64,000 nucleotides of DNA, from positions 706,774 through 770,773 of the forward strand of contig CAZJXP010000001.1 of assembly GCA_964550175.1 (NCBI GenBank), in the 5' to 3' direction. Shown here piece by piece: positions 1 through 64,000 of this stretch. How positions within the stretch are numbered: position 1 is the stretch's first letter; each line of letters opens with the position of its first letter. Below the pieces are notes generated by a model. That model was given only the letters and a program-made list of their open reading frames with translations. It made no database searches and was not told where the DNA came from. This DNA comes from an uncultured Methanosarcinales archaeon (GTDB lineage Archaea; Nanobdellota; Nanobdellia; Woesearchaeales; ARS49). The position numbers and the translations under genes are program-made.

Positions 1-255
1 TTCTACCTCAGCATCGACGTCAAGGACGACGCAGCTGTCGGAAGCCATGTCTTCACCGCCACGATCAGCTCGGGCCAGCAGGTTGAGCAACTCGCGCTCA
101 CGGCAAATGTGACCGAAGCAGCATCCAGCATCTGGGCCACGTTGGCAAAGGTGTTCGGCATCGCAGTGCTCGTCGCATTGGTCCTTTTGGCGATCATGTT
201 GGTGTACAACCGCATGAGCGACGAAGACAAGACCGAGCCGCAGACGTACTACTAA
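1..255 (+). CDS. C-terminal fragment of cell-surface protein (CARDB-like beta domain + C-terminal TM anchor); continues upstream of window
   Basis: Frame 1 is open from nt 1 to TAA at 253-255. Product '...HVFTATISSGQQVEQL...IAVLVALVLLAIMLVY' ends in a hydrophobic anchor followed by an acidic tail. Paralogous to the next gene. Preferred over the 3..230 minus ORF. Confidence 0.5.
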   Translation, partial: FYLSIDVKDDAAVGSHVFTATISSGQQVEQLALTANVTEAASSIWATLAKVFGIAVLVALVLLAIMLVYNRMSDEDKTEPQTYY

Positions 256-284
256 ATTATTTTTTTTCCTTTTTTTTATTTAGT
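256..284 (+). terminator. T-rich archaeal-type terminator
   Basis: 'attattttttttccttttttttattt' directly after the stop codon. Confidence 0.4.
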
Positions 285-309
285 TTAGCGCATTGAATAT
301 GGGGGGCAA

Positions 310-2862
310 ATGAAACTTATCAATCTCGCATTGGTCCTGGTCCTTCTTGCTTCCGCTGTTTCCGCCCAATTCGTCGAAGACTTCTCCATTTCCTCAGAAC
401 CCACACTGCAGACGTTCCAAGGAACTCCGGCAGACTCACACTATCTCATCACCAACACGGGCAACGTCGCCTCGGGATATACGGTCTCGGTTGTTGATTC
501 TGACGCGGCATCCTGGGTCAAGCTCGGCCCGTTGAGCTTTTCGCTGCAGCCGGGACAGCAGCAAATCGTGCTGTTGCACCTTGATGTCCCTCGAGACGCG
601 GCTGTCGGCAGATATGATTTGCAGACGGTTTTCACTACTACGCTCGGCACAACGCTCGTTTCTGACCAGGACGTTCGCGTCGACGTCCCGCACAACATCG
701 ACCTAGAGGCGCCCGAATCAAAGGAAATCAAACCTTGCGGCACTGCGACGTACCCCATCACCATCTATAACACCGGCGCGTTCGCCGAAACCTTTGACCT
801 TTCCGTCAGCAAGAACCTCGCATCCGTTGCGACGTTCACCGATGACAACGTGGTTGTCGGCGCCGGCAAGAATGCAATCGTTACCTTGACTATCAAGCCC
901 GACGACTGCACCGTTTCTGGCGACAAGGAGTTCTCCGTCTTCGGCATCGCCGAAAGCACGAACGCGAAAGCCGAATTGGACTTGTTTTTGACCATACAAA
1001 ACCCGTTCATTCCTTCAATTGCTATTGATGATGCTCGTTTGACGATCGAAAGCGGCACGTTCAACGCGACCATCGTCAACACCGGCGACACGAAAGCTAC
1101 TTACAAGTTCGCGCTTGACGGTCCCGACTTCCTGAAAGTCACGCCGACACTTACGCTTGAGTCCGGAGCAGAAGGCACGATTGTTTTCACGTCAACGCCG
1201 GACGAAGAAGTTGCTCAGCAGAAGTATCCGGTCACGCTCAAGACCTCTGTTGAAGGGATCAACTACGAGCAGGACTTTGTCTTGACCGTCAAAGACCTCA
1301 GCTGGTTCGAGCGAAACCCCTGGCTAACGGCGGGATTGACCGTTGTGCTGATTATATTACTCATCGTCGGAGTCATCCTGTTGCAGCGCTGGATCGCGTA
1401 CACCAAGACCGACGAGTACCAAAAGAACAAGTCCGAAGCTGCGCGCGTCGCGGCCGAAGTCAAGGCGCAGCGCGAAGCCGAAAAGGCCGAGCTCGCGAAG
1501 GAGAAGGCGAAAGCAAAGGCAGCCGCCGAGAAGCAGCGCGAAGCCGATCGCAAGGCGAAGGAAATCGCGAAAGCAGCCGCCATCAAGGCGAAAGCGCAGG
1601 CGAAATTCGACAACGCCGTTGCGAAAGAACGCGAAGCCGCAAAGAAGGAAGCCGAACGCGAATTGAAAGCGACCAACGTGCTTGTCGCGAAAGAAAGCCT
1701 CCAAGGAGACACCGCGACCAAGCCGGGCAAAACCGGCTGGTGGATTGCGTTGCTGTTGCTGTTGCTCGTTCTGGCAGTCGTCGGCTATGGATTCCGAACC
1801 TACCTGATCGCGAACCTGTTCGCGTCACTTGCCGGCATCATCACGCTTGTTGTCGTCATCATTTTGTTCCTGTTCTACAAGAAGTTCTTCGGTGCGAAGC
1901 GCGTTACGCAAGAATGGACTGCGCTTAAGGCCCGCCGAGAAAACGAATTCGAGACGGGCTGGAAGCACGGACTTGGCCAATTGTGGATTCGCGTCAAGGA
2001 AGTCGTTCCGAACGTCAAGCTCACGCTCGTTGCGTCACGATCCAATCCGACGCTCATGGCGCCTGAAGGCGTCGTCTACCAGTACCTCTCCTTGCGTCCG
2101 GAAGGGCTCAATGAAGATTTGGTCGAGCGACAGCGATTCATTTTCCGTGTTTCTCGCCGATGGCTTGAAAACAACGACGTCTCCGAAGGAAACGTCAAGC
2201 TCATGAAGTACACCGATGACTGGAAAGGCATCGGCACCGAGAAGGTCCGTTCGGACGCCAAGTGGGTCTACTACAAGGCCGAGACGGTGGGCTTGGACAA
2301 CTTCGCAATCGTTGGCAAGAGCCGCACTGAGAAACAGACTCATTCAGGCCTGGCTCCCGGCTGGTGGTACGTCATCTTTGGCGCAATCATCCTCTTGGCG
2401 CTTTTTGGCGGCGCCTGGTATTTGGCAACCGCGGGCAGCGAAGGAACCATTCCGGTTCCGCCTTCTGGCGTCGGCATTCCGCCGCAAGTCTGGGACGAAG
2501 ACACCAAGCTCAGTATTGATTTGAAACAATACTTCGTCGATCCTGATGGAGATTCCTTGACGTTCACGAACACGCCTGTGCAGAACATCGTCGTCACGAT
2601 TTCGGGCATGGAAGCGACCTTGACTCCCGAGAAGGACTGGTTCGGCACGCGAAACATCACGTTTTCGGCCACGGATGGCAAGGGCGGCAAAGTCACCTCG
2701 AACAATGTCAGCCTGACCGTCCGCGACGTAGCGGAACCGACGTTCTGGACGAACCTATGGAACGGCATCCAGCACTACGCGGGCTACATCGTTGTCGGCA
2801 TCGTGCTGCTTGTAGTCTTGATTGCGATACTCGAGTATCGCAAGAGCTTTGTGAAAGCCTGA
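310..2862 (+). CDS. large polytopic cell-surface protein with CARDB-like domains and a Lys/Ala/Glu-rich coiled segment
   Basis: 850 aa. N-terminal signal peptide 'MKLINLALVLVLLASAVSAQ'; 'ITNTGNVASGYTVSV'-type beta-sandwich motifs; KAKAEAE low-complexity block; at least four hydrophobic TM segments. Confidence 0.6.
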   Translation: MKLINLALVLVLLASAVSAQFVEDFSISSEPTLQTFQGTPADSHYLITNTGNVASGYTVSVVDSDAASWVKLGPLSFSLQPGQQQIVLLHLDVPRDAAVGRYDLQTVFTTTLGTTLVSDQDVRVDVPHNIDLEAPESKEIKPCGTATYPITIYNTGAFAETFDLSVSKNLASVATFTDDNVVVGAGKNAIVTLTIKPDDCTVSGDKEFSVFGIAESTNAKAELDLFLTIQNPFIPSIAIDDARLTIESGTFNATIVNTGDTKATYKFALDGPDFLKVTPTLTLESGAEGTIVFTSTPDEEVAQQKYPVTLKTSVEGINYEQDFVLTVKDLSWFERNPWLTAGLTVVLIILLIVGVILLQRWIAYTKTDEYQKNKSEAARVAAEVKAQREAEKAELAKEKAKAKAAAEKQREADRKAKEIAKAAAIKAKAQAKFDNAVAKEREAAKKEAERELKATNVLVAKESLQGDTATKPGKTGWWIALLLLLLVLAVVGYGFRTYLIANLFASLAGIITLVVVIILFLFYKKFFGAKRVTQEWTALKARRENEFETGWKHGLGQLWIRVKEVVPNVKLTLVASRSNPTLMAPEGVVYQYLSLRPEGLNEDLVERQRFIFRVSRRWLENNDVSEGNVKLMKYTDDWKGIGTEKVRSDAKWVYYKAETVGLDNFAIVGKSRTEKQTHSGLAPGWWYVIFGAIILLALFGGAWYLATAGSEGTIPVPPSGVGIPPQVWDEDTKLSIDLKQYFVDPDGDSLTFTNTPVQNIVVTISGMEATLTPEKDWFGTRNITFSATDGKGGKVTSNNVSLTVRDVAEPTFWTNLWNGIQHYAGYIVVGIVLLVVLIAILEYRKSFVKA

Positions 2863-2892
2863 TTATTTTTCTGTTATTTTTTTCTTAGTAAC
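2863..2892 (+). terminator. T-rich terminator
   Basis: 'ttatttttctgttatttttttctt' after the stop codon. Confidence 0.4.
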
Positions 2893-2904
2893 CTTTAAAT
2901 AACT
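2893..2904 (+). promoter_or_regulatory. TATA box for tRNA-Trp
   Basis: 'cctttaaataac' about 32 nt upstream of the tRNA 5' end. Confidence 0.4.
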
Positions 2905-2935
2905 CTCGACGAGCCAGAATGCTAGAGACCTATGA

Positions 2936-3008
2936 GGGGACGTCGTCCAACCTGGCAGGACGGCCGCCTCCAGAGCGGCTAATCGGGGTTCAAATCCCTG
3001 CGTCCCCA
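2936..3008 (+). tRNA. tRNA-Trp (anticodon CCA)
   Basis: Hand-folded cloverleaf. Acceptor GGGGACG/CGTCCCC; D stem GTCC/GGAC; anticodon stem GCCGC/GCGGC with loop CTCCAGA; T arm CGGGG-TTCAAAT-CCCTG; 73 nt; no intron. Confidence 0.85.
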
Positions 3009-3350
3009 TAGCAGCGTATCACCGACTTTGATTGACGTTCTTTTGGGGATTTCCACAACATATCTCGCCTTGACTTTCGGCGAATACATCGCGAACGGGG
3101 AGAAGTTTTTCTTCACTTCGATGACCTTTCGGTCCTTGTTGAGGTAAAGCACGTCAATCGGGAAGAACACGAACCACATGTGCAGCGGGACGTGCTCGTC
3201 CTCCTTGAACGCGAACACCAAGGTTTTTTTCGGCGAAAACATCAATCCGCGGACCTGAGAGAGCAGTGAACGGCAGACGACCGCGTTTTTGAGCCGATGA
3301 TTCATGGCGTTGCAATCCTTAGTATCGTATTTAATGATTGCGCCATCCAT
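2979..3350 (-). CDS. DUF192-family protein
   Basis: 'RGLMFSPK...LVFAFKEDEHVPLHMWFVFFPIDVLYL' matches the DUF192 core. The 3' ~30 nt overlap tRNA-Trp on the opposite strand, so the true C-terminus is uncertain. Confidence 0.5.
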   Translation of the reverse strand: MDGAIIKYDTKDCNAMNHRLKNAVVCRSLLSQVRGLMFSPKKTLVFAFKEDEHVPLHMWFVFFPIDVLYLNKDRKVIEVKKNFSPFAMYSPKVKARYVVEIPKRTSIKVGDTLLWGRRDLNPD

Positions 3351-3383
3351 AATTATTTAAATCTCTCAGACATTGTTTTCATT

Positions 3384-3947
3384 GTGAAAGAGGTCTTGGT
3401 CAAGAAGGGACGCATCCGCGCGAAGATTAACGTGCCGGGCGTCGCGCTTGACATAAACGTCGCGCATTCTGCTGCTAGTTTGCGGGAAGTGCGACGGATT
3501 CTTGACACTCTTCGGCAGCAGGACGTTATTGTTGAGCAGGACCCGTACAACTGGCAGTTTTCTGAAGAGTTAAGGTCATCCCCCGCGGCGATGGATTTTA
3601 TTAGACAGGCGTCGCGCGCGGAGCAGGGGACGCTCTACCGCAAATTATCGTTTGACAATCTCCGTGTCGTCGACACGTACAAGAAAGAGTTTTTTTCAAC
3701 GCTGGACCCGGTGAAAACCAAAGAGGCAATCAAAACGCAACTGTCTGATGTCGATGGCGACGTCAGATTCGGGCTTGTGCACATCATCGGCACGGTGTCG
3801 AAAGATGACAAAGCGTTGCTTGTTGATTTGGTGCGCAAACGATTCGGCAACGCCGAGCTGAAGACGCAGTTCACGCACAAAGACGTGTTAGGTAAGACGG
3901 TAGTTGAGATGGTGCTGTTCGGGTCGCTGCAGAGAGATGAGTTCTAG
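3384..3947 (+). CDS. hypothetical protein
   Basis: Long ORF. Probable GTG start about 25 nt after the TATA-like 'aattatttaaatc'. No recognisable motifs. Confidence 0.4.
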   Translation: MKEVLVKKGRIRAKINVPGVALDINVAHSAASLREVRRILDTLRQQDVIVEQDPYNWQFSEELRSSPAAMDFIRQASRAEQGTLYRKLSFDNLRVVDTYKKEFFSTLDPVKTKEAIKTQLSDVDGDVRFGLVHIIGTVSKDDKALLVDLVRKRFGNAELKTQFTHKDVLGKTVVEMVLFGSLQRDEF

Positions 3948-3955
3948 CAGAGTTA

Positions 3956-4056
3956 CCTTTTTACCGCCCCGATTCGAACCGTTGGCTCAATTGAATTCAA
4001 AATTATTGCCGTACGCTACGACAAAAAGAGCCGGTAAAAAGTTTGGGCGGTAAAGA
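3956..4056. repeat. MITE-like interspersed repeat, copy A (TIR 'ctttttaccgccc' ... 'gggcggtaaagag')
   Basis: Shares a head and tail with copies at 6604, 10403, 16304, 20829, 30807 and 61137. Confidence 0.55.
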
Positions 4057-4067
4057 GCTTAACGACG

Positions 4068-5774
4068 TTAACGTTGTATTTCTTTCAAGAACTTCTTTGT
4101 CGGCAACGTGTTCACCACGTCCTTCGCCTCCAACCAGCCTCTCCGTGCCTGCGCGACGCCGAGCTCCATGAATCGCAGATGGTCGACGCTGTGGCTGTCG
4201 GTGTTGATGATGAATTTTGATTTGAGCGCTTTCGCGGCCCTGATGTGCGTGTCTTTCAAATCCAATCGGCTGGGCGAACTGTTGATTTCAAGGAAAACTC
4301 CCGTATCGGCGCAGGCCTGCGCGACAGATTCGAAATCGAAATCAATGGGCTCGCGCGCGTTTATCAGCCGACCGGTCGGGTGGCTTATCGCCGTTATATT
4401 TCCCGACTGGATGGCCTTGAGGTAGCGCTGCGTGGCTGCGGCGCGGTCTGGCGTGAAGCGCTGATGCGAACTAGCCATAACTATGTCGAGCTGCTTCAAG
4501 ATTGCTGGCTTGTAGTCGAGACTGCCGTCCTTTTTGATGTCCACTTCGCTACCTTTGAGGATGGTGACGTCAGAATACTTTTTTTGCAGCTTGTCAATCT
4601 CTTCGCAGTGCTTGAGCAGCCGTTTTTCGTCCAGTCCGTTGGCGATGACTGAGCTTTTGCTGTGGTCGGTGATCGCGAGATAGTCATAGCCTTGCTTGAT
4701 TGCGGCTTGCACCATCTCTTCCGTCGTGTTGTTCCCGTCGCTCCAGCGCGTGTGCATGTGGCAGTCGCCCCGCATCGCGTCGTACGGAATCAGGGTCGGA
4801 AGCTTCTTTGCTTCTATTTCGCCCGTGTTCTCGCGAATTTCGGGCGCGGGATACGGAAGATTGAGCTTCTTGTAGATGTCCTTTTCAGTCTTGCCCGCGA
4901 CATACGTTCCTTTGCGGGTGAACAGCCCGTATTCGTTGAGCTTGAACCCCTTGTCGATCGCGATCTGTCGCACGCGGACGTTGTGCTCCTTGCTGCCGGT
5001 GAAGTATTGCATCGCCGCGCCGAACGATTTCGGCTCGAGCACGCGAACGTCGGCCTGCAGGTTGCCGATGAGGATGGCTGATTTTGTCGGGCCTTTCGCC
5101 AGGACTCTCGTGACGTCAGACATCGTCGTGAAGAAGTCCATGACTCTTGAGGGGTTCTTGCTAGTGACTAAGATGTCGATGTCCGCGATGGTCTCCTTTC
5201 TTCGTCGGACGCTGCCGGCGACTTCGGCGCGGTCGACGCCCTGAATGGTTTGCAGTCGTGCTTGGAGCTCGCGCGCTATGTCAAGCCCGGTGACGAGCAA
5301 TTTTCTTTCCTGGCCTTGCGCGTGCAGGCTCAATCCCTTCAGAATCTCCTGCTCGCTCTTCTCGCCGAAACCTGCGAGCTTTCGTATTTTGCCTGACTCT
5401 GCGGCCTTCTGCAAGTCGCGCAAGCTTTTGATGTTCAGTTTTTTGTTGAGAATGACTGCCCGTTTCGGTCCGAGACCGGGGATGTGCATCATCTCGTCGA
5501 CCCCTTTCGGAATGCGCTTTTCTAACTCTTTTAGCTCCTTGATTTTGCCGGTTGTCAGGAACTCCTCGGTCTTGTTCGCTATCGCTTCGCCTACGCCCGG
5601 AAGCTCCTTCAGCGCGGCCATGCCGCCTTTTGCGTAGATGTCCTCGATGGGCTTGCTCAAGGTTTCGATTGTTCTCGCGGCTTTACGAAAGGCGTTCGGC
5701 TTCCATTGCACGGCGAGAATTTCGAGCAGGTCGGCGATTTCGTAGAAGATGTCAGCTAGTTCTTGGTTCTTCAT
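4068..5774 (-). CDS. polX: DNA polymerase X family with C-terminal PHP phosphoesterase domain
   Basis: N-terminal HhH 'GIGEAIANKTEEF'; pol-beta palm; PHP motifs 'GDCHMHTRWSDG', 'AITDH', 'SHPTG', 'NTDSH'. Confidence 0.9.
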   Translation of the reverse strand: MKNQELADIFYEIADLLEILAVQWKPNAFRKAARTIETLSKPIEDIYAKGGMAALKELPGVGEAIANKTEEFLTTGKIKELKELEKRIPKGVDEMMHIPGLGPKRAVILNKKLNIKSLRDLQKAAESGKIRKLAGFGEKSEQEILKGLSLHAQGQERKLLVTGLDIARELQARLQTIQGVDRAEVAGSVRRRKETIADIDILVTSKNPSRVMDFFTTMSDVTRVLAKGPTKSAILIGNLQADVRVLEPKSFGAAMQYFTGSKEHNVRVRQIAIDKGFKLNEYGLFTRKGTYVAGKTEKDIYKKLNLPYPAPEIRENTGEIEAKKLPTLIPYDAMRGDCHMHTRWSDGNNTTEEMVQAAIKQGYDYLAITDHSKSSVIANGLDEKRLLKHCEEIDKLQKKYSDVTILKGSEVDIKKDGSLDYKPAILKQLDIVMASSHQRFTPDRAAATQRYLKAIQSGNITAISHPTGRLINAREPIDFDFESVAQACADTGVFLEINSSPSRLDLKDTHIRAAKALKSKFIINTDSHSVDHLRFMELGVAQARRGWLEAKDVVNTLPTKKFLKEIQR

Positions 5775-6223
5775 TGCTCGACCTTCACCTTTTCAACGAT
5801 TGTGAATTCGATGGGACGCCCGTGCGTGTCATATGCAGCAACACGGTTGAACGTGTACGGCCGGCAGATGATGAGGTTGACAAGGCCCATCGTAAACAGC
5901 CCTCGCTTGTCCATGCTGCTAGGCAGGTTGTTGAAGCTCGGATGGCTGTGGACGGTCCCTACTACTTCGTGCAGCAATGGAAGGTCGGCGCTGATGATTG
6001 CCTGGCTCTCGTTCGCGTGGTAGTGCTCGTAGACGATGCCCTTAACGTAGAGAATCTTGTTCGTGACCTTTCCTTGTAGGTAGGCCGAGAACTCGTTCGG
6101 ATGGGCGTTCTTCGCGAACTCGATGACGGTCTGGATGACTTGGCGTTCGACGAAGACCGAATGGAAGACATACTCCTCAAGCCCCGAGGCTCGGAGAGTC
6201 CAACGCATCAGCTTCTTCCACAT
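5771..6223 (-). CDS. JAB/MPN (JAMM) metalloprotease, RadC-like
   Basis: JAMM motif 'HSHPSFNNLPSSMD' (HxHx7Sx2D); 4-nt overlap with polX. Confidence 0.75.
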   Translation of the reverse strand: MWKKLMRWTLRASGLEEYVFHSVFVERQVIQTVIEFAKNAHPNEFSAYLQGKVTNKILYVKGIVYEHYHANESQAIISADLPLLHEVVGTVHSHPSFNNLPSSMDKRGLFTMGLVNLIICRPYTFNRVAAYDTHGRPIEFTIVEKVKVEQ

Positions 6224-6348
6224 GCTATTGTTATCGGTGGTTGAGGTTAAAGAGCTTTTCGTCTTGTGAAAGTCAGTTTTCGGATTTTTTACTTGGGACT
6301 TTCACAAGACGGGCAAAGTTTAAATAGCGTTGGTGATGGGATGAGCGC

Positions 6349-6570
6349 ATGGGATGCACCGCATGCAACGCGCCGTTGGCGCCGAACGACAAGTTCTGCG
6401 CAGCCTGCGGCGCGGTCCAGCAAAATGCCGCTCAGGTTTCTGAGATTATCGAGGATAGCGCTGACAACCAGGTCACGACCACGTGCGACAGATGCGGCGC
6501 GGGCTTGGTTTCGGGACAGATATTCTGCACCGTGTGCGGCAAACCTTCAGTTCAACTCGGCGAAGAGTGA
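6349..6570 (+). CDS. double zinc-ribbon protein
   Basis: 'CTACNAP...CAACG' and 'CDRCGAG...CTVCG'; TATA 'gtttaaatagc' about 25 nt upstream. Confidence 0.5.
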   Translation: MGCTACNAPLAPNDKFCAACGAVQQNAAQVSEIIEDSADNQVTTTCDRCGAGLVSGQIFCTVCGKPSVQLGEE

Positions 6571-6603
6571 GTTTGTAGTAGTCTTGGTTTCCTTGCCGTT
6601 CTT

Positions 6604-6687
6604 TTCCCAGGCAGATTTTGAGTAGTTTAGGCAATAATTCTATTTTGAATAGAGCCAACGGTTCTAATCTGGGCGGTAAAAAGTTTG
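6604..6687. repeat. MITE-like repeat, copy B (inverted orientation)
   Basis: Starts 'cagattttgagtag' and ends 'gggcggtaaaaag'. Confidence 0.55.
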
Positions 6688-6767
6688 CTTGGGAGAGCTT
6701 ACGTCGACAAAAACTATTGGCATTCATCACCATAATCCTTAAAAACACCTGCCACTCTGGAATAGTC

Positions 6768-7184
6768 ATGGACGAACGTCGACAACAGCTCAGGCGCGAT
6801 ATGGACTCCTACCTTTCGCAGCGGCGAAAGTCGGACTGGGGATTCTTTTCGAAGCCTGTTCTGCACCCGACGGTCCATCCTTACAAGAATAAGGAAATGA
6901 AGGAGGAATCGACCGTGGAATCATCCGAATCAACCGAACAAAAGAAAGGCTGGCTTTCCGGCATGGTCGACAAGCTCTTCGGCGAAGCGGCCGATGAAGA
7001 CGTTCCGGCAGAAGCGGTTTCTCAGGTTACTTCCACTGATGCGTCTGCTGACTTGAAGGAATTGGCGCGAATCTCGCTCGCGGTGATGAAGAAGATGCCG
7101 GGCGACCTCGTGCACGAGTTCAAGCAGTCCGCCGATTACGACCGATTCAAGGAACTTCTCCGCAAGCACCAACTCATCAAATGA
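6768..7184 (+). CDS. hypothetical protein
   Basis: The ORF-track start at 6618 lies inside repeat B, so the first Met after the repeat is used. The stop overlaps the next start (ATGA). Confidence 0.4.
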   Translation: MDERRQQLRRDMDSYLSQRRKSDWGFFSKPVLHPTVHPYKNKEMKEESTVESSESTEQKKGWLSGMVDKLFGEAADEDVPAEAVSQVTSTDASADLKELARISLAVMKKMPGDLVHEFKQSADYDRFKELLRKHQLIK

Positions 7185-7387
7185 GACTATTCGCTCTTTT
7201 CTGTCTGCTTTTGGTTCTTGCCGCGTGTTCGACGCCTTCTGAAAAGCCGGTTGCCGGCGGCGAGCAGGCGCCGAGCTGCATGTGCACGGCAAATTACGCT
7301 CCTGTGTGCGGCTCAGACGGGAAGACGTACAGCAACTCTTGCTTCGCGAATTGCGTGAAAGTAACTTTTGTCGAAGGCGAGTGCTAG
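7181..7387 (+). CDS. lipoprotein with Kazal-type serine-protease-inhibitor domain
   Basis: Lipobox 'LVLAAC'; Kazal signature 'C-MC-x7-PVCGSDGKTYSNSCFANC-x9-C' with six Cys. Confidence 0.65.
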   Translation: MRLFALFCLLLVLAACSTPSEKPVAGGEQAPSCMCTANYAPVCGSDGKTYSNSCFANCVKVTFVEGEC

Positions 7388-8259
7388 TTTCTCCAGAGAA
7401 GAAGCGCGTCGTTGCTTAAGCTGAATTTGTTTCCGTCCGTTGTCAACGTCAACGTCCCTTTCTCGTCCGTGCGGTAGACGTTGTTGTCCGTTTGGGCGTT
7501 CAAGCGCGTCATTACTTCCTGTCCCGGATGGCCGTATTGGTTGTTCAGGCCGACGCTGATCAATGCGACGGACGGGTTGATGGCGCTCACGAATTCTGCC
7601 GTGCTTGAGGTCTTGCTGCCGTGGTGGCCCGCGACGTAGACGTCGCTTTCTAATTGCGCGCCGTATTGGTTGATGACGGCGTGCTCGCACGCGCTTTCGC
7701 AGTCGCCTGGTAGTAGGATGCTTGTGTTTTTGTACGTGATTTTTAGGACGATGCTGTTGTCGTTATCGCCGTTGAATGCCAATGGTGTGTCTGGGTTGAG
7801 AACGTCAATCTGCGCCCCGCCGACGAGGAAAGACTGTCCGTCGTGCCAGTCCAAAAGAACGCTGCCTTCTATTTCGGCTTTCGTGTTCAATGAGGCGCAC
7901 GTTTTCGTGTCGCAGGGGACCTTCGGCTGCAGGTAATTCTTGATTTTAACCGTGTCAAAGGCCTTGATTAATCCGGCGGCATGATCTGAGTCGAGATTGC
8001 TGATCATTGCGTAGTCTATCGTCGTTATGCTGTAGTTCTCGAGGTAGCTGACGAGCCGGGTTCCGCTCTTGCCGGCGTCGTACAGCAGGGTTTCGTTGTC
8101 GGGCAGCTTGATGAGAATGGCCTGCCCTTGGCCGACGTCGAGCATCATGAGGGTCAGGATGCCTTCGGGGAAGGCTATTTTAGCGGGTTGGGGGTCGTTT
8201 ATGACGTTTCCCGTGACACAGCCGGCCAAAAGGAGGGCTAAAACGAGCTGCAGTTTCAT
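7384..8259 (-). CDS. MBL-fold metallo-hydrolase lipoprotein (ComEC C-terminal-domain-like)
   Basis: Lipobox 'LLAGC'; 'DVGQGQAILI', 'HxxxD' and 'AGHHGS' beta-lactamase-fold motifs. Confidence 0.7.
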   Translation of the reverse strand: MKLQLVLALLLAGCVTGNVINDPQPAKIAFPEGILTLMMLDVGQGQAILIKLPDNETLLYDAGKSGTRLVSYLENYSITTIDYAMISNLDSDHAAGLIKAFDTVKIKNYLQPKVPCDTKTCASLNTKAEIEGSVLLDWHDGQSFLVGGAQIDVLNPDTPLAFNGDNDNSIVLKITYKNTSILLPGDCESACEHAVINQYGAQLESDVYVAGHHGSKTSSTAEFVSAINPSVALISVGLNNQYGHPGQEVMTRLNAQTDNNVYRTDEKGTLTLTTDGNKFSLSNDALLLWRN

Positions 8260-8529
8260 GCCATTTTCATGAGTGGGACGTCTATAAAAGCCTTCGGAAG
8301 GCTTATATTTCAGGTCGTTTTACCTGTCAGATACTACTCCAGAGTGCTCTTAAATAGAAAGGTTTATATACCCTTTACACTATATCGTAGTAGTAACTCA
8401 AGTTATAATCACCTCTTTTTCCCGCGCGTACGCCCGCAAGGACGTGCGCTCGGGTTTCAACACTGCTTGACGACAGTCTCTTGGGGATAGTTTAGTTGTG
8501 TTTCGTTTGCTCTCCTTGACGCTCTTTTC

Positions 8530-8662
8530 CCCGGCAGATTTTGAGTACGTTTAATCGTCTTTAGAATTCTAGAAGTAACGACGATACAAAACGTGGCGGT
8601 ACAATCCGAATCCAGTTGGTTCGGATGTACAACAGGACTTGTCCTGTTCGTAAAAAGAGACT
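8530..8662. repeat. composite repeat, copy G (MITE tail + palindromic hairpin modules)
   Basis: 'ccggcagattttgag...gtggcggtac' + 'aatccgaatccagttggttcggatgtac' + 'acaggacttgtcctgt'. Same composite as 61091-61235, inverted. Confidence 0.5.
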
Positions 8663-8680
8663 TGATGGGCAGTGCAGAAA

Positions 8681-10345
8681 CTAACGTTTTCTTTTCTTCG
8701 CCGGCCGCATGAACCACGCGATCAACAGTCCGAGGATAACGCCGCCGAAGACGAGCCCGACGCGGTCCCAAGGCATCTGCCTGCGCGGGGATTTCTGCTC
8801 AAAATAGATGTCGAGATTGCTAAGCTCGGTCGCGTATTCGGCGAACAGCAATGATGAGTATTGATCCTCGTTGCGCAAGGCCTTTGCGTATTCATAATAG
8901 GAGTAGCCGATTAACGGAAAGATGTTCTTCGATTGCGATCGTGCAAGTGAACGTTGGGCAATGCTTAATTTGAGGTCGATGAGCGCTTGCGTCTGGTTCT
9001 CTTCGACACCGGTGACGGTGATTAACAAATCAGCCTCGGCTTTTGCTTTCGCGGCTTCGTGCAGGCACACGACCGGATTACCATCTTTCAATTCGTTTTC
9101 CGCGTGCTTCAAGGTCTTTAACGTGGCTTGCAATCCTTCGGGGTAGAATGTCTGCACATAGTTGTATCGTTCCTCGGCTTCGCTGAGCTTTTCTTGGCAA
9201 GAACGTAGCAGCGTTTCGTTCGTGAAGGTGGTGGCTTTTCCGCCGGTGCCGAAGAATCTCGTCCAAGCTTTTGCGCTGTTCGCGCGCTCGGTCGCGTATG
9301 CGAGGTCGCGCGTTGTCTCGTCATCGGGGCTTTCGTTCAACAGAAGCTCCGCGGCTTCTCGTGCCTCGTCGATTCGTTCTTTCACCATCATGAACGTCTG
9401 GACGTCCGTGATGGTTTGAAGTGGACGGGCCTTCAACGCATTGTCTTGCGCGTCGATGTCTTGGATGAGTTTTGCGGCCTGTTCTCGGAACTCGGTTATG
9501 TCGTTGATCTTGCTGAACTCCTTCTGCGACTGCGCGAGGTTCGCCCGGAAGCAGTACGACGCGGCGGAGTAATATTCCCCCTGCGCGAAATATGTGTCGG
9601 ACAATAGCGTGAGGTTGAGGATTTTTGGGTCGTCAGTCCTTGGCTTGTCGCACAGCTCTTCAGCGACAGCGCGCATCGTTGTTTTGTAGGTCTCGTCAAT
9701 CGTGAATTTCAGCGTTGATTGGACAAGGGGTTTGTTGGTGAACTGCTCAAGCGCCTCTTGGATAGTCGCGACCTCGACGATTTCGACGCCCAAAGTCTTT
9801 CCGTAGGCGATGAGGTCTGTGGTTTCGTTGCCGTCGCGGTAATGCGACGTTCCGGCCGGAATGAGAATCTTTGTCAAGCCATTAGTTGCGGCCGCGGTTA
9901 TCTTTTCCTTCGTGCCGCCAACAGGGCCGATGATTCCGCCCGAGTTTATCGTGCCGGTCATCGCGACGCTTTCGTTCAGTTTTCGCCCTTCGAGCAAGGT
10001 TGCGACGAGGACTGCGGCGGCTCCTCCCGCGGACGGCCCGCCGACGATACCTGGCGCGGCGTTGATCGTGAAGAAGAAATCGGTGTCGTCGCAGTCGTGG
10101 TCAAGCTCGTTGCAGACGACCTGCTTTGCAAGCCGCATCGAGATCTGCGTTGCGATCTTGGTTAACGGGAAGGTTTCGAGGAACACCCGTCCTGACCCGG
10201 GCTGGGTTTCCAAGGATAGATCCGCAAGCATGCCCGTGCTGTTGCCGTTTTCCTCAACTAAGGCCAAGAGTTTTAGATGGGCTTCTGCGGCGGAAACTGA
10301 TGGGATTAATAGAAGCGATAGGAGAATTAATGCGATGCATTTCAT
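8681..10345 (-). CDS. secreted/membrane-anchored Lon-like S16 serine peptidase (no AAA+ domain)
   Basis: Signal peptide; 'GPSAGGAAA' with the catalytic Ser and 'GGTKEKI' with the catalytic Lys; C-terminal TM segment plus 'KKRKR'. Confidence 0.75.
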   Translation of the reverse strand: MKCIALILLSLLLIPSVSAAEAHLKLLALVEENGNSTGMLADLSLETQPGSGRVFLETFPLTKIATQISMRLAKQVVCNELDHDCDDTDFFFTINAAPGIVGGPSAGGAAAVLVATLLEGRKLNESVAMTGTINSGGIIGPVGGTKEKITAAATNGLTKILIPAGTSHYRDGNETTDLIAYGKTLGVEIVEVATIQEALEQFTNKPLVQSTLKFTIDETYKTTMRAVAEELCDKPRTDDPKILNLTLLSDTYFAQGEYYSAASYCFRANLAQSQKEFSKINDITEFREQAAKLIQDIDAQDNALKARPLQTITDVQTFMMVKERIDEAREAAELLLNESPDDETTRDLAYATERANSAKAWTRFFGTGGKATTFTNETLLRSCQEKLSEAEERYNYVQTFYPEGLQATLKTLKHAENELKDGNPVVCLHEAAKAKAEADLLITVTGVEENQTQALIDLKLSIAQRSLARSQSKNIFPLIGYSYYEYAKALRNEDQYSSLLFAEYATELSNLDIYFEQKSPRRQMPWDRVGLVFGGVILGLLIAWFMRPAKKRKR

Positions 10346-10402
10346 TAGCTATTCTTCCTTGGTTATTGTATATAAGGATTTCCACACATTCGTCCTTGCT
10401 GA

Positions 10403-10487
10403 ACTTTTTACCGCCCCGATTAGAACCGTTGGCTCTATTCAAAATAAACTGATAGCCTAAACGACTCAAAATTCGCTGGTAAAAAGT
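10403..10487. repeat. MITE-like repeat, copy C
   Basis: 'ctttttaccgccccgattagaaccgttggctc...cgactcaaaattcgctggtaaaaag'. Confidence 0.55.
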
Positions 10488-10508
10488 GTACTTGGGCGTG
10501 CAACGTGA

Positions 10509-11102
10509 ATGCAGGAATTTCACTGGACAATCGCTCGTAGCCTATTTGAACGCGTATTTTGTTCGCCGGTTGTGCGCCAGATGACCCTCCTTGAGTTCGG
10601 ACTGAAAATCAAGACCGAGTACGTCCCGATGCGGAACTATCCCTACAAATCAAGACATGGATTGTCCGAGTTGCAATTACGAAAACGGCTCGAGAAACAA
10701 GGCTGGCACGTGTGGCGCGGCGGGTTTTTGCACGCCGCTTCGGATTACTTTCCGTCAGTGCGGCGCAGATATAACCAATTGGCCGAGCTTATTACTGAGT
10801 TTTACGGCAAGGAGTTGTTTGAGCGACTGTGCTATCTTTCGTCCGTGCACCACGGCATGCCTGACTTTCTCTGCTATCATCCCGCCACCAAGGAGTTCAA
10901 GTTTGTGGAGTGCAAATTAGGGCACGAATCGCTTTCTCATCGGCAGATAATGACGATATCTAAATTGCGCGACGTTGGGTTCGTTACTGAGGTGCATAAA
11001 TTGGTTGATTCGTGCACGAAAACAAGACGGGCGACGGTTGACGTTTCTTTCGGAAAGAAGGAGGTGCTTGAGAAGGAAATGACGCTGAAGACGAAGTGGT
11101 GA
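10509..11102 (+). CDS. VRR-NUC domain nuclease (PD-(D/E)xK)
   Basis: 'HGMPDFLCYHP...FVECKLGHESLSHRQ'. Confidence 0.6.
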   Translation: MQEFHWTIARSLFERVFCSPVVRQMTLLEFGLKIKTEYVPMRNYPYKSRHGLSELQLRKRLEKQGWHVWRGGFLHAASDYFPSVRRRYNQLAELITEFYGKELFERLCYLSSVHHGMPDFLCYHPATKEFKFVECKLGHESLSHRQIMTISKLRDVGFVTEVHKLVDSCTKTRRATVDVSFGKKEVLEKEMTLKTKW

Positions 11103-13403
11103 TTACTTCTTCGCTTTTGTTTTTTTCACGGTTTTCTTCGCTTTTGGCGCAGGTTTCGTCGGAGCCGTTACATTAGAAGTTGCATTGGGCGTTCCAGGCA
11201 CCGTAGTCGTCCCATCCGCTGCTTTCGCCACACGCTCGGCCTTCTGGATGTAGCGACACTTCGGGAATTGGTCGCACGCGACGAACTGGCCGTAGACAGA
11301 CTTTCTCACGAGAAGCTTGCCAATTAAACACTTCGGGCAAGACTGCCCGACAATCTTTGATAAGTCGACATACTTCTTCGGGCAGTCCGTGTTGATGCAG
11401 ACTTCCTGCGGCTTCTTCGCCTTCTTGATGATGAGAATGATGGGGTGGGTGCAGACGTCGCAAATCTTGTCCGTCACCTGCGTCAATCCGTTCGTCGGCA
11501 GCTTGAATGTCGTCTTGCATTCCGGATAGGTGTCGCAGGCGATGAATTTGCCGAACTTTCCTTTTCGTAAGACCAAATGACCATTTACGCACTTCGGGCA
11601 CTTGCCGACGCGCGTGAGGCTTGTTCTTGTGTCTTGGAAAGTGACTTTGAGCCCTTCGCCGATTTCTTTTTCCTTGGTCTTGAATGCGGCCAGTATCTTG
11701 ATTAATAGTTTCCTTGCATCCTCAAGAATCAACGGGCCTTTTGCCTTGTGCTCGCGGATCTGGTCCATCTCATCTTCAAACTTTTTGGTCAAGTTTTCGT
11801 CGACAATTTCGGGAACGTTCTTTTCCAAAACGTCCGTGATGTGGATGCCGAGCTCGGTCGCCTGGATTGCTTTTCCGGTGATGTAGTTTCGCTCGTACAG
11901 CGTTTCGATGATGTTGGCTCGCGTCGCTTTCGTGCCGAGGTTGCGCTTTTCGAGCTCCTTGATGATGCTCGCTTCCGTGTATCGTTTTGGCGGCTGTGTT
12001 TCTTTCGTATGGAGCGTGAATTCTTTGACTGTCACGGTGTCGCCCTTTTCCATCGGCGGAAGCTCGTCCTCGCCGAACGGAACATACGGCGCGTAGAATT
12101 CGTGCCAGCCCTTGACAACCGTGGTTGTGCCGGCCGCGATGAACGGTTCGTTCTTCGCGTTTAATTCCACGGTCATTGTCTCTCGGGTTGCGGGATCGGA
12201 GAACGTCGCGAGGAATCGTTTGACAATCAAATCGTACACTTTCGCCGGTCGGTCATCCAATCGTTTCGGCAACACACCCGTCGGATAGATGGCCGGGTGG
12301 GCCGGGTCGGTCTTGAGGCCGTTGTGCGGCACCAGCGTGCCCTTCTTCAGGAGTTTGTTGACGAGCGCTTCGTACATGTCCTCGCGCTTGAGCGAATTGA
12401 AAATCTTGTTGAACCCCAACGCGGGCGGGAGCTGCTGGCTGCTCGTTCGCGGATACGAAATGTATCCCGAGGTGTACAAGTCCTGCGCGATGTCGAGCGT
12501 GAACCTCGGCGAGATGCCGAAGCAGCGGTAGGATTCCGTCTGCAAGGTCGTGAGGTCGAATGGCGTCGGCGGGTGCTGCTGGAACTGCTTCTTGACAAGG
12601 CTGGTGACTTCGACCTTCTTTTCGTCCTTCACCTTCGCGTAGATGGCGTCGGCCTTCGGCTTGTCCCAGAACTTGTCCTCCTTGTGCCACGCACTGACGG
12701 GCTTTTGTTTATGGTCACCCACAAGCTCAATCTGCCAGAACGGCACGGGCTTGAACGCGAGAATCTCCTTTTCGCGGTCGACGATGGTCTTGAGTGCAGG
12801 TCCTTGGACGCGACCGGTCGAGAGAATCTTGAACATGCCGGACGTCTTGATTGCGGACGTTAACGCTCGAGAAAAGTTGATGCCGTAATAGTAGTCGAGG
12901 AAATGTCGCGTTTCGCCGGCTTCGGCCTGTCCCCAGTCCAGGTGCGGCATCGCCTTAGCGTAGGCTTCGACAAGGTCTTCCTTGGTCAAGGTGCTGAACT
13001 TCATTCGATGTGCGTCCTTCTGGTTGCACGCGTACTTCACGATATTGAGCCCGATGACCTCGCCTTCGACGTCGTAGTCCGTCGCGACCGTGAACGAGTC
13101 GGCTTTTTTCGCTAAGGACTTGATTTCATCGAGATATTTCTTTGAGAATGCGGCGCTTCGCGAAACGTCGCTGGTTGGCACCCATTGGATGTCGAACACC
13201 GGATATTGGAATCCTTTCGTCTTCACTTTTTCGGCCAGACCGTACAAATGACCGACTGCGCAAGCCACGATGATCTTCTTGCCCTTGTGAGTGAGCTCGT
13301 AATACGGAGCGCCAGAGCCGCCCTTGTGCGCTTTGTCGTCGGCTAACGCGTCGGCGATCTTCTTCGCGGCGTTCGGCTTTTCAGTGATGATGAGCTCAAC
13401 CAT
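11103..13403 (-). CDS. topA: DNA topoisomerase I (type IA) with C-terminal zinc ribbons
   Basis: Toprim domain 'LIITEKPNAAKKIA'. C-terminal CxxC...CxxC ribbon pairs. The start is trimmed to the Met preceding the Toprim domain. Confidence 0.9.
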   Translation of the reverse strand: MVELIITEKPNAAKKIADALADDKAHKGGSGAPYYELTHKGKKIIVACAVGHLYGLAEKVKTKGFQYPVFDIQWVPTSDVSRSAAFSKKYLDEIKSLAKKADSFTVATDYDVEGEVIGLNIVKYACNQKDAHRMKFSTLTKEDLVEAYAKAMPHLDWGQAEAGETRHFLDYYYGINFSRALTSAIKTSGMFKILSTGRVQGPALKTIVDREKEILAFKPVPFWQIELVGDHKQKPVSAWHKEDKFWDKPKADAIYAKVKDEKKVEVTSLVKKQFQQHPPTPFDLTTLQTESYRCFGISPRFTLDIAQDLYTSGYISYPRTSSQQLPPALGFNKIFNSLKREDMYEALVNKLLKKGTLVPHNGLKTDPAHPAIYPTGVLPKRLDDRPAKVYDLIVKRFLATFSDPATRETMTVELNAKNEPFIAAGTTTVVKGWHEFYAPYVPFGEDELPPMEKGDTVTVKEFTLHTKETQPPKRYTEASIIKELEKRNLGTKATRANIIETLYERNYITGKAIQATELGIHITDVLEKNVPEIVDENLTKKFEDEMDQIREHKAKGPLILEDARKLLIKILAAFKTKEKEIGEGLKVTFQDTRTSLTRVGKCPKCVNGHLVLRKGKFGKFIACDTYPECKTTFKLPTNGLTQVTDKICDVCTHPIILIIKKAKKPQEVCINTDCPKKYVDLSKIVGQSCPKCLIGKLLVRKSVYGQFVACDQFPKCRYIQKAERVAKAADGTTTVPGTPNATSNVTAPTKPAPKAKKTVKKTKAKK

Positions 13404-13497
13404 GACGGTTTCGAACAAGAGGGAGTTTAAAAAACTTTGGCATACTATATTATATGCCAAAAGAAGAGTATTTAAAGGAGAAATCGTTACTTCAGCC

Positions 13498-14073
13498 ATG
13501 AGCATTTTCATGGCAGTGCGGATGTTCTTCGGCGGACCGGTCCCCGTCATCACCCGCATACGGAAGAATCCTGAATTGCAGCAGAAGATCGTTCACGCCA
13601 TCGCATTCATTTCGACTGGCTGCGCGCTTTCCGTTCACGAACGAATGCTGAAACAATATCCTCGGCTTAAGAGTATGAACTCATTACTCATAAAGCACGG
13701 ATTCGAACCGGTCACCAGTGTCGAACGTTCCGTTACGCCAAATGGTCAGCCCTTTTTTATGTCGCGAAATGCGCTGAGCGAGATTTTGTATTTGCTTCTG
13801 CCTGATCGAAAAGACATCCCGGCGGAACAGTCGCTTTCTTCCCTGATGAGGAGCCAAACAACCGATTACAAGCAGCATCTTCAGTTGGCTATTCTGTATT
13901 TTTGTGCCGAGGTCGCTCGGGCAGTGCTGCCCGACAACAAGAATAAGAGCGCGGAAACCAAGGCGCTCACGCAAAAATTGTACGGAGAGACCATGTTGTC
14001 TCTTGAGCACGAACTTCTCAACCTTTCTGAGATATCGACAGTTATCTATTCCATTGAGCAAAGCAAGGTTTAA
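13498..14073 (+). CDS. hypothetical protein
   Basis: ORF after TATA 'tatattatatgcc'. No recognisable motifs. Confidence 0.35.
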   Translation: MSIFMAVRMFFGGPVPVITRIRKNPELQQKIVHAIAFISTGCALSVHERMLKQYPRLKSMNSLLIKHGFEPVTSVERSVTPNGQPFFMSRNALSEILYLLLPDRKDIPAEQSLSSLMRSQTTDYKQHLQLAILYFCAEVARAVLPDNKNKSAETKALTQKLYGETMLSLEHELLNLSEISTVIYSIEQSKV

Positions 14074-14100
14074 ATACCCTGTTGCGCATTTTTCAGTTAT

Positions 14101-15120
14101 ATGCACCACGATTTCGCCACCCAGTTCAAAGGAGAGGCGTTCCCGCAGATTCTCGGCCAGACTCAGACGAAGCACCAGCTGAAGTCTGCGTTATTGATGG
14201 ACCGCCATGTCATCATCGTCGGCCCGCCGGGCATTGGCAAAACGACGCTGGCCAAGAACGTGGCGCAACTTCTTCCGAGTATTCTTGTAAATGATTGTGA
14301 TTATCATTGCGACCCGCAGAAGCCGATGTGCCCGTCTTGCAAGAATAAGAAGGCAAAGACAATCAAAGTTTCTGGTGAAGACCGATTCATCCGCGTGCAA
14401 GGCAGTCCCGACTTGACGGCCGAGGATTTGCTCGGTGACATAGATCCAGTAAAGGCATTGCAGTTCGGCCCGACAAGCATCCAGGCGTTCACGCCCGGCA
14501 AAATATTCAAGGCCAACAATGGCATCTTGTTCTTCGATGAATTGAACCGCGCGCCCGAAAAATTGCAGAACGCGCTGCTGCAAGTTCTTGAGGAAGGAAA
14601 GGCAACCATCGGCAGCTACTCAATTGATTTGCCGGCGAACTTCATCTTCATCGGCACGATGAACCCGGAAGAGACCGCGGCAACCGAGAAATTATCCGAC
14701 GTGTTCCTTGACCGTTTCGACATCATCCACATGGGCTATCCTGAGACGGTCGAGCTCGAACGGCAGATTGTTCTGTCCCACGGCAAAAAGATTGAAGTTG
14801 CTTTTGATGTGAATTTACTGACGCTCGCGCTGTTCTTCGTTCGCTCATTACGACAGCACAAGGACGTGCAGAAGAAGCCGTCCGTGCGAGCGTCTTTGGG
14901 AATTTATGAGCGCGCGCAAGCGAACGCCTTCCTCGCGAAGCGAAAATCAGTAACGAGCCAGGATGTTTCGGATGCGCTCATCAGCGTGCTCGGCCACCGA
15001 CTCGAGCTTAAACCTTCAGCTAAATACTTGCAGTCATCCGACCAGTTCGTCGCAGAACAGTTCAAGAATTTCTTGCGGGACACCCCTGCATTCGAAGAGC
15101 ACGGTGGTGGTGGTCTTTGA
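14101..15120 (+). CDS. MoxR/ChlI-like AAA+ ATPase with Zn-ribbon insertion
   Basis: Walker A 'GPPGIGKTT'; Walker B 'ILFFDELNRA'; sensor 'GTMNPEE'; insertion 'CDYHCDPQKPMCPSCK'. Confidence 0.8.
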   Translation: MHHDFATQFKGEAFPQILGQTQTKHQLKSALLMDRHVIIVGPPGIGKTTLAKNVAQLLPSILVNDCDYHCDPQKPMCPSCKNKKAKTIKVSGEDRFIRVQGSPDLTAEDLLGDIDPVKALQFGPTSIQAFTPGKIFKANNGILFFDELNRAPEKLQNALLQVLEEGKATIGSYSIDLPANFIFIGTMNPEETAATEKLSDVFLDRFDIIHMGYPETVELERQIVLSHGKKIEVAFDVNLLTLALFFVRSLRQHKDVQKKPSVRASLGIYERAQANAFLAKRKSVTSQDVSDALISVLGHRLELKPSAKYLQSSDQFVAEQFKNFLRDTPAFEEHGGGGL

Positions 15121-16297
15121 CGTGGAGGACGTCAAAGTCCAAGACCTCCAAGATATAGACGAACTCGACGGGAAGCTTTCCAATTCTAAGGACGAAGCGC
15201 TTATGCATTCGGTGATGCAGAACGACAAGCAAACAATTGATGATGGTAAATTAATCGCGGATTCGTTCAATCAAGGGCTCGGAAGCTTTACGCCGGACAT
15301 TCTTTTTGAGCAGATTGTGAAGAACTATTCGCTTGCGAAACAATTGCTAGGGGATACGATTTTGCGTCTTGTGTCGGGGTATGACCCGAATTATATCGAG
15401 AAGAACCTGCCGATTCCTGAGTTCAGAAAACAACTGATGTCGAACATCCGCAAGAAGATCGACCAGCTCAAGGATAAGAAATTGCTGACGGACGACGGCA
15501 TGATTGCCGAAAAGGGCGTTGATTTAGCGAGCATGGTGCTCTATGTCGAAGAGCTCGACCATCTGATTCCCAAAGGCGCATTTGGCGAACGGACGCTCAA
15601 AAAACGAGCGCAGTACGGCGAGCATGGTGAGGCTCGGATTTATCGAAAGGGGGATAGGTATCGTGACGTCAGCGTGCGCAAGAGCGTGCGACTCGCGGTG
15701 CGACGCGGAAACGCGAAGCTTTCTCCGAACGATTTGAAAATCCAAGAGCGCCGGAGCAAAGGAACGGTTCATTTGATTTACGGCATCGACTCGAGCGCGA
15801 GCATGAAAGGAAGCAAGCTCGAGACGTGCAAAAAAGCAGGGATTGCGTTAGCGTATCAGGCCATCCAGCACAAGGACCTTGTCGGGCTAGTCGTGTTCGG
15901 AAACGAAGTCAAGAACTCGATTGCACCGACGAGCGACTTCAACCAATTGTTGCGGGCGTTGACGACCGTTAAAGCGTCGCGCGAGACCGACTTCACCGCT
16001 TTGATCATGAAAGCGATAGAATTGTTTCCGATTAATGATTCGACCCGGCATTTGATTATTCTTACTGACGCGATGCCGACCGTCGGCTTGGAGCCGCGCG
16101 AGGAGACCATCGCGGCGGTTGGACGAGCTGCCGCAGCGGGAATCACGCTGTCCATTGTTGGAATCCAGCTGGATAGAAATGGAACGTCTCTCGCAAAAGA
16201 AATGGTTCAGATCGGCAACGGACGTCTGTACTCCGTGAAGAACCTTGATGAAGTTGATAAACTTGTTTTGCAGGAATACGATGAGATTAGGGGATAG
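15110..16297 (+). CDS. VWA (MIDAS) domain protein, partner of the AAA+ ATPase
   Basis: MIDAS 'GIDSSASM' ... 'ILTDAMPT'. Start uncertain: a GTG overlapping the upstream stop, or the ATG at 15209. Confidence 0.7.
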   Translation: MVFDVEDVKVQDLQDIDELDGKLSNSKDEALMHSVMQNDKQTIDDGKLIADSFNQGLGSFTPDILFEQIVKNYSLAKQLLGDTILRLVSGYDPNYIEKNLPIPEFRKQLMSNIRKKIDQLKDKKLLTDDGMIAEKGVDLASMVLYVEELDHLIPKGAFGERTLKKRAQYGEHGEARIYRKGDRYRDVSVRKSVRLAVRRGNAKLSPNDLKIQERRSKGTVHLIYGIDSSASMKGSKLETCKKAGIALAYQAIQHKDLVGLVVFGNEVKNSIAPTSDFNQLLRALTTVKASRETDFTALIMKAIELFPINDSTRHLIILTDAMPTVGLEPREETIAAVGRAAAAGITLSIVGIQLDRNGTSLAKEMVQIGNGRLYSVKNLDEVDKLVLQEYDEIRG

Positions 16298-16303
16298 TCA
16301 AGA

Positions 16304-16412
16304 TACTTTTTACCGCCCAAACTTTTTACCGCCCCGATTAGAACCGGTGGCTCAATCGTAAATAGAATTATTGCCTAAACGACTCAAAATCTGCCGGCGC
16401 GAACCAACGTAA
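16304..16412. repeat. MITE-like repeat, copy D (duplicated head)
   Basis: 'ctttttaccgccc' ×2 ... 'cgactcaaaatctgccggcgcgaaccaacgt'. Confidence 0.55.
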
Positions 16413-16458
16413 AGGGAACTCTTACTGCGTAGGAACGCGTAAATTGCCCTAAGAAACC

Positions 16459-16468
16459 TTTATATACT
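16459..16468 (+). promoter_or_regulatory. TATA box
   Basis: 'tttatatact', about 25 nt upstream of the ATG at 16489. Confidence 0.4.
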
Positions 16469-16488
16469 CTTAACTTAAAAACAAGCGT

Positions 16489-16617
16489 ATGAAAAAGAAG
16501 GTGACCAGCCATTCGAAGCACCCTGGCGTGAAGCGCGATCATCAAACTCTCTTCGTCTTTTGGGTGCTCGCTGCCGTGTTGCTCATCATCGTGGTTGCGC
16601 TCCTTCGCGCAGCATGA
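16489..16617 (+). CDS. small (42 aa) single-TM protein
   Basis: 'MKKKVTSHSKHPGVKRDHQTLFVFWVLAAVLLIIVVALLRAA'. Stop overlaps the next start (ATGA). Confidence 0.3.
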   Translation: MKKKVTSHSKHPGVKRDHQTLFVFWVLAAVLLIIVVALLRAA

Positions 16618-17852
16618 AGCGCACCCATTCGCCCGTTCTGACATTGATGCTTATCGTATCGATTGTCGGGTTTGTTCTTGCGGTTTCTGACCCGTCCGTA
16701 ACCGGGGCGTTCCATAAGGTGGACGTTGACAAGTTCAAGAGCATCGCCTGCACGCATCGCGGGCTTTGCCCGGAATCCTTTGCAGGAGGCTCAATTGACT
16801 GCGTCCCGAGCGCCCCAAAGAAAATCGCGGACAGATGCGAAATAGATTTGACTCCCGATGCGGGAAAATCCGCTTGCTATGATTACCCCGCGGGAACGGG
16901 CACGACCGGTCACGCGTGCTCGGGTGAAGACGTGACTTATGTTTGCGACGATACTGGCTTTTACGAGTTACGGCGTGACGCCTGCAAAACTGATGGCGTT
17001 TGCAGCGACAGCGACCATGGCATTGCCGTCACCATTAAAGGCATCGTCACGGTGAAAGAAGCCCGCGATGTGAGCAGCATATTCTCCATTGCCTCAGTTG
17101 ATAGTTCCACAGTTGATACGATTTACAAGGACCACTGCGTCGGAAGCTCAGGAAGCCCGGCGGTTACCAGCTCGATACTTCGCGAGTATTTCTGCACCGA
17201 TGACGGCGCGGGATTCGTCGATTACGACTGCTCGAAATCCGGCGGCACGTGCAAGGACCCGCCCGGCGGACCCGATGCGTGCACGCAATTGGCCGTCGGA
17301 GAAGTCCCGCCGCCCGTTCCGTGCGCGGGAATCGCAAATCCGTGCGGCATCTTCAACCCGTGCCAGCAGGGATTCACTTGCCTGAACTGCAAATGCCAGT
17401 GGGCTCCGCCGGCTTCGATATTCAATGCGCGCCTGGGTTATCCCGTTATTGATGCTGATTGCGTCTCGGGAACGACCGCGATGATGTACGGACAGGCGCG
17501 TGTCTGCACCGCGAACGGCGCGGTGAATAGCTGGGATGTTGTCACGCCCGTTCCTGCGGCGGATGATTTAGAAAATAGTTTCTTCGACGTTTTCGCGAAC
17601 TTGCCGTCGGAAGATTTGACGCTTGCAGGCGGCGCGGTGGTTCCGGCGGTCGCTCCTTCGGTGTCAACGATTCCTGCAACTACTTCAAATAACGTTGTTC
17701 AAGCAAATGTTTGCCCAGGAAACACGGAATGCCATGGGGCAACCATCGGCACGTCCATTGAAGCAGTCCAGGGCTGCAAGCGATTGTATCCGCAATCAAC
17801 GGTTCCGCTAGGTTGCAACACCCAGTGCCGGTGCGCTCCTACGCAGGGTTAA
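16614..17852 (+). CDS. secreted Cys-rich protein
   Basis: Signal peptide 'MKRTHSPVLTLMLIVSIVGFVLA'; many Cys spaced through 'CxxDGxC'-type segments. Confidence 0.55.
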   Translation: MKRTHSPVLTLMLIVSIVGFVLAVSDPSVTGAFHKVDVDKFKSIACTHRGLCPESFAGGSIDCVPSAPKKIADRCEIDLTPDAGKSACYDYPAGTGTTGHACSGEDVTYVCDDTGFYELRRDACKTDGVCSDSDHGIAVTIKGIVTVKEARDVSSIFSIASVDSSTVDTIYKDHCVGSSGSPAVTSSILREYFCTDDGAGFVDYDCSKSGGTCKDPPGGPDACTQLAVGEVPPPVPCAGIANPCGIFNPCQQGFTCLNCKCQWAPPASIFNARLGYPVIDADCVSGTTAMMYGQARVCTANGAVNSWDVVTPVPAADDLENSFFDVFANLPSEDLTLAGGAVVPAVAPSVSTIPATTSNNVVQANVCPGNTECHGATIGTSIEAVQGCKRLYPQSTVPLGCNTQCRCAPTQG

Positions 17853-17856
17853 TCAT

Positions 17857-18451
17857 GAAGATTCTCGCTTTCACCGACGTCCATTCCAGTTTGACTGCGA
17901 TCAAAAAAATTGAGTTGCTCGTCAAGAAAGAGAAGCCGGATTTTCTTGTGAATCTTGGAGATTTTACGGTGTTTGAGCAGAACATAGAGAATGTTTGCAA
18001 GAAACTCGTCAAACTACACCCGCACCAGCTGGTCGTGCACGGCAACCATGAGGAAGACGTCACGGCAGCATTGATGTGCAAGCGTCATGGCTGGACGTTC
18101 TGCCACAAGAAATGCGTGCAGATCGATGATGTCCTCTTTGTTGGGTATGGTGGCGGCGGGTTTGCCGACCGCGAGCCCGAGTTCGAGCGCTGCGTGAAAA
18201 ACGTCGCGAAAACGATACATTCGGCGAAGAAAGTCGTGCTATTGACGCACCAACCAGCCTATGGCACTGCCGTTGACAACAAATATGGTGACCATGTCGG
18301 CAACGAGTCATTCACAAAATTCATCAAAACGAACAAAAACGTGACTTTGGCGTTGAGCGGCCATATCCACGAGACTTCCGGAAAATCAAGCAAAATCGGA
18401 AAAACGTTATTGTGCAATCCAGGGCCGTACGGCAGGGTGTTCACGGTATGA
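17857..18451 (+). CDS. metallophosphoesterase (calcineurin-like)
   Basis: 'DVHS', 'GDF', 'GNHE', 'GHIHE' motifs. Confidence 0.7.
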
Positions 18452-19782
18452 AAATCAACGGCTCGCAAAAGCACATCCTCGACAGCGGAGGCTGGTGGGG
18501 AATGTACGACGGGCTCACAGCAGGCTATCTCATTGCGTATGCGCTCGCGCTCGGCGCGAGCAACACGATCGTCGGCGTCATCGGCGCGATCCCGTTCATC
18601 GCAGCGCTCTTGAGCGAGATCCCCGGTGCGAAATTACTTGAACGCTTTTCGCGGTTGAAGATTTACCGCGTCTCAAGCACGCTCGCGCGCCTCGGCTGGA
18701 TAGGGATAATCGTTGCGCCGTTCGTGTTCACGAAAGCCCCGCTGTTCGCCGTCGTCATGTTCTTCTTTTTGATACGTTGCCTCGATTATTTAGCTGACCC
18801 TGCGTGGACAACGCTGTTGGCAGATGTTATCCCCCCTAAAATCCGCGGCGAGTTCATCGCGCGCAGGATTAAGCTCATTGGCATCGCGGGAATGATCTCG
18901 CTCATTGTAGGCGGCTGGTATTTGGACCTGTTCATTTCCGGCGATTTGTTCGGTTTCGTCACGATGTTCGGCATCGGCGTGCTGTGTGGATTGGCGACGA
19001 CATTCGTGACGACGCGCGTCAAGGAACCGCCGTACCAAGACCACATCCATCATGGGTTCAGGGAGTTCTTCAAGATCGAGGGGGATTTCAAGAAATACAC
19101 CCTGTTCGTCTTCTGCTTCAATTTCGCGTTCATGCTCGCCTCTCCGTTTTTCACGGCGTACATTCTCCATGACTTGGGACAGAGTTACACGATTTTCGCG
19201 CTGTCGACGGCCGTCGCGACCATAAGCAAAATTCTCGTGTTCACGCACATGGGAAAGCTTTCGGACAAATACGGCGACAAGCCCGTTCTGCTATTGAGCG
19301 TCATGAGCACGGCGCTCGTGCCGTTCGCGTTTATTTTTGTCACGGTGGACACGCTGTGGCTGCTCTGGCCGGCGCAAATCCTCGCGGGCATCGCCTGGGC
19401 AGGCTATGACGTGTCCATCTTCAACATGTTCCTTAGCCTGACGACGCCGGACAAGCGCGCGGTGCAGACCGCGACATACAACATCGTCACGAGCATCCCG
19501 CTCGTGATCGCGCCGATCGTCGGCGGCTGGATCGCGGACAATATCGCGATCGGACTTGTTGGAATCCCGGTGATATTCCTGTTATCGGGCGGGCTGCGGT
19601 TCTTGACCTCGCTTCTTTTGATACGCATCCCTGAGAACAGAGTGAAGCACAATTACGCGCTGTCGGAAGTGTTCTTGCACACCATCGAAATGCACCCGTC
19701 GCGCGGGCTGCAGACAAGATGGGTCGGACTGATGCGCAATGTCAAGCGGCGCGGGCTTCTGTTCACTGGACTATTCCGGTAG
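18448..19782 (+). CDS. MFS-type transporter
   Basis: About 12 TM segments; overlaps the upstream stop. Confidence 0.7.
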   Translation: MKINGSQKHILDSGGWWGMYDGLTAGYLIAYALALGASNTIVGVIGAIPFIAALLSEIPGAKLLERFSRLKIYRVSSTLARLGWIGIIVAPFVFTKAPLFAVVMFFFLIRCLDYLADPAWTTLLADVIPPKIRGEFIARRIKLIGIAGMISLIVGGWYLDLFISGDLFGFVTMFGIGVLCGLATTFVTTRVKEPPYQDHIHHGFREFFKIEGDFKKYTLFVFCFNFAFMLASPFFTAYILHDLGQSYTIFALSTAVATISKILVFTHMGKLSDKYGDKPVLLLSVMSTALVPFAFIFVTVDTLWLLWPAQILAGIAWAGYDVSIFNMFLSLTTPDKRAVQTATYNIVTSIPLVIAPIVGGWIADNIAIGLVGIPVIFLLSGGLRFLTSLLLIRIPENRVKHNYALSEVFLHTIEMHPSRGLQTRWVGLMRNVKRRGLLFTGLFR

Positions 19783-19818
19783 CAAAGTTTTTTAAGGGCA
19801 GACGAACGCGAAAACCAA

Positions 19819-20517
19819 ATGGAAAAGGCAAAGAAACCGATTCTTTCATCAAAAGCAACGCAGACCAAATCAGACATTCCTTCTTCATTCGACCATAAGG
19901 ATGAGCAGAAACCGCAGCAATTCGTTATGAAGACGAGCATCTGGCGCAAGATCTGGTGGTTCATCTGGGAAGATACCAGCGTGTGGAGCTGGATTGTCAA
20001 TGTTATTCTTGCATTTGTGATTATCAAATTCTTGGTGTATCCTGGATTGGGATTCGCGTTGGGGACAACGCACCCCATCGTTGCGGTCGTTTCCGGCTCG
20101 ATGGAACACGACGAAAGCTTCGACAAATGGTGGACCGTGTCGGGACCGAACTGCAACAAAACCCCGTTCGAGCTTTACTCGCCGTATGGCATCACAAAAG
20201 AGCAATTTAATGCGTATTCATTCCATAACGGGTTCAATAAAGGAGACCTCATGATATTGAAGCGCACGAATTCGCTGCAGGTGGGCGATGTCGTCGTGTT
20301 CGACGGCGGAATGAGCGATCCCATCATCCACCGCGCGATATTGCTGGCCAATGATACAGTTTCGACGAAAGGGGATCATAACTGCGCCTCTGCGGCTTTT
20401 GAACGCGACATCTCATCCGATCGATTGATCGGCAAGGCAATCCTCCGCATTCCGTTCCTTGGTTGGATAAAGATAGGGTTCGTCGAGCTTGTTGGACTTA
20501 TCACGGGGCGTGCGTAA
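19819..20517 (+). CDS. signal peptidase I (archaeal/Sec11 type, S26B)
   Basis: 'VVSGSMEHDE' Ser box and 'GDVVVFDGG...HRAI' box. Confidence 0.7.
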   Translation: MEKAKKPILSSKATQTKSDIPSSFDHKDEQKPQQFVMKTSIWRKIWWFIWEDTSVWSWIVNVILAFVIIKFLVYPGLGFALGTTHPIVAVVSGSMEHDESFDKWWTVSGPNCNKTPFELYSPYGITKEQFNAYSFHNGFNKGDLMILKRTNSLQVGDVVVFDGGMSDPIIHRAILLANDTVSTKGDHNCASAAFERDISSDRLIGKAILRIPFLGWIKIGFVELVGLITGRA

Positions 20518-20828
20518 TGTTCTGCCCGAAATGCAAGTCGATATTGATGCCGCGCATGATGAATGGCAAACGAGTGCTTGGCTGTTCCTGCGGCTATAAA
20601 GCCGAAGGCAGCGTGACCATAACGGAAGAAGTCCGCAATAACAACAAGGAAGTCACCGTGATGGACAAGGAAGATCATGAGTCTCTTCCGTTGACGGACA
20701 ACATGTGCAAGAAGTGCAAGCACCCGAAGTCTTATTTTTGGGAATTGCAGACTCGTTCTGCGGACGAACCGTCTACTCGCTTTTACAAATGCCAGAAGTG
20801 CAAGCACGTCTGGCGGGAATATAAGTAA
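20517..20828 (+). CDS. tfs: transcription factor S (TFS/RpoM)
   Basis: N-terminal ribbon 'MFCPKCKSIL...CSCGY'. C-terminal 'CKKCKH...QTRSADEPSTRFYKCQKCKHVW' TFIIS-type ribbon with the acidic tip. Confidence 0.85.
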   Translation: MFCPKCKSILMPRMMNGKRVLGCSCGYKAEGSVTITEEVRNNNKEVTVMDKEDHESLPLTDNMCKKCKHPKSYFWELQTRSADEPSTRFYKCQKCKHVWREYK

Positions 20829-20908
20829 TCTTTTTACCGCCCCGTTTAGATGCGTTCAGGCCATAATTTTATTTACTATTGAGCCACTAACTCAAAATCT
20901 GCAGTGGC
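20829..20908. repeat. MITE-like repeat, copy E (divergent)
   Basis: 'ctttttaccgccccgtttaga...ctattgagccactaactcaaaatctgcag'. Confidence 0.5.
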
Positions 20909-20936
20909 TAGAACTGCCTGGGAAAAGTAACTTCAC

Positions 20937-21179
20937 ATGGATATTACGCAACACATAAAAAACGGAAAGCTCGCGGTCCGCGTAAAACCCTCGGCGTCTG
21001 AGACTGCAATCATCGGTTACGACGCGGAACGGGAGGCCGTTATCATCTCCGTCGCGGCGCAGCCGGAAGACAACAAGGCGAACATTGCGTTGTTGAAATT
21101 TCTTAAAAAACAGTTGAAGAAGCAAGTGCGACTGGTTTCCGGCGCGAAGTCGCGCGACAAAGTCGTTTCTGTCGATTAG
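20937..21179 (+). CDS. DUF167 (YggU) family protein
   Basis: 80 aa 'LAVRVKPSASETAIIGYD...LKFLKKQL...VRLVSGAKSRDKVV' matches the YggU signature. Confidence 0.6.
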   Translation: MDITQHIKNGKLAVRVKPSASETAIIGYDAEREAVIISVAAQPEDNKANIALLKFLKKQLKKQVRLVSGAKSRDKVVSVD

Positions 21180-21261
21180 TTCCGGAAATCTTCCGCTTTT
21201 TCAGCAAATCTTCCGGAAATTCTTCAGAAACGCATTTGAACGCGAAAATCATTGAGAGTGT

Positions 21262-21507
21262 ATGTCCAACGTCACGTTGATTGTCATGAGCGCCGGAACG
21301 ATGCGCATCACGCAGGCGCACTGGAGAACGGTCAAACTTCTTCTGCAGCACGGATTCAAAGGAGTGCACTGGGCCTCGCAGCCGTGGGTCTCGGAAACAG
21401 ATGCTGGCTATATATTATTGGATTACGGGCAAAAGGTGCTCATTAATGCGCAAAACGCGTTCGATTTAACCCAAATCAAGGGATGGGATGTCATACGGTT
21501 TGTCTAG
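21262..21507 (+). CDS. hypothetical small protein
   Basis: ORF only. Confidence 0.25.
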   Translation: MSNVTLIVMSAGTMRITQAHWRTVKLLLQHGFKGVHWASQPWVSETDAGYILLDYGQKVLINAQNAFDLTQIKGWDVIRFV

Positions 21508-21545
21508 AGAAACCTTTATAAATCACCCATTCGGGGATTGCCTGG

Positions 21546-23609
21546 GTGAATGTAATGGAATATACACAATTAGCACTACCATTTGTTATGATTGTGAGCG
21601 CACTCGGCCTCCTTTTGGCTTGGGGCTTAGCTCGAAACGTCATGAAGCAGGACAAAGGAACTGCTGCCATGCAGAACGTCGCGGGCGCCATCAAAGAAGG
21701 GGCAGAAGCGTTCTTGAAGCGACAGTACAAAACGATTGGCATCCTCGCCCTCGTGGCGGCTGCTGTGCTGTTCGGCGTTTACTGGGGCTTCGGCCAAGTG
21801 AACCTTGCCGTCAGCACCACCATCTCATTCCTTGTCGGCGCATTCCTGTCCGCGATTGCGGGCATCGTCGGAATGGCCATTTCGGTTCGCGCAAACTTGC
21901 GAACGGCCGCGGCCGCACAAACCAGCATGAGCAAAGCGCTGCTCGTCGCGTTGCGCGGCGGAGCCGTCTCTGGCTTGCTTGTTGTCGCATTATCTCTCTT
22001 GGGCGTCGCGGGACTCTATCTCGCGTTCGGCGGAAACCCGACCGAAACTCCCTTTATGATCGTAGGCTTCGGATTCGGAGCCTCATTCGTCGCGTTGTTC
22101 GCGCAGCTTGGCGGCGGTATCTATACCAAGGCAGCTGACGTCGGCGCGGACCTTGTCGGCAAAGTCGAAGCTGGCATTCCGGAAGACGACCCCCGAAACC
22201 CTGCAGTCATCGCAGACCTTGTCGGAGACAACGTAGGCGACTGCGCGGGCCGAGGAGCGGACTTGTTCGAATCAACGGCGGCCGAAAACATCGGAGCGAT
22301 GATTCTCGGAGTCGCGCTCTTCCCGACGTTCGGCGTCGCGGGCGTATTGTTCCCGCTGGTCGCACGAGCGTTCGGCTTGATCGCATCCGTCATCGGCTTG
22401 TTCTCGGTTCGACCGTCTGAAACCGGCGACCCGATGAAGGCATTGAACCGCGGCTACTGGGTCGCGTCAATCTTCGCGGTTGGCGGACTCTACCTCGCGA
22501 CAAAGATGCTCTTGAATAACATCTGGTTCTTCTGGGCGGGCGTTGTCGGCATCGTCGTCAGCATCCTCTTCGTGTACATCACCCAGTATTACACCGAGTA
22601 CAAGTACCGACCGGTCAAGACCATCGCAGAAGCGTCCAAGACCGGCCCGGCGACGAACATTATCGCAGGCTTGGCAATCGCATTTGAGAACACCGGCTTG
22701 CCGGTATTGGTTATTTCAGGCGCATTGTTCCTGTCCAACTGGCTCGGCGTCAACAGCGGCGTCGCGCACGGCGGACTCTACGGAACGGCCATCGCAACGA
22801 TGGGAATGCTGTCAACGGCAGCTTATGTGCTTGCTATGGACACGTTCGGCCCGATCACGGACAACGCAGGCGGCATTGTCGAAATGTCAAAGGCATCTGA
22901 AGCCGTCAGAAAGCGAACGGACAGGCTTGACGCAGTCGGCAACACCACCAAGGCATTGACCAAGGGCTACGCAATCGGTTCGGCTGCGCTTGCGGCGTTC
23001 TTGTTGTTCGCAGCATACATGGACGAAGTTGCCAAGCTTACGGGCGCGGCATTCGCCGTCGTCGACATCGCAAAGGTGCCGGTGTTCATCGGCGCATTGC
23101 TCGGCGGCATGCTTGTCTTCGTCTTCGCGGGATTGACCATTGCGGCCGTCGGAAAGACGGCGCAGTACATCATCACCGAAGTCCGTCGACAATTCAAGGA
23201 CAAGGGCATCATGAAGGGCACCAAGAAGCCTGACTACGCGGCCTGCGTCGACATCACGACCAAGGGAGCCTTGAGAAACATGGTCTTGCCTGGCATCCTG
23301 GCGATCGGATTCCCGATCCTCGTTGGATTTGCCTTGAAGGCAGAAGCCATGGCGGCATTCCTCATGGTCGGTACGATTGCGGGTATCTTGCTTGCGATTG
23401 TGTTGAACAACGGCGGCGGCGCCTGGGACAACGCAAAGAAGTACATCGAATCCGGTGTCTTTGGCGGAAAGGGCTCAGAAGCGCACAAGGCAGCTGTCGT
23501 AGGAGACACGGTCGGAGACCCTTGCAAGGACACGGCAGGACCGTCTTTGCACGTCTTGATAAAGATGCTTGCAACCATTACGTTGGTGCTTGCACCTTTG
23601 TTCCTGTAA
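21546..23609 (+). CDS. hppA: membrane-bound H+(or Na+)-translocating pyrophosphatase
   Basis: 'GDNVGDCAGRGADLFES', 'DNAGGIVEM', 'GDTVGDPCKDTAGP' and about 16 TM segments. Confidence 0.95.
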   Translation: MNVMEYTQLALPFVMIVSALGLLLAWGLARNVMKQDKGTAAMQNVAGAIKEGAEAFLKRQYKTIGILALVAAAVLFGVYWGFGQVNLAVSTTISFLVGAFLSAIAGIVGMAISVRANLRTAAAAQTSMSKALLVALRGGAVSGLLVVALSLLGVAGLYLAFGGNPTETPFMIVGFGFGASFVALFAQLGGGIYTKAADVGADLVGKVEAGIPEDDPRNPAVIADLVGDNVGDCAGRGADLFESTAAENIGAMILGVALFPTFGVAGVLFPLVARAFGLIASVIGLFSVRPSETGDPMKALNRGYWVASIFAVGGLYLATKMLLNNIWFFWAGVVGIVVSILFVYITQYYTEYKYRPVKTIAEASKTGPATNIIAGLAIAFENTGLPVLVISGALFLSNWLGVNSGVAHGGLYGTAIATMGMLSTAAYVLAMDTFGPITDNAGGIVEMSKASEAVRKRTDRLDAVGNTTKALTKGYAIGSAALAAFLLFAAYMDEVAKLTGAAFAVVDIAKVPVFIGALLGGMLVFVFAGLTIAAVGKTAQYIITEVRRQFKDKGIMKGTKKPDYAACVDITTKGALRNMVLPGILAIGFPILVGFALKAEAMAAFLMVGTIAGILLAIVLNNGGGAWDNAKKYIESGVFGGKGSEAHKAAVVGDTVGDPCKDTAGPSLHVLIKMLATITLVLAPLFL

Positions 23610-23641
23610 ATATCTTCTTTTTTTTCTTTTTTTTATTAATT
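23610..23641 (+). terminator. T-rich terminator
   Basis: 'tatcttcttttttttcttttttttattaatt'. Confidence 0.45.
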
Positions 23642-23653
23642 AATGGGACTGTT

Positions 23654-23853
23654 ATGGCATTGGAAATCAGACTTGGCGAAATAGAATTGGATATGCATCA
23701 TATCACCGTAGTTCTTTGCAGAGCGGCGCACACTGACACTGCGGTCAAAACGCCCGTCGTTTTCGGAAAGCAGATGGATGTTTATTGCCCGAAATGCAAA
23801 GTGCAGTATACCCGTCGGATGACCGCGCCCGAAAAAAGGATTTATACTTGATT
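23654..23853 (+). CDS. small hypothetical protein (possible CxxC metal-binding)
   Basis: 66-aa ORF containing 'CPKCK'. Weak support. Confidence 0.2.
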
Positions 23854-24498
23854 CTAATATTTCAGATTTACCAGCGTATTGTTCAGGAACTTGAAAATAT
23901 CCTCCGTGACCTTGTCCTTCGGCTGGTTCGCGTCGATGTGCTTGACGATGCCGCGCGGCTCGTAGAACGCGATGACGGGTTTTGTGAGGGTTTCGTACTC
24001 ATGCATGCGTCGTGCAACAATCTCTTTCGTGGTGTCATCGTGACGCGTGAACAACGGAATCCTGCACTGGCCGCATAGCGCGGGATTGCTCAAGCCGTCC
24101 GTTAGCCCGAAGACCCGTCCGCATTGGTTGCAGCAACGCCGCGCCATAAGGCGCTCTTTCGCGATTTCTTGCGGCAGATCCAACGCGAGCACATATTGAG
24201 GCCGGCTTATGTTGTCAAGCGCTTTCGCCTGAGCTACCGTTCTCGGGAAACCGTCCCAAAGCCTGCCTTGCCGCACCGGTTTCGTCATAAGATACTCGAT
24301 CATCAGGTCGTCCGGCACAAGCTGTCCGTCGTCTTTGATGACACGTAATTTTCTCCCGTAATACGTGTCCTGCTTGACTTCCGCACGGATGAGGTCTCCG
24401 GTTGAAAGATGAACGATGCCATAATGGGCTTCGATGCGCTTGCCTTGCGTGCCCTTGCCCGCGCCTGGAATGCTAATGAGCACGACGTCTATGCTCAC
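23854..24498 (-). CDS. adk: adenylate kinase (long form with Zn lid)
   Basis: P-loop 'GAGKGTQ'; lid 'CNQCGRV...CGQC'. Confidence 0.9.
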   Translation of the reverse strand: MSIDVVLISIPGAGKGTQGKRIEAHYGIVHLSTGDLIRAEVKQDTYYGRKLRVIKDDGQLVPDDLMIEYLMTKPVRQGRLWDGFPRTVAQAKALDNISRPQYVLALDLPQEIAKERLMARRCCNQCGRVFGLTDGLSNPALCGQCRIPLFTRHDDTTKEIVARRMHEYETLTKPVIAFYEPRGIVKHIDANQPKDKVTEDIFKFLNNTLVNLKY

Positions 24499-25235
24499 CT
24501 AAATCCCTCCAACGTGGACTGCTTCTTGTCAAACTCTTCCAAGTATTTCGGCGGCTTTATCGCTTTGAACTCGTAGCCCCAATCCTCGAGCATCGCTTTC
24601 GCGTTTTCGGTGATCTTCGGGGCGGCGAGGATGCCGCGAATCTTTGAGACTCCCTTGCTGACCATCATCTTTTCTATGTAACGTCGTAATTGTGTGACGG
24701 CTGAAAGGTCGGCGCAGTAGCGCTTGCATTCGACAATCGTTAACGTTCCGTTCTTGTCCGTCCCGAACACGTCGATGAACCCGTATGCGGTTTGTTCTTC
24801 TCTTGAGACTGGCTTGAACCCGGTTTCGATCATCTCTGGATGCTCATAGAGCATGTTGCTCATGTCCTCTTCCGTGCCACTGACGACAATCGTTTGGCTG
24901 TCTTCCAGCTTTTGCGAGTTGTAGAAATGGATTCGGTCAAGCTGGATGTCCAAGAATTCCTTGAACGCGAGGTTTTTGCTTTTGAGCAACAGATGGTTGC
25001 CCTCGACCACGACGCTGTGGCTCGTCTCGGGCTTCATGTAGTTGATCGGGGCGTTCCCGGTCGGCTGGTGCACAAGAATAGCTTTATCATTTTTGATGAG
25101 AATAATCCGGTCGCCGCGGCCCAAGACGCTTTCCGCTCGTCCCGAGTAGCGGATGGAACAGGTGCAGCCGATGACGAGAGTTTCGTTGCGGGACAGCGCG
25201 TCGGTGATGAGCGTGGCATAGTCCTGCAAGTTCAT
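24495..25235 (-). CDS. nucS: mismatch endonuclease NucS/EndoMS
   Basis: C-terminal RecB-like 'GFIDVFGTDKNGTLTIVECKR...QLRRY'. 4-nt overlap with adk. Confidence 0.85.
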   Translation of the reverse strand: MNLQDYATLITDALSRNETLVIGCTCSIRYSGRAESVLGRGDRIILIKNDKAILVHQPTGNAPINYMKPETSHSVVVEGNHLLLKSKNLAFKEFLDIQLDRIHFYNSQKLEDSQTIVVSGTEEDMSNMLYEHPEMIETGFKPVSREEQTAYGFIDVFGTDKNGTLTIVECKRYCADLSAVTQLRRYIEKMMVSKGVSKIRGILAAPKITENAKAMLEDWGYEFKAIKPPKYLEEFDKKQSTLEGFR

Positions 25236-25258
25236 GGTGAGAAGGAATAATTGAGGGT

Positions 25259-26305
25259 TTATTTACTTTTGGTCATGCCGGCGTACGTCAGCATTTCATC
25301 ATGGAGGACTTCGAGCTTGACATTCGCGCGCTTGAACAGCTCGCGGGTCTTCTGGGCGCCGTGGTAGCGCTTGTCAGCTACGACTCGCGCGATTCCCGCG
25401 GTGATGATGAGCTTCGCGCAGACATAGCAGGGCTCCATGCGCACATAGATTGTTCCACCGTTGATTGCGATGCCGTGCTTCGCGGCCTGTGCAAGTGCGT
25501 TCTGCTCGGCGTGCGTTGTTCGGATGCAGTGCATCCTCGGCTTCCCGTCGTCTCCGATGACTTCCTGAATCTCGTGGCCGACCTCATCGCAATGCGGGAC
25601 CCCTTTCGGTGAGCCGACGTAGCCGGTCGCGAGAAGCTGTTTGTCCTTGACGATGACCGAACCAGCACGTCCTCGGTCGCAGGTCGAACGCTTCGCGACT
25701 TCGTTCGCGATGTTCATGAAATACTCGTCCCAGCTCGGCCTCGGGAGCGCGAGCTTATGCCCCCAATCGTCGATGAACTTGTCAATTTTCTTGTGGAGCT
25801 GCTCTAACGTGCCGTCGTTCTTGATTACGATTCTTGCGAGCTTGACGGTTCGGTTGAGCTGCTGATGCGAGGGATTGTCGTGGTTTTCCTGCTGCTCGCA
25901 TCTTTTCAGGTCGTTCGCGGTCTTTATTTTCTTATCTTCCGGCTTGTTTCTTGCCTTTATTCTTTCAAACCGGACGCCGAACGGCGCATCGATGCACAAC
26001 AGGATGAAGTCTTTTCGTTTCTTTAGTTCTTCAACCTCGTGCGGGTTTCTGATGCTGCTGATGACAAAATTCTTGTCGGCGTCGATCTTCTTTATCGCGC
26101 GCTCGCCTAACACTCCCGGCCCGAACTTTTCTCTCAACTCGTTCCCGAGATTGATGAGATTCTCCCTGGTCACCTCTGTTCCCCGAACCTTCGCTTCCTC
26201 GCGGATCATGTCAGAAAGAGAAAAATGGCCGTATCCCTTGGACATCAAGTAGTCGGCGACCGTGTCCTTGCCGCTGCAATACAAGCCTGTGAGCCCGATA
26301 AGCAT
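25259..26305 (-). CDS. fusion of P-loop (d)NMP-kinase-like domain with dCMP deaminase domain
   Basis: N-terminal 'GLTGLYCSGKDT' Walker A. C-terminal 'HAEQNA...PCYVCAKLI' cytidine/dCMP deaminase zinc motif. Confidence 0.75.
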   Translation of the reverse strand: MLIGLTGLYCSGKDTVADYLMSKGYGHFSLSDMIREEAKVRGTEVTRENLINLGNELREKFGPGVLGERAIKKIDADKNFVISSIRNPHEVEELKKRKDFILLCIDAPFGVRFERIKARNKPEDKKIKTANDLKRCEQQENHDNPSHQQLNRTVKLARIVIKNDGTLEQLHKKIDKFIDDWGHKLALPRPSWDEYFMNIANEVAKRSTCDRGRAGSVIVKDKQLLATGYVGSPKGVPHCDEVGHEIQEVIGDDGKPRMHCIRTTHAEQNALAQAAKHGIAINGGTIYVRMEPCYVCAKLIITAGIARVVADKRYHGAQKTRELFKRANVKLEVLHDEMLTYAGMTKSK

Positions 26306-26472
26306 GGATTTTCAATTCTCCTGTTGCTTAAATGGATTCTGCGTCGCAGAAGTAGAGGTTAGAAACGCATCGTTATTGACGACAAATTTCGTCTTTATAA
26401 ACTTCTGACCAGTCAAGAATACACGTTGGATGACAATAATCGATTTAAGTATGGGTTGAGAGAAAAATCGAT

Positions 26473-27624
26473 ATGGGGGAGTTCGTAAAAAACAAATATG
26501 GCGTGCTACCGCGCCAGGAACTTCTCGACGCATTTGATTGCGGAATGCTCAGTTCTGAAACGGATCCAAAATCATATATGCAGCCCGCGAGCGTCGACAT
26601 TCCGCTCGGCGAACGAGTCATTCGTTTAAAATCATCGTTTTTGCCCGATAATAAGATAGGGTCCGTTGAGGCAACCATTAAAAAATTGAGTCGTGATGAA
26701 TTTTCTTTAAATGAGCTTGTTCCCAAAGCGTTAGTTCGCGGACAAACCTATCTTGCCGAATTGGATATGGAAGCTAACTTACAGAAAAATTATTCTGGCA
26801 CGCTTAATCCAAAAAGCACAACCGGACGAGCGGACTGTCTCACGCGGGTTATTGTCGACGGCGTGCGCAATTATGATACGGTGTCGGAAGGAAAGGGGCG
26901 AAAATTCTGGCTTGAAATCACTCCCTTGAGCTGGGACGTGAAAGTGACCAAAGGCCTCGCACTTAATCAGTTGCGATTATCCTACGGCGAAAATCCGCTT
27001 GATGAAGGAGCATTAGTCATGGCATACATGAAGACTCCGTTGCTTATCGACCCGGAAGGACAGACCATACCCATTGAAAAAGCGTGCTTCAAGCGAGGCG
27101 GGCTGGAAATGACCGTTGACCTCGATGCGGATATTGTAGGGTATAAAGCGAAAAGAAATTCGCTCCTCGAGTTCAATCTTAGCGCGGAAAAAGGGACGCT
27201 TGCGGAACAACAAAACAAGTTCTTTGAGCCGATTGAGCGCCCGAAAGATGGCGAGCTGGTTCTTGAACCCGATACGTTCTACCTGCTCGGCACGCGTGAA
27301 AAAGCGGTGATTCCCGAGGGTCTTTGCGGCACATTGCGGGCGTACGATCCGGCATCGGCCGAAGGACGCGTTCATTACGCCGGTTTCTTCGATCCGGGCT
27401 TTTGCGCGCACGCAACATTGGAAGTCAGACTCAATCATTTACCGTTCTTGATCAAGGATGGACAGCCCATCTGCGTCTTGCAGTACGAACGCATGAAGGA
27501 CATTCCCCGCGACGAGAACGGCGAACCAAAGCTCTATGTGGGGAATTACCAGGACCAGCCGAGAGGACCTAACTTGCCGAAACAGTTCGGCGTGCGGAAA
27601 GTAGAAGCGGGAAGTTTGAGGTGA
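26473..27624 (+). CDS. dcd: dCTP deaminase-like protein, long form (dUTPase fold)
   Basis: 'LGTREKAVIPEGLCGTLRAYDPASAEGRVHYAGFFDPGF' dUTPase/dCTP-deaminase beta-barrel motif. 383 aa. Confidence 0.65.
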   Translation: MGEFVKNKYGVLPRQELLDAFDCGMLSSETDPKSYMQPASVDIPLGERVIRLKSSFLPDNKIGSVEATIKKLSRDEFSLNELVPKALVRGQTYLAELDMEANLQKNYSGTLNPKSTTGRADCLTRVIVDGVRNYDTVSEGKGRKFWLEITPLSWDVKVTKGLALNQLRLSYGENPLDEGALVMAYMKTPLLIDPEGQTIPIEKACFKRGGLEMTVDLDADIVGYKAKRNSLLEFNLSAEKGTLAEQQNKFFEPIERPKDGELVLEPDTFYLLGTREKAVIPEGLCGTLRAYDPASAEGRVHYAGFFDPGFCAHATLEVRLNHLPFLIKDGQPICVLQYERMKDIPRDENGEPKLYVGNYQDQPRGPNLPKQFGVRKVEAGSLR

Positions 27625-29336
27625 ACAGGATGACAGGAACACTAGCCCCATTAGTCAAGCACAGAGAATATTCTGAGCCTGAAAAGGTTGTGCTGAATCA
27701 TTTTTTCACTAACACGGACAAAAACATCTATTGCCCAACCGAGCATATGCCCTCTCCTGTCTGGACATTCCTTGTCGGCCAATACAGCAGAACGCCAGTT
27801 TCAATGCGCGAGCGCTTCATCGACATCTTTGACATGATGAAATCGCGCTCGGAGAAAGGAGATTGGCCAAAGAATGAAACCGTGACCGTCGAGCAGGCTG
27901 CCGACGCCATCGGCGCAGGCAAGCACGTTCCGCTCTCGTTCTTTTTTAAGACCGCGGAGAATTTCCTCGCGAAATGGGGCGTGCAGTACGGCCACAACTC
28001 GCTCAAGGACGCAGATATCGTGCGTGTCGCAATTGAAGGAGTGACGCAGACAGCGACTAACTTCATTGAGATGCCTGACCCTGAATTGGGCGCATACCAG
28101 GAAAAATCAACCAGATACATTCCATTCAGCAAGGATGACGTTGTCATTCCGCCGAGATTGGCGAACTCCCATTTTGGTCAGCGCATCAAGGCGTTGAATG
28201 ACCAGCGTATGGAAACTTATGAGCGTTGGACGCCGATATTCAGGCAATGGCTCGCGGAAAACGTGGTGCTGCGAAAGGATCACAAGACTGATGCCGCGCA
28301 CAACGGCACGCTCACCGCGCGCACGTTCGACACGATGCGATACTTCCTTCCGTTGGGGCTGACGACGTCGCTTGGCGCAACATGGCCGACCAGAGTCGCG
28401 GAAATACACCTCTCTCAGATGCTCAGCCATCCGACGGAAGAGATGCAGCTTATTGGCAAAAGCATCCTTGAAGAAGGCGTCAAGATTACGCCAGGTCTTC
28501 TACGCCATGTTAAGCCGAACGAATATTTCGGGGAAACGACGGCATCTATGAGTGAGTTGACGAGAAGCATTATAGATGCACAGCCCACCAAATATCATCG
28601 TGGCGACAGCACACTCAAGCATGCGACACTCGTCCATGCAACGCCAGGACTTGAAGACTTGCTGATTACCGGCATGCTTTATGAGTTTACGGCCAACCGT
28701 TCGTTCGCAGAACTGCAGGGCACGATTAAGGGGTTCAGCGATGCGCAGAAAGACGCCATCTTTGATGAATATCTCCGTCGACGCGGACCTCACGACCTGA
28801 TGATGCGTGGCGTAAAGCTCGGCCAGTTCACATTTGATTATTTCATTGACCACGGTGCGGCGCGGGATGTAAAACGTCAGCGCGTAGGTACGATGCTACA
28901 CCAACGTATCGGCGCGGATGAAGGGTATTCTTACCCTGAGTTCATGGAGCACGAACCTGACCTTGCTCAACTGAAAGCAGATTATGAAAAGCTGATGGAG
29001 ACCACAAGCGAACTTTACCGCGAAGTCGATCGGGATTTCCCGAATGATTCCTGCTATATTCCATCGATGGGACACCTCGGGCGCTGGCTTCATGAACATC
29101 ATGCAAGGCAAGGATCTTATGAGATCGAGCTCAGAACCCCGAGCGCCGGTCACTTTTCGTATCGACGCCTTTACCAAGAGGAATTCCGAGAAATTGAAAA
29201 AATCGCGCCGCGGTTCGCAAAATACATCCGCGCAGTGATGGGCCAAACGTCCAGCGGACGAGCGGAAGCAGAAGAGCGTGCCGCAGCGAAAGCGGCTAAG
29301 GCACTGGAAGAAGACCGAAAGAGGGCCGCACAATGA
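27621..29336 (+). CDS. hypothetical 571-aa protein in the thymidylate-synthase position of the operon (at best a very divergent ThyX-like)
   Basis: 4-nt overlaps with dcd upstream and tmk downstream. Only weak ThyX-like fragments ('YQEKSTRY'; 'TSLGATWPTRVAEIHLSQ'). The canonical RHR is absent. No ThyA 'PCH'. Confidence 0.5.
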   Translation: MNRMTGTLAPLVKHREYSEPEKVVLNHFFTNTDKNIYCPTEHMPSPVWTFLVGQYSRTPVSMRERFIDIFDMMKSRSEKGDWPKNETVTVEQAADAIGAGKHVPLSFFFKTAENFLAKWGVQYGHNSLKDADIVRVAIEGVTQTATNFIEMPDPELGAYQEKSTRYIPFSKDDVVIPPRLANSHFGQRIKALNDQRMETYERWTPIFRQWLAENVVLRKDHKTDAAHNGTLTARTFDTMRYFLPLGLTTSLGATWPTRVAEIHLSQMLSHPTEEMQLIGKSILEEGVKITPGLLRHVKPNEYFGETTASMSELTRSIIDAQPTKYHRGDSTLKHATLVHATPGLEDLLITGMLYEFTANRSFAELQGTIKGFSDAQKDAIFDEYLRRRGPHDLMMRGVKLGQFTFDYFIDHGAARDVKRQRVGTMLHQRIGADEGYSYPEFMEHEPDLAQLKADYEKLMETTSELYREVDRDFPNDSCYIPSMGHLGRWLHEHHARQGSYEIELRTPSAGHFSYRRLYQEEFREIEKIAPRFAKYIRAVMGQTSSGRAEAEERAAAKAAKALEEDRKRAAQ

Positions 29337-29965
29337 GCGACGGACTGTTTGTTGTATTAGAAGGCATTGACGGCTGCGGCAAGGGCACGCAGATGAAACG
29401 TTTGGCGAACAAACTATTCGACATGAACAAGCGTCATCATGTCGTCATGACGCGAGAACCAGGACGAAGCGATTACGGTATCGAAATCAGGAAAATATTG
29501 GCGGAAACAAACGATCCTTACCAACAAGGCGTTCGGCTTGCGCAACTATTTGTTGATGACCGGCGCAGGCATGTTGAAGGAATTATTTTGCCAACACTCG
29601 CCTACGGCGGAATCGCTTTGTCCGACCGTTATAAACATTCCACGTTGACATTTCAACACGCGCAAGGCATTCCCATGGATGAACTGTTGGCAATGCATGA
29701 AGGGCTCCCCGTCCCTGACCTCACCGTGATACTTGATGTTCCTTCTGAGGTTGGAATGGCGCGAATCGGAAAGGATACGAGCCGCGAAAAGCCAGAGTCA
29801 TTTGAGAAATTGGAATTTCAGGAAAAGCTTCGTTGGTTTTATCGCGGATTGTGTCTTACGCTTAAAGATGAGACCATTAAAATTATTGACGCAAATCGCA
29901 AACCAGAAGAGATTGAAATTGATGTCTTGAATGCAGTTATGCCTTATTTAGAAAAGGTAAAATAA
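29333..29965 (+). CDS. tmk: thymidylate kinase
   Basis: 'VVLEGIDGCGKGTQ' P-loop, DRY-like 'SDRY', lid region. Confidence 0.85.
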   Translation: MSDGLFVVLEGIDGCGKGTQMKRLANKLFDMNKRHHVVMTREPGRSDYGIEIRKILAETNDPYQQGVRLAQLFVDDRRRHVEGIILPTLAYGGIALSDRYKHSTLTFQHAQGIPMDELLAMHEGLPVPDLTVILDVPSEVGMARIGKDTSREKPESFEKLEFQEKLRWFYRGLCLTLKDETIKIIDANRKPEEIEIDVLNAVMPYLEKVK

Positions 29966-30148
29966 TCACTCGGCCTTGACTTCATCTTCGTCAAAGCCCA
30001 TGAGCGTTTTGTTCTTCTTGATTGCGGCGTACGAAATAATGCTCTTTCTGATATCCACTTCAGCACCTCTTTTTCCCGCGCTCGCGAGAGTTTGATTGAG
30101 CGCGATTTCGTATTTAAACACTATGACGCTTTGAAGTAGAGTTTGCAT
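29966..30148 (-). CDS. hypothetical small protein
   Basis: ORF only. Confidence 0.2.
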   Translation of the reverse strand: MQTLLQSVIVFKYEIALNQTLASAGKRGAEVDIRKSIISYAAIKKNKTLMGFDEDEVKAE

Positions 30149-30243
30149 CTGTCATATCAGTTGTTGCGCGGGAGTGAAGAACTTGTTTGTCGACGGAAAA
30201 ACGCGAGTGTCACGGAAGAAATGGCGTTGAGTGACGCGCTTGA

Positions 30244-30753
30244 TTACTTCAACGGCTTGTCCATTTCCATCAATGTCTGGAACGAGTTCGACAACAATTT
30301 TCCGTCCTTCGCGTCGAACTTGAGGTTCAACGTTTTCATGGACTGGAAAAAGAATGTGACGTTGTAGACCGTTTCCGCGTTTATCTGCTGGATGATGAAG
30401 AACTGTTTTAACACTAATTCGCGCGGATGGTGCAGCTGGTGGTATTCGCGTGACTGCTTGAGAATTTGTTCGCTTTCAATTTTGATGTGCTTCACTTCGA
30501 GCGGTTCGATCGCGTTCGGGCTTCTCAGAATTTCCTGATTCGGGATGACCTCGACATGGAGCGCGGAAACGATGAACGTCGTGATGTTCTCCTTTTCCGC
30601 ATCGTAATAGCCGAGCTGCCAGGTGTCTTGATTTGCTTCGTCAAGCAGCTTGAACGCGTGCGCCAAGAACGGCTTCGGATTTTCCTTGCGCCAAACTTTG
30701 AATTCCTTGCTCGTGTCGAGTTGTTTGGCGATATCGGCGAATTCCATGGTCAT
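30244..30753 (-). CDS. hypothetical protein
   Basis: ORF with coherent codon usage. No motif. Confidence 0.4.
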   Translation of the reverse strand: MTMEFADIAKQLDTSKEFKVWRKENPKPFLAHAFKLLDEANQDTWQLGYYDAEKENITTFIVSALHVEVIPNQEILRSPNAIEPLEVKHIKIESEQILKQSREYHQLHHPRELVLKQFFIIQQINAETVYNVTFFFQSMKTLNLKFDAKDGKLLSNSFQTLMEMDKPLK

Positions 30754-30806
30754 TTGTCGAGAAGAGGGCTATAAAAGGTTTGCTGTGCAATTGTTCGTGA
30801 GTCGTG

Positions 30807-30897
30807 AACTTTTTACCGGCGAATTTTGTCGTACCGCGATTGTACTTAGAATTGATACGCTAACGACTAAACAAAACGTGGCGGTAAAAAGGTTGCC
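30807..30897. repeat. MITE-like repeat, copy H
   Basis: 'ctttttaccggcg...cgactaaacaaaacgtggcggtaaaaagg'. Confidence 0.5.
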
Positions 30898-30911
30898 GGA
30901 ATTAGCAAAGA

Positions 30912-32771
30912 TTACTTTTTCTCGTACACAAACGCCCCATCCCAGTCCTTGGCTGGCGGATGCTTCAAGTAGAGTTCGCAGCGTTCGATGAACAACGCGC
31001 AGGACGGGTCGTTCGGTCGGATCTTTGCAGTTTCTTTGAATCCCTTGAGCGCGTCGTGGAACTTTGCCTTGAAATACAGCTCCAACGCCTTTTCGAACGA
31101 CGTGACGAACGCTTGGTCCTGGTCGACGCATAAATGATAGAGTAAAACAGGAACCTTTTTTCCCTTCACTTTCACGGCGTCGAGCTTGCGGCATAAATAT
31201 TTGCCTTTGATGTGCTCGTACGTGCTTTCCGAGATGAGGATGCTGACGCCGTACTCTTTGGTGAGCCCTTCCATGCGCGAGGCAAGGTTGACCGTGTCGC
31301 CGATGGCCGTATAGTCAAACCGTTCTTCCGAGCCCATGTTACCGACTACGGCCGGGCCGGTGTGGATGCCGATGCCGATGTTCAACGACGGGACGTTGCG
31401 CTGCTTCCAATTGGCTTGCAATTCGCGAAGCGCTTTGATTTGCTCGACGGCTGTGTCACAGGCCTTCACCGCGTGGGCATCATCAAGTAAGGGGGCGTTC
31501 CACAACGCCATGATGGCGTCCCCGATGAACTTGTCAACAGTTCCTTGGTGCTTGAGCACGATGCGCGTCATCGTGGTGAGATATTCATTCAAGAGATGGA
31601 CCAATTCTTCCGGCGAGAGCTTTTCGCTGATGCTGGTGAAGTCGCGTATGTCCGAGAACATGACCGTGAGGATTCTTTTTTCGCCACCGAGCGTCAACTG
31701 CTGGTTTTTTGAAAGTATTTCATCCAACAGTTCTTTGCTCACATATTTCGAGAACGCGTCGCGCAAATACGCCCCTTTCGTTTTTTCCTCTGTGTACGCC
31801 ACGCTCACGCCTGCGCCGGTGAAGACGGCGAACGCCAACGGGGCGAAAAACAGGTCGATAAGGAGGTTGAACTGGTTGAACGAGATGATGGCGACAATTG
31901 CGTAAACGACAAGCAACCCGATTGCCAACGGGATGGCGTAATAATACTTCAGGCGCGCGATGAGAAACATGCCAGCAAGCGCGGCGAGGATGACGCCGAG
32001 CATTACAATCAGTTTGTCCGGCGCGCGCAAGAAATCATTGTTGATGATGTTTTGGAGTATGTTTGCGTGAATCTCGACGCCGGGCATAGCTTTTCCGTCC
32101 GACGTCGGCACAAAATAGTCGTCGTGCAAGTTCGGGGCCGTCGCGCCGATCAGGACAATCTTGTTCGCGAAACTGAGATTTTTTGCGAGCACGTCGTTGA
32201 CGCTGACGGTTTTGAACGAATGAGGGGCATCCGCGAAGTTGATGAGCAACGTTTCTTTTTCGGTCGGAGTGGCGTAACCAGCCTGTTCCGCGATGGCGAA
32301 TGAGAACGGCTTCATATCATTCGCGATGCTCGGGTTTACTCGGCGCGTTATCCCGTCAGCGTCCCCGAGAAGGTTCACATAGCCCGTGATTGACGGGAAT
32401 ATCGGCAAATACGTCACTCCTTGCTGGATTTCGGACGCTAACACGACGTTATCCATCGACTGTAACGTCGTATTCAAGAGAACATCATTCGGGCTCGGCT
32501 CAAAAAAAGAAACATCAATGCCGATTACTTTCGCGTCATTCAGTTTCTCGAGAAGATTCGCGTGGACGTCGCGGCTCCAAGGCCAGTGGCCGATTGAGTT
32601 GATGCTCGCGTCATCGATTGCGACGATGACGATGCTGTCAAGAACCGCGTTACCGCCGTACAGCTTGTCCGTGAGCGTGCCCCGCACGTGGCTGAACGAA
32701 TCAACCTGCACGAGCAGCAGCGCAAGCGCGAGCAGCCCGAGGAAAATCCCTAGCTTGCCAACTTTAGCCAT
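30912..32771 (-). CDS. CHASE2 sensor – class III adenylyl cyclase – TPR protein
   Basis: Signal/TM + periplasmic CHASE2 + 3 TM; cyclase motifs 'FSDIRDFT', 'DKFIGDAIMALW', 'IGIHTGPAVVGNMG', 'NLASRME'; C-terminal TPR-like helices. Confidence 0.85.
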   Translation of the reverse strand: MAKVGKLGIFLGLLALALLLVQVDSFSHVRGTLTDKLYGGNAVLDSIVIVAIDDASINSIGHWPWSRDVHANLLEKLNDAKVIGIDVSFFEPSPNDVLLNTTLQSMDNVVLASEIQQGVTYLPIFPSITGYVNLLGDADGITRRVNPSIANDMKPFSFAIAEQAGYATPTEKETLLINFADAPHSFKTVSVNDVLAKNLSFANKIVLIGATAPNLHDDYFVPTSDGKAMPGVEIHANILQNIINNDFLRAPDKLIVMLGVILAALAGMFLIARLKYYYAIPLAIGLLVVYAIVAIISFNQFNLLIDLFFAPLAFAVFTGAGVSVAYTEEKTKGAYLRDAFSKYVSKELLDEILSKNQQLTLGGEKRILTVMFSDIRDFTSISEKLSPEELVHLLNEYLTTMTRIVLKHQGTVDKFIGDAIMALWNAPLLDDAHAVKACDTAVEQIKALRELQANWKQRNVPSLNIGIGIHTGPAVVGNMGSEERFDYTAIGDTVNLASRMEGLTKEYGVSILISESTYEHIKGKYLCRKLDAVKVKGKKVPVLLYHLCVDQDQAFVTSFEKALELYFKAKFHDALKGFKETAKIRPNDPSCALFIERCELYLKHPPAKDWDGAFVYEKK

Positions 32772-33567
32772 ACGCCGACAGTTTTTGGATTTCCTTCGTT
32801 ATGTCCGCGATTTTGTTCAACGAATCGAACTGCATCGGAGACTTTGCCACGGCGTCGTCAATGTCGATTTCGCCGCGGTCGGCTTCCTCGAACTTCTGCG
32901 CGATTTCCGCGTCGTCCAGCCCATAGGTTGATTTTGCCAAGCTCACGAGAGTCGGATGTTTGTCTAATTCTTGCTGGCGTAAGAACCTCAAGGTTTGAAT
33001 GGTTTGCGCAACATGTTCTTTCACGGACGCAAGCTCTTCTGCCGTCGCGTCTCGTTCCATGCCGGCTTCCACGACTCGGCCGGCGTTGACGATGAACGTC
33101 ATTCCATCAGCATCATACGACACGCTTCCTTCGCCGGTGAGCATGAACCCTTCCGCGAATTCGAAGCCAGTTCCACGGACACTGGCGACGTTGTTGCCTT
33201 CCTTGATGGAGTAAGATTCAACGCCCAACAATTTGGTGAACGTGTTCCAGGTGCGGCCCGATTGTTGCGAAACGACTGGGTGCTCCTTGACTAATGAGTC
33301 GAGCGTGACTTGGCTGTTTTGCTCAAGATTGAGAATGACGCTTTCATATAGGATGACTGAGGCGTGGCCGTCTCCGGTCGCGATGACGTCGCCTTCGGAT
33401 AGCTTCGTGTTGCCTGAAACCGGGTTTCCGTTTACGCTAACCGCGCCGTCGTCCACGACAAGCTGCGCCTTAACGGTCGAAGAACCGGTCGCGATTAAGT
33501 ACGCCGAACCAAGCCCAACAACAAGCACCAGAATGACAATTCCAACGATCAACAATCCTTTCTTCAT
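32764..33567 (-). CDS. FecR-domain membrane-anchored protein
   Basis: N-terminal TM; 'GDVIATGDGHASVILYESVILNLEQNSQVTL' FecR beta-fold; overlaps the cyclase start. Confidence 0.65.
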   Translation of the reverse strand: MKKGLLIVGIVILVLVVGLGSAYLIATGSSTVKAQLVVDDGAVSVNGNPVSGNTKLSEGDVIATGDGHASVILYESVILNLEQNSQVTLDSLVKEHPVVSQQSGRTWNTFTKLLGVESYSIKEGNNVASVRGTGFEFAEGFMLTGEGSVSYDADGMTFIVNAGRVVEAGMERDATAEELASVKEHVAQTIQTLRFLRQQELDKHPTLVSLAKSTYGLDDAEIAQKFEEADRGEIDIDDAVAKSPMQFDSLNKIADITKEIQKLSAYG

Positions 33568-33629
33568 GTCAACACCCCGAGCATTTTCAGGCGCATACCT
33601 TTATAAAGCTTATCTTCGTAAATAAGCCT

Positions 33630-34211
33630 ATGCGAGTGAAGTTCCAACAGCGGTGCGTCAGGTGCAGAAAGAACCTCGTGCCGATGCATTCCGGCAGGCA
33701 ATTTCCCATCTGTTCCCAGTGCCAGATGAAGGAGATCAACCAGCCTATTGAAAGCAAGAAGATGGCGAAATTCTTTGACATTCCATTGACACTTTACGAA
33801 CAATCCTCGTTTTTACGCAGCATCAAGTCACAATATCTTAGATTCGGCAGTCTTACCACGGCACAACGCTCAACATTCATCAAAGTCGTGAAGGAATTGA
33901 AGGACCCGAAGCTGCAAGCCGAGCGAGCCGCCAAGCTGGCGAAGAGCAAGGAAATGCAGCTCTCCTCAAATGATGATTCTTCAAGCTCGGTGTTATTGGT
34001 CAATGCCATCAAGAATCTGCTTGAGAAAGACACGCCGACCAAGCGACGGGCGCTTCTTACCCTCCTGTCCGAATATCAACGTCAACCGATCACATCAGAG
34101 AAGTTGTTGCTCGCGGTGCACGCCCTCGCGTCGAAATCGCGCGGCCGGCCCAAGCTCCTGCTCATGACGCCTGACGAGATCAGGTACGTGTTGGCGGGAC
34201 TTGAAGTATGA
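33630..34211 (+). CDS. hypothetical protein with N-terminal zinc ribbon
   Basis: 'CVRCRK...CSQC'. Confidence 0.45.
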   Translation: MRVKFQQRCVRCRKNLVPMHSGRQFPICSQCQMKEINQPIESKKMAKFFDIPLTLYEQSSFLRSIKSQYLRFGSLTTAQRSTFIKVVKELKDPKLQAERAAKLAKSKEMQLSSNDDSSSSVLLVNAIKNLLEKDTPTKRRALLTLLSEYQRQPITSEKLLLAVHALASKSRGRPKLLLMTPDEIRYVLAGLEV

Positions 34212-34687
34212 AGGAAAAGCACGTCGGTTACTTCGAGGGAATTCTGCAGCTCCGAGACATCGACCAGACTATCTATGATTGGGTTTTCGACACGATTGAG
34301 CGCGACGGAAAAGCCAGAGTCGCGAAAGAAGAGATTCTTTCTAACGGGTATGACCTTTACTTATCTGACCAACATTATCTTCAGGCGCTTGGGCGCAAAT
34401 TGAAGGAAAAGTTTCCTGGCGAACTCGTGGTGAGCATGCGATTGCACTCCAAGGAGCACATGACGCAGAAGGCGCTGTACCGCGTCACGGTCTTGTTCCG
34501 GGCGTTGCCATTGCACGTTGGCACCATACTGAAAATAGCCGACAGTGAATTCAAGGTGCTGTTCGTTGACAAGAAAGTGCAGATTCAGGATTTGAAATCA
34601 GGGAAGAAATCAACGATGACGCTTGAGCAAGCCGCAAAATACGCCAAATTGAATCCGGATTACGAACCCCCTACTTCAGAACGATAA
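34208..34687 (+). CDS. hypothetical protein (possible distant NMD3-like OB domain)
   Basis: Overlaps the upstream stop; 'GYFEGILQLRDID' segment. Confidence 0.4.
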   Translation: MKEKHVGYFEGILQLRDIDQTIYDWVFDTIERDGKARVAKEEILSNGYDLYLSDQHYLQALGRKLKEKFPGELVVSMRLHSKEHMTQKALYRVTVLFRALPLHVGTILKIADSEFKVLFVDKKVQIQDLKSGKKSTMTLEQAAKYAKLNPDYEPPTSER

Positions 34688-35357
34688 CGTTGCCGCGGCC
34701 TTTCTTGATTTTCTCAATCAATCCTTTGTGCTCAAGTTCAGTGATGATGAGGGAGACTTTCGCCTCGCCCAACGGGGTTTTTTTCCGAATATCTTTCTGC
34801 GTCGTTCGTCCGCCTTGCTCTTTGATTATGTCGAGCACGTGCTTGGCATCGTCTTGCTTTGAACTCGTTTCTTTAGCCGAGTCTCCACCCTGATGTTTCT
34901 TTTTCTTTTCTCGCAGGAAAAACCATAGCAACGCAATCACTAGAGCTGCGCCGATGCCTACGCGAAGCCAGGTCGTGCCGTTGTCAAAAGTCTCGAGTTC
35001 GTCTATCTCGATCTGGTCCGTTTCATTGAGCAGCTCGCTCTGGTCATCGAATTCAGGAAACAGAATGAGGTCAAGCACATAATCATTGTCATCCGTTACT
35101 TGAATGGATTCGCTGGCACTCGCCTCGACCGTTCCGTTTTTGATCAGCTTCGCGGTAAGCGCATACGTTCCCGTAGGGGCGTTAAATGAGAATGTGCCGT
35201 CAAGCGCGATGAATACTTGTTTCGGGCTGGTTAATTCCACTTTGACGTTCTTGACCGGGTTCAAGTCAAGATTATAGACCGTGCCATGAATGGTCGCGGC
35301 TGAGACAATCGACACGTTCAGCAGAAGAATCAATAACAAGACGAAACCGCGGTTCAT
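34671..35357 (-). CDS. membrane-anchored winged-helix regulator with extracellular CarboxypepD_reg-like domain
   Basis: Signal peptide + 'IHGTVYNLDLNPVKNVKVEL'; TM 'LRVGIGAALVIALLWFFL'; C-terminal 'GRTTQKDIRKKTPLGEAKVSLIITELEHKGLIE' wHTH. Confidence 0.55.
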   Translation of the reverse strand: MNRGFVLLLILLLNVSIVSAATIHGTVYNLDLNPVKNVKVELTSPKQVFIALDGTFSFNAPTGTYALTAKLIKNGTVEASASESIQVTDDNDYVLDLILFPEFDDQSELLNETDQIEIDELETFDNGTTWLRVGIGAALVIALLWFFLREKKKKHQGGDSAKETSSKQDDAKHVLDIIKEQGGRTTQKDIRKKTPLGEAKVSLIITELEHKGLIEKIKKGRGNVIVLK

Positions 35358-35550
35358 ACAGGACCTGAATTATTATGAGTATAAATAGCTTCCTTCCCGC
35401 GTAAACTGGCGCAATAAAGCCTCGTAAAGGGTTCTAGAAAGCTTCCTGGAAAGTGTGTTTATAAAGTAATCCCGCGTAAATGAGAGTTAGGCGATGCAAG
35501 CATCGTCAATCAAGCTAAAACAATACGGGCGCAAGCCCGGAGGCAACACA

Positions 35551-36726
35551 ATGGATTTCAAGAAATGGACCACGATGTTCGTGTTGTCGCTGTTCATCGT
35601 CAGCGTCGTTCCCGCGGTATTTGCGGATGAAGGCTCTGATGATGCTACTGACGACACGGATGCAGAAGATATAGCGGAAGATACCGCGGATGATGCTGCG
35701 GATGCCGCAGAAGACGCCGCAGATGACGAAGCCGATACGGCAAAAGACCGTATGAAGGCACGCGCAGACCTGTTGAAGGACCGCGCGGACAGATTGAAGG
35801 ATGCGCGAGAAAAGATAGAAGCTTCGCGAGAAAAGGCGCGAGAGACTCGAGGAAAGATCCTGGAAGCTCGACGCGAGTTCAAGGACGCGCGCGAGCGATT
35901 GCACAGCCGAGACGCGACCAAGGAAGATAAGCAGGAATTCTTGCTTTCATCCGCGGACAAGATCTTGGAATTGCTTAACAATATCCGCGATCGAGTGGAC
36001 GCATCGGACCTTGAAGACAAGGACGAGAAGCTCGCGAGCATCGATGAAGCGATCGTTGTGGTCACGGAAGCGCAGGCGACCGTTGAAGCATTAGATATGG
36101 AGACTGCGACCTCGGAAGAGATCAAGGCAGCCCGTGACGAAGTCAAGGACGCCTGGGACAAGGCGCGCAAGGTCTTGAAGACCAGCGCAGGCCATGTTGT
36201 CGCGAAGCGTGTCGGCTTGATTGTCGAACGTATGGACCACTTGGATGACAAGCTGGACAAAATCATCGCGCACTTGAGCGAGAAGGGATATGATGTCAGC
36301 GTTGCAGAATCTCTGACGGCGGACTTCGAGGCAAAGCTCGAATCAGCCGAAGCAAACTGGGAAACCGCAAAGACAGCATATGATGCTGGCGATGCAAAGG
36401 CAGGTCACGACGCACTTGTTTTGGCGCACGCCGACCTCAAGGAAGCCCACAGGCTGTTGAAGGAAATCGTCAAGAGCATCCGAAGCACGACCAAGACGGG
36501 CGCGCTTGAGGACGCGGAATCGGCGACCGAAGACGAAACCGAAGACGAAACTTCCGAAGACGTCGATGATGACGCAGCCGATGACTCGGATGAAGCCGAA
36601 GAAGCGGATGATGATGCGGATGATGAATCCGAAGACACCGTCACTGCGGATGTCAGCACAACGACTGAGACCACTATCATTGACACAACGGCAACGACCG
36701 ATGTCGATGTTGGCGTGACAGTGTAA
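35551..36726 (+). CDS. secreted acidic coiled-coil protein
   Basis: Signal peptide; D/E/A low-complexity termini; heptad-rich middle. An alternative start at 35494 is possible. Confidence 0.5.
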   Translation: MDFKKWTTMFVLSLFIVSVVPAVFADEGSDDATDDTDAEDIAEDTADDAADAAEDAADDEADTAKDRMKARADLLKDRADRLKDAREKIEASREKARETRGKILEARREFKDARERLHSRDATKEDKQEFLLSSADKILELLNNIRDRVDASDLEDKDEKLASIDEAIVVVTEAQATVEALDMETATSEEIKAARDEVKDAWDKARKVLKTSAGHVVAKRVGLIVERMDHLDDKLDKIIAHLSEKGYDVSVAESLTADFEAKLESAEANWETAKTAYDAGDAKAGHDALVLAHADLKEAHRLLKEIVKSIRSTTKTGALEDAESATEDETEDETSEDVDDDAADDSDEAEEADDDADDESEDTVTADVSTTTETTIIDTTATTDVDVGVTV

Positions 36727-36758
36727 GCTTTATAAAGCTGAACACCGGAGCAACAACT

Positions 36759-36962
36759 ATGAAATGGCTCATCGTAAGTGTCCTCATCGCGCTCGTCGCG
36801 CTTGCGGGCTGCGGACAGAAGGCTGTCCCTGCGGCAACCACTCAGTCAACTGAGTCGCAAGTGTCGGGCTTCGAGCAGGACATCGCGGACGTCGATACCC
36901 TCGACAAGGACTTGGACACCAGCGAATTGGATTCGTTGGATCAGGATCTGGCAACAGTTTAA
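36759..36962 (+). CDS. small acidic lipoprotein
   Basis: Lipobox 'LALAGC'. Confidence 0.5.
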   Translation: MKWLIVSVLIALVALAGCGQKAVPAATTQSTESQVSGFEQDIADVDTLDKDLDTSELDSLDQDLATV

Positions 36963-37010
36963 TTTTTTTTATTTTTTAAATTTTTATAAAATTTAATTAA
37001 ATTCCTTCTT
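36963..37010 (+). terminator. T-rich terminator
   Basis: 'taatttttttttattttttaaattttt'. Confidence 0.45.
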
Positions 37011-37039
37011 GTTTCGCTTCGAGAAACAAATGATATCTG

Positions 37040-37122
37040 TTTCCTTCGGAAACAGGAATAAAACACAATCAGAACGTTCTACGTTCTGATGTGCATGAGA
37101 ACTTATAGTTCTCATTGCATTC
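37040..37122 (+). other. array of three perfect stem-loops upstream of rtcA
   Basis: 'ctgtttcc-ttcg-ggaaacag'; 'cagaacg-ttcta-cgttctg'; 'atgagaact-tat-agttctcat'. Confidence 0.4.
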
Positions 37123-37152
37123 TCTCAGCTCAACAATGAAGGAACCACTCAC

Positions 37153-38280
37153 GTGCGCTTAGCAAATCCATTTAAGGAACCACTTGTTTCTTCAGGTATG
37201 ATTGTCATTGACGGAGCGCAAGGGGAAGGCGGCGGGCAGATGCTTCGGACTGCGCTAGCACTATCTGCGGTTTCTCAAGAGCCGTTTCGAATGACCAATA
37301 TACGTTCTGGTCGAGATGTTCCAGGACTGAAGCCGCAGCATCTTGCCGCGGTTAAGACGGTGCAGAAGCTATGCAACGCGGTCGTGGAAGGAGATGCGAT
37401 TGGGTCGACTGAACTTACGTTCTTTCCGAAACCCATCAAAGGCGGCGCGATTGAGATTGATGTCGGAACGGCCGGAAGCGTCACTTTAGTTCTGCACGCT
37501 GCGGTGTTACCTTCATTGTTCGCGAAACAAAGCACGCGATTGCTGATTACTGGCGGGACGGATGTCGAGCATGCGCTGTCCATTGATTATTTTTCTGAAG
37601 TGTTTTTGCCGCAAATGAGGGGGTGGTGCGAGAAAATCGAAGTTAAACTGATTAAACGAGGGTATTATCCTGCCGGCGGCGGACAGGTTGAACTGTTTGT
37701 CAAGCCGAAGATCAAACGAAGCGAGTTTGAGACATTTGACTCGTTTGTTACGGCGTTGCGGGCGGTTGTTCCTCGAATGAATCTTTCTGAGCAAGGACAT
37801 CTGATGTTGATAAAAGGTGTTTCGCACGCGTCGCACGAGCTCGAGCGCGACAAAGTGGCTGAACGCCAGGCAAACGCGGCTTTAGCGATGCTGATGAAAC
37901 GCGGCGATGTCAAGATTATTTCTGAATACGTGAAAACAAGTTGTTCTGGCTCGGGGTTGACACTCTGGGCAATTTATTCTATTTTGCAGGATGACATTGA
38001 GTTTTCACGGCCGATACGACTTGGTTCTTGTGTCTTGAGTAAAGACCCGGAAGAAACGGGGAAGAACGCGGCACTGCGACTGATTGACGCGATGGATTCG
38101 TTATCTCCGGTTGACGAGCATCTGGGCGATATGCTGGTGCCGTTTGTCGCGCTTGCTACGGGGAGCTATGCAGTCGCGAACGTGACGGAGCATACGAGAA
38201 CGAATGTTTCTGTCGTGAACAGATTCTGTCCTGACGTTGTTATTGACGGAAACAAAATCAAGAAATTGCTGCAAGTTTGA
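37153..38280 (+). CDS. rtcA: RNA 3'-terminal phosphate cyclase
   Basis: 'IDGAQGEGGGQMLRTALALS' signature. The true start may be the ATG at 37198. Confidence 0.9.
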   Translation: MRLANPFKEPLVSSGMIVIDGAQGEGGGQMLRTALALSAVSQEPFRMTNIRSGRDVPGLKPQHLAAVKTVQKLCNAVVEGDAIGSTELTFFPKPIKGGAIEIDVGTAGSVTLVLHAAVLPSLFAKQSTRLLITGGTDVEHALSIDYFSEVFLPQMRGWCEKIEVKLIKRGYYPAGGGQVELFVKPKIKRSEFETFDSFVTALRAVVPRMNLSEQGHLMLIKGVSHASHELERDKVAERQANAALAMLMKRGDVKIISEYVKTSCSGSGLTLWAIYSILQDDIEFSRPIRLGSCVLSKDPEETGKNAALRLIDAMDSLSPVDEHLGDMLVPFVALATGSYAVANVTEHTRTNVSVVNRFCPDVVIDGNKIKKLLQV

Positions 38281-40444
38281 GCGACGTCTTCAAATCAAGA
38301 ATCTCGTAGCCCAAGGTGCGCTTGCTGTCGCCGTCACGCAACGACGCGTGGATGTGCTGCAGCTTTTGAAGTATGATTTTGGTCGTTGACAAATCATGGC
38401 TCGCCAACGCGTCATGCGCCTGGTTGAGCAGGTGCGGGATCTCTGCCGGTCGGGCAGCGGCGATGCCGGCTTCTTCATGACCTGAAATTTTTTCCGGCGG
38501 CTCGTACACGTGGTCTTCTATTTCTTCCACATGCGCCGGAGCTTGTGTTCTTGGCTGCGGCGGGGTGAATCGGTGCGGAACCGGGACTTTCTCGGATTTT
38601 TTAGCGGGGTGGTATTGTCGCAGTTCCTTCAATCGGTCTTCCTTGTGATGGATTGAGCTGGTTACGGAAATGACTTTGCGCGAATCCTTCTCCAACGTCC
38701 ATTCAAGTTCGTTTCGTAAGGCTTCAAGGCGCTTGATGTCGACTTTCGTTTCCTTAACCTTGGCGGCCTTTGCCTTCAACGCGTCGGCTTGTTTCCTCAA
38801 TTCTTCCGCTTTGGCCAACGCTTTCGTGATGAGCTGCTCTTTCTTCGCGAGCGAGGATTCGTATTGCTTCAATGCTGATTCTCTCTGCTTGAACTGCTCT
38901 TCGACCTTGCCGTGCGCATGAGCGACTCGTTCGAGCTCTCGGACGCGTTCAATGACGCTCTGCTCTTCCTTTGCAAGCTGCTTCTTGTCTTTTTCGAACT
39001 CTTTCGCGGCTTTCACGAGTTCGTCTTCCATTTCGCTCAAGGCGTTGATGTCGCCTTGAACGAGTTTGTTCAGCCCGGATTTCTCGTGCTTGACCTGGTC
39101 TTGGATTGCGGAAACGGTATCGCGTTCCGATTTCCATTGTGACATTGATTCTTGGAATTCTGCTTTGCGGCCATCGATTTCGCTTTGCAGCTCTTCCTTG
39201 AGCTGCGTGAGCTCCTCTTTCGCGTTTTCGATTGACGCACGGGCATTGGAGAGATTCAATTCGTCTTCCGCAAACTCCTTCTCTCGCGCAGCCATTTCTT
39301 TCTGATGCTTCTCGAGCTGGCGATCCAACGCGGTCAAACCATCTTCTTTCTGCGCGAGCGCCTTTTCTTTCTGGTCGAGAATATCTCGTCGCTTTTCAAT
39401 TTCGGATTGGAACTTGTTCATCTGCTGCGAGCGCTTCTGCAATTCCTTGTTCGCGCTTTCGGCGGCGGACTGGTGGTTCGCAAGATCTTTCTGGGCAAGC
39501 TTGATCTGCTGCTTTAAATCATCGAGACGGGATTGGGCTGCCTGCTCCTGCTGAGCGGTTTTTTGTCGGAAGACCTTGTTGAATTCCTTCTCTTTTTCAG
39601 CGTAGAGCGATTCTAGCTGCCTGATCTGGGCGCAGAGCTCGCTGTACTTCTTTCCGGCTTCCTGTTCTCGCTTTTCCTTCTTCTGCTGGAAGACCTTATT
39701 GTATTCCTTATCTTTTTCGTCGTAGAGCTTCTCTACCTGTCGGATTTGGGCGCAGAGTTCGCCGTATTCCTTTGCCGCGTTGTCGCGTTTGGACTGGGTC
39801 GCTTGCGCCGCGCGCTCCAATGATGCCTGCTTCGAGCTTAAGCTTGATTCTTGCGCGGAGATTTCCTTGGCGCGTTTTTGCAATTGGGCGTTGAGCGAAA
39901 GCAGCCCGGCGTCTTTGTCGTTCAGGACCTTTTCTTTGATATCGAGGAGCTGTTCTCGCTTTTCAAGATGATTCTGCAATCCTCGTAATTCGTGGTATTT
40001 TTTTGCGATCGCGCGCTCGCTGCTGCTCAATTCAGTTCTATTTTCGACCAAATCATCGCTGAGCGCCTTCAGTTCCGACTTCACCAATTTTACCTGTGCT
40101 TCCGCGTTTCTCTTTGCGTTTTCGAGCCCCTCGATTTCCTTCAGCACTTCGTGCTTCCGGTTTTCGGCGCGGTTGACCTTCGCCATCGTTTCCCTGATGA
40201 GGGACTCCTTGTCAGAGAATGCGCGCGCTTTTTGAACGAGAGTTGCTTCGAGATCGGCTAATGCGTGCTCTTTCTTCTTTATTTCTTGCGACTTCTTGTC
40301 AAAGACCTTTTCGAGGTCGTGCAATTGGGAGGATTTCTTTCTGAGAATGCGTTCGTAGTCCGCGGTTGACGGGGCGGGAGGAGGCGGGAGCTCGCTCTTA
40401 AACATCGAAAACAGGGTCCGCGCCCCTTTCGCGGTCGTTGCCAT
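38258..40444 (-). CDS. long coiled-coil protein with internal repeats
   Basis: 728 aa, heptad-rich, Q/E/K-rich. No enzymatic motif. Confidence 0.55.
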   Translation of the reverse strand: MATTAKGARTLFSMFKSELPPPPAPSTADYERILRKKSSQLHDLEKVFDKKSQEIKKKEHALADLEATLVQKARAFSDKESLIRETMAKVNRAENRKHEVLKEIEGLENAKRNAEAQVKLVKSELKALSDDLVENRTELSSSERAIAKKYHELRGLQNHLEKREQLLDIKEKVLNDKDAGLLSLNAQLQKRAKEISAQESSLSSKQASLERAAQATQSKRDNAAKEYGELCAQIRQVEKLYDEKDKEYNKVFQQKKEKREQEAGKKYSELCAQIRQLESLYAEKEKEFNKVFRQKTAQQEQAAQSRLDDLKQQIKLAQKDLANHQSAAESANKELQKRSQQMNKFQSEIEKRRDILDQKEKALAQKEDGLTALDRQLEKHQKEMAAREKEFAEDELNLSNARASIENAKEELTQLKEELQSEIDGRKAEFQESMSQWKSERDTVSAIQDQVKHEKSGLNKLVQGDINALSEMEDELVKAAKEFEKDKKQLAKEEQSVIERVRELERVAHAHGKVEEQFKQRESALKQYESSLAKKEQLITKALAKAEELRKQADALKAKAAKVKETKVDIKRLEALRNELEWTLEKDSRKVISVTSSIHHKEDRLKELRQYHPAKKSEKVPVPHRFTPPQPRTQAPAHVEEIEDHVYEPPEKISGHEEAGIAAARPAEIPHLLNQAHDALASHDLSTTKIILQKLQHIHASLRDGDSKRTLGYEILDLKTSLKLAAIS
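39570..39790. repeat. intragenic tandem duplication, about 120 bp ×2
   Basis: '...gaagaccttgttgaattccttctctttttcagcgtagagcg...gggcgcagagctcgc' repeated with about 85% identity. Encodes 'EYGELCAQIRQ(V/L)E(K/S)LY'. Confidence 0.6.
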
Positions 40445-40572
40445 GCATGCATTATCCTTGGTTTGCTTTAAATAAGTGTGTTATGATTACGGAGTGGTTG
40501 TATGGGGGTTTAACGCGGTTGAAAGAACCCTTCAGGCAAAGCTTTTTAAACCCCTGAGAAGCCCCAATCTTC

Positions 40573-40734
40573 ATGAAGCAATGCTCATCCTGTAAGACGC
40601 CGTTGGCGAATGTTCGTGGCGCGGTCACGTTCAAGTGCCCGGGCTGCGGCAAGCACGAACTGTGCCGATGCGCACACTGCCGCGAAATTGCGGCTGCCTT
40701 CAAGTGCGTCTGCGGATTCTCCGGACCGAACTGA
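40573..40734 (+). CDS. small Zn-ribbon protein
   Basis: 53 aa, four CxxC pairs. Conserved archaeal neighbour of aEF-1β. Confidence 0.6.
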   Translation: MKQCSSCKTPLANVRGAVTFKCPGCGKHELCRCAHCREIAAAFKCVCGFSGPN

Positions 40735-40735
40735 T

Positions 40736-41014
40736 ATGGGCAAAGCGTACGTCGTTCTCACTTATCGCGTTATGCCGACCTCTCCGGACGTCGACATGGC
40801 TCACTTGCAAAAGGATTTGCATGATGTTATTTCTAAAGAGTCCAAAGGCGAACCGAAGTTCGAAGTCAAGCCTTTTGCGTTCGGATTGAAAGCCATTGAA
40901 GTAACGTTCATGATTGACGAAGTCAAGGGCTGCGACGCCATCGAAGACACGATGCGTAAAGTGCCTCACGTTGAAAACTTGGAAGTTATTAGGTTGGATA
41001 GGGCGTTGGGATAA
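40736..41014 (+). CDS. translation elongation factor aEF-1 beta
   Basis: 'MGKAYVVLTYRVMPTSPDVDMAHL...FAFGLKAIEV...VENLEVIRLDRA'. Confidence 0.8.
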   Translation: MGKAYVVLTYRVMPTSPDVDMAHLQKDLHDVISKESKGEPKFEVKPFAFGLKAIEVTFMIDEVKGCDAIEDTMRKVPHVENLEVIRLDRALG

Positions 41015-42112
41015 TTATTTTAGAAGTTTCTTGATTAATTGTAATGGCGCATTTGTCCTTATTGCCGTGTCTCGGAAGTGCGTCGTCGCGGCGTGATAGC
41101 CTTTCTTGTCAAGCGCTTTGATGATTGATTCTGTTTTCGGGACTGAGACGTTTAACATACTCGCCAGCTTGTGCAAATCATAGAATCCTACTGTGTTGAT
41201 GTGCGATTCGTCGTGAATCAATTTGACGAGCTTCAGGTCGCTCATTTTGCGCATCTTCGCGACGATGGCATGGTTCCATAACGATCCGAGCCACAACGGG
41301 CCGGCGACGTGCATCATCGTTCCGCAGGAACAACGTTCGACGTTGATGCCTGACGAGGAGTGTTCGCCGCAGTTGTTGCAATAGCGCACAAACCCGTGAA
41401 GGCTGCTGATCGTCTTGATGACTGATTTTGATTTCTCCGAGTGGAGATAGATGCGCGTGTAATGGTCGGAGGCGTGGCCGAAGACCGGAATCAACGCCTT
41501 GTCGTACTGCATGCCAATGAGTTGGACTTTTCTGATGAGAATGCGCATTCCGATCTCGTGCATCAGTTCGTTGCGCAAAGGTTCGGCCCAGTATTTTCGC
41601 CGGCAGGCGTCCGGAAAACTTCCGGCAAGCGCGCCGGTGTCTGTGGCTGTAACTGCGAGAATGCCGTCGCGGCTCATCCGCTTGCATGCGGCATCGAGAA
41701 ATTGATTGGGACTGCCGAACGGGTCGATTTCGATGTAGTCGAACCCGATCCCGTCAAGCAGGAATTTAGATGCTTCTTTTTGCGAAATCGAAACGTTTTT
41801 TGCGGAAATCTTGTTGAGCTTCAGTTGCTTCTTGAACAAGGTTTGAAATTTAGGATTGCCGTCGTTCACAAAAATCTCTTTGACCATCCCTTTCGGAAGT
41901 TCTTTCAAGAATCTTAATGAACGAATTCCTGTTCCGGCCAACGGGTCGGCGATTATTAGTCCCTTTTTGCCGATGGCCTTCAACAGAAGAACGGAAATGT
42001 CGCGATTCAAACTCATCACCGGATTGTAGAACACTTCAAGTTCTTTCGAGACCACTTTCGCGACGGGAGCGAAGAATGCTATTTTGCCTTCGGAGAGTTT
42101 CGTTAACGTCAT
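41015..42112 (-). CDS. trm1: tRNA (guanine26-N2)-dimethyltransferase
   Basis: 'FYNPVMSLNRDISV', 'DPFGSP', C-terminal Cys cluster. Confidence 0.9.
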   Translation of the reverse strand: MTLTKLSEGKIAFFAPVAKVVSKELEVFYNPVMSLNRDISVLLLKAIGKKGLIIADPLAGTGIRSLRFLKELPKGMVKEIFVNDGNPKFQTLFKKQLKLNKISAKNVSISQKEASKFLLDGIGFDYIEIDPFGSPNQFLDAACKRMSRDGILAVTATDTGALAGSFPDACRRKYWAEPLRNELMHEIGMRILIRKVQLIGMQYDKALIPVFGHASDHYTRIYLHSEKSKSVIKTISSLHGFVRYCNNCGEHSSSGINVERCSCGTMMHVAGPLWLGSLWNHAIVAKMRKMSDLKLVKLIHDESHINTVGFYDLHKLASMLNVSVPKTESIIKALDKKGYHAATTHFRDTAIRTNAPLQLIKKLLK

Positions 42113-42196
42113 AGTCGCAACCTGGCGCGAGCGACCGGGGGTCGTCCCTTACGGGGTGGTCGCGAGCCTGCCACGGTTGCGCACGTCATTAAAATT

Positions 42197-42508
42197 CTAT
42201 TTATGCTTCTTCTTGTCCGGCGACGCGCCCTTGCTGAACCCTTCCTCGGCGTCGTCAATCTCGTCGTCGTCGATGAGCTCTTCGCGGCCTTCGTCCGTGT
42301 AGACGTCCGGCTCGGCTTCCTTCTTCTCGACCTTGTCCTCGTATTCTTCCTTCGTGAGATCGTAATCCTCGTCGTCGTGTGAGGTCTGCGGCACCATCGG
42401 CTCGTCGTCCTTCGCCTGGCTTTTTGACTTGACTTTAGGTTTTGGAGTGTATTTCTTCGGAGAACGGCTTGCTTTACGTACTACCTTCTTGACGCTCTTT
42501 TTTGACAT
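42197..42508 (-). CDS. highly charged disordered protein (basic N-terminus, acidic C-terminus)
   Basis: K/S/P-rich N-terminus; D/E-rich C-terminus. Confidence 0.4.
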   Translation of the reverse strand: MSKKSVKKVVRKASRSPKKYTPKPKVKSKSQAKDDEPMVPQTSHDDEDYDLTKEEYEDKVEKKEAEPDVYTDEGREELIDDDEIDDAEEGFSKGASPDKKKHK

Positions 42509-42530
42509 ACACGCACGCGTGTCTTTCGGC

Positions 42531-44426
42531 TTATAAAGTTTTTGCCGGGGCTTCTGCGGGTTTGGGAGTGAAGAACTGCTTAATTATAGGGAGCGGATTG
42601 AGCGCGATTCTCGGATTCCAGTCAGTAGGGAAGCATTTGCTATACATCGGCTGAGCGTAGCGCTCGTCCAAGAAGACCAACACTCCTCTATCGGTCTCGG
42701 AACGGATGCATCTGCCGGCGTTCTGCAACGTCTTCGTGATTGCGGGAAGGACATAGCCATAATCCCAGCCCTTGTGAAACTTCTTATCATAATAATTGAT
42801 GAGCTCCTTCGTCTCGAGATCGGGTCTATCAAGAGGAATGCCGACCACGATTACGCATTTCAACACGCCCGGCAGGTCGACCCCTTCCCCGAACGAGCCG
42901 GCGGCGACGCCTAACAAAACCGCGCCAATCTGCTTGTACTGCGAAAATCGCTCCAGCAAGCCTTGACGGTCCTCTTTGCTCGCTTTGGAATCTTCGGTGA
43001 ACACGGTTTTTTTGCACGCCGTGTTGAAATAGTTCGCGACGCTGTCGCGCAGCGCGTAGCTCGGAAAGAAAATAGCGGAACAGCCGGGAATCTCGTTCAC
43101 GATGTCGGCGCATTGCTTTGCGATGTTTTGGTACTGTTGTTCCGAACGCGACGCGAACTTCGTCGTGCCATTAGGAAGTATCAAACAGCACTTGTTGATG
43201 GACGGAAACGGACTCGGAAACTCTTTTTGGACGGTTGTTTTCGGAAACCCGAGCAAGTCCGCGAACATTGCAGTAGGGGTTAACGTTCCCGACATCAAGA
43301 TAGTTGTGTGCGCCTTCGCGATGACGTCGCGCGACAACAATGACGGGTCCATGCAGCGGTGCGAAAGAATGATCGATTTCTCGTTGCGGAAATCCTTGAC
43401 TGAAACGGTGCGGCTGAAGCCGGCATCTCCGGACGTCCAGCCCTTCATAAAAGCAGCCACTCCGCCGATGGCGCTCGCTTCCTCAAGTGCGCGGATGTCC
43501 TCGGCAGCTGAGTCAAGATCTTCCATGAGCTCGTCAATATCCTTGATTTTCTTGATTTCGTTGACGAACGTCTCTTTCGTCACGAGTTTTTCCTGGTCGC
43601 GATACAATCCGGTCGCGAGCTTCTGCAACACGGCTTGCATCTCAACAAGATAATCGTGCTCCTTGTCGTGGCCGTGCTTTTTCGCCTCGTTTATCGCGCG
43701 CCGGAGCATCGTCGTCGTGAGACGCTGCGTCATTTCGTCCCGCAAACGGTCGGGAAGGTTGTGCCCCTCATCGATAATGAGGATTGCCTTTTCCAGCTGC
43801 TTGTTTATTTTCGCCATGAATCCGTCGCGGATCCGGGCGTTGAACAAATAATTGTAGTCCGTGATGATGACCTTCGAGTCTTTCGCTAAGAGCAACGAAA
43901 GTTCGTACGGACACATCTCCTGCGTCATGCCAAAGTCGAGCACGCGCTCACTCGTGCACGGGCTTTCGCGCTTCAGCTGCACGGTCGCGAGGTCGGCCTC
44001 CATCGTCGCGAACCCCTTGTCATTCCGAGTGTTGAGATAGTTCGAGCATTTGCCTTCTTCCTTCATCGACTTGCAATAATGCGCAAAGTCGTCCGAGCGC
44101 ATCAACGCCGCGCCGGGCTGGGCGCACAGATGGCGCTTGCCAACGACGGAAACGGTTCCGAGATTCACGTCGAATTTATTTTTGATTGCGGTCAATGTTT
44201 GTAATGCAATCAAGTGCTGCGTTTGTCGTGAGGTGAGGAAAAATACTGTGAGATCTTTTTCTTTTACGGCAGTTAACGCCGGGGCGATTGTCGCCGCTGT
44301 TTTTCCCAGCCCCGTCGGAGCGTGCACAATCAGCGGCGTTTTCGTCTCGATTGCCTTTTTCACGCACTCGATGAGCTCGTTTTGGACCTTGCGCATCGTT
44401 TCGTGCGGAAAAAGCAGCGGAAGCAT
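42531..44426 (-). CDS. xpd: XPD/Rad3-family 5'-3' DNA helicase
   Basis: 'APTGLGKT', four-Cys FeS domain, 'DEGHNL', helicase C motifs. Confidence 0.9.
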   Translation of the reverse strand: MLPLLFPHETMRKVQNELIECVKKAIETKTPLIVHAPTGLGKTAATIAPALTAVKEKDLTVFFLTSRQTQHLIALQTLTAIKNKFDVNLGTVSVVGKRHLCAQPGAALMRSDDFAHYCKSMKEEGKCSNYLNTRNDKGFATMEADLATVQLKRESPCTSERVLDFGMTQEMCPYELSLLLAKDSKVIITDYNYLFNARIRDGFMAKINKQLEKAILIIDEGHNLPDRLRDEMTQRLTTTMLRRAINEAKKHGHDKEHDYLVEMQAVLQKLATGLYRDQEKLVTKETFVNEIKKIKDIDELMEDLDSAAEDIRALEEASAIGGVAAFMKGWTSGDAGFSRTVSVKDFRNEKSIILSHRCMDPSLLSRDVIAKAHTTILMSGTLTPTAMFADLLGFPKTTVQKEFPSPFPSINKCCLILPNGTTKFASRSEQQYQNIAKQCADIVNEIPGCSAIFFPSYALRDSVANYFNTACKKTVFTEDSKASKEDRQGLLERFSQYKQIGAVLLGVAAGSFGEGVDLPGVLKCVIVVGIPLDRPDLETKELINYYDKKFHKGWDYGYVLPAITKTLQNAGRCIRSETDRGVLVFLDERYAQPMYSKCFPTDWNPRIALNPLPIIKQFFTPKPAEAPAKTL

Positions 44427-44630
44427 GCGTTTTCAGTTCGGCCGAGCTATAAATTGGTTTGTGTTTTGCATTTTTTTGACGAACAAACGAATTCTTTTCA
44501 CTACTTTTCACGAAACATTTATATAGAATTTCGATGCGGGTGAAATTAGTGGTTTGATTTCGCGCCGGGAGCGTTTTCCGACGGAAAAATCGCGATGCGT
44601 CATTAGCGAAACATTTAAATATCGCTTAGG

Positions 44631-44954
44631 ATGTATCTATTCCACTATCTAACTAACATGGCAAGTACTTGGGGGGCATTATCAGCGAGCAACAAGGAGA
44701 TCTTCAAGGTCTTCTTCCGCGAAAAGCCCGCAATGATGCTTGTCGAACTTCGCAACGCGAAGACTGAAGTGTACGCGAGTTCATTAGCAAAGCAGATTGA
44801 TTGCACGTATTCTCACGTTGTCAAGATTCTTCAGCAAATGGAGAAAGAAGGCTTGATCAATTTCGACAAGCAAGGTCGATTGAAGCTTCTGACGTTGACC
44901 AAGAAAGGCACGGAAGTCGCGGAACGCATCGACCACATTAGAACGACGTTGTAA
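44631..44954 (+). CDS. winged-helix transcriptional regulator
   Basis: 'SSLAKQIDCTYSHVVKILQQMEKEGLI'. The start may be the ATG at 44658. Confidence 0.55.
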   Translation: MYLFHYLTNMASTWGALSASNKEIFKVFFREKPAMMLVELRNAKTEVYASSLAKQIDCTYSHVVKILQQMEKEGLINFDKQGRLKLLTLTKKGTEVAERIDHIRTTL

Positions 44955-44993
44955 TTCGTAAGCTTTTTAGACTCTTTCGCAGTATTTTCTCAC

Positions 44994-45395
44994 ATGATTG
45001 TCGCGGCTTCAGGCGGATTCGACCCATTGCACATCGGCCACGTTGAATATCTCGAGAAAGCGAAGAAGCTTGGAACTAAATTAGTCGTCATTCTCAATAG
45101 CGATGACTTCTTGGTGCGCAAGAAAGGACAGGCATTCATGCCGTTTGCCGAGCGAAAACGGATTCTCGAGGCGTTGCGCTGCGTTGACGAGGTCATCCCG
45201 TGCATCGATGAGGACCAGAGCGTGTGCAAAACACTAGAACTGTTGAAACCGGACATTTTTGCGAAAGGGGGCGACCGGACGTCCGGAAACATTCCCGAAA
45301 AAGAGGTCTGCGATCGTCTCGGAATCAATATTGTCGATGGACTTGGCGAGAAGATACAGAGTAGTTCTTCGTTGATTGAAAAGATAAAGAAATAA
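44994..45395 (+). CDS. cytidylyltransferase-family nucleotidyltransferase (HIGH motif)
   Basis: 'GGFDPLHIGHV'. Confidence 0.7.
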   Translation: MIVAASGGFDPLHIGHVEYLEKAKKLGTKLVVILNSDDFLVRKKGQAFMPFAERKRILEALRCVDEVIPCIDEDQSVCKTLELLKPDIFAKGGDRTSGNIPEKEVCDRLGINIVDGLGEKIQSSSSLIEKIKK

Positions 45396-45415
45396 AATAA
45401 GAAAAAAAGCAATGA

Positions 45416-45871
45416 TTATTGCGTGTACAGCTTGAGCTGCGTCGGATCGTACTTGAAGCTGATCGGCATCGTGCCGACGCGCTGATAGTACTTGATCAAT
45501 CGCTTGATCTTCGCATCCGTGAGCTGCATGCCTCGCAACGCGGGCATGTCCTGCTTGTTCGCGTCCAAGTGCTTTCTGACGGCGAACGCGCGCTTCATCA
45601 GCGCGAGCAAGTCGTCCGGCATCTTGGGCTTGTGGCCCTTTTCGACGAGCATTTCCGTGATGCGCTTGCCGGTGACGGTCTTCACATCAGGGATGCCGTA
45701 GCTGTCTCTTAATTCTAAGCCGATCTGGGAGGCGCTCTTGCCTTCCTTGTTCAGCTTCATGATGAGAAGTTCGACTTCCTTCTCCTTCATTCTGACCCAG
45801 CTGGGCTTTGTCTTGATCAACGGTTTCTTCGAACCGGAATTTCCTCGCTTTCTGCTGTGCATCTTTGCCAT
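45416..45871 (-). CDS. rps15: ribosomal protein S15 (uS15, archaeal type)
   Basis: Archaeal S15/S13e-type; 'AFAVRKHL...LRGMQLTDAKIKRLIKYY'. Confidence 0.9.
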   Translation of the reverse strand: MAKMHSRKRGNSGSKKPLIKTKPSWVRMKEKEVELLIMKLNKEGKSASQIGLELRDSYGIPDVKTVTGKRITEMLVEKGHKPKMPDDLLALMKRAFAVRKHLDANKQDMPALRGMQLTDAKIKRLIKYYQRVGTMPISFKYDPTQLKLYTQ

Positions 45872-46058
45872 TCATGACACCTTTGTCTGTTGATGACGAG
45901 ATTCGGAGAACTTGTCTCTCCCGTCCGCCCGAGTCTTTCAACCCTTGCGTCGCTCGATATCAGAGATTGCCGAGGGAGGCTTTAAAAAGGTTTCTGTCGA
46001 AATAGACACTGGACATTTTCGCGCAGAGCATATAAATGACTTTTAGATTGATTGTGCA

Positions 46059-46820
46059 ATGGAAATAAACGCACAAACTGCGGAATTATGCGGCATCATT
46101 CTTGGTGATGGTCACATGCATAAAACGAAAAATCGAATAACGATCTCTGGCAGCAAGGATGACATCCATTATTTCCGCAACCGAGTTATTCCCTTGTTTC
46201 TCCAATGTTTCCCAGACATACATCCCGTATTAGTTCGACTTAAAACAGCCGAGGCATATAATCTTCAAGTTGAGAATAAGTTAGCATTTCAGTTTTTTAT
46301 TCAATCATATAATTTGCAACGGGGACCCAAAGAGGCTATGCACATTCCTTTAGTCATCCTTGCGAATGATTCACTTATTCCTCATTTTCTCCGAGGACTT
46401 TTTGATACTGATGGTTCATTTAAATTTTGCAAACAGGCACGCGGTTATGCATATTACCCTCGAATACGCATTGCTTTAGCCGAGTCTCCTCTCACTGATG
46501 CGTTACAGTTCCTTTTTACGCGCGCGGGATTTAAGGCGATAAAATCAGTGAAACTGAATCATGGGTTTGCAACGATGAAGAATCTTGTAACCTACGAAAT
46601 TTCCGGTTGCGCGGCTTTTGAACGGTGGATGACTCATATTTGTCCCGCTAATCCTGTGCAAAAAGCAAAGTATGACTATTGGACGAAATATGGACGTCAT
46701 GAGCCAGGAATGATTTATGAAGAAAGAATTTACAAAATAGCCTCGGGCGGATTCGAACCGCCGTCAACGCGTCCAGAGCGCGCTATACTTGACCAACTAT
46801 ACGACGAGGCTTTAAAGTAA
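46059..46820 (+). CDS. free-standing LAGLIDADG homing endonuclease (double motif)
   Basis: 'LCGIILGDGHM' and 'LRGLFDTDGSF'. Own TATA 'catataaatg' about 22 nt upstream. The last ~28 codons are antisense to tRNA-Gln. Confidence 0.7.
   Translation: MEINAQTAELCGIILGDGHMHKTKNRITISGSKDDIHYFRNRVIPLFLQCFPDIHPVLVRLKTAEAYNLQVENKLAFQFFIQSYNLQRGPKEAMHIPLVILANDSLIPHFLRGLFDTDGSFKFCKQARGYAYYPRIRIALAESPLTDALQFLFTRAGFKAIKSVKLNHGFATMKNLVTYEISGCAAFERWMTHICPANPVQKAKYDYWTKYGRHEPGMIYEERIYKIASGGFEPPSTRPERAILDQLYDEALK
46738..46811 (-). tRNA. tRNA-Gln (anticodon CTG)
   Basis: Acceptor AGCCTCG/CGAGGCT (A1:U72); D stem GTAT/GTAT; anticodon stem GCGCG/CGCGT with loop CTCTGGA; T arm GGCGG-TTCGAAT-CCGCC. TATA 'agctttttaaacc' upstream. 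Confidence 0.8.
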
Positions 46821-46886
46821 AATAAACGTGTAATTGTGGGTTTAAAAAGCTTTATGTGGCTCTTGAGTTGGGCGTTCAAGAATTAT

Positions 46887-47327
46887 CTAAGCAAGCCAAA
46901 CAACAAAGAATCCTGTGAGCGTTCCCAACACGACGCCCCAGACACAGTCAGAGAAGTAATGTTTCTTCAGGAACGCGCGCGTGCTCGCGACCAATAACGC
47001 GACCACAATAAAGAACGTCGAGAGCCAAATCTTCTGGAACACATCCATCAAGACAATGGCGAGGATGGCGGCGCGCATCGAGTGCATGCTGACGGCGGTT
47101 CCGGCGTCGATCTTCTGCCACCAGGTGCGGTAGAGCACGGGCTTCGGTCGGTCGCGAATATAGAATGACCGGACAACCGAGATGATGACGTATGCGATGA
47201 CGAGACCGAGGAACAATCGCCAGAACGTTCCGAAGTCTTTGAGAAGAATGAATGTGGCGCTCGTTGCGAGATAGACTGGTAACCCGCCTAAGGCGCTAAG
47301 GTCGCTAATGACGTCGTCGAGTGACAT
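46887..47327 (-). CDS. PAP2-superfamily membrane phosphatase
   Basis: 'SMHS', 'SRAFLKKHYFSD' phosphatase motifs; 4-5 TM segments. Confidence 0.6.
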   Translation of the reverse strand: MSLDDVISDLSALGGLPVYLATSATFILLKDFGTFWRLFLGLVIAYVIISVVRSFYIRDRPKPVLYRTWWQKIDAGTAVSMHSMRAAILAIVLMDVFQKIWLSTFFIVVALLVASTRAFLKKHYFSDCVWGVVLGTLTGFFVVWLA

Positions 47328-47402
47328 AGCCGTACTTAGGAGTTGGAGGTATTTAAAGCTTGAGGGATATCTTTAAGTAGAGGTTATTCGCGCAAGACGT
47401 GT

Positions 47403-48041
47403 ATGGGGGAAACAGAGAAACAAGTCAAGAAGTATTTTTCGCGCAAAGTCAAGCGTGGAATCTATTCCGCAACGGTCGCGTTCTTGAAAAAGAATTACGC
47501 TCCCGGTAAAAAACTGCTCGACTTGGGCAGCGGCATCGGCATATTCTCCGATTACGCCAAGAAGCTGGGCTATGCCGTTCGAACGTGCGATTACGACCCT
47601 AACTATTGCGTTTTTCCGGATGTCAAAATAGATATCTGCGACGGCGACTGGAACCCGTTGCCGTACAAGAACCAATCGTTCGATGTTGTCTTGTATACGG
47701 AAGTCATCGAGCATGTCGGAAACCCGCTGCACTGGCTGCGGGAAATAAATCGAGTCTTGAAGCCTGGCGGAGTGGTCATTGTTTCAACTCCGAACCTGTT
47801 GAACTGGAAGCAGAAGCTTTGGTTCGTTTTCACGTCGTTCTTTGTCACGCACGCGATCGCCAAGAAACCCGGCGACCATATCACGCACATCACGCCGCAG
47901 TTCCTAAACTATTTCATGAACATCGAAGGGTTTGAGACGCACACGTTCTACGCGAACTCGTACGTTCCGTTCACTTCAATCAAGACGCCGAATTCTGCGC
48001 TGCTTTCCGACACGGTTTTTGTTGTCGGGAAGAAAAAGTAA
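47403..48041 (+). CDS. class I SAM-dependent methyltransferase
   Basis: 'LLDLGSGIGIF', 'VLYTEVIEHV'. Confidence 0.75.
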   Translation: MGETEKQVKKYFSRKVKRGIYSATVAFLKKNYAPGKKLLDLGSGIGIFSDYAKKLGYAVRTCDYDPNYCVFPDVKIDICDGDWNPLPYKNQSFDVVLYTEVIEHVGNPLHWLREINRVLKPGGVVIVSTPNLLNWKQKLWFVFTSFFVTHAIAKKPGDHITHITPQFLNYFMNIEGFETHTFYANSYVPFTSIKTPNSALLSDTVFVVGKKK

Positions 48042-48056
48042 CTAGCATACAATAAA

Positions 48057-48129
48057 TAGCCCCACCCGGATTCGAACCGGGGTCCGGTGGTCCAAAGCCA
48101 CCTATCCTTGACCGCTAGACGATGGGGCT
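48057..48129 (-). tRNA. tRNA-Gln (anticodon TTG)
   Basis: Acceptor AGCCCCA/TGGGGCT (A1:U72); anticodon stem GGTGG/CCACC with loop CTTTGGA; T arm CCCGG-TTCGAAT-CCGGG. TATA 'ctttttaaagc' upstream. Confidence 0.8.
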
Positions 48130-48227
48130 GGCGATACGTTTCCGTTCTCAAGACGCTTTAAAAAGGTTGCGTGAATAAGTTTTGCAGTTGCACAAAGATT
48201 AAGAATGAGCGGTCGTCCTGCAAAACC

Positions 48228-48995
48228 ATGATGAAGGGAATCATTCTCGCGGCGGGAAGAGGGTCGCGGATGCATCCGCACACCCACGCGACCAACAAGT
48301 GTTTGCTGCCCGTAGGCGACGTGCCAATGATCGTGCATCCGCTTAAGTGCCTGATCAACGCGGGCATCCGCGAGATATGCATCGTGACTGGCGGAGACCA
48401 CTTCGACGCGATCGCAAAACTATTGGGCTCAGGCCAAGACCTGAAGCATCTTGGAATCACCGTCCCTGTCTCGCTCGCGTACCGCGTGCAGGACAGCCCG
48501 CGCGGAAGCGCGGACGCCATCGGACTCGCGCGGATGGTCGTGGGCGAGAATGCTGTCGCGGTCCTGTTCGGCGACAACATCTATCAGGATTCGCAGGTTC
48601 TTAATGACGCGGTGGCGAGCTATGTCTCCGGCGGGCATATCTTCCTCAAAGAGGTCCCCGATGAACTCTTGTTCGAGGACAATAAAGGAATACGCAAGGC
48701 GAAGTACGGCATGGCGACGCTTCAAGGCGACAAAGTCATCAACATCGAGGAAAAGCCACAGCACCCGAAAAGCAATTTCGCGGTCACCGGAGCTTATCTT
48801 TATGACAAAGATGTTTTTGACGTGGTTTCGACGCTGAAACCGTCTGCGCGCGGCGAGCTTGAGATTACCGATGTGAACAATCACTATATCAACAAAGGAA
48901 CGATGCGTTCCTCCGTCATCAAAGGCTGGTGGACGGACGCCGGCAGCCCGAATACGTACGCATTGGCGAACAAACTGCTTTGGGAGAAAGAATAA
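48228..48995 (+). CDS. sugar-phosphate nucleotidyltransferase (RmlA/GalU-like)
   Basis: 'MKGIILAAGRGSRMHP...NKCLLPV'. Confidence 0.8.
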   Translation: MMKGIILAAGRGSRMHPHTHATNKCLLPVGDVPMIVHPLKCLINAGIREICIVTGGDHFDAIAKLLGSGQDLKHLGITVPVSLAYRVQDSPRGSADAIGLARMVVGENAVAVLFGDNIYQDSQVLNDAVASYVSGGHIFLKEVPDELLFEDNKGIRKAKYGMATLQGDKVINIEEKPQHPKSNFAVTGAYLYDKDVFDVVSTLKPSARGELEITDVNNHYINKGTMRSSVIKGWWTDAGSPNTYALANKLLWEKE

Positions 48996-49442
48996 TTATT
49001 TCTGCGCCGCATATTGTGACGCAAGAAGATCCGTGAAGAATTCTCGAATGCCGACAAAGTTCGCGAGCCTGATTCTTGCGTCTTTCCGAATCGGATACGC
49101 ATCTAGCCATTCGAGCGCGGGCTGGTCGGCCAAGAACGCGCCGTATGGTGTTCGTTGCGCAAGCCAAGGAAGGAATCGCGCAAGATCCTGCGCCTGAACA
49201 TCAAATCCTAATGAGTAGTTACCCCAATGCGAGGATGCGGCGATTTTGCGGCTTCCGATGCGGAACGCCAAGTGTTCCGCTTCGACACGGTAGAACTGCA
49301 CTTTTGCGTCGCCAACAATTGACTCAACCGCGAAATCGGCGTCATACTTCCTTCGCATCTTGGGGGATTCTTGCCAGGGCAGGCTCAAGTCCATCCATAG
49401 CTCTCTTGCGACGCGCTCAAGCTTGCTGATGGGTCTTTCCAT
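48996..49442 (-). CDS. hypothetical protein
   Basis: ORF only. Start ambiguous (49442 or 49394). Confidence 0.3.
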   Translation of the reverse strand: MERPISKLERVARELWMDLSLPWQESPKMRRKYDADFAVESIVGDAKVQFYRVEAEHLAFRIGSRKIAASSHWGNYSLGFDVQAQDLARFLPWLAQRTPYGAFLADQPALEWLDAYPIRKDARIRLANFVGIREFFTDLLASQYAAQK

Positions 49443-50181
49443 AGTCTTCCTCGGCAAAATGGCGTTTGCCCGGTATGATGAGGCAATGCACGGGTTTGCC
49501 AAAGTCTTTTTTTAGCACGTCTTTGGCTTTTCCTTGGATGATGAGCTGGGTTTTTGACGCAAGTCTGGCGCAGCCGATGACGAGCGTATTGTCGGTGACG
49601 AGCTTTTTCCCGTGCTTCTTTTCGAGCTTGAACAAATAATTGATTGCGTCATTGACGCTCATGAACTTGTTTTCGCCCGGCTTGAGGTCGAGCAAAAAGA
49701 GCGTGTGCGCGCCGATGGACTGGTTTTCCGCGAGGATTTGGTAAGGCGTATCCGGCTCGAAATTATCGTCCGTGAACGGGATGCTTGCTGTTTTTCCGAA
49801 CTTGTAGAGCTGCAATCCGGTTTCGCCGATTGCGGTCAAGATAGAGGCGTTATGGACGACGGCTGTTTTTATCTTCAGTTCCTTCGCGCGCATCAGCAAG
49901 TCCGTGTGCGTCGTTGCGGAAAGAGCGTCGCCGATGACGAGCAGCGAGACGTTCTTCGTTTTCGCGGGCTTTAACAGGAGTTCTTCTGCTTTCTGTTCCA
50001 CAACTGCGCGGTCAGCTAGGAGAATTTTCTTTCCGTAGAATGATTCGAGCTTTGAAACGGGAACTTGCAGCAAGGAAGTGTAGCTTTCCAAGTACACGAT
50101 GTCCGAATCCTTGACAAGCTCGAGCCCTTTGACCGAGATGTCCTTCTCGTCCGAAAGGCCGATGCCGATGAGGTTGAGCAT
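49417..50181 (-). CDS. dph5: diphthine synthase
   Basis: 'MLNLIGIGLSDEKDISVKGLE...DIVYLESYTS', tetrapyrrole-methylase fold. Confidence 0.85.
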   Translation of the reverse strand: MLNLIGIGLSDEKDISVKGLELVKDSDIVYLESYTSLLQVPVSKLESFYGKKILLADRAVVEQKAEELLLKPAKTKNVSLLVIGDALSATTHTDLLMRAKELKIKTAVVHNASILTAIGETGLQLYKFGKTASIPFTDDNFEPDTPYQILAENQSIGAHTLFLLDLKPGENKFMSVNDAINYLFKLEKKHGKKLVTDNTLVIGCARLASKTQLIIQGKAKDVLKKDFGKPVHCLIIPGKRHFAEEDYGKTHQQA

Positions 50182-50218
50182 GGCTCTTTTGTCGAGAGCT
50201 GCCTTTTAAACGTTGTGC

Positions 50219-50638
50219 TTAACGGCGAATCATGATACGCGCTTTTGGATTGTAAGGTACAATGCCATTAGGAAATCGATGCGCGATATCTTCCGTCTCA
50301 TCGAGAAAGGAAAATGAGGGAAAATTTTGCGGAAGTTCCAACATTAATGGTTTATTTTTTGAACTGTACAGTGTTATCACGTGGTCTACTAGGCGATCAT
50401 CTGGCTCTGCCGGAATTATGCTGATGATTTCCTTGGTAACGTTAATCTCGGCCACGATAGTGACCCAGCTTTCCTGCTCCTGCAAGTCGTCTTCTGAGTA
50501 CTGCAAACGGAAGATTCCGGGTTGCGCTTGAGCATGCAGATAAACTGACCTTCCATATGAGCCGGGTTGGTACTTGCCGCGCACCTTTTCAATCATGTGC
50601 TGTAGTTCTTGCGTTCGTTGTTCAAGCGTTTTTGCCAT
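50219..50638 (-). CDS. hypothetical protein
   Basis: ORF only. Confidence 0.35.
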   Translation of the reverse strand: MAKTLEQRTQELQHMIEKVRGKYQPGSYGRSVYLHAQAQPGIFRLQYSEDDLQEQESWVTIVAEINVTKEIISIIPAEPDDRLVDHVITLYSSKNKPLMLELPQNFPSFSFLDETEDIAHRFPNGIVPYNPKARIMIRR

Positions 50639-50695
50639 AATTCCAAGAAAAATTTAGGAATTTATAAACGGAATGAACTTCAGATCAGGATAAGA

Positions 50696-50722
50696 AATTA
50701 AAAAAATAAAAAAAGAAAGCCC
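50696..50722 (-). terminator. T-rich terminator of ftsZ (minus strand) followed by a GC hairpin
   Basis: Minus strand reads 'tttcttttttatttttttaattt'; adjacent hairpin 'gccctcgcgggccctc'. Confidence 0.4.
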
Positions 50723-50783
50723 TCGCGGGCCCTCTTGTGTCCTCCGCCATATTTGTTGGGGGGTACGGCGGAGGCAAAGAAAA

Positions 50784-51854
50784 TCAGTTGACGATTTCGA
50801 TGCCGAGTTCGTCGCTCATTCGCGCCTGCTTGGCGGCGACGTCCTTCTTGACGTTCGATGAGCCGGTGATGTACGGCGAAGTCACGCCGGTGATGATGGT
50901 CATCACCATGAACTTGCCCTTCATCTCGTCCTGCACTCGAGCGCCCCAGATGACGTTCGCGTCCTCATCGAGCGATTCGGTGATCAGTTCGCCTGCGCGG
51001 TTGATCTCGTCGAGGGTCATGTCCGGACCGCCGACAACCTGGATCAACGCTCCCGTCGCGCCCTGGTAGTTGATGTCCAGGAGCGGGTTCTCGAGCGCGC
51101 CGCGGACAGCTTCTTCGACTCGGCTGTTCGTGTCAGATGTTCCGACACCGATAGCAGCGACGCCGCCGTTGGTCATGATGGCTCGCACGTCGGCGAAGTC
51201 AAGGTTGACCAAGCTCGGAACTGCGATGGTTTCGACAATTCCGCGGATCATCGTGCTGATGAGTTCGTTCGCGACGGCAAACGCCTGCTGGATCGGGAGG
51301 TTTCCCGCGATCTGGACGAGTCGGTTGTTGTCGATGACGATGACGGTGTCAGATGCCTTTCGCAACTGAGCGAGACCGAATTCGGCCTTGTCGACCCGCG
51401 CGCGTTCAATCTTGAACGGCATCGTGACGGTGCCGATGACAATTGCGCCCATGTCCTTCGCGATTTGCGCGACGATCGGAGCTGAACCCGTACCGGTTCC
51501 GCCGCCCATTCCGGCGCAGACGAAGACCATGTCGGAACCCTTGAGCACCATCTTGAGTTCGTTGACGCTCTCCTGAGCGGCTTCGGCTCCCTTTTGCGGG
51601 AATCCGCCGCAGCCCAATCCGCGCGTGACGTCTTTGCCAATCAAGAATTTCTTGTCAGCTTCTGAGATTTTGAGATGCTGTTGGTCGGTGTTGACCGCGA
51701 TGATTTCCGCGCCCTTGACGCCTCGCTTGTACAACCAGGTAACCATGTTGTTACCGCCGCCACCGCAGCCGATGACCTTGATATTCGCTTGACCGACCGA
51801 GAGGTCGTCATTTTGCTGTGCCTGCTGTTGTGCTCGTTCTACAATAAAGTCCAT
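50784..51854 (-). CDS. ftsZ: cell division GTPase FtsZ
   Basis: 'GCGGGGNN', '[12 protein letters not shown]', 'IVIDNNRL'. SD-like 'ggggg' upstream of the start. Confidence 0.9.
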
Positions 51855-52242
51855 TTGTTTTTTCCCCCGTTTTTTGGTTTGTTGACAATGCATTAGCGTG
51901 TGCAGTATATAGGTTCCACTACCAAAACCTTTATATGCAACTTTATACCAATGCCTCTTAGAACAACACGATTGCTTCGCGCCAACGAACGATCGTCAGC
52001 GGTGTTTTTCGAACGCCAATTCGAAACACACGAAATTGAATTTTCCAAACCCACAGTTGATTTTTACTTCCCCGCCAAGGGTCGTCGAAATCGTTTATTT
52101 TATCTCTTTCGTATTTAAACTTCTTTATATACTTTATTGTGTTTAAATATAGCTTTTAAAGGACTAGGCCTACGGTTCTGATGGAATTCTACCTTGATTT
52201 CGCGTGGAAAGGTTTAAAAAGACACCGACGATAAATCATATC

Positions 52243-52587
52243 ATGTTCAAACAATTTGTTTATGCGGGATTGTTGGCAACAATTGCAGGCTGTGATATAC
52301 AATCAACCCCAGCCTCGTCAAAACCTACGTCACCACCTGTGCCCGTGCTCAATGCATACGAGAAAAACACGTACGTTCCCATCCAGTCATTTGATACCTT
52401 TGGTCGTTATGAAAACCCCAATGATGTCACGTATGAATGTAAAGGAGTTACTACGGGAGATCTTGATGGCGACGGTGATGTAGATGTCATCATCATTACG
52501 AATCGCGGATACTTTTTGATTGAAAATAAACTACCGCAAAAAACTCTCGACGCAAAATTAACTCCTGAACAAGAAGATAAGAAATAA
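52243..52587 (+). CDS. small lipoprotein with FG-GAP/VCBS-like 'GDLDGDGDVDV' motif
   Basis: Lipobox 'TIAGC'. TATA 'ctttatatact' upstream. Confidence 0.45.
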   Translation: MFKQFVYAGLLATIAGCDIQSTPASSKPTSPPVPVLNAYEKNTYVPIQSFDTFGRYENPNDVTYECKGVTTGDLDGDGDVDVIIITNRGYFLIENKLPQKTLDAKLTPEQEDKK

Positions 52588-53250
52588 CTATTTCACTTTC
52601 TGCAATTTCTTTAACGCGTTTTCGGCCCACTGACGCGCGGCCTGCAAGGCTTTCGAGACGTGCGTCGAATACGTGCCGAACAATTCGGCTTCGTCGCTGA
52701 CGCGGTTGCCGTGCTTGTGGAAAAAAACGAGATTGTGAAGTTCGAACTTTAAGGGCGCAACGGGTTTCTCGTCGGAATAACCAATAGTTATTACGCCGAT
52801 CGGCATGACGTCGTCGGGAATAACGCAGGCTTTTTTCAGCAAGCGCTCGTCGAATGCGCTGACCCAGCAGGCGCCGAGATGTTGCGCATGAGCGGCGAGC
52901 AACATATTTTCCGCCGCGGCAGCGCCGTCGAGAATCGCGTACAATTCTTGCCCGCGCTTGCCGTAATAGCGTTCTGACTTTTTCGGCTCGACGCAAATCA
53001 CGATATTTAGCGGGGCTTGCGCCATCCAGTATTGCTGGAGGCAGGCTTCTGAAATTTCGAGTCGTTGCTCGGGAGAAATGACGAGGATGAATTTCCACGG
53101 CTGAATGTTGCCTGCAGATGGGGCGAGACGCCCGGCGTCAAGAATGCGGCCTATCTTTTCGAACTCAATCGGGATGTCGAGATATTTCCTGATGCTTCTT
53201 CGCGAACGGATAGCCTCTAACGCGGACAGCATATCCTCTTTTTTGTGCAT
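52588..53250 (-). CDS. nitroreductase-family oxidoreductase
   Basis: 'RRSIRKY', 'PSAGNIQPW'. Confidence 0.8.
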   Translation of the reverse strand: MHKKEDMLSALEAIRSRRSIRKYLDIPIEFEKIGRILDAGRLAPSAGNIQPWKFILVISPEQRLEISEACLQQYWMAQAPLNIVICVEPKKSERYYGKRGQELYAILDGAAAAENMLLAAHAQHLGACWVSAFDERLLKKACVIPDDVMPIGVITIGYSDEKPVAPLKFELHNLVFFHKHGNRVSDEAELFGTYSTHVSKALQAARQWAENALKKLQKVK

Positions 53251-53324
53251 ACGATGTCTAACGAGAATCCGTTTATAAAGCTTTCAGTAGCTCGGAGGAA
53301 CTTTTTACGATGAGGATTCGAGGT

Positions 53325-53368
53325 CCACATGTACATCCGAACCCACTGGATTCGGATTGTGCCACCAC
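53325..53368. repeat. palindromic hairpin module of the composite repeat (solo copy)
   Basis: 'gtacatccgaacccactggattcggattgtgccaccacgtttgg'. Confidence 0.5.
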
Positions 53369-53529
53369 GTTTGGAAGTTCGTCGTCAGAGGTTAAAGAAT
53401 CTGAAGTTGCTGTAACGACGACTCAAAAATTTCGAACTCGGTTCGAAAATTCTCGAACGCAACGTTCGAGATATCTGCCGGTGCGAGCCCGCGTAGTGGG
53501 AACAGTAACGAACAAGGCAGCAGAGGTAA

Positions 53530-53850
53530 CTAATAACCCTTGCCCAACTCGTCCGCGATGTTCATGCAGGCAGTCGTGAGCTTTTGCCTTCGCGGCTGCT
53601 CGAGCCCCATATAGGCCCGGACATCGTTGATGAGCTGCTGCGGAGCATAGCCTTGCTTTGCGATTGCAGAAGAGAGCTTCATTCCATCCGTGAGCATTAT
53701 TCGCTCCAATTCTTCGATGAGTTTTGGAGGAACATCGGAGTCAGGATGAAAAACAAGATCAATTCCCGTGCGCCGGAACAGGTGGCTAAAATCAGTCTTA
53801 TCGCTTGCGCTCATCAAAAATACCTCTACAGCACGCTGATTTAAATGCAT
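53530..53850 (-). CDS. hypothetical protein
   Basis: ORF only. Confidence 0.3.
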   Translation of the reverse strand: MHLNQRAVEVFLMSASDKTDFSHLFRRTGIDLVFHPDSDVPPKLIEELERIMLTDGMKLSSAIAKQGYAPQQLINDVRAYMGLEQPRRQKLTTACMNIADELGKGY

Positions 53851-53910
53851 TATTGGTTTACAACAGTTGCTTTGCCATACTTTTTTATAGTAACATTCTG
53901 AAGAACTCCT

Positions 53911-55692
53911 ATGCGCTACGCAGAATTAGCCGAAGTCTACGAGAAGCTGACTTCGACGACGAAACGTCTCGAGAAAACGCATATCCTTTCGGAATTCATG
54001 AAGCGCATTCCGGAAACTGATTTTGACCATGTGCTGCTCTTGGTGCAAGGACGCATCTTTCCGGCATGGGACCAGCGCGACATCGGCATGGCGAACCAAT
54101 TGGTGTTGAAGGCGATGAATCTTGCAACCGGCGTCGATTTGGTAACTATTGAGAAACGTTTCAAAAAAACCGGCGATCTCGGGCTGACGACGTTCGAGCT
54201 GATGAAAACAAAGACACAAGCGACCTTGTTCAGCCAATCATTATCCACCAAAAAAGTGTTTGACAATCTTAGAAAGCTTGCGACACTTGAGGGGGCGGGA
54301 ATGGTTCAGGCGAAGACGCAGCTCGTGGCTGAATTATTGACGAGCGCGACCCCGATTGAAGCACAATATCTTGTCAGAACCGTGCTGCAGGACCTCAGGA
54401 TCGGGCTGGGCGAAGGAACGATGCGCGACGCCATCGTCTGGGCGTTCTTCCTCAAGGACACGGGCTGCCATTATGATGAAGCGAAGAAAACGCTCGTCAT
54501 CCCGGAAAACCGTGAGAAATACGCTTCATACGTTGCTGCCGTTCAGGACGCCATCAATCTCACAAATGACTTTTCTTCGGTAGCTCGAACTGCGAAGAAG
54601 AAAGGATTAGCGGGACTGAAAAACATTGAATTGAATTCCGAAACTCCGATTAAAGTCATGTTGTATCCTAAAGCGAAAGGAATTGAGGACGCGTTCGAGA
54701 TCGTAGGCTCGCCGGCCGCGTTCGAGTACAAGTACGACGGATTCAGGATCCAAATCCACAAGAAAGGCAAAAATGTCATGCTTTTCACGCGCAGCTTGGA
54801 AAATGTCACGGCGCAATTTCCCGAAGTCGTGAAGCTCGTGCTTGACAAAGTCAAGGGAGATGAATTTATCCTCGATGGCGAGGCCGTTGGGTTCGACAAG
54901 GCCACGAGCAAATACGTCCCGTTCCAAAGCATCAGCCAGCGCATAAAAAGAAAATATGACATCGCTGCGCTCGCGGCAAAGATTCCGGTTGAAGTGAATT
55001 TGTTTGACGTCATCTCGTACGAAGGGAAGGATTTGCTCTTGACGCCGTTTCACGAGCGTCGAGTATTACTGAAATCATTAGTTGCGAAGCCTGAGATTCA
55101 TAAGTTGAAATTGGCGGAGCAGATCATCACGGACTCGGTCAAAGAAGCCGAGAAATTCTACAAGCAAAGCCTCGCGACGGGGAATGAAGGAATCATGGTC
55201 AAGTCATTGTCGGGACAGTACATCCCCGGCGCGCGCGTCGGGCAGGGCGTGAAGGTCAAGCCAGTCATGGACACGCTCGAAGTCGCGGTTGTCGGCGCCG
55301 AATGGGGGGAAGGGAAGCGCGGCAAATGGCTGGCGACATTCGTCATCGCCGTGCGTGACGCCGATACCGGCGAACTGATGGAAATCGGACGCGTCGGCAC
55401 CGGATTCAAGGAAAAAGAGGAAGAAGCGGTCGACGGCGGAGTTACGTTCCAGAAGATGACGGATTTGCTGAAACCATTAGTTGACGGAACTGACGGTCGC
55501 GTCGTTTCGGTGCGGCCGAAAATCGTCATCGAAGTCAATTATGAGGAAATTCAGGCGAGCCCGACGTACTCTTCAGGCTATGCGTTGCGGTTTCCGCGAT
55601 TCGTGAAATTGCGAGAGGATAGAGGACCTGACGACGTTTCCACGCTCGCGGACGTCGAACAGCTTTATTCCGGCCAGCGCGGAAGAAATTAA
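53911..55692 (+). CDS. lig: ATP-dependent DNA ligase
   Basis: 'EYKYDGFRIQIH' (KxDG), 'DGEAV', 'EGIMVK', OB domain. Confidence 0.9.
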   Translation: MRYAELAEVYEKLTSTTKRLEKTHILSEFMKRIPETDFDHVLLLVQGRIFPAWDQRDIGMANQLVLKAMNLATGVDLVTIEKRFKKTGDLGLTTFELMKTKTQATLFSQSLSTKKVFDNLRKLATLEGAGMVQAKTQLVAELLTSATPIEAQYLVRTVLQDLRIGLGEGTMRDAIVWAFFLKDTGCHYDEAKKTLVIPENREKYASYVAAVQDAINLTNDFSSVARTAKKKGLAGLKNIELNSETPIKVMLYPKAKGIEDAFEIVGSPAAFEYKYDGFRIQIHKKGKNVMLFTRSLENVTAQFPEVVKLVLDKVKGDEFILDGEAVGFDKATSKYVPFQSISQRIKRKYDIAALAAKIPVEVNLFDVISYEGKDLLLTPFHERRVLLKSLVAKPEIHKLKLAEQIITDSVKEAEKFYKQSLATGNEGIMVKSLSGQYIPGARVGQGVKVKPVMDTLEVAVVGAEWGEGKRGKWLATFVIAVRDADTGELMEIGRVGTGFKEKEEEAVDGGVTFQKMTDLLKPLVDGTDGRVVSVRPKIVIEVNYEEIQASPTYSSGYALRFPRFVKLREDRGPDDVSTLADVEQLYSGQRGRN

Positions 55693-55714
55693 GTGTTGCG
55701 TTGGCTTTCCCCGG

Positions 55715-55790
55715 CCGTTATTGTCATGCCGTTTCGTACGTTAACGACGACTCAAAATCTGCCGGCGCGAGTCAACGTGTGGGGTAGGCT
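55715..55790. repeat. partial MITE-like repeat (tail module), copy I
   Basis: 'taacgacgactcaaaatctgccggcgcgagtcaacgtgtgggg'. Confidence 0.5.
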
Positions 55791-55830
55791 TGCGTTGAAA
55801 TGCATTCGTGCAGCGTCATTCTTTCCATAA

Positions 55831-55842
55831 GGTATATAAAGC
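55831..55842 (+). promoter_or_regulatory. TATA box for tRNA-Arg
   Basis: 'ggtatataaagc' about 25 nt upstream. Confidence 0.4.
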
Positions 55843-55861
55843 GACCCCGAGCTTTTCAGAC

Positions 55862-55935
55862 GTATTACCTTGCTCCCGTAGTATAGCTTGGATAGTACGC
55901 GGCCCTGCGGAGGCCGCAGCCGGGGTTCAAATCCC
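55862..55935 (+). tRNA. tRNA-Arg (anticodon GCG)
   Basis: Acceptor GCTCCCG/CGGGGGC; anticodon stem CGGCC/GGCCG with loop CTGCGGA; T arm CGGGG-TTCAAAT-CCCCG. Confidence 0.85.
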
Positions 55936-56022
55936 CGCGGGGGCGTCTTACTTCATTTGTAGTCACTTCGTAGTGGTTAATAATAGAAAGATTTATAAAG
56001 GGGAACTTGGGTTATTGACGGT

Positions 56023-57357
56023 ATGACCGAATCTGAGCACCGCATCGACGCGACGTCGAAAGACTCCCAGCACGGCGTAGATGCCCGACTCGAGAATGAG
56101 ATTCGAAAGCACGCGCTCAACGCGCTTCTCTACATCAACCAGCGCGCGAGCCTAACGACCGAAACCATTGATGGAAAGACCGTTGAACTCAGCCCGCTTG
56201 AATCGGCTTGCAGAGCTATTGCCTTGTCCGTTTCTGATGTGTTCTCCCATACCAAAAATTCGGAGGGCACCATCGATTGCGCCGTGAGCATTGCGCCGAA
56301 ATCCGATCCGAAGCAAGCGCGCGTCTACGCGATCAAGGAATCGGACGACGAACATTGGAAAGACCTCAACGGCGTGCACCATCGACAGGGAGCATCCAAC
56401 TTCGCAACCTACGAGATTCCCCTCGGCGCGGACGCGACGAACACCGCGCTGATTTACATCTGCGCACCGCTGAGCCAAGTTGACGATTATGTCCAATTCC
56501 GATTCTTGCAGGAAATAAAGCCCCATTTAGCGACGACCTTGAAGGTGGCGAACGGCCGCACCAAGGAACTTGACGCTAACCGAAACTTGACGAAGAAATT
56601 CGTGCGCAGCCATCTCGGCAAGAACTATGAGCTCGCCGAAATTTCAATCCTTCCGCCGTATTTCAAGAAAAGCTCGGGGTTGCAGCTGTTGGGAAAAGTC
56701 ATCCAGAAGATGCACAAGTCAAACGAACCGTTGAGCGTCATGATACTTGACTTCGACAATTTCCATGATTATAACGGTGCCTATGGCCACGGTCAAGGAG
56801 ATGTTGCGCTCACACATCTGGGACGGGAAATCTACAAAAATATCGATCATACCCATCCGCACGACATCAAAAGCATCTACGATTATTTGCTCGCCTCTTC
56901 GTGCCCGGGCGACTCGGCAAACCACGAGCCCGACGCGGAAAAGCACTTTAAAGCGTGCGAAGAATGGAAGAACCAAATTGTCGAGAACCTCGCGCACAAG
57001 ACTCCAGGCGACTTCCTCATCAGATACGGCGGCGAAGAGCTCGTCGCGGTTCTTGTCGGAGCAACTCCTCAACAGGCAGAAAGCGCGGCCAAGCGAGTGC
57101 AGCAGCACATCAACGACTTAGTGATTCCCGCGCCGATGAACAGCAAAGCCCAGAGGCTCTACGGCCCGAAGCAGCTGCCCGTCAGCAAAGTCACCGTTTC
57201 CATCGGGGTCAGCGGCATGCTGCCCGATTCGATGATATCAGGTAAAGAGCTCATTGAAGAGGCGGACGGCGCGCTGTACGCGGCGAAAGACGCGGGCAGA
57301 AACCGCGTCATGCTGTACGATCCTGCGACGATGAAACCGCACGTTACCCAAGAGTAA
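56023..57357 (+). CDS. GGDEF-domain nucleotide cyclase (GGEEL variant) with N-terminal sensor-like domain
   Basis: 'MILDFDNFHDYNGAYGHGQGDVAL', 'RYGGEELVAVL', 'VTVSIGVS', 'EADGALYAAKDAGRNRV'. Confidence 0.8.
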   Translation: MTESEHRIDATSKDSQHGVDARLENEIRKHALNALLYINQRASLTTETIDGKTVELSPLESACRAIALSVSDVFSHTKNSEGTIDCAVSIAPKSDPKQARVYAIKESDDEHWKDLNGVHHRQGASNFATYEIPLGADATNTALIYICAPLSQVDDYVQFRFLQEIKPHLATTLKVANGRTKELDANRNLTKKFVRSHLGKNYELAEISILPPYFKKSSGLQLLGKVIQKMHKSNEPLSVMILDFDNFHDYNGAYGHGQGDVALTHLGREIYKNIDHTHPHDIKSIYDYLLASSCPGDSANHEPDAEKHFKACEEWKNQIVENLAHKTPGDFLIRYGGEELVAVLVGATPQQAESAAKRVQQHINDLVIPAPMNSKAQRLYGPKQLPVSKVTVSIGVSGMLPDSMISGKELIEEADGALYAAKDAGRNRVMLYDPATMKPHVTQE

Positions 57358-57418
57358 CCTTTTAATAGTAGTAATTTAAAAAGCTCCCAGGAGCTTCAGG
57401 AAGGGGTGGAGATGAACA

Positions 57419-57976
57419 ATGAAAACATACTCCGAACTCAAAGAAGACAGCCTGCCCACGATTAAAGAGTACACTCCTGAATTGCTGGTTTCTCGCATTC
57501 AGGACGCCGTTGCTTCGCATCCTGAACAGCCTCGTTTGGCAATGCTGGCGGACATCGACGCCTTCAAGTGCTATTTCGACGAATACGGCCCTGAACAGCG
57601 ACTTATCGTGCTCGGCAACGTCAATGACTATTTCAGTCATTTGAAGAAAAAACACGAAATTTCATTAATTGACCGCATGAAGATCGACCAATTTTTCCTG
57701 CTCGCGCCGATGAAAGACGGGCTGGCAGAGCGAATCCGACAGGACATCGACCAAATGCGCTTTCCGAAGCACGATCTGAACTCGACAGAGGTCCCGCTTG
57801 AGGACGGAAGAACAATATCGCCGAACCACGTGACGGTCCACATCGGCCAGATCGGATTCATCCCGAACCAGTCGCTCGACTACAGAACGATGCTCTTCCG
57901 ATTACATGAGCTCACGCGTGGCATCGGCGCGGACAAGACGCTTAGAAAAGACTGGAACGAGTATTCAGTGCTTTAA
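57419..57976 (+). CDS. degenerate GGDEF-like domain protein
   Basis: 'MLADIDAFKCYFDEYGPEQRL' and 'VTVHIGQIG' are conserved, but the GGDEF motif is replaced by 'DRMKIDQFFLL'. Confidence 0.5.
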   Translation: MKTYSELKEDSLPTIKEYTPELLVSRIQDAVASHPEQPRLAMLADIDAFKCYFDEYGPEQRLIVLGNVNDYFSHLKKKHEISLIDRMKIDQFFLLAPMKDGLAERIRQDIDQMRFPKHDLNSTEVPLEDGRTISPNHVTVHIGQIGFIPNQSLDYRTMLFRLHELTRGIGADKTLRKDWNEYSVL

Positions 57977-59481
57977 TTGTGCTCTCCCGTCTGCTTCTTC
58001 ACGTTTAACGCGACGGCTTTTCCGAGAATGTCGGTGAGCTTTTCAATGGATGCTTTTCTGACGTCGCCCAAATCCTTGATGCCTGATTTGAACATTGTCC
58101 TTGCGCGGATGCGACCGATGCCTTCGAGCTTCAAAAGCGGCAACAATTCTTCCTTCGCGCCGTACTTCAATCTTGTTCGCGCGCGGTTTATCTCTTTGAT
58201 AATGGGGTTGAGGCCGAGGATGTTCGCCAGTTCCTTCATGCCGTACAGCAGCCAGTCCGCGTTGTCCTTCTTGACGTGCAGCTCGCCGGGACGCACATTG
58301 AACTGATCCAGGAGCGCCTGCTCGTCATCCTCCTCCATCCAGGCATTGAGCATCATCGTCGTCTTCACGGCGTTGAGGTAATCGTCGTATTCGGCCTCGA
58401 ACGCGCTCGGCTCGTCGACAAGCAGTTCAGGCTGCCATTCGACTAACTTAGCCTGCACTGGAGCGTAGTCTTTCGTTCCCACGTTGAGCAACGGCCGCAT
58501 CTCGAGCGTCGTGCACAACGTATGGATGAACGCAATCACATTCGTTGTTTTAGCCTTGATTGCCTTTCTCAATGCGGTTACGAGCTCGTGCGCGGTCAAC
58601 GGGTCGAGATACAGTTCAGCGACGCGCTTACCCAACACGGTTGCGTTGAACGCGACGTCTTTTTCCAGCTCGTCCGCCGAGACGAAATCGTCTGCTTTCT
58701 TTGACGGCAGGATGAATTCCCATTCTTCCAGCATCGCGAGCATGCGGTCAATGATGTGCTCGAGCTTTTCTAAATCTTTGAATTGGAATGCCCAGAACGT
58801 CTTGCTGAAGAACGTCATCAATTCTTTTCTTGTATGCACGAATCGTGACGCGATGAGCGAGAGAATGTAGGTTCTTAACACGGGCTCGACCGCGAGCTTC
58901 GAGTAGATGTCTTCCGGCACGCCGTTGATGTAGCGCACGGTAAGCTCGTCCTTGTCGAATTGCGAGCTCGCGACGCAGATGGCCTCGCCGACATTTTCGA
59001 ACTTCGGACGGCCGGCGCGGCCAGCAATCTGCAGATATTCCAGCACGGGAATGAACCCCATCCCGCGCTGGCTGTAGCGTTTCAGGTCTCGGATGATGCA
59101 GCGAAACGCCGGAAGGTCGACGCCCATTGCCAACGTCGGCGTGCATGCGATGAAGCTTATCGTCCCGTTGCGGAAGTTGTCCTCGATGAGCGTCTTTTGC
59201 GTGCCATGCAAGCCTGCGTGGTGGAACGCGACGCCTTGTTCGACGCAACGGGCGAGGCGCTCGCATTGGACTGTTGGTCGAGGGAGAGCGTGGAGCAATT
59301 TTTCCGAAAGCTCTTTCAGCGCGGGTGAGGAATGCTTGATTTTTTTCCCGATGTCCTCAGCGACCTTTTCGGCGCTGCGCTTGGCGTTGACGAACACCAA
59401 TGCCTGCTTCTTTTTTTCCAGCGTGTCGAGACAGAGATTGATGACACCATCAGACGTCTTTTCAGGGATTTTAACTAACAT
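57973..59481 (-). CDS. Hel308/Ski2-like helicase lacking the N-terminal RecA1 (DEAH) domain
   Basis: Motifs IV-VI present ('LVFVNAKR', 'TPTLAMGVDLPA', 'QIAGRAGRP') + WH + ratchet + HLH. Walker A/DEAH absent. Only 53 bp of AT-rich DNA upstream. Confidence 0.75.
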   Translation of the reverse strand: MLVKIPEKTSDGVINLCLDTLEKKKQALVFVNAKRSAEKVAEDIGKKIKHSSPALKELSEKLLHALPRPTVQCERLARCVEQGVAFHHAGLHGTQKTLIEDNFRNGTISFIACTPTLAMGVDLPAFRCIIRDLKRYSQRGMGFIPVLEYLQIAGRAGRPKFENVGEAICVASSQFDKDELTVRYINGVPEDIYSKLAVEPVLRTYILSLIASRFVHTRKELMTFFSKTFWAFQFKDLEKLEHIIDRMLAMLEEWEFILPSKKADDFVSADELEKDVAFNATVLGKRVAELYLDPLTAHELVTALRKAIKAKTTNVIAFIHTLCTTLEMRPLLNVGTKDYAPVQAKLVEWQPELLVDEPSAFEAEYDDYLNAVKTTMMLNAWMEEDDEQALLDQFNVRPGELHVKKDNADWLLYGMKELANILGLNPIIKEINRARTRLKYGAKEELLPLLKLEGIGRIRARTMFKSGIKDLGDVRKASIEKLTDILGKAVALNVKKQTGEHN

Positions 59482-59534
59482 AATGAAATAAGAAAAGAAG
59501 AGATATAAGAATTATGCCCAATTTGGGAGGGTAA

Positions 59535-59936
59535 TCATGCGCAGCTTTTGGTGCAGTCGCGCTTGCATTCGCTTCGGAAGACGATTTCGCATTCTTTCGT
59601 GGCTTCCGTGTTGCACGAGGCTTTGCAGCCTTCCGGTCGAAGGAAGGTTCCGCAGTTCTCCACGCAATCATAATAGTTCGTGCCTTGGCCGCAGACTTTG
59701 TTTGAGTTCATTGCGCAGGCATCGGTGCAGTCAGGAACGCACGTTTCAGAGGTGATTGGGGTTTCAGAAGCCGACGGAGTTGTGGGCGTTGGAGTCGTGA
59801 CTAGGGGGGTTTCTGGCGCGGGAGCAGTCGGAGTCTCAGGGGGAACCGTCATCGGCGTTTCGACAACGGGCGGAGTTGTTGGCTGGCAGGCTGCCAAAAT
59901 AATTGAAAGCAGTCCGACAATCAGGATTTTTTTCAT
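59535..59936 (-). CDS. Cys-rich lipoprotein
   Basis: Lipobox 'ILAAC'; Pro/Thr linker; 16 Cys in the C-terminal 70 aa. Confidence 0.55.
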   Translation of the reverse strand: MKKILIVGLLSIILAACQPTTPPVVETPMTVPPETPTAPAPETPLVTTPTPTTPSASETPITSETCVPDCTDACAMNSNKVCGQGTNYYDCVENCGTFLRPEGCKASCNTEATKECEIVFRSECKRDCTKSCA

Positions 59937-59945
59937 ACATTCACC

Positions 59946-60872
59946 TCAACAGGTCACGGCGCAGGCGGCTTTACAGGCCACCAAATCATCGCTGCACGTT
60001 GATGTGCAGCGTGGAACAAGATAGTCTTGGCATTCATCGATCGTGCCTTCTTGGCAGCCGTCGCGGCAGTATACCGGGTGCATGAACACGTTGCATGCAT
60101 CTCGGCAGAAGTCCTCATCTTCGGCTTCGCAGCCCGCGGTCACGGCGTCCTCGCAACCAGCGCCGCAATCATCATCGGCCGTGTCGCAGGCATCGGAGCA
60201 ATCGTCAATGCAGCTTTCGCGCGAGGTGTTGAGCTGCAGTACGGTGAACAGTTCGTCAGATGAACGCACAACCGTATCTGCAAGCGTTGTGAACGTGACT
60301 GTTCTGTTCATAATTTCGACTCCATCCCAGACTTCCGCCTTGAGCGACGGCGTGATGTAGGCGCTTTCACCGACAAGCCTGACGGTGCCGGGCAAAATCG
60401 TGAGCAGCACGCCCGTCGGGTGCGTTTCAACGAGCTTCAGCGTTATTGGCAACGTGATTGTGCCATAAGGAATTTCGCCGTCATATTCGACGTTATCTTT
60501 CGTCGCTTCGGCATCCAATTTGAATCGCATCTGCGTGAATTCCTGCGGCGGCATCTGGACATCGATCACCAATTGCGGGTTCTCGTTCGCGACGATGTCC
60601 ACGCTCACCTTTTCTGAGCTGAGCTTTTTCCAGCTGTCTTTTGTCTTGTCGTACAGCTCGATTTCGCCAACTTTGAGCTTGAACACGTCAAAGCCTTCAA
60701 CTGTCCCGGTCGTCGCGACGACGAACTGCGCGAGCTTTTCTTCGACTTCAACGGGCTCGGGAGTCGTGTTCGTGACGTTCGGAATCACAGGAGATTCAAC
60801 CGGGACTTTCGAGGAGCAGGCGACTAACAAGAATACGATTAACAACAACCACTTTTTTTGCATAGCATTCAA
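59946..60872 (-). CDS. Cys-rich lipoprotein (paralogous C-terminal domain)
   Basis: Lipobox 'LLVAC'; beta-rich middle; C-terminal 'CxDDCSDACD...CRDGCQEG...C' cluster. Confidence 0.55.
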   Translation of the reverse strand: MNAMQKKWLLLIVFLLVACSSKVPVESPVIPNVTNTTPEPVEVEEKLAQFVVATTGTVEGFDVFKLKVGEIELYDKTKDSWKKLSSEKVSVDIVANENPQLVIDVQMPPQEFTQMRFKLDAEATKDNVEYDGEIPYGTITLPITLKLVETHPTGVLLTILPGTVRLVGESAYITPSLKAEVWDGVEIMNRTVTFTTLADTVVRSSDELFTVLQLNTSRESCIDDCSDACDTADDDCGAGCEDAVTAGCEAEDEDFCRDACNVFMHPVYCRDGCQEGTIDECQDYLVPRCTSTCSDDLVACKAACAVTC

Positions 60873-60927
60873 CTTCTCTTTCGTTATTTAAGCTTTATGG
60901 GGATGAAGTTGGCTCGATGAAGACTGA

Positions 60928-61000
60928 CGCCCCCCGCCAGAATCGAACTGGCGACCTCGTGGTTAACAGCCACGCGCTCTAACCGCTGAGCTAGGGGGGC
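60928..61000 (-). tRNA. tRNA-Asn (anticodon GTT)
   Basis: Acceptor GCCCCCC/GGGGGGC; D stem GCTC/GAGC; anticodon stem CGTGG/CCACG with loop CTGTTAA; T arm GCCAG-TTCGATT-CTGGC. Confidence 0.85.
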
Positions 61001-61090
61001 ACTTGTTCTTGGCTTTCGAGTCGGTTTAAAAGCTTTTCTTCGTCATTTGAGGAAGTCGCTTTGCTTGTCCCATTCTACCTTTTTACGAAG

Positions 61091-61235
61091 AGGACTCGAA
61101 GTCCTCTTGTACATCCGAACCCACTGGATTCGGATTGTACCGCCCCGATTGGACGAGTTTAGGCTATGATGCTATTTACTATCGAGCCACTCACTCAAAA
61201 TCTGCCGGGGCGAAGCCAACGTGCGGGGAAGAGCA
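61091..61235. repeat. composite repeat, copy F (hairpin modules + MITE core + tail)
   Basis: 'gaggactcgaagtcctc' + 'gtacatccgaacccactggattcggattgtacc' + 'gccccgattgg...ctcactcaaaatctgccggggcgaagccaacgtgcgggg'. Confidence 0.55.
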
Positions 61236-61271
61236 GGCTAAACTCATCAAGACGCCATTCAGGAATAGTGA

Positions 61272-62440
<1,169 letters not shown>

Positions 62441-62473
62441 CTATTTTTTATAATTCAGCGCAACTTCAAACCC

Positions 62474-63643
62474 ATGCCCTTCCGCACCATCAAGGACCTC
62501 GACGTCAAGCGCAAGAAAGTGCTTGTGCGCGTTGATTTCAACGTGCCGATGAAGGACGGCAAGATAACGGACGATTCTCGCATCAAGGCATCCATTCCCA
62601 CGATTGAATACTTGAAGAAACAGAAAGCGATTGTTATCCTCATTACGCATCTCGGTCGGCCTGAGGGAGTTGATGACAAGTTCCGACTCGATCCCATCGC
62701 AATCCACTTGAGCAAACTCTTGAAGTCGCCCGTCTACAAATGCGACGACCTCATCGGCAATGATGTTGAGGAACGACTGAATACGTTGGCGTACGGCGAA
62801 GTGTGTTTGCTCGAGAATCTCAGATTTTATCCTGAGGAAGAAGCGAATGACTCAGGGTTTGCGCGAGCGCTAGCTGAACTGGGACAAGTGTACATCAACG
62901 ACGCGTTCAGCGTTTCACATCGAAGCCACGCGAGCGTGACTGGCATCACAAATTATCTTCCGAGCGCTGCCGGATTACAGCTCCAGCACGAAATAGAAAC
63001 AATGGACAAGGCATTGCACCATCCGAAAAAGCCGTTTGTCGCGATTTTGGGCGGAGCTAAAGTCTCGGACAAGATTGAGGTCATCGAACACTTGATCACC
63101 AAGGTTGATGCGTTGCTGATCGGCGGGGCGATGATGTTCACGTTCCTGAAATCGCAGAAACTCGAGATCGGGAAAAGCAAAGTGGAGCTGGATAAGGTTG
63201 TTGTCGCGAAGAAATTATTGAAATCGCGCAAGATTATCCTTCCGGTTGACTGTATAGTTGCAGATTCGCCCGACGGCAAAGGAACAGTCGTTGACGTTCG
63301 AAAGATGCCTAAAAACAAGATGGGATTGGATATCGGCCCGGAAACGGTTGCGGTGTACCAATCAATACTTTCAAAGGCTAAAACGGTTTTGTGGAACGGC
63401 CCCGTCGGCATGTTCGAGAAGAAACCGTTCGCGACAGGCACGCTTGAGCTCGGAAAGACCATTGCGAAATTGGACGCCACGACGATTTTGGGCGGAGGCG
63501 ACACGGCTGACGCGGTCAAGGGAATCAAAGGGTTCACGCACATCTCGACCGGCGGCGGAGCGTCGCTTGAATTCTTCGGTGGAAAAACACTGCCGGGTAT
63601 CAAGGCATTAGAAGATAATTTCAGGAAATTCAAGCGAGTGTAA
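62474..63643 (+). CDS. pgk: phosphoglycerate kinase
   Basis: 'VRVDFNVP', 'ILGGAKVSDKI', 'GGGDTA', 'STGGGASLE'. Confidence 0.9.
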   Translation: MPFRTIKDLDVKRKKVLVRVDFNVPMKDGKITDDSRIKASIPTIEYLKKQKAIVILITHLGRPEGVDDKFRLDPIAIHLSKLLKSPVYKCDDLIGNDVEERLNTLAYGEVCLLENLRFYPEEEANDSGFARALAELGQVYINDAFSVSHRSHASVTGITNYLPSAAGLQLQHEIETMDKALHHPKKPFVAILGGAKVSDKIEVIEHLITKVDALLIGGAMMFTFLKSQKLEIGKSKVELDKVVVAKKLLKSRKIILPVDCIVADSPDGKGTVVDVRKMPKNKMGLDIGPETVAVYQSILSKAKTVLWNGPVGMFEKKPFATGTLELGKTIAKLDATTILGGGDTADAVKGIKGFTHISTGGGASLEFFGGKTLPGIKALEDNFRKFKRV

Positions 63644-64000
63644 GCGTCAATCCTGTCTTTTCTTTGAGCTGTCGCAACAATTCTTGTTCTAGTGCTCGCC
63701 GTCGTTGCTCTTCCGCTTGTTTTGCCGCATCAATCTTGTCCTGCGCTGCTTTTAATTGGTCTCGCGACAATCGCACTCGGGTTCTCGCGTTCGCAAGCGA
63801 GTGGAACGCGGCGGAAGAATCAATCTGCTCGATAATTTTATTTTGATCAAGGACGAGCGCGCCGTAACTTCGCAGGAAGGTCCCGATGCGTTCTGAGGTC
63901 AGGCTGCTGACGATCGGTTGCAGCTCCGGCGTCGTCGGTAGAGAGTCAACTACTTGCAGAATTGCGAGCTCCCGGTCGCGCGCGAGCGTTTCGACGGGTT
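63630..64000 (-). CDS. partial CDS (C-terminal part), coiled-coil protein; N-terminus beyond window
   Basis: Minus frame is open from the window end to TGA at 63630-63632 and encodes '...RLSRDQLKAAQDKIDAAKQAEEQRRRALEQELLRQLKEK'. Overlaps the pgk 3' end by 14 nt. Confidence 0.4.
   Translation of the reverse strand, partial: PVETLARDRELAILQVVDSLPTTPELQPIVSSLTSERIGTFLRSYGALVLDQNKIIEQIDSSAAFHSLANARTRVRLSRDQLKAAQDKIDAAKQAEEQRRRALEQELLRQLKEKTGLTLTLA

Follow-up and report, generated by a model that had tools for sequence, protein, structure and literature searches.

A lineage-specific family of foldback, MITE-like intergenic repeats of probable mobile origin on a woesearchaeal chromosome

What is a hairpin-forming, non-coding unit of ~85 bases that recurs between genes about once per 6 kb, and how did it come to be there? 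The question is raised by a chromosome piece of 64 kb, the window of our analysis, which has a housekeeping gene content and belongs to a contig of 969 kb from a small-genome DPANN archaeon (Woesearchaeota). Ten sites in it had been predicted to carry copies of one short composite repeat, and they are indeed one homologous family: searches of seed sequences against the window with blastn recovered these ten sites and no others, and a profile HMM of the backbone alignment found the same ten with E-values from 1e-22 to 4e-6, the rest of the window being empty. Motif counts in the window gave five matches with at most three mismatches for a 24-mer of the head and three matches for a 24-mer of the tail, with none expected in either case; 13 of the 14 CTTTTTAC octamers and all eight ACTCAAAA octamers fall within copies. 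All ten positions hold related sequence, but three starts were corrected, from 53325, 55715 and 61091 to 53301, 55698 and 61079. The copies, here numbered c1 to c10 along the window, amount to ~156 per Mb, and an eleventh (c11) lies ~450 nt past the window end, in 19 kb of extension. Flanking sequences are unrelated, and independent Logan assemblies have contig breaks within c1, c8 and c10, as is expected for repeats or palindromes; in the roughly 83 kb read, the family is thus dispersed and not a local segmental duplication. Pairwise identity between copies is ~64-89% without any near-identical pair, and there is therefore no sign of recent activity. The repeat sequence had no match in any of the scanned collections, outside which the source genome itself lies.

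The basic unit is an imperfect palindrome of 83-85 nt with the ends CTTTTTACCGSC ... GG(T/G)AAAAG, in which two diverged arms of ~30 nt flank an AT-rich centre. Five copies have a backbone of this length, as has c3 (83 nt) after subtraction of its nested insert; five copies contain a 16-nt insert in the tail, and copy size, nested inserts included, reaches 210 nt. The best conserved block is the 16-mer ACTCAAAATCTGCCGG. The head quoted in the original prediction is present in c1, c2, c4 and c5, but c3, c7, c8 and c11 possess the variant head CGCCACGTTTTGTATCGTCG, and the proposed layout of a head and a tail fails in c9, which has a tail-type arm at each end. Terminal inverted repeats of 13 bp had likewise been proposed: the inverted ends are real, with 9-12 well-matched bases, but include no exact 13-mer. 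CC or CT stands before the closing inverted end GG(T/G)AAAAG; every plain copy retains nine terminal pairs, and the inverted symmetry runs on imperfectly for ~30 nt. The resulting long hairpin is more stable than shuffled controls in the plain 83-85-nt copies c1, c2, c4 and c7 (z -2.3 to -3.1), and the insert-bearing c3, c10 and c11 fold with z-scores of -2.9 to -4.0; in c5, c6 and c9 there is no gain in folding over shuffles. Peptides translated from the copies in six frames had no homologue among 5.8 billion proteins.

The first copy, c1 (3957..4057, +), occupies the entire 120-nt spacer between the convergent stops of an ORF (3297-3947, +) and a PolX gene (4068-5774, -; assigned from Pfam), and consists of an 85-nt backbone (3957-4041) followed by an extra inverted terminal repeat, TTTGGGCGGTAAAGAG (4042-4057). 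The terminus of c2 (6587..6699, -; 84-nt backbone 6600-6683) is doubled in degenerate form, its tail extension AACGGCAAGGAAACC is common to c2, c3 and c8, and it lies downstream of the stop of a Zn-ribbon gene (6349-6570, +), ahead of a conserved promoter that serves the gene at 6801-7184 (+). Copy c4 (10404..10505, +), an 83-nt backbone (10404-10486) with a degenerate extra terminus (10487-10505), is located between the divergent promoters of a Lon-like gene (start 10345) and a VRR-NUC gene (probable start 10581). A duplicated terminus (16306-16321) opens c5 (16306..16420, +), which begins 9 nt past the stop of a VWA gene (14963-16297, +); its backbone starts at 16322, and a D-type tail, CGCGAACCAACGTAAAGGGAAC, lies at 16398-16419. 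Only 2 nt separate c6 (20830..20927, +), whose tail has a small internal duplication, from the stop of a TFS-like gene (20463-20828, +). The near-symmetric c7 (30809..30891, best matched on the - strand) measures 83 nt with CTTTTTACC at either end, forms a variant subfamily together with c3, and is situated between the stop of a CHASE2-cyclase gene (30912-32771, -) and the start of the gene at 30244-30753 (-). Finally, c9 (55698..55790, +), between the stop of a DNA ligase gene (55692) and a tRNA-Arg gene (55871), has the left end GGCTTTCCCCGGCCG (55703-55717) and a D-type tail (55766-55788).

The remaining copies are mosaics, and the palindromic modules that had been described as fused to some copies are real in c3, c8 and c10, and also in c11 outside the window. 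In these four copies GTAC-anchored palindromic units are nested at identical positions, exactly after CTTTTTAC: H1 and H2 lie at 8631-8649 and 8599-8630 in c3 (8504..8657, -), which begins 24 nt past the stop of the Lon-like gene (8681-10345, -), at 53309-53330 and 53331-53362 in c8 (53301..53510, +; D-type tail 53482-53505), and at 61087-61108 and 61109-61140 in c10 (61079..61235, +; D-type tail 61209-61234), which is located between a tRNA-Asn gene (60926-61001, -) and the GAPDH gene starting at 61302 (+). One copy, c8, contains two further, perfect hairpins, nested as a second insert (53431-53474) inside ACTCAAAAT|CTGCC. H1, H2 and the other nested units are palindromes of 19-32 nt framed by (T/G)TAC or AAAT. 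These smaller units were inserted into the backbone later, with fixed insertion points behind CTTTTTAC and inside ACTCAAAAT|CTGCC, and the outcome is a BIME- or BOX-like mosaic. In addition, a core of 34 nt is inverted in c6, relative to c1, c2, c4 and c5, and also in c10: the core of c5 is 57% identical to that of c6 read forward and 86% reversed, and 54% and 83%, respectively, to that of c10.

All ten copies are intergenic and both orientations occur, as the original prediction had stated; because intergenic DNA makes up only ~10.6% of the window (the genome is 89% coding), this has a probability of ~2e-10. Among spacers of at least 80 nt, 10 of 27 carry a copy, and the contexts include one convergent, six tandem and three to four divergent gene pairs. 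One doubtful half-copy was seen inside an ORF, at 8712-8744 of locus L010. In the two closest relatives available (L013, with 63% amino acid identity and the same GC content, and L014, with 54%) the syntenic loci contain no copy. There the Zn-ribbon gene is followed by the next gene after 58 and 56 nt, in contrast to 230 nt here, and the promoter CCATAATCCTTAAAAA downstream of it is conserved; the spacer between the Lon and VRR-NUC genes measures 111 nt in L014 versus 235 nt here. Presence/absence polymorphism was not observed in four to five metagenome samples, all of which are 100% identical to the window.

The sites are probably best understood as a lineage-specific, non-autonomous, foldback MITE-like repeat family of mobile origin. 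In support of the MITE-like reading first suggested, the copies are short and non-coding, have inverted ends, fold back, occur in both orientations and nested, and lie in unrelated spacers from which relatives lack them; in the ~83 kb read they have the MITE hallmarks of short non-coding sequence within the range of ~50-500 bp, terminal inverted repeats and many dispersed copies in unrelated sites. Other marks of transposition that had been anticipated were not found: target-site duplications do not exceed chance at the copy flanks, where direct repeats reach at best 3-5 nt in shifting registers (6 nt in c6 alone), the same as at random position pairs, and the 50 ORFs scanned in the window include no transposase or integrase that could be a cognate enzyme with matching terminal inverted repeats. 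The ancestral unit is the 83-85-bp imperfect palindrome. We suggest that a trans-acting enzyme recognising the inverted ends would have placed the copies, and that these may have survived only at the few 'safe' positions of an 89%-coding genome, namely the stretch from a stop codon to the promoter that follows, the gap between convergent stops and that between divergent promoters. An automated census ranks a woesearchaeal genome among the most MITE-dense archaea, with 105 per Mb, and classes 97% of the MITEs of prokaryotes as genus-specific (PMC11602168).

The missing target-site duplication would suit REP/REPIN/BIME-type elements, mobilised not by a DDE transposase but by an HUH/Y1 enzyme, of the RAYT or IS200/IS605 TnpA type, that acts on single strands and recognises hairpins. 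On this view the supposed terminal inverted repeats would be no more than a pair of inverted recognition arms, and the primary mobile modules would be the small palindromic units. Such units, bounded by (T/G)TAC, have their insertion point exactly 3' of TTTAC and are closed by GTAC; the H2 slot of c11 retains the frame GTACA...TGTAC with an inner stem that differs yet stays complementary; and for the second hairpin pair the insertion point is 3' of AAAT and the closing sequence ATAT. The tandem and nested, mosaic organisation, the flipped core, which would fit hairpin intermediates, and the extragenic position, mostly beside gene 3' ends, point the same way. However, the arms of the 83-nt backbone lack the palindromic form of REPs, which are imperfect palindromes of 20-40 nt flanked by a conserved tetranucleotide; only three to four copies per hairpin unit are visible, the window contains no Y1/HUH gene, and the GTAC frame belongs to the palindrome stems and therefore need not be a cleavage signal. 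RAYT/REP systems have, moreover, been described mainly in bacteria. We consider this origin unlikely, and an IS with a DDE transposase and the ends CTTTTTACCGCC would speak against it. An identification as PATEs derived from IS200/IS605, which have subterminal hairpins in place of terminal inverted repeats and insert 3' of a fixed tetra- or pentanucleotide, was rejected: the backbone has clear inverted termini, and only the nested hairpins follow a fixed TTTAC or AAAT.

Quite unlikely, in our view, is that the repeats are host regulatory DNA, such as chromatin, insulator or transcription-factor sites or selected terminator cassettes, spread and kept by selection and not selfish. The rank of ACTCAAAATCTGCCGG as the best conserved block is in line with it, as are the fixation of the copies, identical across all samples, and the T-tracts that face incoming transcription at seven of nine abutting gene ends. 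The D-type tail points at the start of the downstream gene in all five copies that have one, but this bias comes from five cases, with P ~0.03. The homology spans the whole ~85-100 nt, AT-rich centre and nested inserts included, and not a short site; copies occur in every context and both orientations, are missing from the corresponding spacers of relatives, in which the real promoter motifs have been kept, and precede genes without a common theme (GAPDH, tRNA-Arg, ligase, unknown proteins). Small RNA genes had also been suggested; it is very improbable that the repeats encode small non-coding RNAs, or form cis-acting RNA elements, with a conserved fold. The majority of copies fold better than shuffled controls, and the hairpin units differ by what looks like one compensatory change (AAGAGGAC/GTCCTCTT in c10 versus ATGAGGAC/GTCCTCAT in c11), but the alignment fold retains just the nine terminal pairs, with no compensatory pair, and three copies do not fold better than shuffles. 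Rfam 15 yielded no match at E<=1, no promoter lies at a fixed distance, copies take either orientation relative to neighbouring genes, and the core is inverted in two of them.

Miniature mobile DNA of the MITE type is an already known kind of element, and the mosaic family looks like BIMEs. Correia repeat-enclosed elements, MITEs of Neisseria, are non-coding, ~100-150 bp long, bounded by terminal inverted repeats and able to form foldback RNA; they number dozens to hundreds between genes, differ in length by internal segments, and have been reported to influence transcription, including termination. We know of no enzyme that mobilises them. The woesearchaeal repeat is likewise small, non-coding, foldback, intergenic, ended by terminal inverted repeats and variable in length through internal segments, but its sequence is unrelated and no TA target-site duplication is seen; the host being an archaeon, a terminator effect, if any, would be due to the oligo-T tract instead of a hairpin. 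With the RAYT-associated REP/BIME/REPIN elements of Proteobacteria it shares the extragenic position mostly at gene 3' ends, the absence of target-site duplications and the mosaics of palindromic units, tandem and inverted, whose inverted doublets fold into a long hairpin. Unlike in these elements, the arms are not short GC-rich palindromes with 5' GT(A/G)G, no RAYT is encoded in the window, hairpin-unit copies are few in the region read, and the host is archaeal. BOX, RUP and SPRITE of Streptococcus pneumoniae are similarly modular (boxA/B/C-like), mutually inserted and clustered in intergenic DNA, and SPRITE resembles a terminator (PMC10969869). Their sequences are unrelated to ours, however, and a bacterial rho-independent hairpin with a U-run stands against an archaeal oligo-T tract alone. 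Archaeal MITEs (Sulfolobus SM1-4, Halobacterium, Haloquadratum) are also small, non-autonomous, intergenic and bounded by terminal inverted repeats; those of Sulfolobus have identifiable parent IS elements and target-site duplications, neither of which was found for the woesearchaeal repeat in the window. Rickettsia palindromic elements are repeats of ~100 bp that have likewise proliferated in a host-dependent organism with a reduced genome. They are often found as in-frame insertions in genes, in contrast to the full woesearchaeal copies, which are all intergenic.

Several copies had been said to sit immediately upstream of TATA boxes. Such boxes exist at 16459, 55831 and 61279, but they are features of the genes downstream and stand outside the repeat, in non-homologous sequence and at a variable distance, 60-70 nt, from CTGCCGG; the association is incidental. 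A present role in transcription termination is a tentative proposal, read from the sequence. Each outer edge would offer a T4-T5 tract to RNA polymerase coming from outside, and archaeal RNA polymerase would therefore meet, from either side, a portable oligo-T terminator or insulator; if transcribed, the element would form a 3' hairpin. Counting against this role are three to four copies that separate divergent promoters, a setting that needs no terminator, and the missing T-run in c9 and in the D-type tails. Element-free genes usually have a tract of at least five T shortly after the stop codon. For six genes (3297-3947, PolX, Lon-like, VWA, TFS-like and cyclase) the sole such tract in the spacer, a T5 that follows the stop codon after 2-27 nt, is the CTTTTTAC of the element, which has the make-up of an archaeal intrinsic terminator: at least five T on the non-template strand near the stop.

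The repeats dispersed through this window are best read as a family of non-autonomous, foldback, MITE-like elements of mobile origin, in which smaller palindromic units have secondarily invaded a common backbone, so that the copies are mosaics. The original prediction of at least ten related copies holds: blastn of the reported segments against the window returned exactly those ten places (c1 to c10 from left to right, 3957-61235) and no others, and a profile HMM from the aligned backbones recovered the same ten (E 1e-22 to 4e-6) without any further match in the window. The head 24-mer occurs five times at up to three mismatches (0 expected) and the tail 24-mer three times (0 expected), while 13 of the 14 CTTTTTAC octamers and all eight ACTCAAAA octamers of the window lie inside copies. 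As had been claimed, copies are found in both orientations and always between genes, in a window of which intergenic DNA makes up 10.6% (P ~2e-10). Pairwise backbone identity is ~64-89%, with no near-identical pair. Logan contigs lengthen the readable region by ~9.7 kb beyond each side of the window and reveal an eleventh copy, c11, on the minus strand of contig L010 (3327-3471), ~450 nt past the window end; the left extension, filled by long genes, holds no further copy. Farther out, ~8.8 kb from the window end (L010 8712-8744, minus strand), 33 nt, ACTTTTTACCGGCACGATTGGGGTCGTCGTTTC, are ~78% like one arm of the variant subfamily described below (HMM E 0.008) and sit inside a giant ORF of 2297 aa; they may be a solo arm or a chance match.

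The basic unit is an imperfect palindrome whose two arms flank an AT-rich centre. The left arm reads CTTTTTAC-CGCCCCGATTAGAACCGTTGGCTC, or else CGCCACGTTTTGTATCGTCG in a variant subfamily (c3, c7, c8 and c11), and the right arm, GCCTAAACGACTCAAAATCTGCCGG-GG(T/G)AAAAG, is roughly its reverse complement; c9 carries tail-type arms at both sides. Plain backbones measure 85 nt in c1, 84 nt in c2 and 83 nt in c4 and c7, and the backbone of c3 comes to 83 nt after removal of its insert. As single strands the four plain copies fold into one long bulged hairpin (z -2.3 to -3.1 versus shuffles) and the insert-bearing c3, c10 and c11 reach z -2.9 to -4.0; c5, c6 and c9 show no advantage over shuffles. 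Additions to the backbone vary: c5, c8, c9, c10 and c11 have a D-type tail, in which ~16 nt, CGCGAACCAACGTAAA, are inserted between CTGCCGG and GGGAA and from which the T/A run has been lost, c1, c2, c4 and c5 bear on one side a second, partly degenerate terminal 13-mer, as GGTAAAAAG-TTT-GGGCGGTAAAGAG, and c2, c3 and c8 have ~20 more tail bases in common (AACG.CAAGGA.A.CA). The motif GATTCGAACC in c1 resembles a tRNA T-loop; it lacks a matching stem.

The fused palindromic modules of the original prediction are likewise real and their position is fixed: c3, c8, c10 and c11 each contain two units, exactly between CTTTTTAC and CGCC. These units are framed by (T/G)TAC, e.g. TTAC-G-AAGAGGACT-CGA-AGTCCTCTT-GTAC-A-TCCGAACCCACTGGATTCGGA-TT-GTAC. 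In the second slot of c11 the GTACA...TGTAC frame is kept and the inner stem differs (AACAGGAC...GTCCTGTT), being the stem found in the first slot of c3. Copy c8 has an extra pair of perfect hairpins, TTTCGAAC-TCG-GTTCGAAA and TCTCGAACG-CAA-CGTTCGAGA, at the site ACTCAAAAT|CTGCC. Moreover, the central 34 nt (GTGGCTCAAT..AATTATTGCCTAAAC) are inverted in c6 and c10 relative to c1, c2, c4 and c5, with the outer arms unflipped: core identity of c5 to c6 is 57% forward and 86% reversed, and to c10 54% forward and 83% reversed. The CCAGTGG centre of H2, one of the nested palindromic units, resembles archaeal origin-recognition boxes; no orc1/cdc6 gene lies nearby, and the copies are dispersed. Elsewhere in the window, four perfect hairpins of 19-23 nt each stand in a row at 37009-37115 (TTGTTTC..GAAACAA, CTGTTTCC..GGAAACAG, ATCAGAACGT..ACGTTCTGAT and ATGAGAACT..AGTTCTCAT), 3' of a long T-rich run and 5' of the RNA 3'-phosphate cyclase gene. 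Their xxGAAC-loop-GTTCxx style is that of the nested hairpins of c8 and of a hairpin at 52007-52026, and they may be solo members of this class of small palindromic units.

The syntenic loci of the two nearest relatives, L013 (GCA_016203265.1; 63% amino-acid identity, GC 52%) and L014 (54% identity, GC 43%), contain no copies of the family and no other repeat family. The distance from the Zn-ribbon gene to the next gene is 58 and 56 nt in the relatives versus 230 nt in the window, and the promoter CCATAATCCTTAAAAA, just beyond c2, is conserved. The spacer between the Lon-like and VRR-NUC genes measures 111 nt in L014 versus 235 nt in the window, and at PolX, where L014 also has convergent genes, the spacer is 0 nt in that genome versus 120 nt in the window; in L013 an additional gene intervenes and the PolX-adjacent spacer is 54 nt. 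Because the relatives' spacers are shorter and copy-free and the promoter is kept, the copies look like lineage-specific insertions among intact functional signals. The inverted pair c3 and c4 might have been suspected of causing the inversion of the Lon-like gene; this is ruled out by L014, whose arrangement is that of the window, so that the inversion arose in the lineage of L013, itself without elements.

Two conserved promoter-proximal blocks came to light in the same comparison. Upstream of the VRR-NUC gene, a promoter block TTTCACTGGACA-N9-TAGCCTATTT shows nucleotide-level conservation between the window (10515-10580), L013 (10385-10442) and L014 (9890-10000), which suggests a transcription-factor site. 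Since this block lies downstream of the c4 tail, the tail's GGTAAAAAG is ruled out as the TATA box of a VRR-NUC gene starting at ATG 10509, and the gene likely starts at 10581 instead. A second block of ~65 nt, GAAACCCGAGCGCACG..CGTACGCGCGGGAAAAAGAGGTGAT..GTTACTACT, at 8395-8458 (minus strand), recurs near-invariant in L013 (~8495-8560, minus) and L014 (~11776-11840, plus), genomes whose proteins are just 54-63% identical. It always lies directly 5' of the promoter of a metallo-beta-lactamase-fold gene, a position that it keeps despite inversion of the adjacent Lon gene, and has two predicted hairpins with one compensatory pair; it matches no Rfam family and is likely a small RNA or cis-regulatory element.

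Every kind of gene junction is occupied by the family. Copy c1 takes up all the space separating two convergent stop codons, c2, c3, c5, c6, c7 and c9 lie between tandem genes and begin 2-31 nt past the upstream stop, and c4, c10, c11 and probably c8 are flanked by divergent starts. The TATA boxes reported beside some copies are present; they belong to the downstream genes, at 60, 67 and 70 nt from CTGCCGG, and are ruled out as part of the element by this varying distance and by non-homologous intervening sequence. Elsewhere in the window, stop codons are usually followed closely by five or more T in a row; for six genes (3297-3947, PolX, Lon-like, VWA, TFS-like and CHASE2-cyclase) the element's CTTTTTAC is the only such tract. 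Because the element ends are inverted, a T4-T5 run meets the polymerase from either side, and seven of the nine gene ends abutting an element have such a run at the proximal edge. In archaea, intrinsic termination by RNA polymerase takes place at oligo-T tracts and does not require a hairpin. Each outer edge of the element presents a T5 (or T4) tract in the strand that incoming polymerase reads, and because such tracts lie at both edges and are the sole ones for six genes, we tentatively propose that many copies might act as two-way terminators or insulators between close-packed transcription units. On the other hand, the association may reflect an insertion preference for T-rich terminators already present. 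Nor can termination be the role of every copy, because some separate divergent promoters, and D-type tails, which have no T-run, point towards promoters.

How the copies spread can be read in several ways. Homology, inverted ends, foldback potential and absence from the relatives support the non-autonomous transposon of the original prediction; against it, target-site duplications flanking the copies do not exceed a random-pair control, and no parent transposase was found among 50 ORFs scanned in the window. Under the preferred MITE-like reading, a trans-acting enzyme would transpose the copies, which would survive solely at neutral positions. Because target-site duplication and parent transposase are missing, movement of the units by a hairpin-recognising HUH/Y1 enzyme (RAYT or IS200/IS605-like) has to be weighed; it would be consistent with the lack of a duplication, the (T/G)TAC framing of the hairpins and the inverted core, and we regard it as improbable. 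Highly improbable, in our view, is the elaborate form of this idea, an archaeal counterpart of REPIN-RAYT: a self-propagating two-way oligo-T terminator/insulator cassette, whose movement by a RAYT-like single-strand HUH/Y1 enzyme that recognises hairpins would leave no target duplication, the flipped core and GTAC-framed nested hairpins being traces of hairpin intermediates. Two further options of the original prediction fare poorly. The repeats are unlikely to be small-RNA genes, despite their folding, as they have no Rfam match at E<=1 and just nine terminal pairs are conserved, with zero compensatory changes. A purely regulatory origin is also unlikely, given that homology spans the entire unit and its inserts, that every gene context is occupied and that the relatives are without copies.

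Elements of the MITE-like kind are already known, also from archaea. The mosaic of this family is similar to that of the BIMEs of enterobacteria and of the BOX/RUP/SPRITE clusters of pneumococci (PMC10969869). An automated census counted 105 MITEs per Mb in one Woesearchaeal genome, one of the highest archaeal densities, and found 97% of prokaryotic MITEs to be genus-specific (PMC11602168). Our collection searches used exact patterns or blastn, which diverged relatives could escape: a gapped pattern scan of 185,579 species-representative genomes (the source genome not among them) gave only five chance bacterial hits, 20 pattern hits in JGI metagenomes (source genome absent) were not homologous by blastn, and two viral scans (IMG/VR) and plasmid and phage databases gave no family match. 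Six-frame stop-free peptides of the 11 copies, joined (1914 aa), matched nothing at E<=10 among 5.8 billion proteins. As far as these searches show, this particular family is undescribed, as are its mosaic make-up and a possible role in termination, and because it was not found in the other genomes and metagenomes scanned, the family could be of use for marking strains or lineages. Every Logan contig of four to five samples from a single project (SRR13076500, 506, 517, 528) matches the window at 100% identity, without presence/absence polymorphism. De Bruijn assemblies break at repeated or palindromic sequence, and Logan contigs end inside c1 (3958, 3986), c8 (53452) and c10 (61126); the 29-mer at the c1 head, where contigs break, occurs only once in the window, which suggests that the genome has another copy elsewhere. 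The family is a practical source of assembly breaks in DPANN genomes of this sort.

The window, with ~52% GC and ~89% coding sequence, comes from the chromosome of a member of the Woesearchaeota (DPANN archaea). Its Lon-like ORF (8681-10345, minus strand) is 100% identical to a protein known from an NCBI contig and from Logan assemblies, and the closest relatives of that ORF (63% and 54% identity) carry the name Candidatus Woesearchaeota. DPANN archaea have ~1-Mb, 89%-coding genomes, in which selfish DNA is thought scarce. With copies that sum to 1.9% of the window and occupy 10 of its 27 spacers of at least 80 nt, the family shows that such genomes can let small repeats of a mobile type flourish. 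Should transcription indeed stop at the terminal T5 tracts, Archaea would have in these elements portable bidirectional terminators, a case of mobile DNA providing basic gene-boundary signals in a streamlined genome.

A Pfam scan of 50 ORFs found no transposase or integrase and a housekeeping set comprising PolX, topoisomerase I, H+-pyrophosphatase, FtsZ, DNA ligase, GAPDH, PGK, XPD, Trm1, TFS, NucS, adenylate kinase, ThyX, dCTP deaminase and others; Rfam matches are confined to five tRNA genes. A free-standing ORF of 253 aa (46059-46820, plus strand) with a LAGLIDADG_3 homing-endonuclease-like domain (E 8e-7) overlaps at its 3' end tRNA-Gln(CTG) on the opposite strand (46738-46811, minus), and contains the sole CTTTTTAC octamer outside the repeats. 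A 728-aa ORF without Pfam match (38258-40444, minus) includes two tandem 120-nt repeats (39536-39775), 75% identical, and probably encodes a repeat-containing structural or coiled-coil protein. Lastly, a CHASE2-adenylate/guanylate cyclase (30912-32771, minus) and two GGDEF-domain genes (56023-57357 and 57419-57976, both plus) are an unusual nucleotide second-messenger load for a ~1-Mb DPANN genome.

Follow-up and report, generated by a model that had tools for sequence, protein, structure and literature searches.

A Kazal-type lipoprotein in the neighbourhood of a Lon-type S16 ectoprotease and a probable surface nuclease in a Woesearchaeal genome

The established targets of Kazal inhibitors (MEROPS family I1) are S1- and S8-family proteases with a Ser-His-Asp triad; Ser-Lys dyad enzymes of family S16 are, to our knowledge, not among them. 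The non-classical members of the family include silk protease inhibitor 2 of Galleria (GmSPI2; 4hgu), the leech-derived tryptase inhibitor (LDTI; 1an1/1ldt), infestin (2erw, 2f3c) and rhodniin (1tbq), and variation of the P1 residue on a fixed scaffold is usual for Kazal inhibitors facing diverse proteases. Functional analogues of a surface inhibitor are found in the secreted Kazal effectors EPI1 and EPI10 of Phytophthora and TgPI-1 of Toxoplasma, and in bacterial ecotin. Extracytoplasmic S16 peptidases have been described in the Firmicutes (SepM family NF041438; YlbL). The means by which DPANN archaea acquire amino acids and nucleotides, and by which they persist on other cells or in their vicinity, are poorly understood. 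Lipoproteins are prevalent in these archaea, and the archaeal lipobox, which marks AliA/AliB-dependent lipoproteins, consists of a signal peptide ending in [LVI][ASTVI][GAS]C (PMC12462473).

The window, that is, the whole 64-kb stretch of DNA analysed here, belongs to a small-genome Woesearchaeota (DPANN) archaeon. Besides a nucleotide-salvage gene cluster at 23.8-30 kb, it contains the following features:

3957-4010 (54 nt) and 16318-16395, both reverse strand: further copies of the intergenic repeat (repeat detection, follow-up searches)
6349-6570, forward strand: double zinc-ribbon protein (ZnR), 73 aa (Pfam DZR/Zn_ribbon, synteny)
6584-6700, forward strand: genome-specific intergenic repeat, copy upstream of upORF (repeat detection, follow-up searches)
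6768-7184, forward strand: upORF, 138-aa conserved Woesearchaeal protein (ATG at 6768; stop overlaps the Kazal start codon)
7181-7387, forward strand: Kazal-type single-domain inhibitor lipoprotein, 68 aa (Pfam, PDB sequence matches, alignment, AF2, Foldseek)
7384-8259, reverse strand: ComEC-type metallo-beta-lactamase-fold (MBL) lipoprotein, probable surface nuclease (family and PDB matches)
8681-10345, reverse strand: S16 ectoprotease, 554 aa (Lon_C, AF2 model, Foldseek, alignment)
10402-10486, reverse strand: inverted copy of the repeat ahead of the S16 start codon, 86% over 85 nt (repeat detection, follow-up searches)

The identification of the 68-aa product as a Kazal protein, proposed in a sequence-only reading of this DNA, is borne out by all lines of comparison. 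Both Kazal_1 (PF00050; E=4.6e-10, 39.8 bits against a cut-off of 21) and Kazal_2 (PF07648; E=4e-8, 33.7 bits against 22.8) match above threshold, PDB sequence searches return agrin, ovomucoid, rhodniin and infestin at E=1e-13 to 1e-10, and the PVCGSDGKTYSNSCFANC motif is present. The cysteines follow the pattern C33-x-C35-x7-C43-x10-C54-x3-C58-x9-C68, a non-classical spacing shared with rhodniin and infestin, from which the three disulfides expected of a Kazal domain are predicted; among 16 aligned homologs C35, C43, C54 and C68 are invariant, and C33 and C58 are each missing from one member. The fold is upheld by structure prediction, with residues 31-68 modelled by AF2 at pLDDT 81-96 as a beta-hairpin with a helix at 53-58, and with Foldseek matches to GmSPI2, LDTI and infestin at probability 1.00 and an rmsd of 1.0-1.3 A (target-normalised TM up to 0.85, identity up to 53% with single-domain inhibitors). 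Upstream of the domain, which spans residues 33-68, lie a lipobox (L13-A14-A15-C16) with a cysteine conserved in homologs and a linker with a GG[EQ] motif. The loop C35-T-A-N-Y-A-P-V-C43 aligns in register with the C-T-L-E-Y-R-P-L-C loop of ovomucoid, placing the predicted reactive site at C35(P3)-T36(P2)-A37(P1)-N38(P1'). P1 is occupied by A, Q, E, T, K or S across archaeal orthologs on an invariant scaffold. The rarity of Kazal domains in prokaryotes had been overstated: a pattern scan of metagenome contigs recovered 351 Kazal relatives, many with prokaryotic lipoboxes, and an archaeal Kazal cluster (arCOG10350) is already on record.

The Kazal gene is coupled, as had been read from the sequence, to the gene upstream by an ATGA overlap at 7181-7184 (...atc aaA TGA gac...). 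The protein encoded by that gene, upORF, has no signal peptide, no TM segment and no match in Pfam or PDB searches, and its family comprises 556 representative clusters at E<=1e-3. Each archaeal Kazal gene is immediately preceded by an upORF ortholog, with the same -4 nt overlap in almost all loci; in L100, L003 and L097 the two genes are instead separated by 20, 33 and 52 nt, respectively. In the closest relatives, ZnR is the conserved left-hand neighbour of upORF. At 17 loci without a Kazal gene, upORF lies 1.0-3.8 kb beyond S16. Judged by this distribution of sequences, the Kazal gene is apparently an occasional add-on to upORF and not a dedicated partner of S16.

The S16 protein lies 1.3 kb away (Kazal stop to S16 stop) on the other strand, and its description as a signal-peptide-bearing, ATPase-less Lon-like peptidase with a C-terminal TM segment stands. 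Lon_C matches at E=9.8e-13 (48.6 bits against a cut-off of 21.1), PDB profile searches return Lon P-domains, and the AF2 model (pLDDT 85.5) consists of a Lon P-domain, helices and a TM segment, the first matching the E. coli Lon P-domain in Foldseek with a TM of 0.77-0.80. A signal peptide (residues 1-19, ...VSA|AE) precedes the protease domain (~20-205), followed by helices at 218-509, a TM segment at ~526-545 and a basic C-terminal tail. The helical domain is Cys-rich, with six cysteines invariant in the alignment, and the catalytic dyad is intact: GPS105AG and K148, 43 residues apart, are invariant among 13 homologs. No AAA+ match was found in Pfam or NCBIfam, and the model holds only the P-domain and helices besides the anchor; because the AAA+ module that defines LonA, LonB and LonC is absent, the protein belongs to the S16 peptidase family without being a Lon protease proper. 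More than 1493 homologs were recovered, and the gene is present in 471 species genomes and near-universal in the Woesearchaeota; one homolog carries only the JGI label 'predicted S18 family serine protease'.

The gene directly downstream of S16, which encodes a nuclease-like lipoprotein, is its widely conserved partner. In the window this is the MBL gene, which lies on the S16 strand and is convergent with the Kazal gene, overlapping it by 4 nt. That a lipoprotein resembling the C-terminal part of ComEC lies between Kazal and S16 had been recognised and is confirmed by matches to Lactamase_B (E=1.1e-10), to model positions 442-663 of 663 of ComEC_Rec2 (TIGR00361, E=9e-35) and to the ComEC beta-lactamase-like domain in the PDB (E=2e-24), and by a lipobox (L-A-G-C14) with a cysteine conserved in homologs. 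Its assignment to a proteolytic system does not hold, the protein being instead a homolog of the ComEC nuclease domain whose slot is occupied in relatives by proteins of PLD/Nuc and staphylococcal nuclease (SNase) type. Of the metal-binding motifs, DVGQG, GDCE, GHHGS and YGHP are invariant among aligned relatives; motif 2 reads NLDSDH in the window and in L001, and HADADH in L002, L009 and L010, and as its first His is replaced by Asn, the putative nuclease may be weakened or altered in this clade.

Elsewhere, S16 is followed within 3 kb by a PLDc_2 gene in 47 of the 69 informative loci, mostly at 170-400 nt and always on the S16 strand, the PLDc_2 product matching Pfam at E~1e-33 and, among PDB entries, most closely the Nuc endonuclease 1byr, then Zucchini and NucT. 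A ComEC-type MBL fills the slot in four loci as well as in the window, and SNase lipoproteins do so in L004/L011/L122, L100 and L114; the lipoboxes of the PLD and SNase proteins are conserved, as are those of the Kazal and MBL proteins. These sequences suggest that the ComEC-type MBL replaced the usual PLD/Nuc-type protein in this clade, and that an SNase-type protein replaced it in another. Because three nuclease folds replace one another, a nuclease function and a surface scavenging module are well supported genomically. No prior description of this pairing was found in the literature searched.

The three proteins had been grouped into an extracellular proteolysis cluster, possibly a protease/inhibitor control system. 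Their identities and extracytoplasmic location stand, whereas neither the role given to the MBL protein nor the pairing of Kazal with S16 does. The two genes do co-occur, with S16 lying within 4 kb of the Kazal gene in 11 of the 14 distinct archaeal Kazal loci whose flanks were usable, but a Kazal gene is present in only 6 of 80 sampled S16 loci (in 4 of the 46 with at least 4 kb of flank) and absent from the other 74, and the invariant neighbour of Kazal is upORF. Three loci (L003, L100 and L114) have the upORF-Kazal arrangement with no S16 nearby. This is not the co-distribution that a dedicated pair would display beyond shared ancestry of the neighbourhood. Since the synteny of upORF and S16 has the same spacing with or without a Kazal gene, the proximity of Kazal and S16 is explained by descent.

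It is hence unlikely that the Kazal lipoprotein is a dedicated regulator at the membrane surface that keeps the nearby S16 ectoprotease blocked at its active site until the enzyme is needed. Such a role would fit the predicted location of both proteins on the outer face of the membrane and the inversion of the ZnR-upORF-Kazal-MBL-S16 block as a unit in some relatives, and no serine protease besides S16 was seen in the window. A Pfam survey and a motif scan of the window, which covers ~6% of the ~0.97-Mb contig, recovered neither an S1 nor an S8 protease, so that no cognate target for Kazal was identified. Each of the two transcription units is preceded by a copy of an 85-nt repeat, the copies at 6584-6700 and 10402-10486 flanking the upORF-Kazal-MBL-S16 block, which could mean co-regulation; the first 41 nt of the former copy also recur at 8507-8547 on the forward strand. 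The repeat, however, also occurs in two further copies at sites unrelated to the block, and none was found in the relatives' loci searched. Furthermore, Kazal P1 is variable while the S16 catalytic region is invariant, and the known targets of Kazal inhibitors are S1/S8 enzymes with a Ser-His-Asp triad. The broader proposal of a cis-acting surface regulator of S16, one that controls a 'feeding' module of protease and nuclease in a DPANN symbiont, is similarly unlikely; if true, it would be the first case of a Lon-family (Ser-Lys dyad) peptidase with a protein inhibitor, and the first protease/inhibitor pair on an archaeal cell surface.

A different function for the domain, as a non-inhibitory, disulfide-rich binding module of the follistatin/agrin kind that mediates adhesion to a host cell or surface partner, is suggested by agrin being the best PDB sequence match, with follistatin and RECK also appearing, by the presumed symbiotic lifestyle of the Woesearchaeota and by two divergent orthologs (L057 and L058) that have lost Cys5 and have an altered loop. 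The protein nonetheless has one domain and no other module, its nearest structures are bona fide single-domain inhibitors, and the residues that hold the canonical loop (P41, C43, Y50 and N52) are invariant among aligned homologs, all of which makes an adhesive role decidedly improbable. Much the same low probability attaches to an attack on the host envelope, in which S16 would degrade the host S-layer and the PLD or MBL proteins host lipids, with Kazal shielding the symbiont surface and no scavenging of nucleic acids. Lipid phosphodiesterases do occur among proteins of the PLD and MBL folds (the MitoPLD deposit is named 'cardiolipin hydrolase'), and the S16-PLD pairing is conserved, but the slot proteins best match nucleases (Nuc, NucT and the nuclease domain of ComEC), and the third replacement is an SNase, a family in which we know of no lipid-hydrolysing members.

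The locus is thus probably best read as two independent extracytoplasmic functions in one old, conserved neighbourhood: an accessory Kazal surface inhibitor, and an S16/nuclease scavenging pair. The gene order of this Woesearchaeal neighbourhood is TopA - S16 - surface nuclease - ... - upORF - ... - PolX. In this neighbourhood, S16 would be a type-I membrane ectoprotease whose Sec signal peptide is removed, with the Ser105-Lys148 protease domain and the helical domain, its six invariant cysteines probably disulfide-bonded, facing outward from a C-terminal TM helix and basic tail. Together with the nuclease, anchored through its lipobox, it most likely forms a surface scavenging pair that would digest external protein and nucleic acid for uptake. 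The Kazal protein, a clade-restricted accessory whose translation would be coupled to that of the conserved cytoplasmic upORF at its 3' end, would be exported and lipid-anchored at Cys16, held near the membrane on a linker of ~17 residues, and its nearness to S16 would be inherited from the older upORF-S16 synteny. It is most likely an accessory surface inhibitor of S1/S8-type serine proteases, predicted to bind them tightly in the canonical, substrate-like (Laskowski-type) manner through the loop C35-T36-A37|N38-Y39. The Ala at P1 suggests elastase- or subtilisin-like targets, and the inhibitor would shield surface proteins from proteases that are foreign, coming from a host or competitor, or that the cell itself secretes.

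These results delineate a small and clearly bounded Woesearchaeal family of Kazal inhibitors with a predicted lipid anchor, an ectoprotease of new domain layout that is near-universal in the Woesearchaeota, and a conserved pairing of this ectoprotease with surface nucleases in which three unrelated folds swap at one genomic position. They also correct, by comparative genomics, an attractive but unsupported operon-style inference linking Kazal to S16.

Compared with the non-classical Kazal inhibitors, the archaeal protein shares the spacing C-x-C-x7-C-x10-C-x3-C-xn-C, the CGSDGKTYSN core and the register of the reactive loop, and differs in its archaeal host, its P1 Ala, a lipobox anchor and GG[EQ] linker instead of free secretion, and translational coupling to an unrelated cytoplasmic gene, its inhibition being predicted. 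Like EPI1/EPI10, TgPI-1 and ecotin, it would be an exported canonical serine-protease inhibitor of a host-associated organism, thought in those cases to neutralise foreign S1/S8 proteases; EPI1/EPI10 and TgPI-1, however, are multi-domain and soluble, whereas the archaeal protein is single-domain and membrane-anchored with a putative target and lifestyle, and ecotin has a different fold and is periplasmic. The archaeal S16 protein has the Lon_C fold and Ser-Lys dyad of SepM, YlbL and the LonA/LonB proteolytic domain and, like SepM (a weak NCBIfam match, E=3e-6), appears membrane-tethered and outward-facing with no AAA+ motor. Unlike SepM and YlbL, it lacks a PDZ domain and carries its protease domain N-terminally, after a predicted cleaved signal peptide, followed by a Cys-containing helical domain of ~300 residues (no Pfam match) and a C-terminal anchor. 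Lastly, the slot proteins match the folds of ComEC, Nuc/NucT and staphylococcal nuclease, but they are free-standing lipoproteins and not part of a DNA channel, and motif 2 of the MBL protein is NxDxDH in this clade.

The four open reading frames of the Kazal region lie where a sequence-only reading had placed them and are arranged as follows:

6768-7184, plus strand: small conserved gene directly 5' of the Kazal gene (upstream ORF)
7181-7387, plus strand: Kazal inhibitor lipoprotein, 68 aa, matching Pfam Kazal_1 and Kazal_2
7384-8259, minus strand: MBL lipoprotein, 291 aa, with ComEC C-terminal homology and a lipobox
8681-10345, minus strand: Lon-like S16 ectoprotease, 554 aa, with a Lon_C domain, a signal peptide and a transmembrane (TM) segment

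The assignment of the 68-aa product as a Kazal protein is upheld by Pfam, by cysteine spacing and by predicted structure. The Kazal_1 match is strong (E=4.6e-10; 39.8 bits, cut-off 21), and sequence searches of the PDB recover the solved Kazal domains of agrin (1.5e-13), ovomucoid (3.6e-12), rhodniin (1.3e-10) and infestin (6.5e-10). The six cysteines follow the spacing of 'non-classical' Kazal inhibitors (C33-x-C35-x7-C43-x10-C54-x3-C58-x9-C68), and the AlphaFold model, built on an alignment of 16 homologs (pLDDT 81-96 for residues 31-68), superposes on Galleria SPI2, LDTI and infestin at 1.0-1.3 Å, with identities of up to 53%. The lipobox (L-A-A-C) carries a cysteine conserved among homologs, Cys16, at which the mature protein would start. 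Because CT-A-NY aligns with CT-L-EY of the ovomucoid third domain, the predicted reactive site reads T36(P2)-A37(P1)-N38(P1'); orthologs differ at P1 (A, Q, E, T, K, S) but keep the scaffold unchanged. Between the lipobox cysteine and the domain, the linker (residues 17-32; 7229-7276) contains a G-G-[EQ] motif that recurs in nearly all archaeal orthologs (…VAGGEQ…, …ISGGE…, …IGGGQ…) and is absent from the divergent orthologs of loci L057 and L058 and from other Kazal lipoproteins.

The neighboring protease has a Sec-type signal peptide, a Lon_C domain with a catalytic dyad, a C-terminal TM helix followed by a KKRKR tail, and no AAA+ module in Pfam and NCBIfam family searches, in line with the signal-peptide-bearing, TM-anchored S16 peptidase lacking an ATPase domain that was first described. 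All 13 homologs compared retain the serine of GPS105AG and K148, which stand 43 residues apart, as in Lon, and the model (pLDDT 85.5, pTM 0.81) matches the E. coli Lon proteolytic domain with Foldseek TM scores of 0.77-0.80. The protein also contains an all-helical domain of ~300 residues, with six invariant cysteines and no Pfam match. The family is large, with more than 1493 homologs at E<=1e-3 and relatives in 471 species-representative genomes.

The ComEC-C-terminal-like identity proposed for the MBL lipoprotein is supported by its strong homology to the C-terminal beta-lactamase-like domain of ComEC (TIGR00361, E=9e-35; PDB ComEC chains, E=2e-24) and by its lipobox (L-A-G-C14); the first histidine of motif 2 is replaced by asparagine here and in the related locus L001. 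In Kazal-less loci, the same-strand gene right after S16 encodes a lipobox protein of ~290 aa (sometimes ~150 aa) with HKD motifs (Pfam PLDc_2, E~1e-33); among solved structures it comes nearest to the Nuc endonuclease (1byr), Zucchini/MitoPLD and the nuclease NucT. Of the 69 loci with enough flank, 47 have this PLD gene no more than 3 kb downstream of S16 by tblastn, mostly at 170-400 nt; in the four loci of the window's clade the ComEC-type MBL gene stands in its place. A staphylococcal-nuclease lipoprotein abuts the Kazal gene in the L004/L011/L122 lineage and in loci L100 and L114. One position is filled by lipobox-anchored proteins of three unrelated folds, each of which includes nucleases; this exchange argues that the slot encodes a putative surface nuclease and that S16 and this nuclease form the conserved pair.

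The relationship between the Kazal and S16 genes was surveyed in 80 S16 loci, taken with flanks of up to 10 kb, in which all ORFs of at least 30 aa were searched with HMMs from the Kazal and upstream-ORF alignments. The Kazal gene is present in six of these loci (4/46 among those whose relevant side extends for 4 kb or more), and a search of 5.8 billion proteins returned only 16 close Kazal relatives. The upstream ORF occurs in 23 of the 80 loci, 17 of which do not have the Kazal gene; in these 17 its distance beyond S16 is 1.0-3.8 kb, a range shared by Kazal-bearing loci of the same orientation. Of the 60 loci with sufficient flank, 45 have TopA on the opposite side of S16. Taken together, the survey counts show an old syntenic block, TopA - S16 - ... 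- upstream ORF - ... - PolX, in which the Kazal gene is a clade-restricted insertion. The window also encodes a MoxR-type AAA ATPase followed by a VWA-domain protein (14101-16297), a pair found again in the related locus L010, where it adjoins the TopA/VRR-NUC side of the block.

Context look-ups and a metagenome scan yielded further archaeal Kazal loci, and in every one found the upstream ORF directly precedes the Kazal ORF. The ATGA overlap read from the window sequence is present, and this 4-nt arrangement holds in almost all loci, with gaps of 20, 33 and 52 nt in L100, L003 and L097, respectively. In L003, L100 and L114 the pair occurs with S16 absent within 6-8 kb or between Kazal and TopA. 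Locus L010 (GCA_964362535.1, CAYIEN010000006.1) contains an 81-aa Kazal ORF (8411-8656) that overlaps the upstream ORF stop (ATGA) and is missing from public gene calls; protein-database counts of archaeal Kazal genes are therefore underestimates. Proteins of the upstream ORF family are ~125-175 aa long; their N-terminus is basic and conserved, their middle is acidic and of low complexity, and a conserved helix at the C-terminus ends in ...FK..LKKHNLIK. A profile run against 1.84 billion representatives gave 556 representative clusters of relatives, and Pfam and PDB scans with an alignment of 18 members returned no known domain or solved structure. With neither signal peptide nor TM segment, the protein is probably cytoplasmic, and its coupling to Kazal hence most likely reflects expression hitch-hiking rather than physical partnership. 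In several lineages, the 3' end of the Kazal gene overlaps that of a convergent gene (MBL, SOD or SNase) by 4-23 nt, leaving no space for a terminator between them:

window, 7384-7387: Kazal/convergent-gene 3' overlap
L002, 997-1000: the same overlap in a related locus
L003, 6198-6201: the same
L004, 6236-6258: the same

The region is also marked by an intergenic repeat specific to this genome, about 75-117 nt long and with core GAGCCAACGGTTCTAATCGGGGCGGTAAAAAG; four copies lie in the first 16.4 kb of the window, against 0 expected by chance:

6584-6700, plus strand: repeat copy
10402-10486, minus strand: repeat copy
16318-16395, minus strand: repeat copy
3957-4010, minus strand: repeat copy
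8507-8547, plus strand: partial copy
61192-61215, minus strand: partial copy

Two copies form an 85-nt, 86% inverted repeat around the upstream ORF-Kazal-MBL-S16 segment. A role as shared promoter of the upstream ORF and S16 was rejected, given that two copies (3957, 16318) lie downstream of unrelated plus-strand genes and that relatives' loci have none. A role as inversion breakpoints was also rejected: the inversion seen in L010, L014 and L016 takes in the zinc-ribbon gene left of the upstream ORF, so the left breakpoint lies left of the repeat arm. The consensus fold of its predicted hairpin shows no compensatory changes or covariation, and there is no Rfam or tRNA match. Possible identities for the repeat are a MITE-like element and a regulatory site.

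The sequence-only reading had proposed the Kazal and S16 proteins as a cell-surface protease/inhibitor control system. Regulation of S16 by its Kazal neighbor would fit their frequent proximity, the inversion of the block and the 85-nt repeat upstream of both units in the window genome, but the presence of Kazal in so few S16 loci speaks against it, Kazal inhibitors (MEROPS I1) are not known to act on Ser-Lys dyad enzymes, and we regard it as improbable. S16 is near-universal and common descent accounts for the proximity, so that the co-occurrence of the two genes in relatives is uninformative about a functional link. We favor with moderate confidence a model in which the Kazal protein, acquired in a subset of Woesearchaeota, would be lipid-anchored on the outer membrane face and inhibit S1/S8-type proteases in the canonical manner, as supported by a variable P1 on an invariant scaffold, while S16 and the nuclease would work apart from it as a surface module of far greater age. 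No S1/S8 protease turned up in the 64-kb window, either in Pfam scans covering about 47 ORFs or in scans for S1/S8 motifs.

The nearest relatives of the Kazal, MBL and S16 proteins come from Candidatus Woesearchaeota/Nanoarchaeia MAGs, exact matches to the proteins lie on a contig of ~969 kb, and the window carries archaeal housekeeping genes (PolX, JAB, TopA, FtsZ, aEF-1beta, Trm1, XPD-type helicase). The TPA title 'uncultured Methanosarcinales archaeon' is shared by many contigs with clear Woesearchaeota synteny (L013, L014, L022 and many others), and L015, a 3-kb contig carrying the S16 and VRR-NUC genes, sits in a bin named 'Candidatus Binatia bacterium'; taxonomic mislabeling or bin contamination is the likely cause. 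A nucleotide-salvage/dNTP cluster (23854-29965) encodes adenylate kinase, NucS, a kinase-dCMP deaminase fusion, dCTP deaminase, a long ThyX-like protein (571 aa) and thymidylate kinase, and would be consistent with a scavenging lifestyle. Cyclic-di-GMP-type signaling domains are unusual among archaea; the window encodes a GGDEF diguanylate-cyclase-domain protein (56023-57357, plus strand; E=1e-25) and a CHASE2 plus adenylate/guanylate cyclase protein (30912-32771, minus strand; E=7e-50 and 1e-28). A LAGLIDADG-domain ORF (46059-46820, plus strand; E=8e-7) overlaps an opposite-strand tRNA-Gln(CTG) (46738-46811, minus strand).

Literature searches on the S16 family (COG1750-type) and on DPANN surface nucleases returned nothing useful, and no description of the S16 layout or of its pairing with interchangeable nuclease lipoproteins was found in the literature searched. 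Some uncultured prokaryotes show a clear expansion of Kazal lipoproteins, and tandem two-domain or multi-domain forms, in up to three adjacent genes, occur on low-GC (38-41%) metagenome contigs (L095, L096, L106, L099, L108). Beside non-archaeal Kazal lipoproteins, no consistent protease partner was seen among the neighbors, except for trypsin-Kazal fusions. These secreted proteins of more than 1200 aa (L132, 4635-8276; L142, 5082-8771), on uncultured and probably bacterial contigs, join an N-terminal trypsin-like S1 domain (…VVGG…TAAHC…) to a Kazal domain. The presumed rarity of prokaryotic Kazal domains was overstated: metagenomes contain 351 Kazal relatives, with prokaryotic-looking lipoproteins common among them, arCOG10350 already covers archaeal Kazal proteins (PMC6697440), and Kazal has been noted as a DPANN-unique, possibly transferred fold (PMC13607799). 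The window Kazal gene is therefore a new, uncharacterized addition to a known family, in an unusual genomic context.

Follow-up and report, generated by a model that had tools for sequence, protein, structure and literature searches.

Known ThyX enzymes and the archaeal locus

Canonical flavin-dependent thymidylate synthases (ThyX/FDTS), among them T. maritima TM0449 (PDB entry 1o26), M. tuberculosis Rv2754c (2af6/3gwc), and PBCV-1 A674R (2cfa/4fzb), are single-domain proteins of about 220 to 250 aa that carry the signature RHR-x7-S-x-R-Y. They form homotetramers with four active sites, each built from three subunits (PMC6514825, PMC3498832). Subunit A supplies the RHR motif, which serves the FAD phosphates, the flavin, and dUMP, together with R199 (T. 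maritima R174), which serves dUMP; subunit B supplies S71 and R190 (T. maritima R165) for FAD; and subunit C supplies S105-R107-Y108 (T. maritima S88-R90-Y91) for dUMP and the lid (PMC6514825, PMC3498832). Within RHR, the middle residue contacts the FAD phosphate/ribityl (PMC6514825). Catalytic roles have been assigned to S88, R90, Y91, and R174, the last of which activates dUMP (PMC8316439).

A domain-duplicated ThyX was noted in Chloroflexi and called uncharacterized in 2009 (Valas & Bourne 2009, PMC3224940). Within the searchable literature, a single sentence in that paper is the only mention of a tandem, fused, or pseudo-tetrameric ThyX that we found, and it comes without residue-level or oligomer analysis. 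No activity data for a two-domain ThyX were found in the same literature. The ThyX of Chlamydia trachomatis, at about 529 aa, was reportedly shown to be active by Griffin et al. in 2005; if it is of the two-domain type, the long form would already be validated biochemically. A further relative, PolB of Streptomyces cacaoi (4p5a/4p5b), has a single domain, belongs to polyoxin biosynthesis, and is, by PDB title, a UMP/dUMP methylase.

We analyzed a locus within a 64-kb stretch of DNA from a Woesearchaeote (the whole stretch is referred to here as the window). A sequence-only reading had placed an unrecognized protein between dcd and tmk genes and proposed it as a candidate for a highly divergent or new type of thymidylate-forming or dU-modifying enzyme. 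Profile searches bear out the neighbors that it named. The upstream gene, dcd (26473..27624, + strand, 383 aa), encodes a two-domain member of the dCTP-deaminase family (PF06559 plus PF22569/PF22769; NF005734 was matched at 243.7 bits, under its cutoff of 283). The downstream gene, tmk (29333..29965, + strand), encodes thymidylate kinase (PF02223 and TIGR00041, both over cutoff, the latter at 130.7 bits versus 83). A divergent gene (25259..26305, − strand, 348 aa) encodes a P-loop kinase-like domain fused to a dCMP/cytidine deaminase (PF13238 plus PF00383) and probably provides an additional route to dUMP. An anti-phage role for this fusion finds no support, as NF041025 was matched at 127 bits against a cutoff of 400 and the conserved neighbors are housekeeping genes.

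The gene between dcd and tmk, here designated thyX, can be read as the longest open reading frame from GTG at 27621 (571 codons; 27621..29336, + strand), as the sequence-only reading had it, or from ATG at 27630 (568 aa; 27630..29336, + strand). An identical database protein has 568 aa, a Shine-Dalgarno-like GAGGTGA (27618..27624, + strand, read from the sequence) lies 5 nt upstream of the ATG and overlaps the TGA stop of dcd (27622-27624), and the alignment of relatives begins at residue 2 counted from ATG 27630. On these grounds, a 5-nt gap between dcd and thyX is more likely than an overlap. Of the 4-nt overlaps claimed for both junctions, the one between the thyX stop and the tmk start (ATGA, 29333-29336) stands, whereas the one between dcd and thyX (GTGA, 27621-27624) depends on the longest-frame start. 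Residue numbers below follow the 568-aa protein.

A long-form ThyX with two fused domains

The protein is not unrecognized: Pfam Thy1 (PF02511) matched it in two stretches at 47.7 bits (E = 2e-12; gathering cutoff, 24.8 bits), and no other Pfam family was matched at an E of ≤1. The N-terminal half alone scored 33.5 bits, and the C-terminal half alone scored 18.1 bits (E = 0.0025), which is under the gathering cutoff. At the same threshold (E ≤ 1), no NCBIfam model, the canonical ThyX models included, matched the protein; the long form thus falls outside the canonical NCBIfam models. A phmmer search of PDB sequences with the full protein retrieved no chain, and a profile of the C-terminal half retrieved no ThyX from PDB sequences, only chance-level matches to MBD4 (E of about 0.8). 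In the absence of a PDB sequence match, homology of the C-terminal half was taken from the Pfam score, from hhalign, in which it aligns end to end with T. maritima ThyX, and from a separate structure prediction. The AlphaFold2 (AF2) model of this half alone has a pLDDT of 90, and the top 50 Foldseek matches in the PDB were all of the ThyX family (TM of about 0.7).

Structure prediction and fold search together assign the ThyX fold to both halves, and neither half takes an unrelated fold. The two halves show no significant similarity to each other in sequence (blastp E = 2.6; hhalign probability, 0.6%), so the duplication is argued from fold predictions and profile matches. No sequence similarity to ThyA was found with Pfam or, across the window, with tblastn using E. 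coli ThyA. Public databases name the protein "FAD-dependent thymidylate synthase" or "thymidylate synthase ThyX," and a search at an E of ≤1e-3 gave a family of 1,849 cluster representatives. The protein is a known long form of ThyX, consisting of two fused ThyX domains in a 568-aa chain, and not a new kind of enzyme; the profile score over the gathering cutoff and the ThyX fold of both halves rule out a new class, as do the catalytic residues described below.

Beyond its two domains, the protein differs from canonical ThyX in an additional N-domain insertion of about 50 to 60 residues (roughly aa 60 to 115), which precedes the G-H motif, and in a charged C-terminal helical tail rich in A, E, K, and R (29250..29333, + strand). 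The tail lies outside the ThyX fold, and AF2 models a helix at residues 542 to 567 with a lower pLDDT of 70 to 82.

Active-site residues divided between the domains

The N-terminal domain (about aa 15 to 300; 27672..28529, + strand) is supported by its Thy1 match, by a HMMER alignment with the ThyX of M. tuberculosis (3gwc/2af6), and by conservation among 38 diverse members of the family. Residues were mapped through the HMMER alignment in preference to a global hhalign of the N-terminal half with T. maritima ThyX, which misaligned the β-strand region; the T. maritima reference sequence was confirmed to be identical to 1kq4. H122 and S124 correspond to M. tuberculosis H69 and S71, and the equivalent of T. 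maritima H53 is kept. Likewise, E158, S160, R162, and Y163 correspond to T. maritima E86, S88, R90, and Y91, R237 to R147, and R255 to R165. Seven of these residues (H122, E158, S160, R162, Y163, R237, and R255) are invariant in the 38 members. The "EKSTRY" that had been flagged as a faint ThyX-like trace reflects real homology: QEKSTRY (28098..28118, + strand) is the conserved S-x-R-Y part of the ThyX signature and the predicted dUMP-binding and catalytic loop. The RHR position of this domain is replaced (E147...P151-E152), with E in place of T. maritima R78 in 35/38 members, and the position of R174 is occupied by M264 here and by M or L across the 38 members.

The C-terminal domain (about aa 318 to 540; 28581..29249, + strand) shows the reverse pattern. 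R412 corresponds to T. maritima R74, R416-Q417-R418 to R78-H79-R80, R502 (29133..29135, + strand) to R174, and H508 to H178; all except Q417 are invariant in the 38 members. The S-x-R-Y loop is lost from this domain, the positions of S88, R90, Y91, and H53 are unconserved among the 38 members, and an invariant Y476 takes the position of R147. The earlier statement that the protein lacks RHR thus holds for the N-domain, but the C-domain carries RQR (28875..28883, + strand) at this position by alignment and conservation. Among 120 relatives, both arginines are invariant, with H between them in 101, Q in 17, and N in 2; RQR in place of RHR is a feature of the present clade.

Neither domain alone contains the contiguous RHR-x7-S(-x-R-Y) signature, which is whole only when both are combined. 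Because the signature is divided between two fused domains, no stretch of the protein resembles canonical ThyX. Taken together, the two domains provide equivalents of T. maritima R78, R80, S88, R90, Y91, R165, and R174, all invariant in the 38 members. QEKSTRY was found in almost all of 85 related loci, and in nearly all of them it is followed about 250 to 290 aa later by D-x-G-A-x-R-D-x-x-R-H-R; this split motif holds even in relatives of only 26 to 29% identity.

Compared with the subunit roles of the M. tuberculosis enzyme, this division suggests how the fused protein may assemble. As judged from the aligned residues, the C-domain keeps only residues of the A role, and the N-domain keeps only those of the B and C roles. 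An ancestral thyX would have been duplicated in tandem and then fused, after which each copy would have lost the portion of the composite active site that the other retained. A homodimer, with two N-domains and two C-domains, could then mimic the 222 tetramer of ThyX. Two of its sites would be complete, with one C-domain and the pair of N-domains contributing to each, and the other two would be dead. We lean toward this arrangement, an asymmetric pseudo-tetramer that is obligate and has just two active sites, and it would be expected to bind about one FAD per polypeptide, with two composite sites per dimer in place of the four per canonical tetramer. The Chloroflexi protein embodies the same architectural idea (PMC3224940), a likeness drawn from its description.

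The function, in turn, appears ordinary and was rightly placed by genomic context; the split two-domain architecture is of structural interest. Very probably, the gene encodes a ThyX/FDTS of the fused two-domain type that fills the dUMP-to-dTMP step, and ThyX family membership upholds the earlier reasoning that a gene between dcd and tmk should supply this step. For the conversion of dUMP to dTMP, the enzyme would presumably use FAD, NAD(P)H, and 5,10-methylene-tetrahydrofolate. Its dUMP may come from the upstream dCTP-deaminase-family enzyme (via dUTP or dUMP), from the divergent dCMP-deaminase fusion, or from both, and its dTMP would pass to the kinase encoded by the overlapping tmk. In annotation terms, an apparent gap in the pathway is thereby closed by a complete local dCTP/dCMP-to-dUMP-to-dTMP-to-dTDP module, with no need for a new enzyme class. 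This is a modest advance in which no new system is discovered. The fused protein nevertheless offers a natural experiment, in which a four-site homotetramer is predicted to have become a two-site dimer through complementary loss that cleanly separates the residues holding FAD (the A role) from those of the dUMP loop (the B and C roles). Fused proteins of this kind are widespread in ultrasmall DPANN archaea and Patescibacteria, and also in Fibrobacterota, and they appear to be without a published structure. Because ThyX is a drug target, a structure of the two-domain form would inform the subunit-role assignments.

Relatives and alternative readings

Relatives occur in many genomes of DPANN archaea, Patescibacteria, and Fibrobacterota, and both here (dcd and tmk) and among them, thyX neighbors genes of thymidylate and one-carbon folate metabolism. 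In a census of 85 related loci, neighbors included tmk (n = 24), SHMT (n = 20), a deaminase (n = 17), DHFR (n = 15), and a FolC-like gene (n = 14); the deaminase count comes from tblastn with the kinase-deaminase fusion as the query, for which many matches cover only part of the length. Some relatives lie in thyX-DHFR-SHMT operons next to a FolC-like gene, and a Gracilibacteria copy adjoins DHFR. At one related locus, the two-domain thyX, in the arrangement thyX-tmk-cmk, adjoins the same kinase-deaminase fusion. Within the window itself, no SHMT, DHFR, or FolC-like gene was found. As the sequence-only reading had reported, there is also no other thyA or thyX in the window; tblastn detected no ThyA-like or second ThyX-like sequence across the 64 kb, and the E. 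coli ThyA query gave no significant match there.

These neighborhoods and the conserved residues bear on how the protein might otherwise be read. An enzyme of the ThyX fold could act on another substrate, for example as a C5-methylase or hydroxymethylase of UMP or dCMP that, like PolB, yields a modified pyrimidine. We regard this as very improbable: every dUMP-contacting residue of canonical ThyX is invariant, and the window holds no other thymidylate synthase. Moreover, unlike PolB, the present protein belongs to a dcd-thyX-tmk operon, with relatives placed by SHMT and DHFR; taken over the window and across phyla, the neighbors are tmk, dcd, dCMP deaminase, SHMT, and DHFR, and not antibiotic or DNA modification clusters. 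DPANN archaea have reduced, host-dependent genomes in which salvage from the host is common, and the protein could accordingly be a degenerate, inactive relic or a regulatory paralogue, with thymidylate supplied by a canonical thyA or thyX elsewhere or by host salvage. The replacement of the H79 equivalent by Q and the lack of essential residues in either domain alone would fit such decay. However, the losses in the two domains are exactly complementary and the catalytic residues are invariant in relatives down to 26% identity, a pattern that indicates a functional composite site kept under purifying selection. With thyX translationally coupled to tmk and the family conserved in many reduced genomes, a relic or regulatory paralogue seems very unlikely. 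A new class of enzyme that forms thymidylate but has no relation to ThyA or ThyX would draw on nothing but the pathway position and the missing contiguous RHR-x7-S signature, and we give it next to no credence given the Thy1 score over the gathering cutoff, the ThyX fold in both halves, and the conserved ThyX catalytic residues.

Within the preferred reading of a two-domain ThyX, members of the RQR clade might have altered chemistry, such as a methylene donor other than CH2-THF (free formaldehyde or an archaeal pterin) or a different pyrimidine nucleotide, although we think this very improbable. As a separate observation, no folate genes lie near thyX in the 64-kb window of the present Woesearchaeote. 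Free formaldehyde is activated in vitro by T. maritima ThyX (PMC8316439).

Locus and family assignment of the thyX product

The thyX open reading frame (27621..29336, + strand; 571 codons in its longest form) lies between dcd (26473..27624, +), which encodes a 383-aa member of the two-domain dCTP deaminase family with DCD_N, DCD_C, and DCD domains, and a clear thymidylate kinase gene, tmk (+), immediately 3'. A fusion of a P-loop-kinase-like protein and a dCMP deaminase (25259..26305, −; 348 aa) is divergent from dcd-thyX-tmk. Domain matches confirmed this gene order as described in a sequence-only reading of the window, which also held that the three genes are chained by 4-nt overlaps. The thyX/tmk junction, read from the sequence, is indeed a genuine ATGA overlap, but the dcd/thyX overlap is less certain. 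A GTG start at 27621 would overlap the dcd stop (TGA, 27622-27624) by 4 nt; the identical database protein (P0001), however, is 568 aa long, corresponding to a start at ATG 27630. GAGGTGA precedes this ATG, and residue 2 counted from it is where relatives begin to align. Residue numbers below follow the 568-aa form (+3 for 571-aa numbering).

The same reading called the thyX product unrecognised and a candidate new type of thymidylate-forming enzyme. The product matches Pfam Thy1 (PF02511, "thymidylate synthase complementing protein") in two stretches at 47.7 bits, against a gathering cutoff of 24.8 bits, and is almost certainly a ThyX-family protein of the two-domain type. The pathway reasoning, that the gene fills the thymidylate synthesis step between dcd and tmk, was sound, and the "faint ThyX-like traces" reflect real homology; the protein very probably makes dTMP. 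Its predicted function is ordinary, and the fused two-domain form is already named ThyX in databases.

A search of 5.8 billion proteins retrieved 197 relatives of ∼545 to 615 aa from Woesearchaeota, Nanoarchaeia, and Gracilibacteria. Among the 120 of these that were listed, all (120/120) carry PF02511; most names given by the sources are "FAD-dependent thymidylate synthase" or "thymidylate synthase ThyX," with a few "hypothetical protein." Scanned exhaustively with HMMER, 1.84 billion cluster representatives yielded 1,849 matches at E ≤ 1e-3 (144 at E ≤ 1e-30), most of them 450 to 700 aa long with one single aligned stretch covering both halves. A genome scan extended two-domain thyX to Peribacteria, SR1, many other Patescibacteria, Fibrobacterota, Armatimonadota, and Omnitrophota. 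Searches with the product matched no NCBIfam model and, by phmmer, no PDB chain; the two-domain family is thus remote from canonical ThyX in sequence. The Chlamydia trachomatis ThyX, of ∼529 aa, is reportedly active in vitro. Beyond a 2009 remark on domain-duplicated ThyX in Chloroflexi (Valas and Bourne, PMC3224940), no other discussion of two-domain ThyX was found in the literature searched.

Two ThyX folds with divided active-site residues

An AlphaFold2 model of the full product, built from a 38-sequence alignment, reached a pLDDT of 92.5 and a pTM of 0.87, and the order of its secondary-structure elements repeats between the halves. Against Thy1, the N-half alone scored 33.5 bits and the C-half alone 18.1 bits (E = 0.0025). 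Because the C-half was the weaker case by sequence, it was modeled separately (pLDDT 90). Foldseek, the check that had been suggested, returned ThyX proteins as the best 50 PDB matches for both models, with a TM score of ∼0.7 for the C-half whether normalized to query or target. Compared directly, the halves share no detectable sequence similarity. On these fold matches, the modeled product is a tandem of two ThyX folds followed by a charged C-terminal helix. The dcd product likewise has the two-domain DCD_N + DCD_C form, scoring under the NCBIfam equivalog cutoff (243.7 versus 283); two adjacent operon genes thus encode enzymes that are ordinarily homo-oligomers, here in internally duplicated form.

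Residues were mapped by HMMER alignment to Mycobacterium tuberculosis (Mtb) ThyX and by hhalign to Thermotoga maritima (Tm) ThyX, whose reference sequence was confirmed identical to PDB entry 1kq4, with conservation counted in 38 sequences. Invariant in the N-domain are H122 and S124 (Mtb H69 and S71), E158, S160, R162, and Y163 (Tm E86, S88, R90, and Y91), R237 (Tm R147), and R255 (Tm R165). At the RHR position this domain reads E147...P151-E152, with glutamate in place of the first arginine in 35/38, and it has M or L at Tm R174. Invariant in the C-domain are R412, R416, and R418 (Tm R74, R78, and R80), R502 (Tm R174), and H508 (Tm H178). Its equivalents of H53, S88, R90, and Y91 are unconserved, an invariant Y476 replaces R147, and the R165 position is arginine in just 21/38. 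The earlier statement that the protein lacks RHR is therefore only partly correct: the C-domain carries RQR at this position. Among the 120 relatives listed, the middle residue is H in 101 and N in 2; the other 17, to which the window protein and its nearest relatives belong, have Q. The split pattern (QEKSTRY, then 250 to 290 residues on D-x-G-A-x-R-D-x-x-R-H-R) is found at nearly all of 85 related loci, including relatives with as little as 26% identity.

In Mtb ThyX, three subunits build each active site: subunit A contributes RHR (FAD phosphates and ribityl, flavin, and dUMP) and R199 (Tm R174); B contributes S71 and R190 (Tm R165) to FAD; and C contributes R87, S105, and R107 to dUMP, the Q103 backbone to the flavin ring, and Y108 as a lid (PMC6514825). 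PBCV-1 ThyX is split the same way, with one monomer providing Q75 and R182 and a second providing S88 and Q89 (PMC3498832). A role for R174 in dUMP activation, and roles for S88, R90, and Y91, are also described (PMC8316439). The residues kept in each domain match these subunit roles exactly. We infer that the C-domain may serve only the A role and the N-domain only the B and C roles. If a single two-fold axis related the two C-domains within a 222 arrangement, each C-domain would meet both N-domains, acting in the B and C roles, giving two complete sites, while the two sites requiring an N-domain in the A role would be dead. Such a division might account for the strict retention of R165 in the N-domain and its looser conservation in the C-domain. 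Judged from residue roles, we lean modestly toward this two-site dimer. Of modest interest are the way the two domains apparently share out the active site, the predicted two-site dimer, and the RQR variant.

Gene context among relatives

Relatives occur in thyX-DHFR-SHMT operons (some with 4-nt overlaps) that have a FolC-like gene beside them; a Gracilibacteria copy adjoins DHFR, and one locus (L006) reads thyX-tmk-cmk with the same kinase-deaminase fusion 5' as in the window. In a tblastn census of the 85 loci (range of ∼5 kb), tmk was found at 24, SHMT at 20, a deaminase at 17, DHFR at 15, a FolC-like gene at 14, and two-domain DCD at 3. The deaminase query was the window fusion, and many of those matches cover only part of its length. 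These neighbors form the setting expected for a folate-dependent thymidylate synthase. In the 64-kb window itself, no SHMT, DHFR, or FolC-like sequence was detected, nor any ThyA or second ThyX, in agreement with the earlier reading on the latter two.

Context varies by clade (L001 and L006-L009 versus L002-L004, L014-L019, L038, and L048). Loci of the RQR clade, the window among them, are associated with tmk, and some also with dcd or cmk; those of the archaeal RHR clade are associated with DHFR-SHMT-FolC; and distant Patescibacteria copies have RHR with tmk and a deaminase. One bacterial locus (L023) carries RQR independently of that clade.

In Gracilibacteria, Peribacteria, and SR1 relatives (L005, L020, L029, L033, L036, L037, L041, L042, L053, L055, L057, and L067), UGA encodes the conserved glycine of the C-domain motif D-F-G-A-Y-R-D ("DF*AYRD"). 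This codon is a stop under table 11 and W in database translations using code 4; these loci are a clean example of UGA as glycine (genetic code 25). The reassignment also accounts for the failure of the L005 gene to yield the query protein on translation.

Other genes in the window

The kinase-deaminase fusion shares its two-part architecture with NF041025, the "anti-phage dCTP deaminase" model, but at 127 bits it falls far under the cutoff of 400 and appears to be a housekeeping protein related to the defense deaminases. Genes for adenylate kinase (23854-24498, −) and the mismatch endonuclease NucS/EndoMS (24495-25235, −), which overlap by 4 nt, adjoin the dcd/thyX/tmk module, forming a small nucleotide-metabolism and DNA-repair island. 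Three large ORFs (38258-40444, −, 728 aa; 16560-17852, +, 430 aa; and 35494-36726, +, 410 aa) had no Pfam match at E ≤ 1e-3. The other scanned genes are typical archaeal housekeeping genes. A 619-aa fusion of a CHASE2 sensor domain to an adenylate/guanylate cyclase catalytic domain (30912-32771, −) is a cyclic-nucleotide signaling protein in an apparent DPANN (Woesearchaeota) genome.
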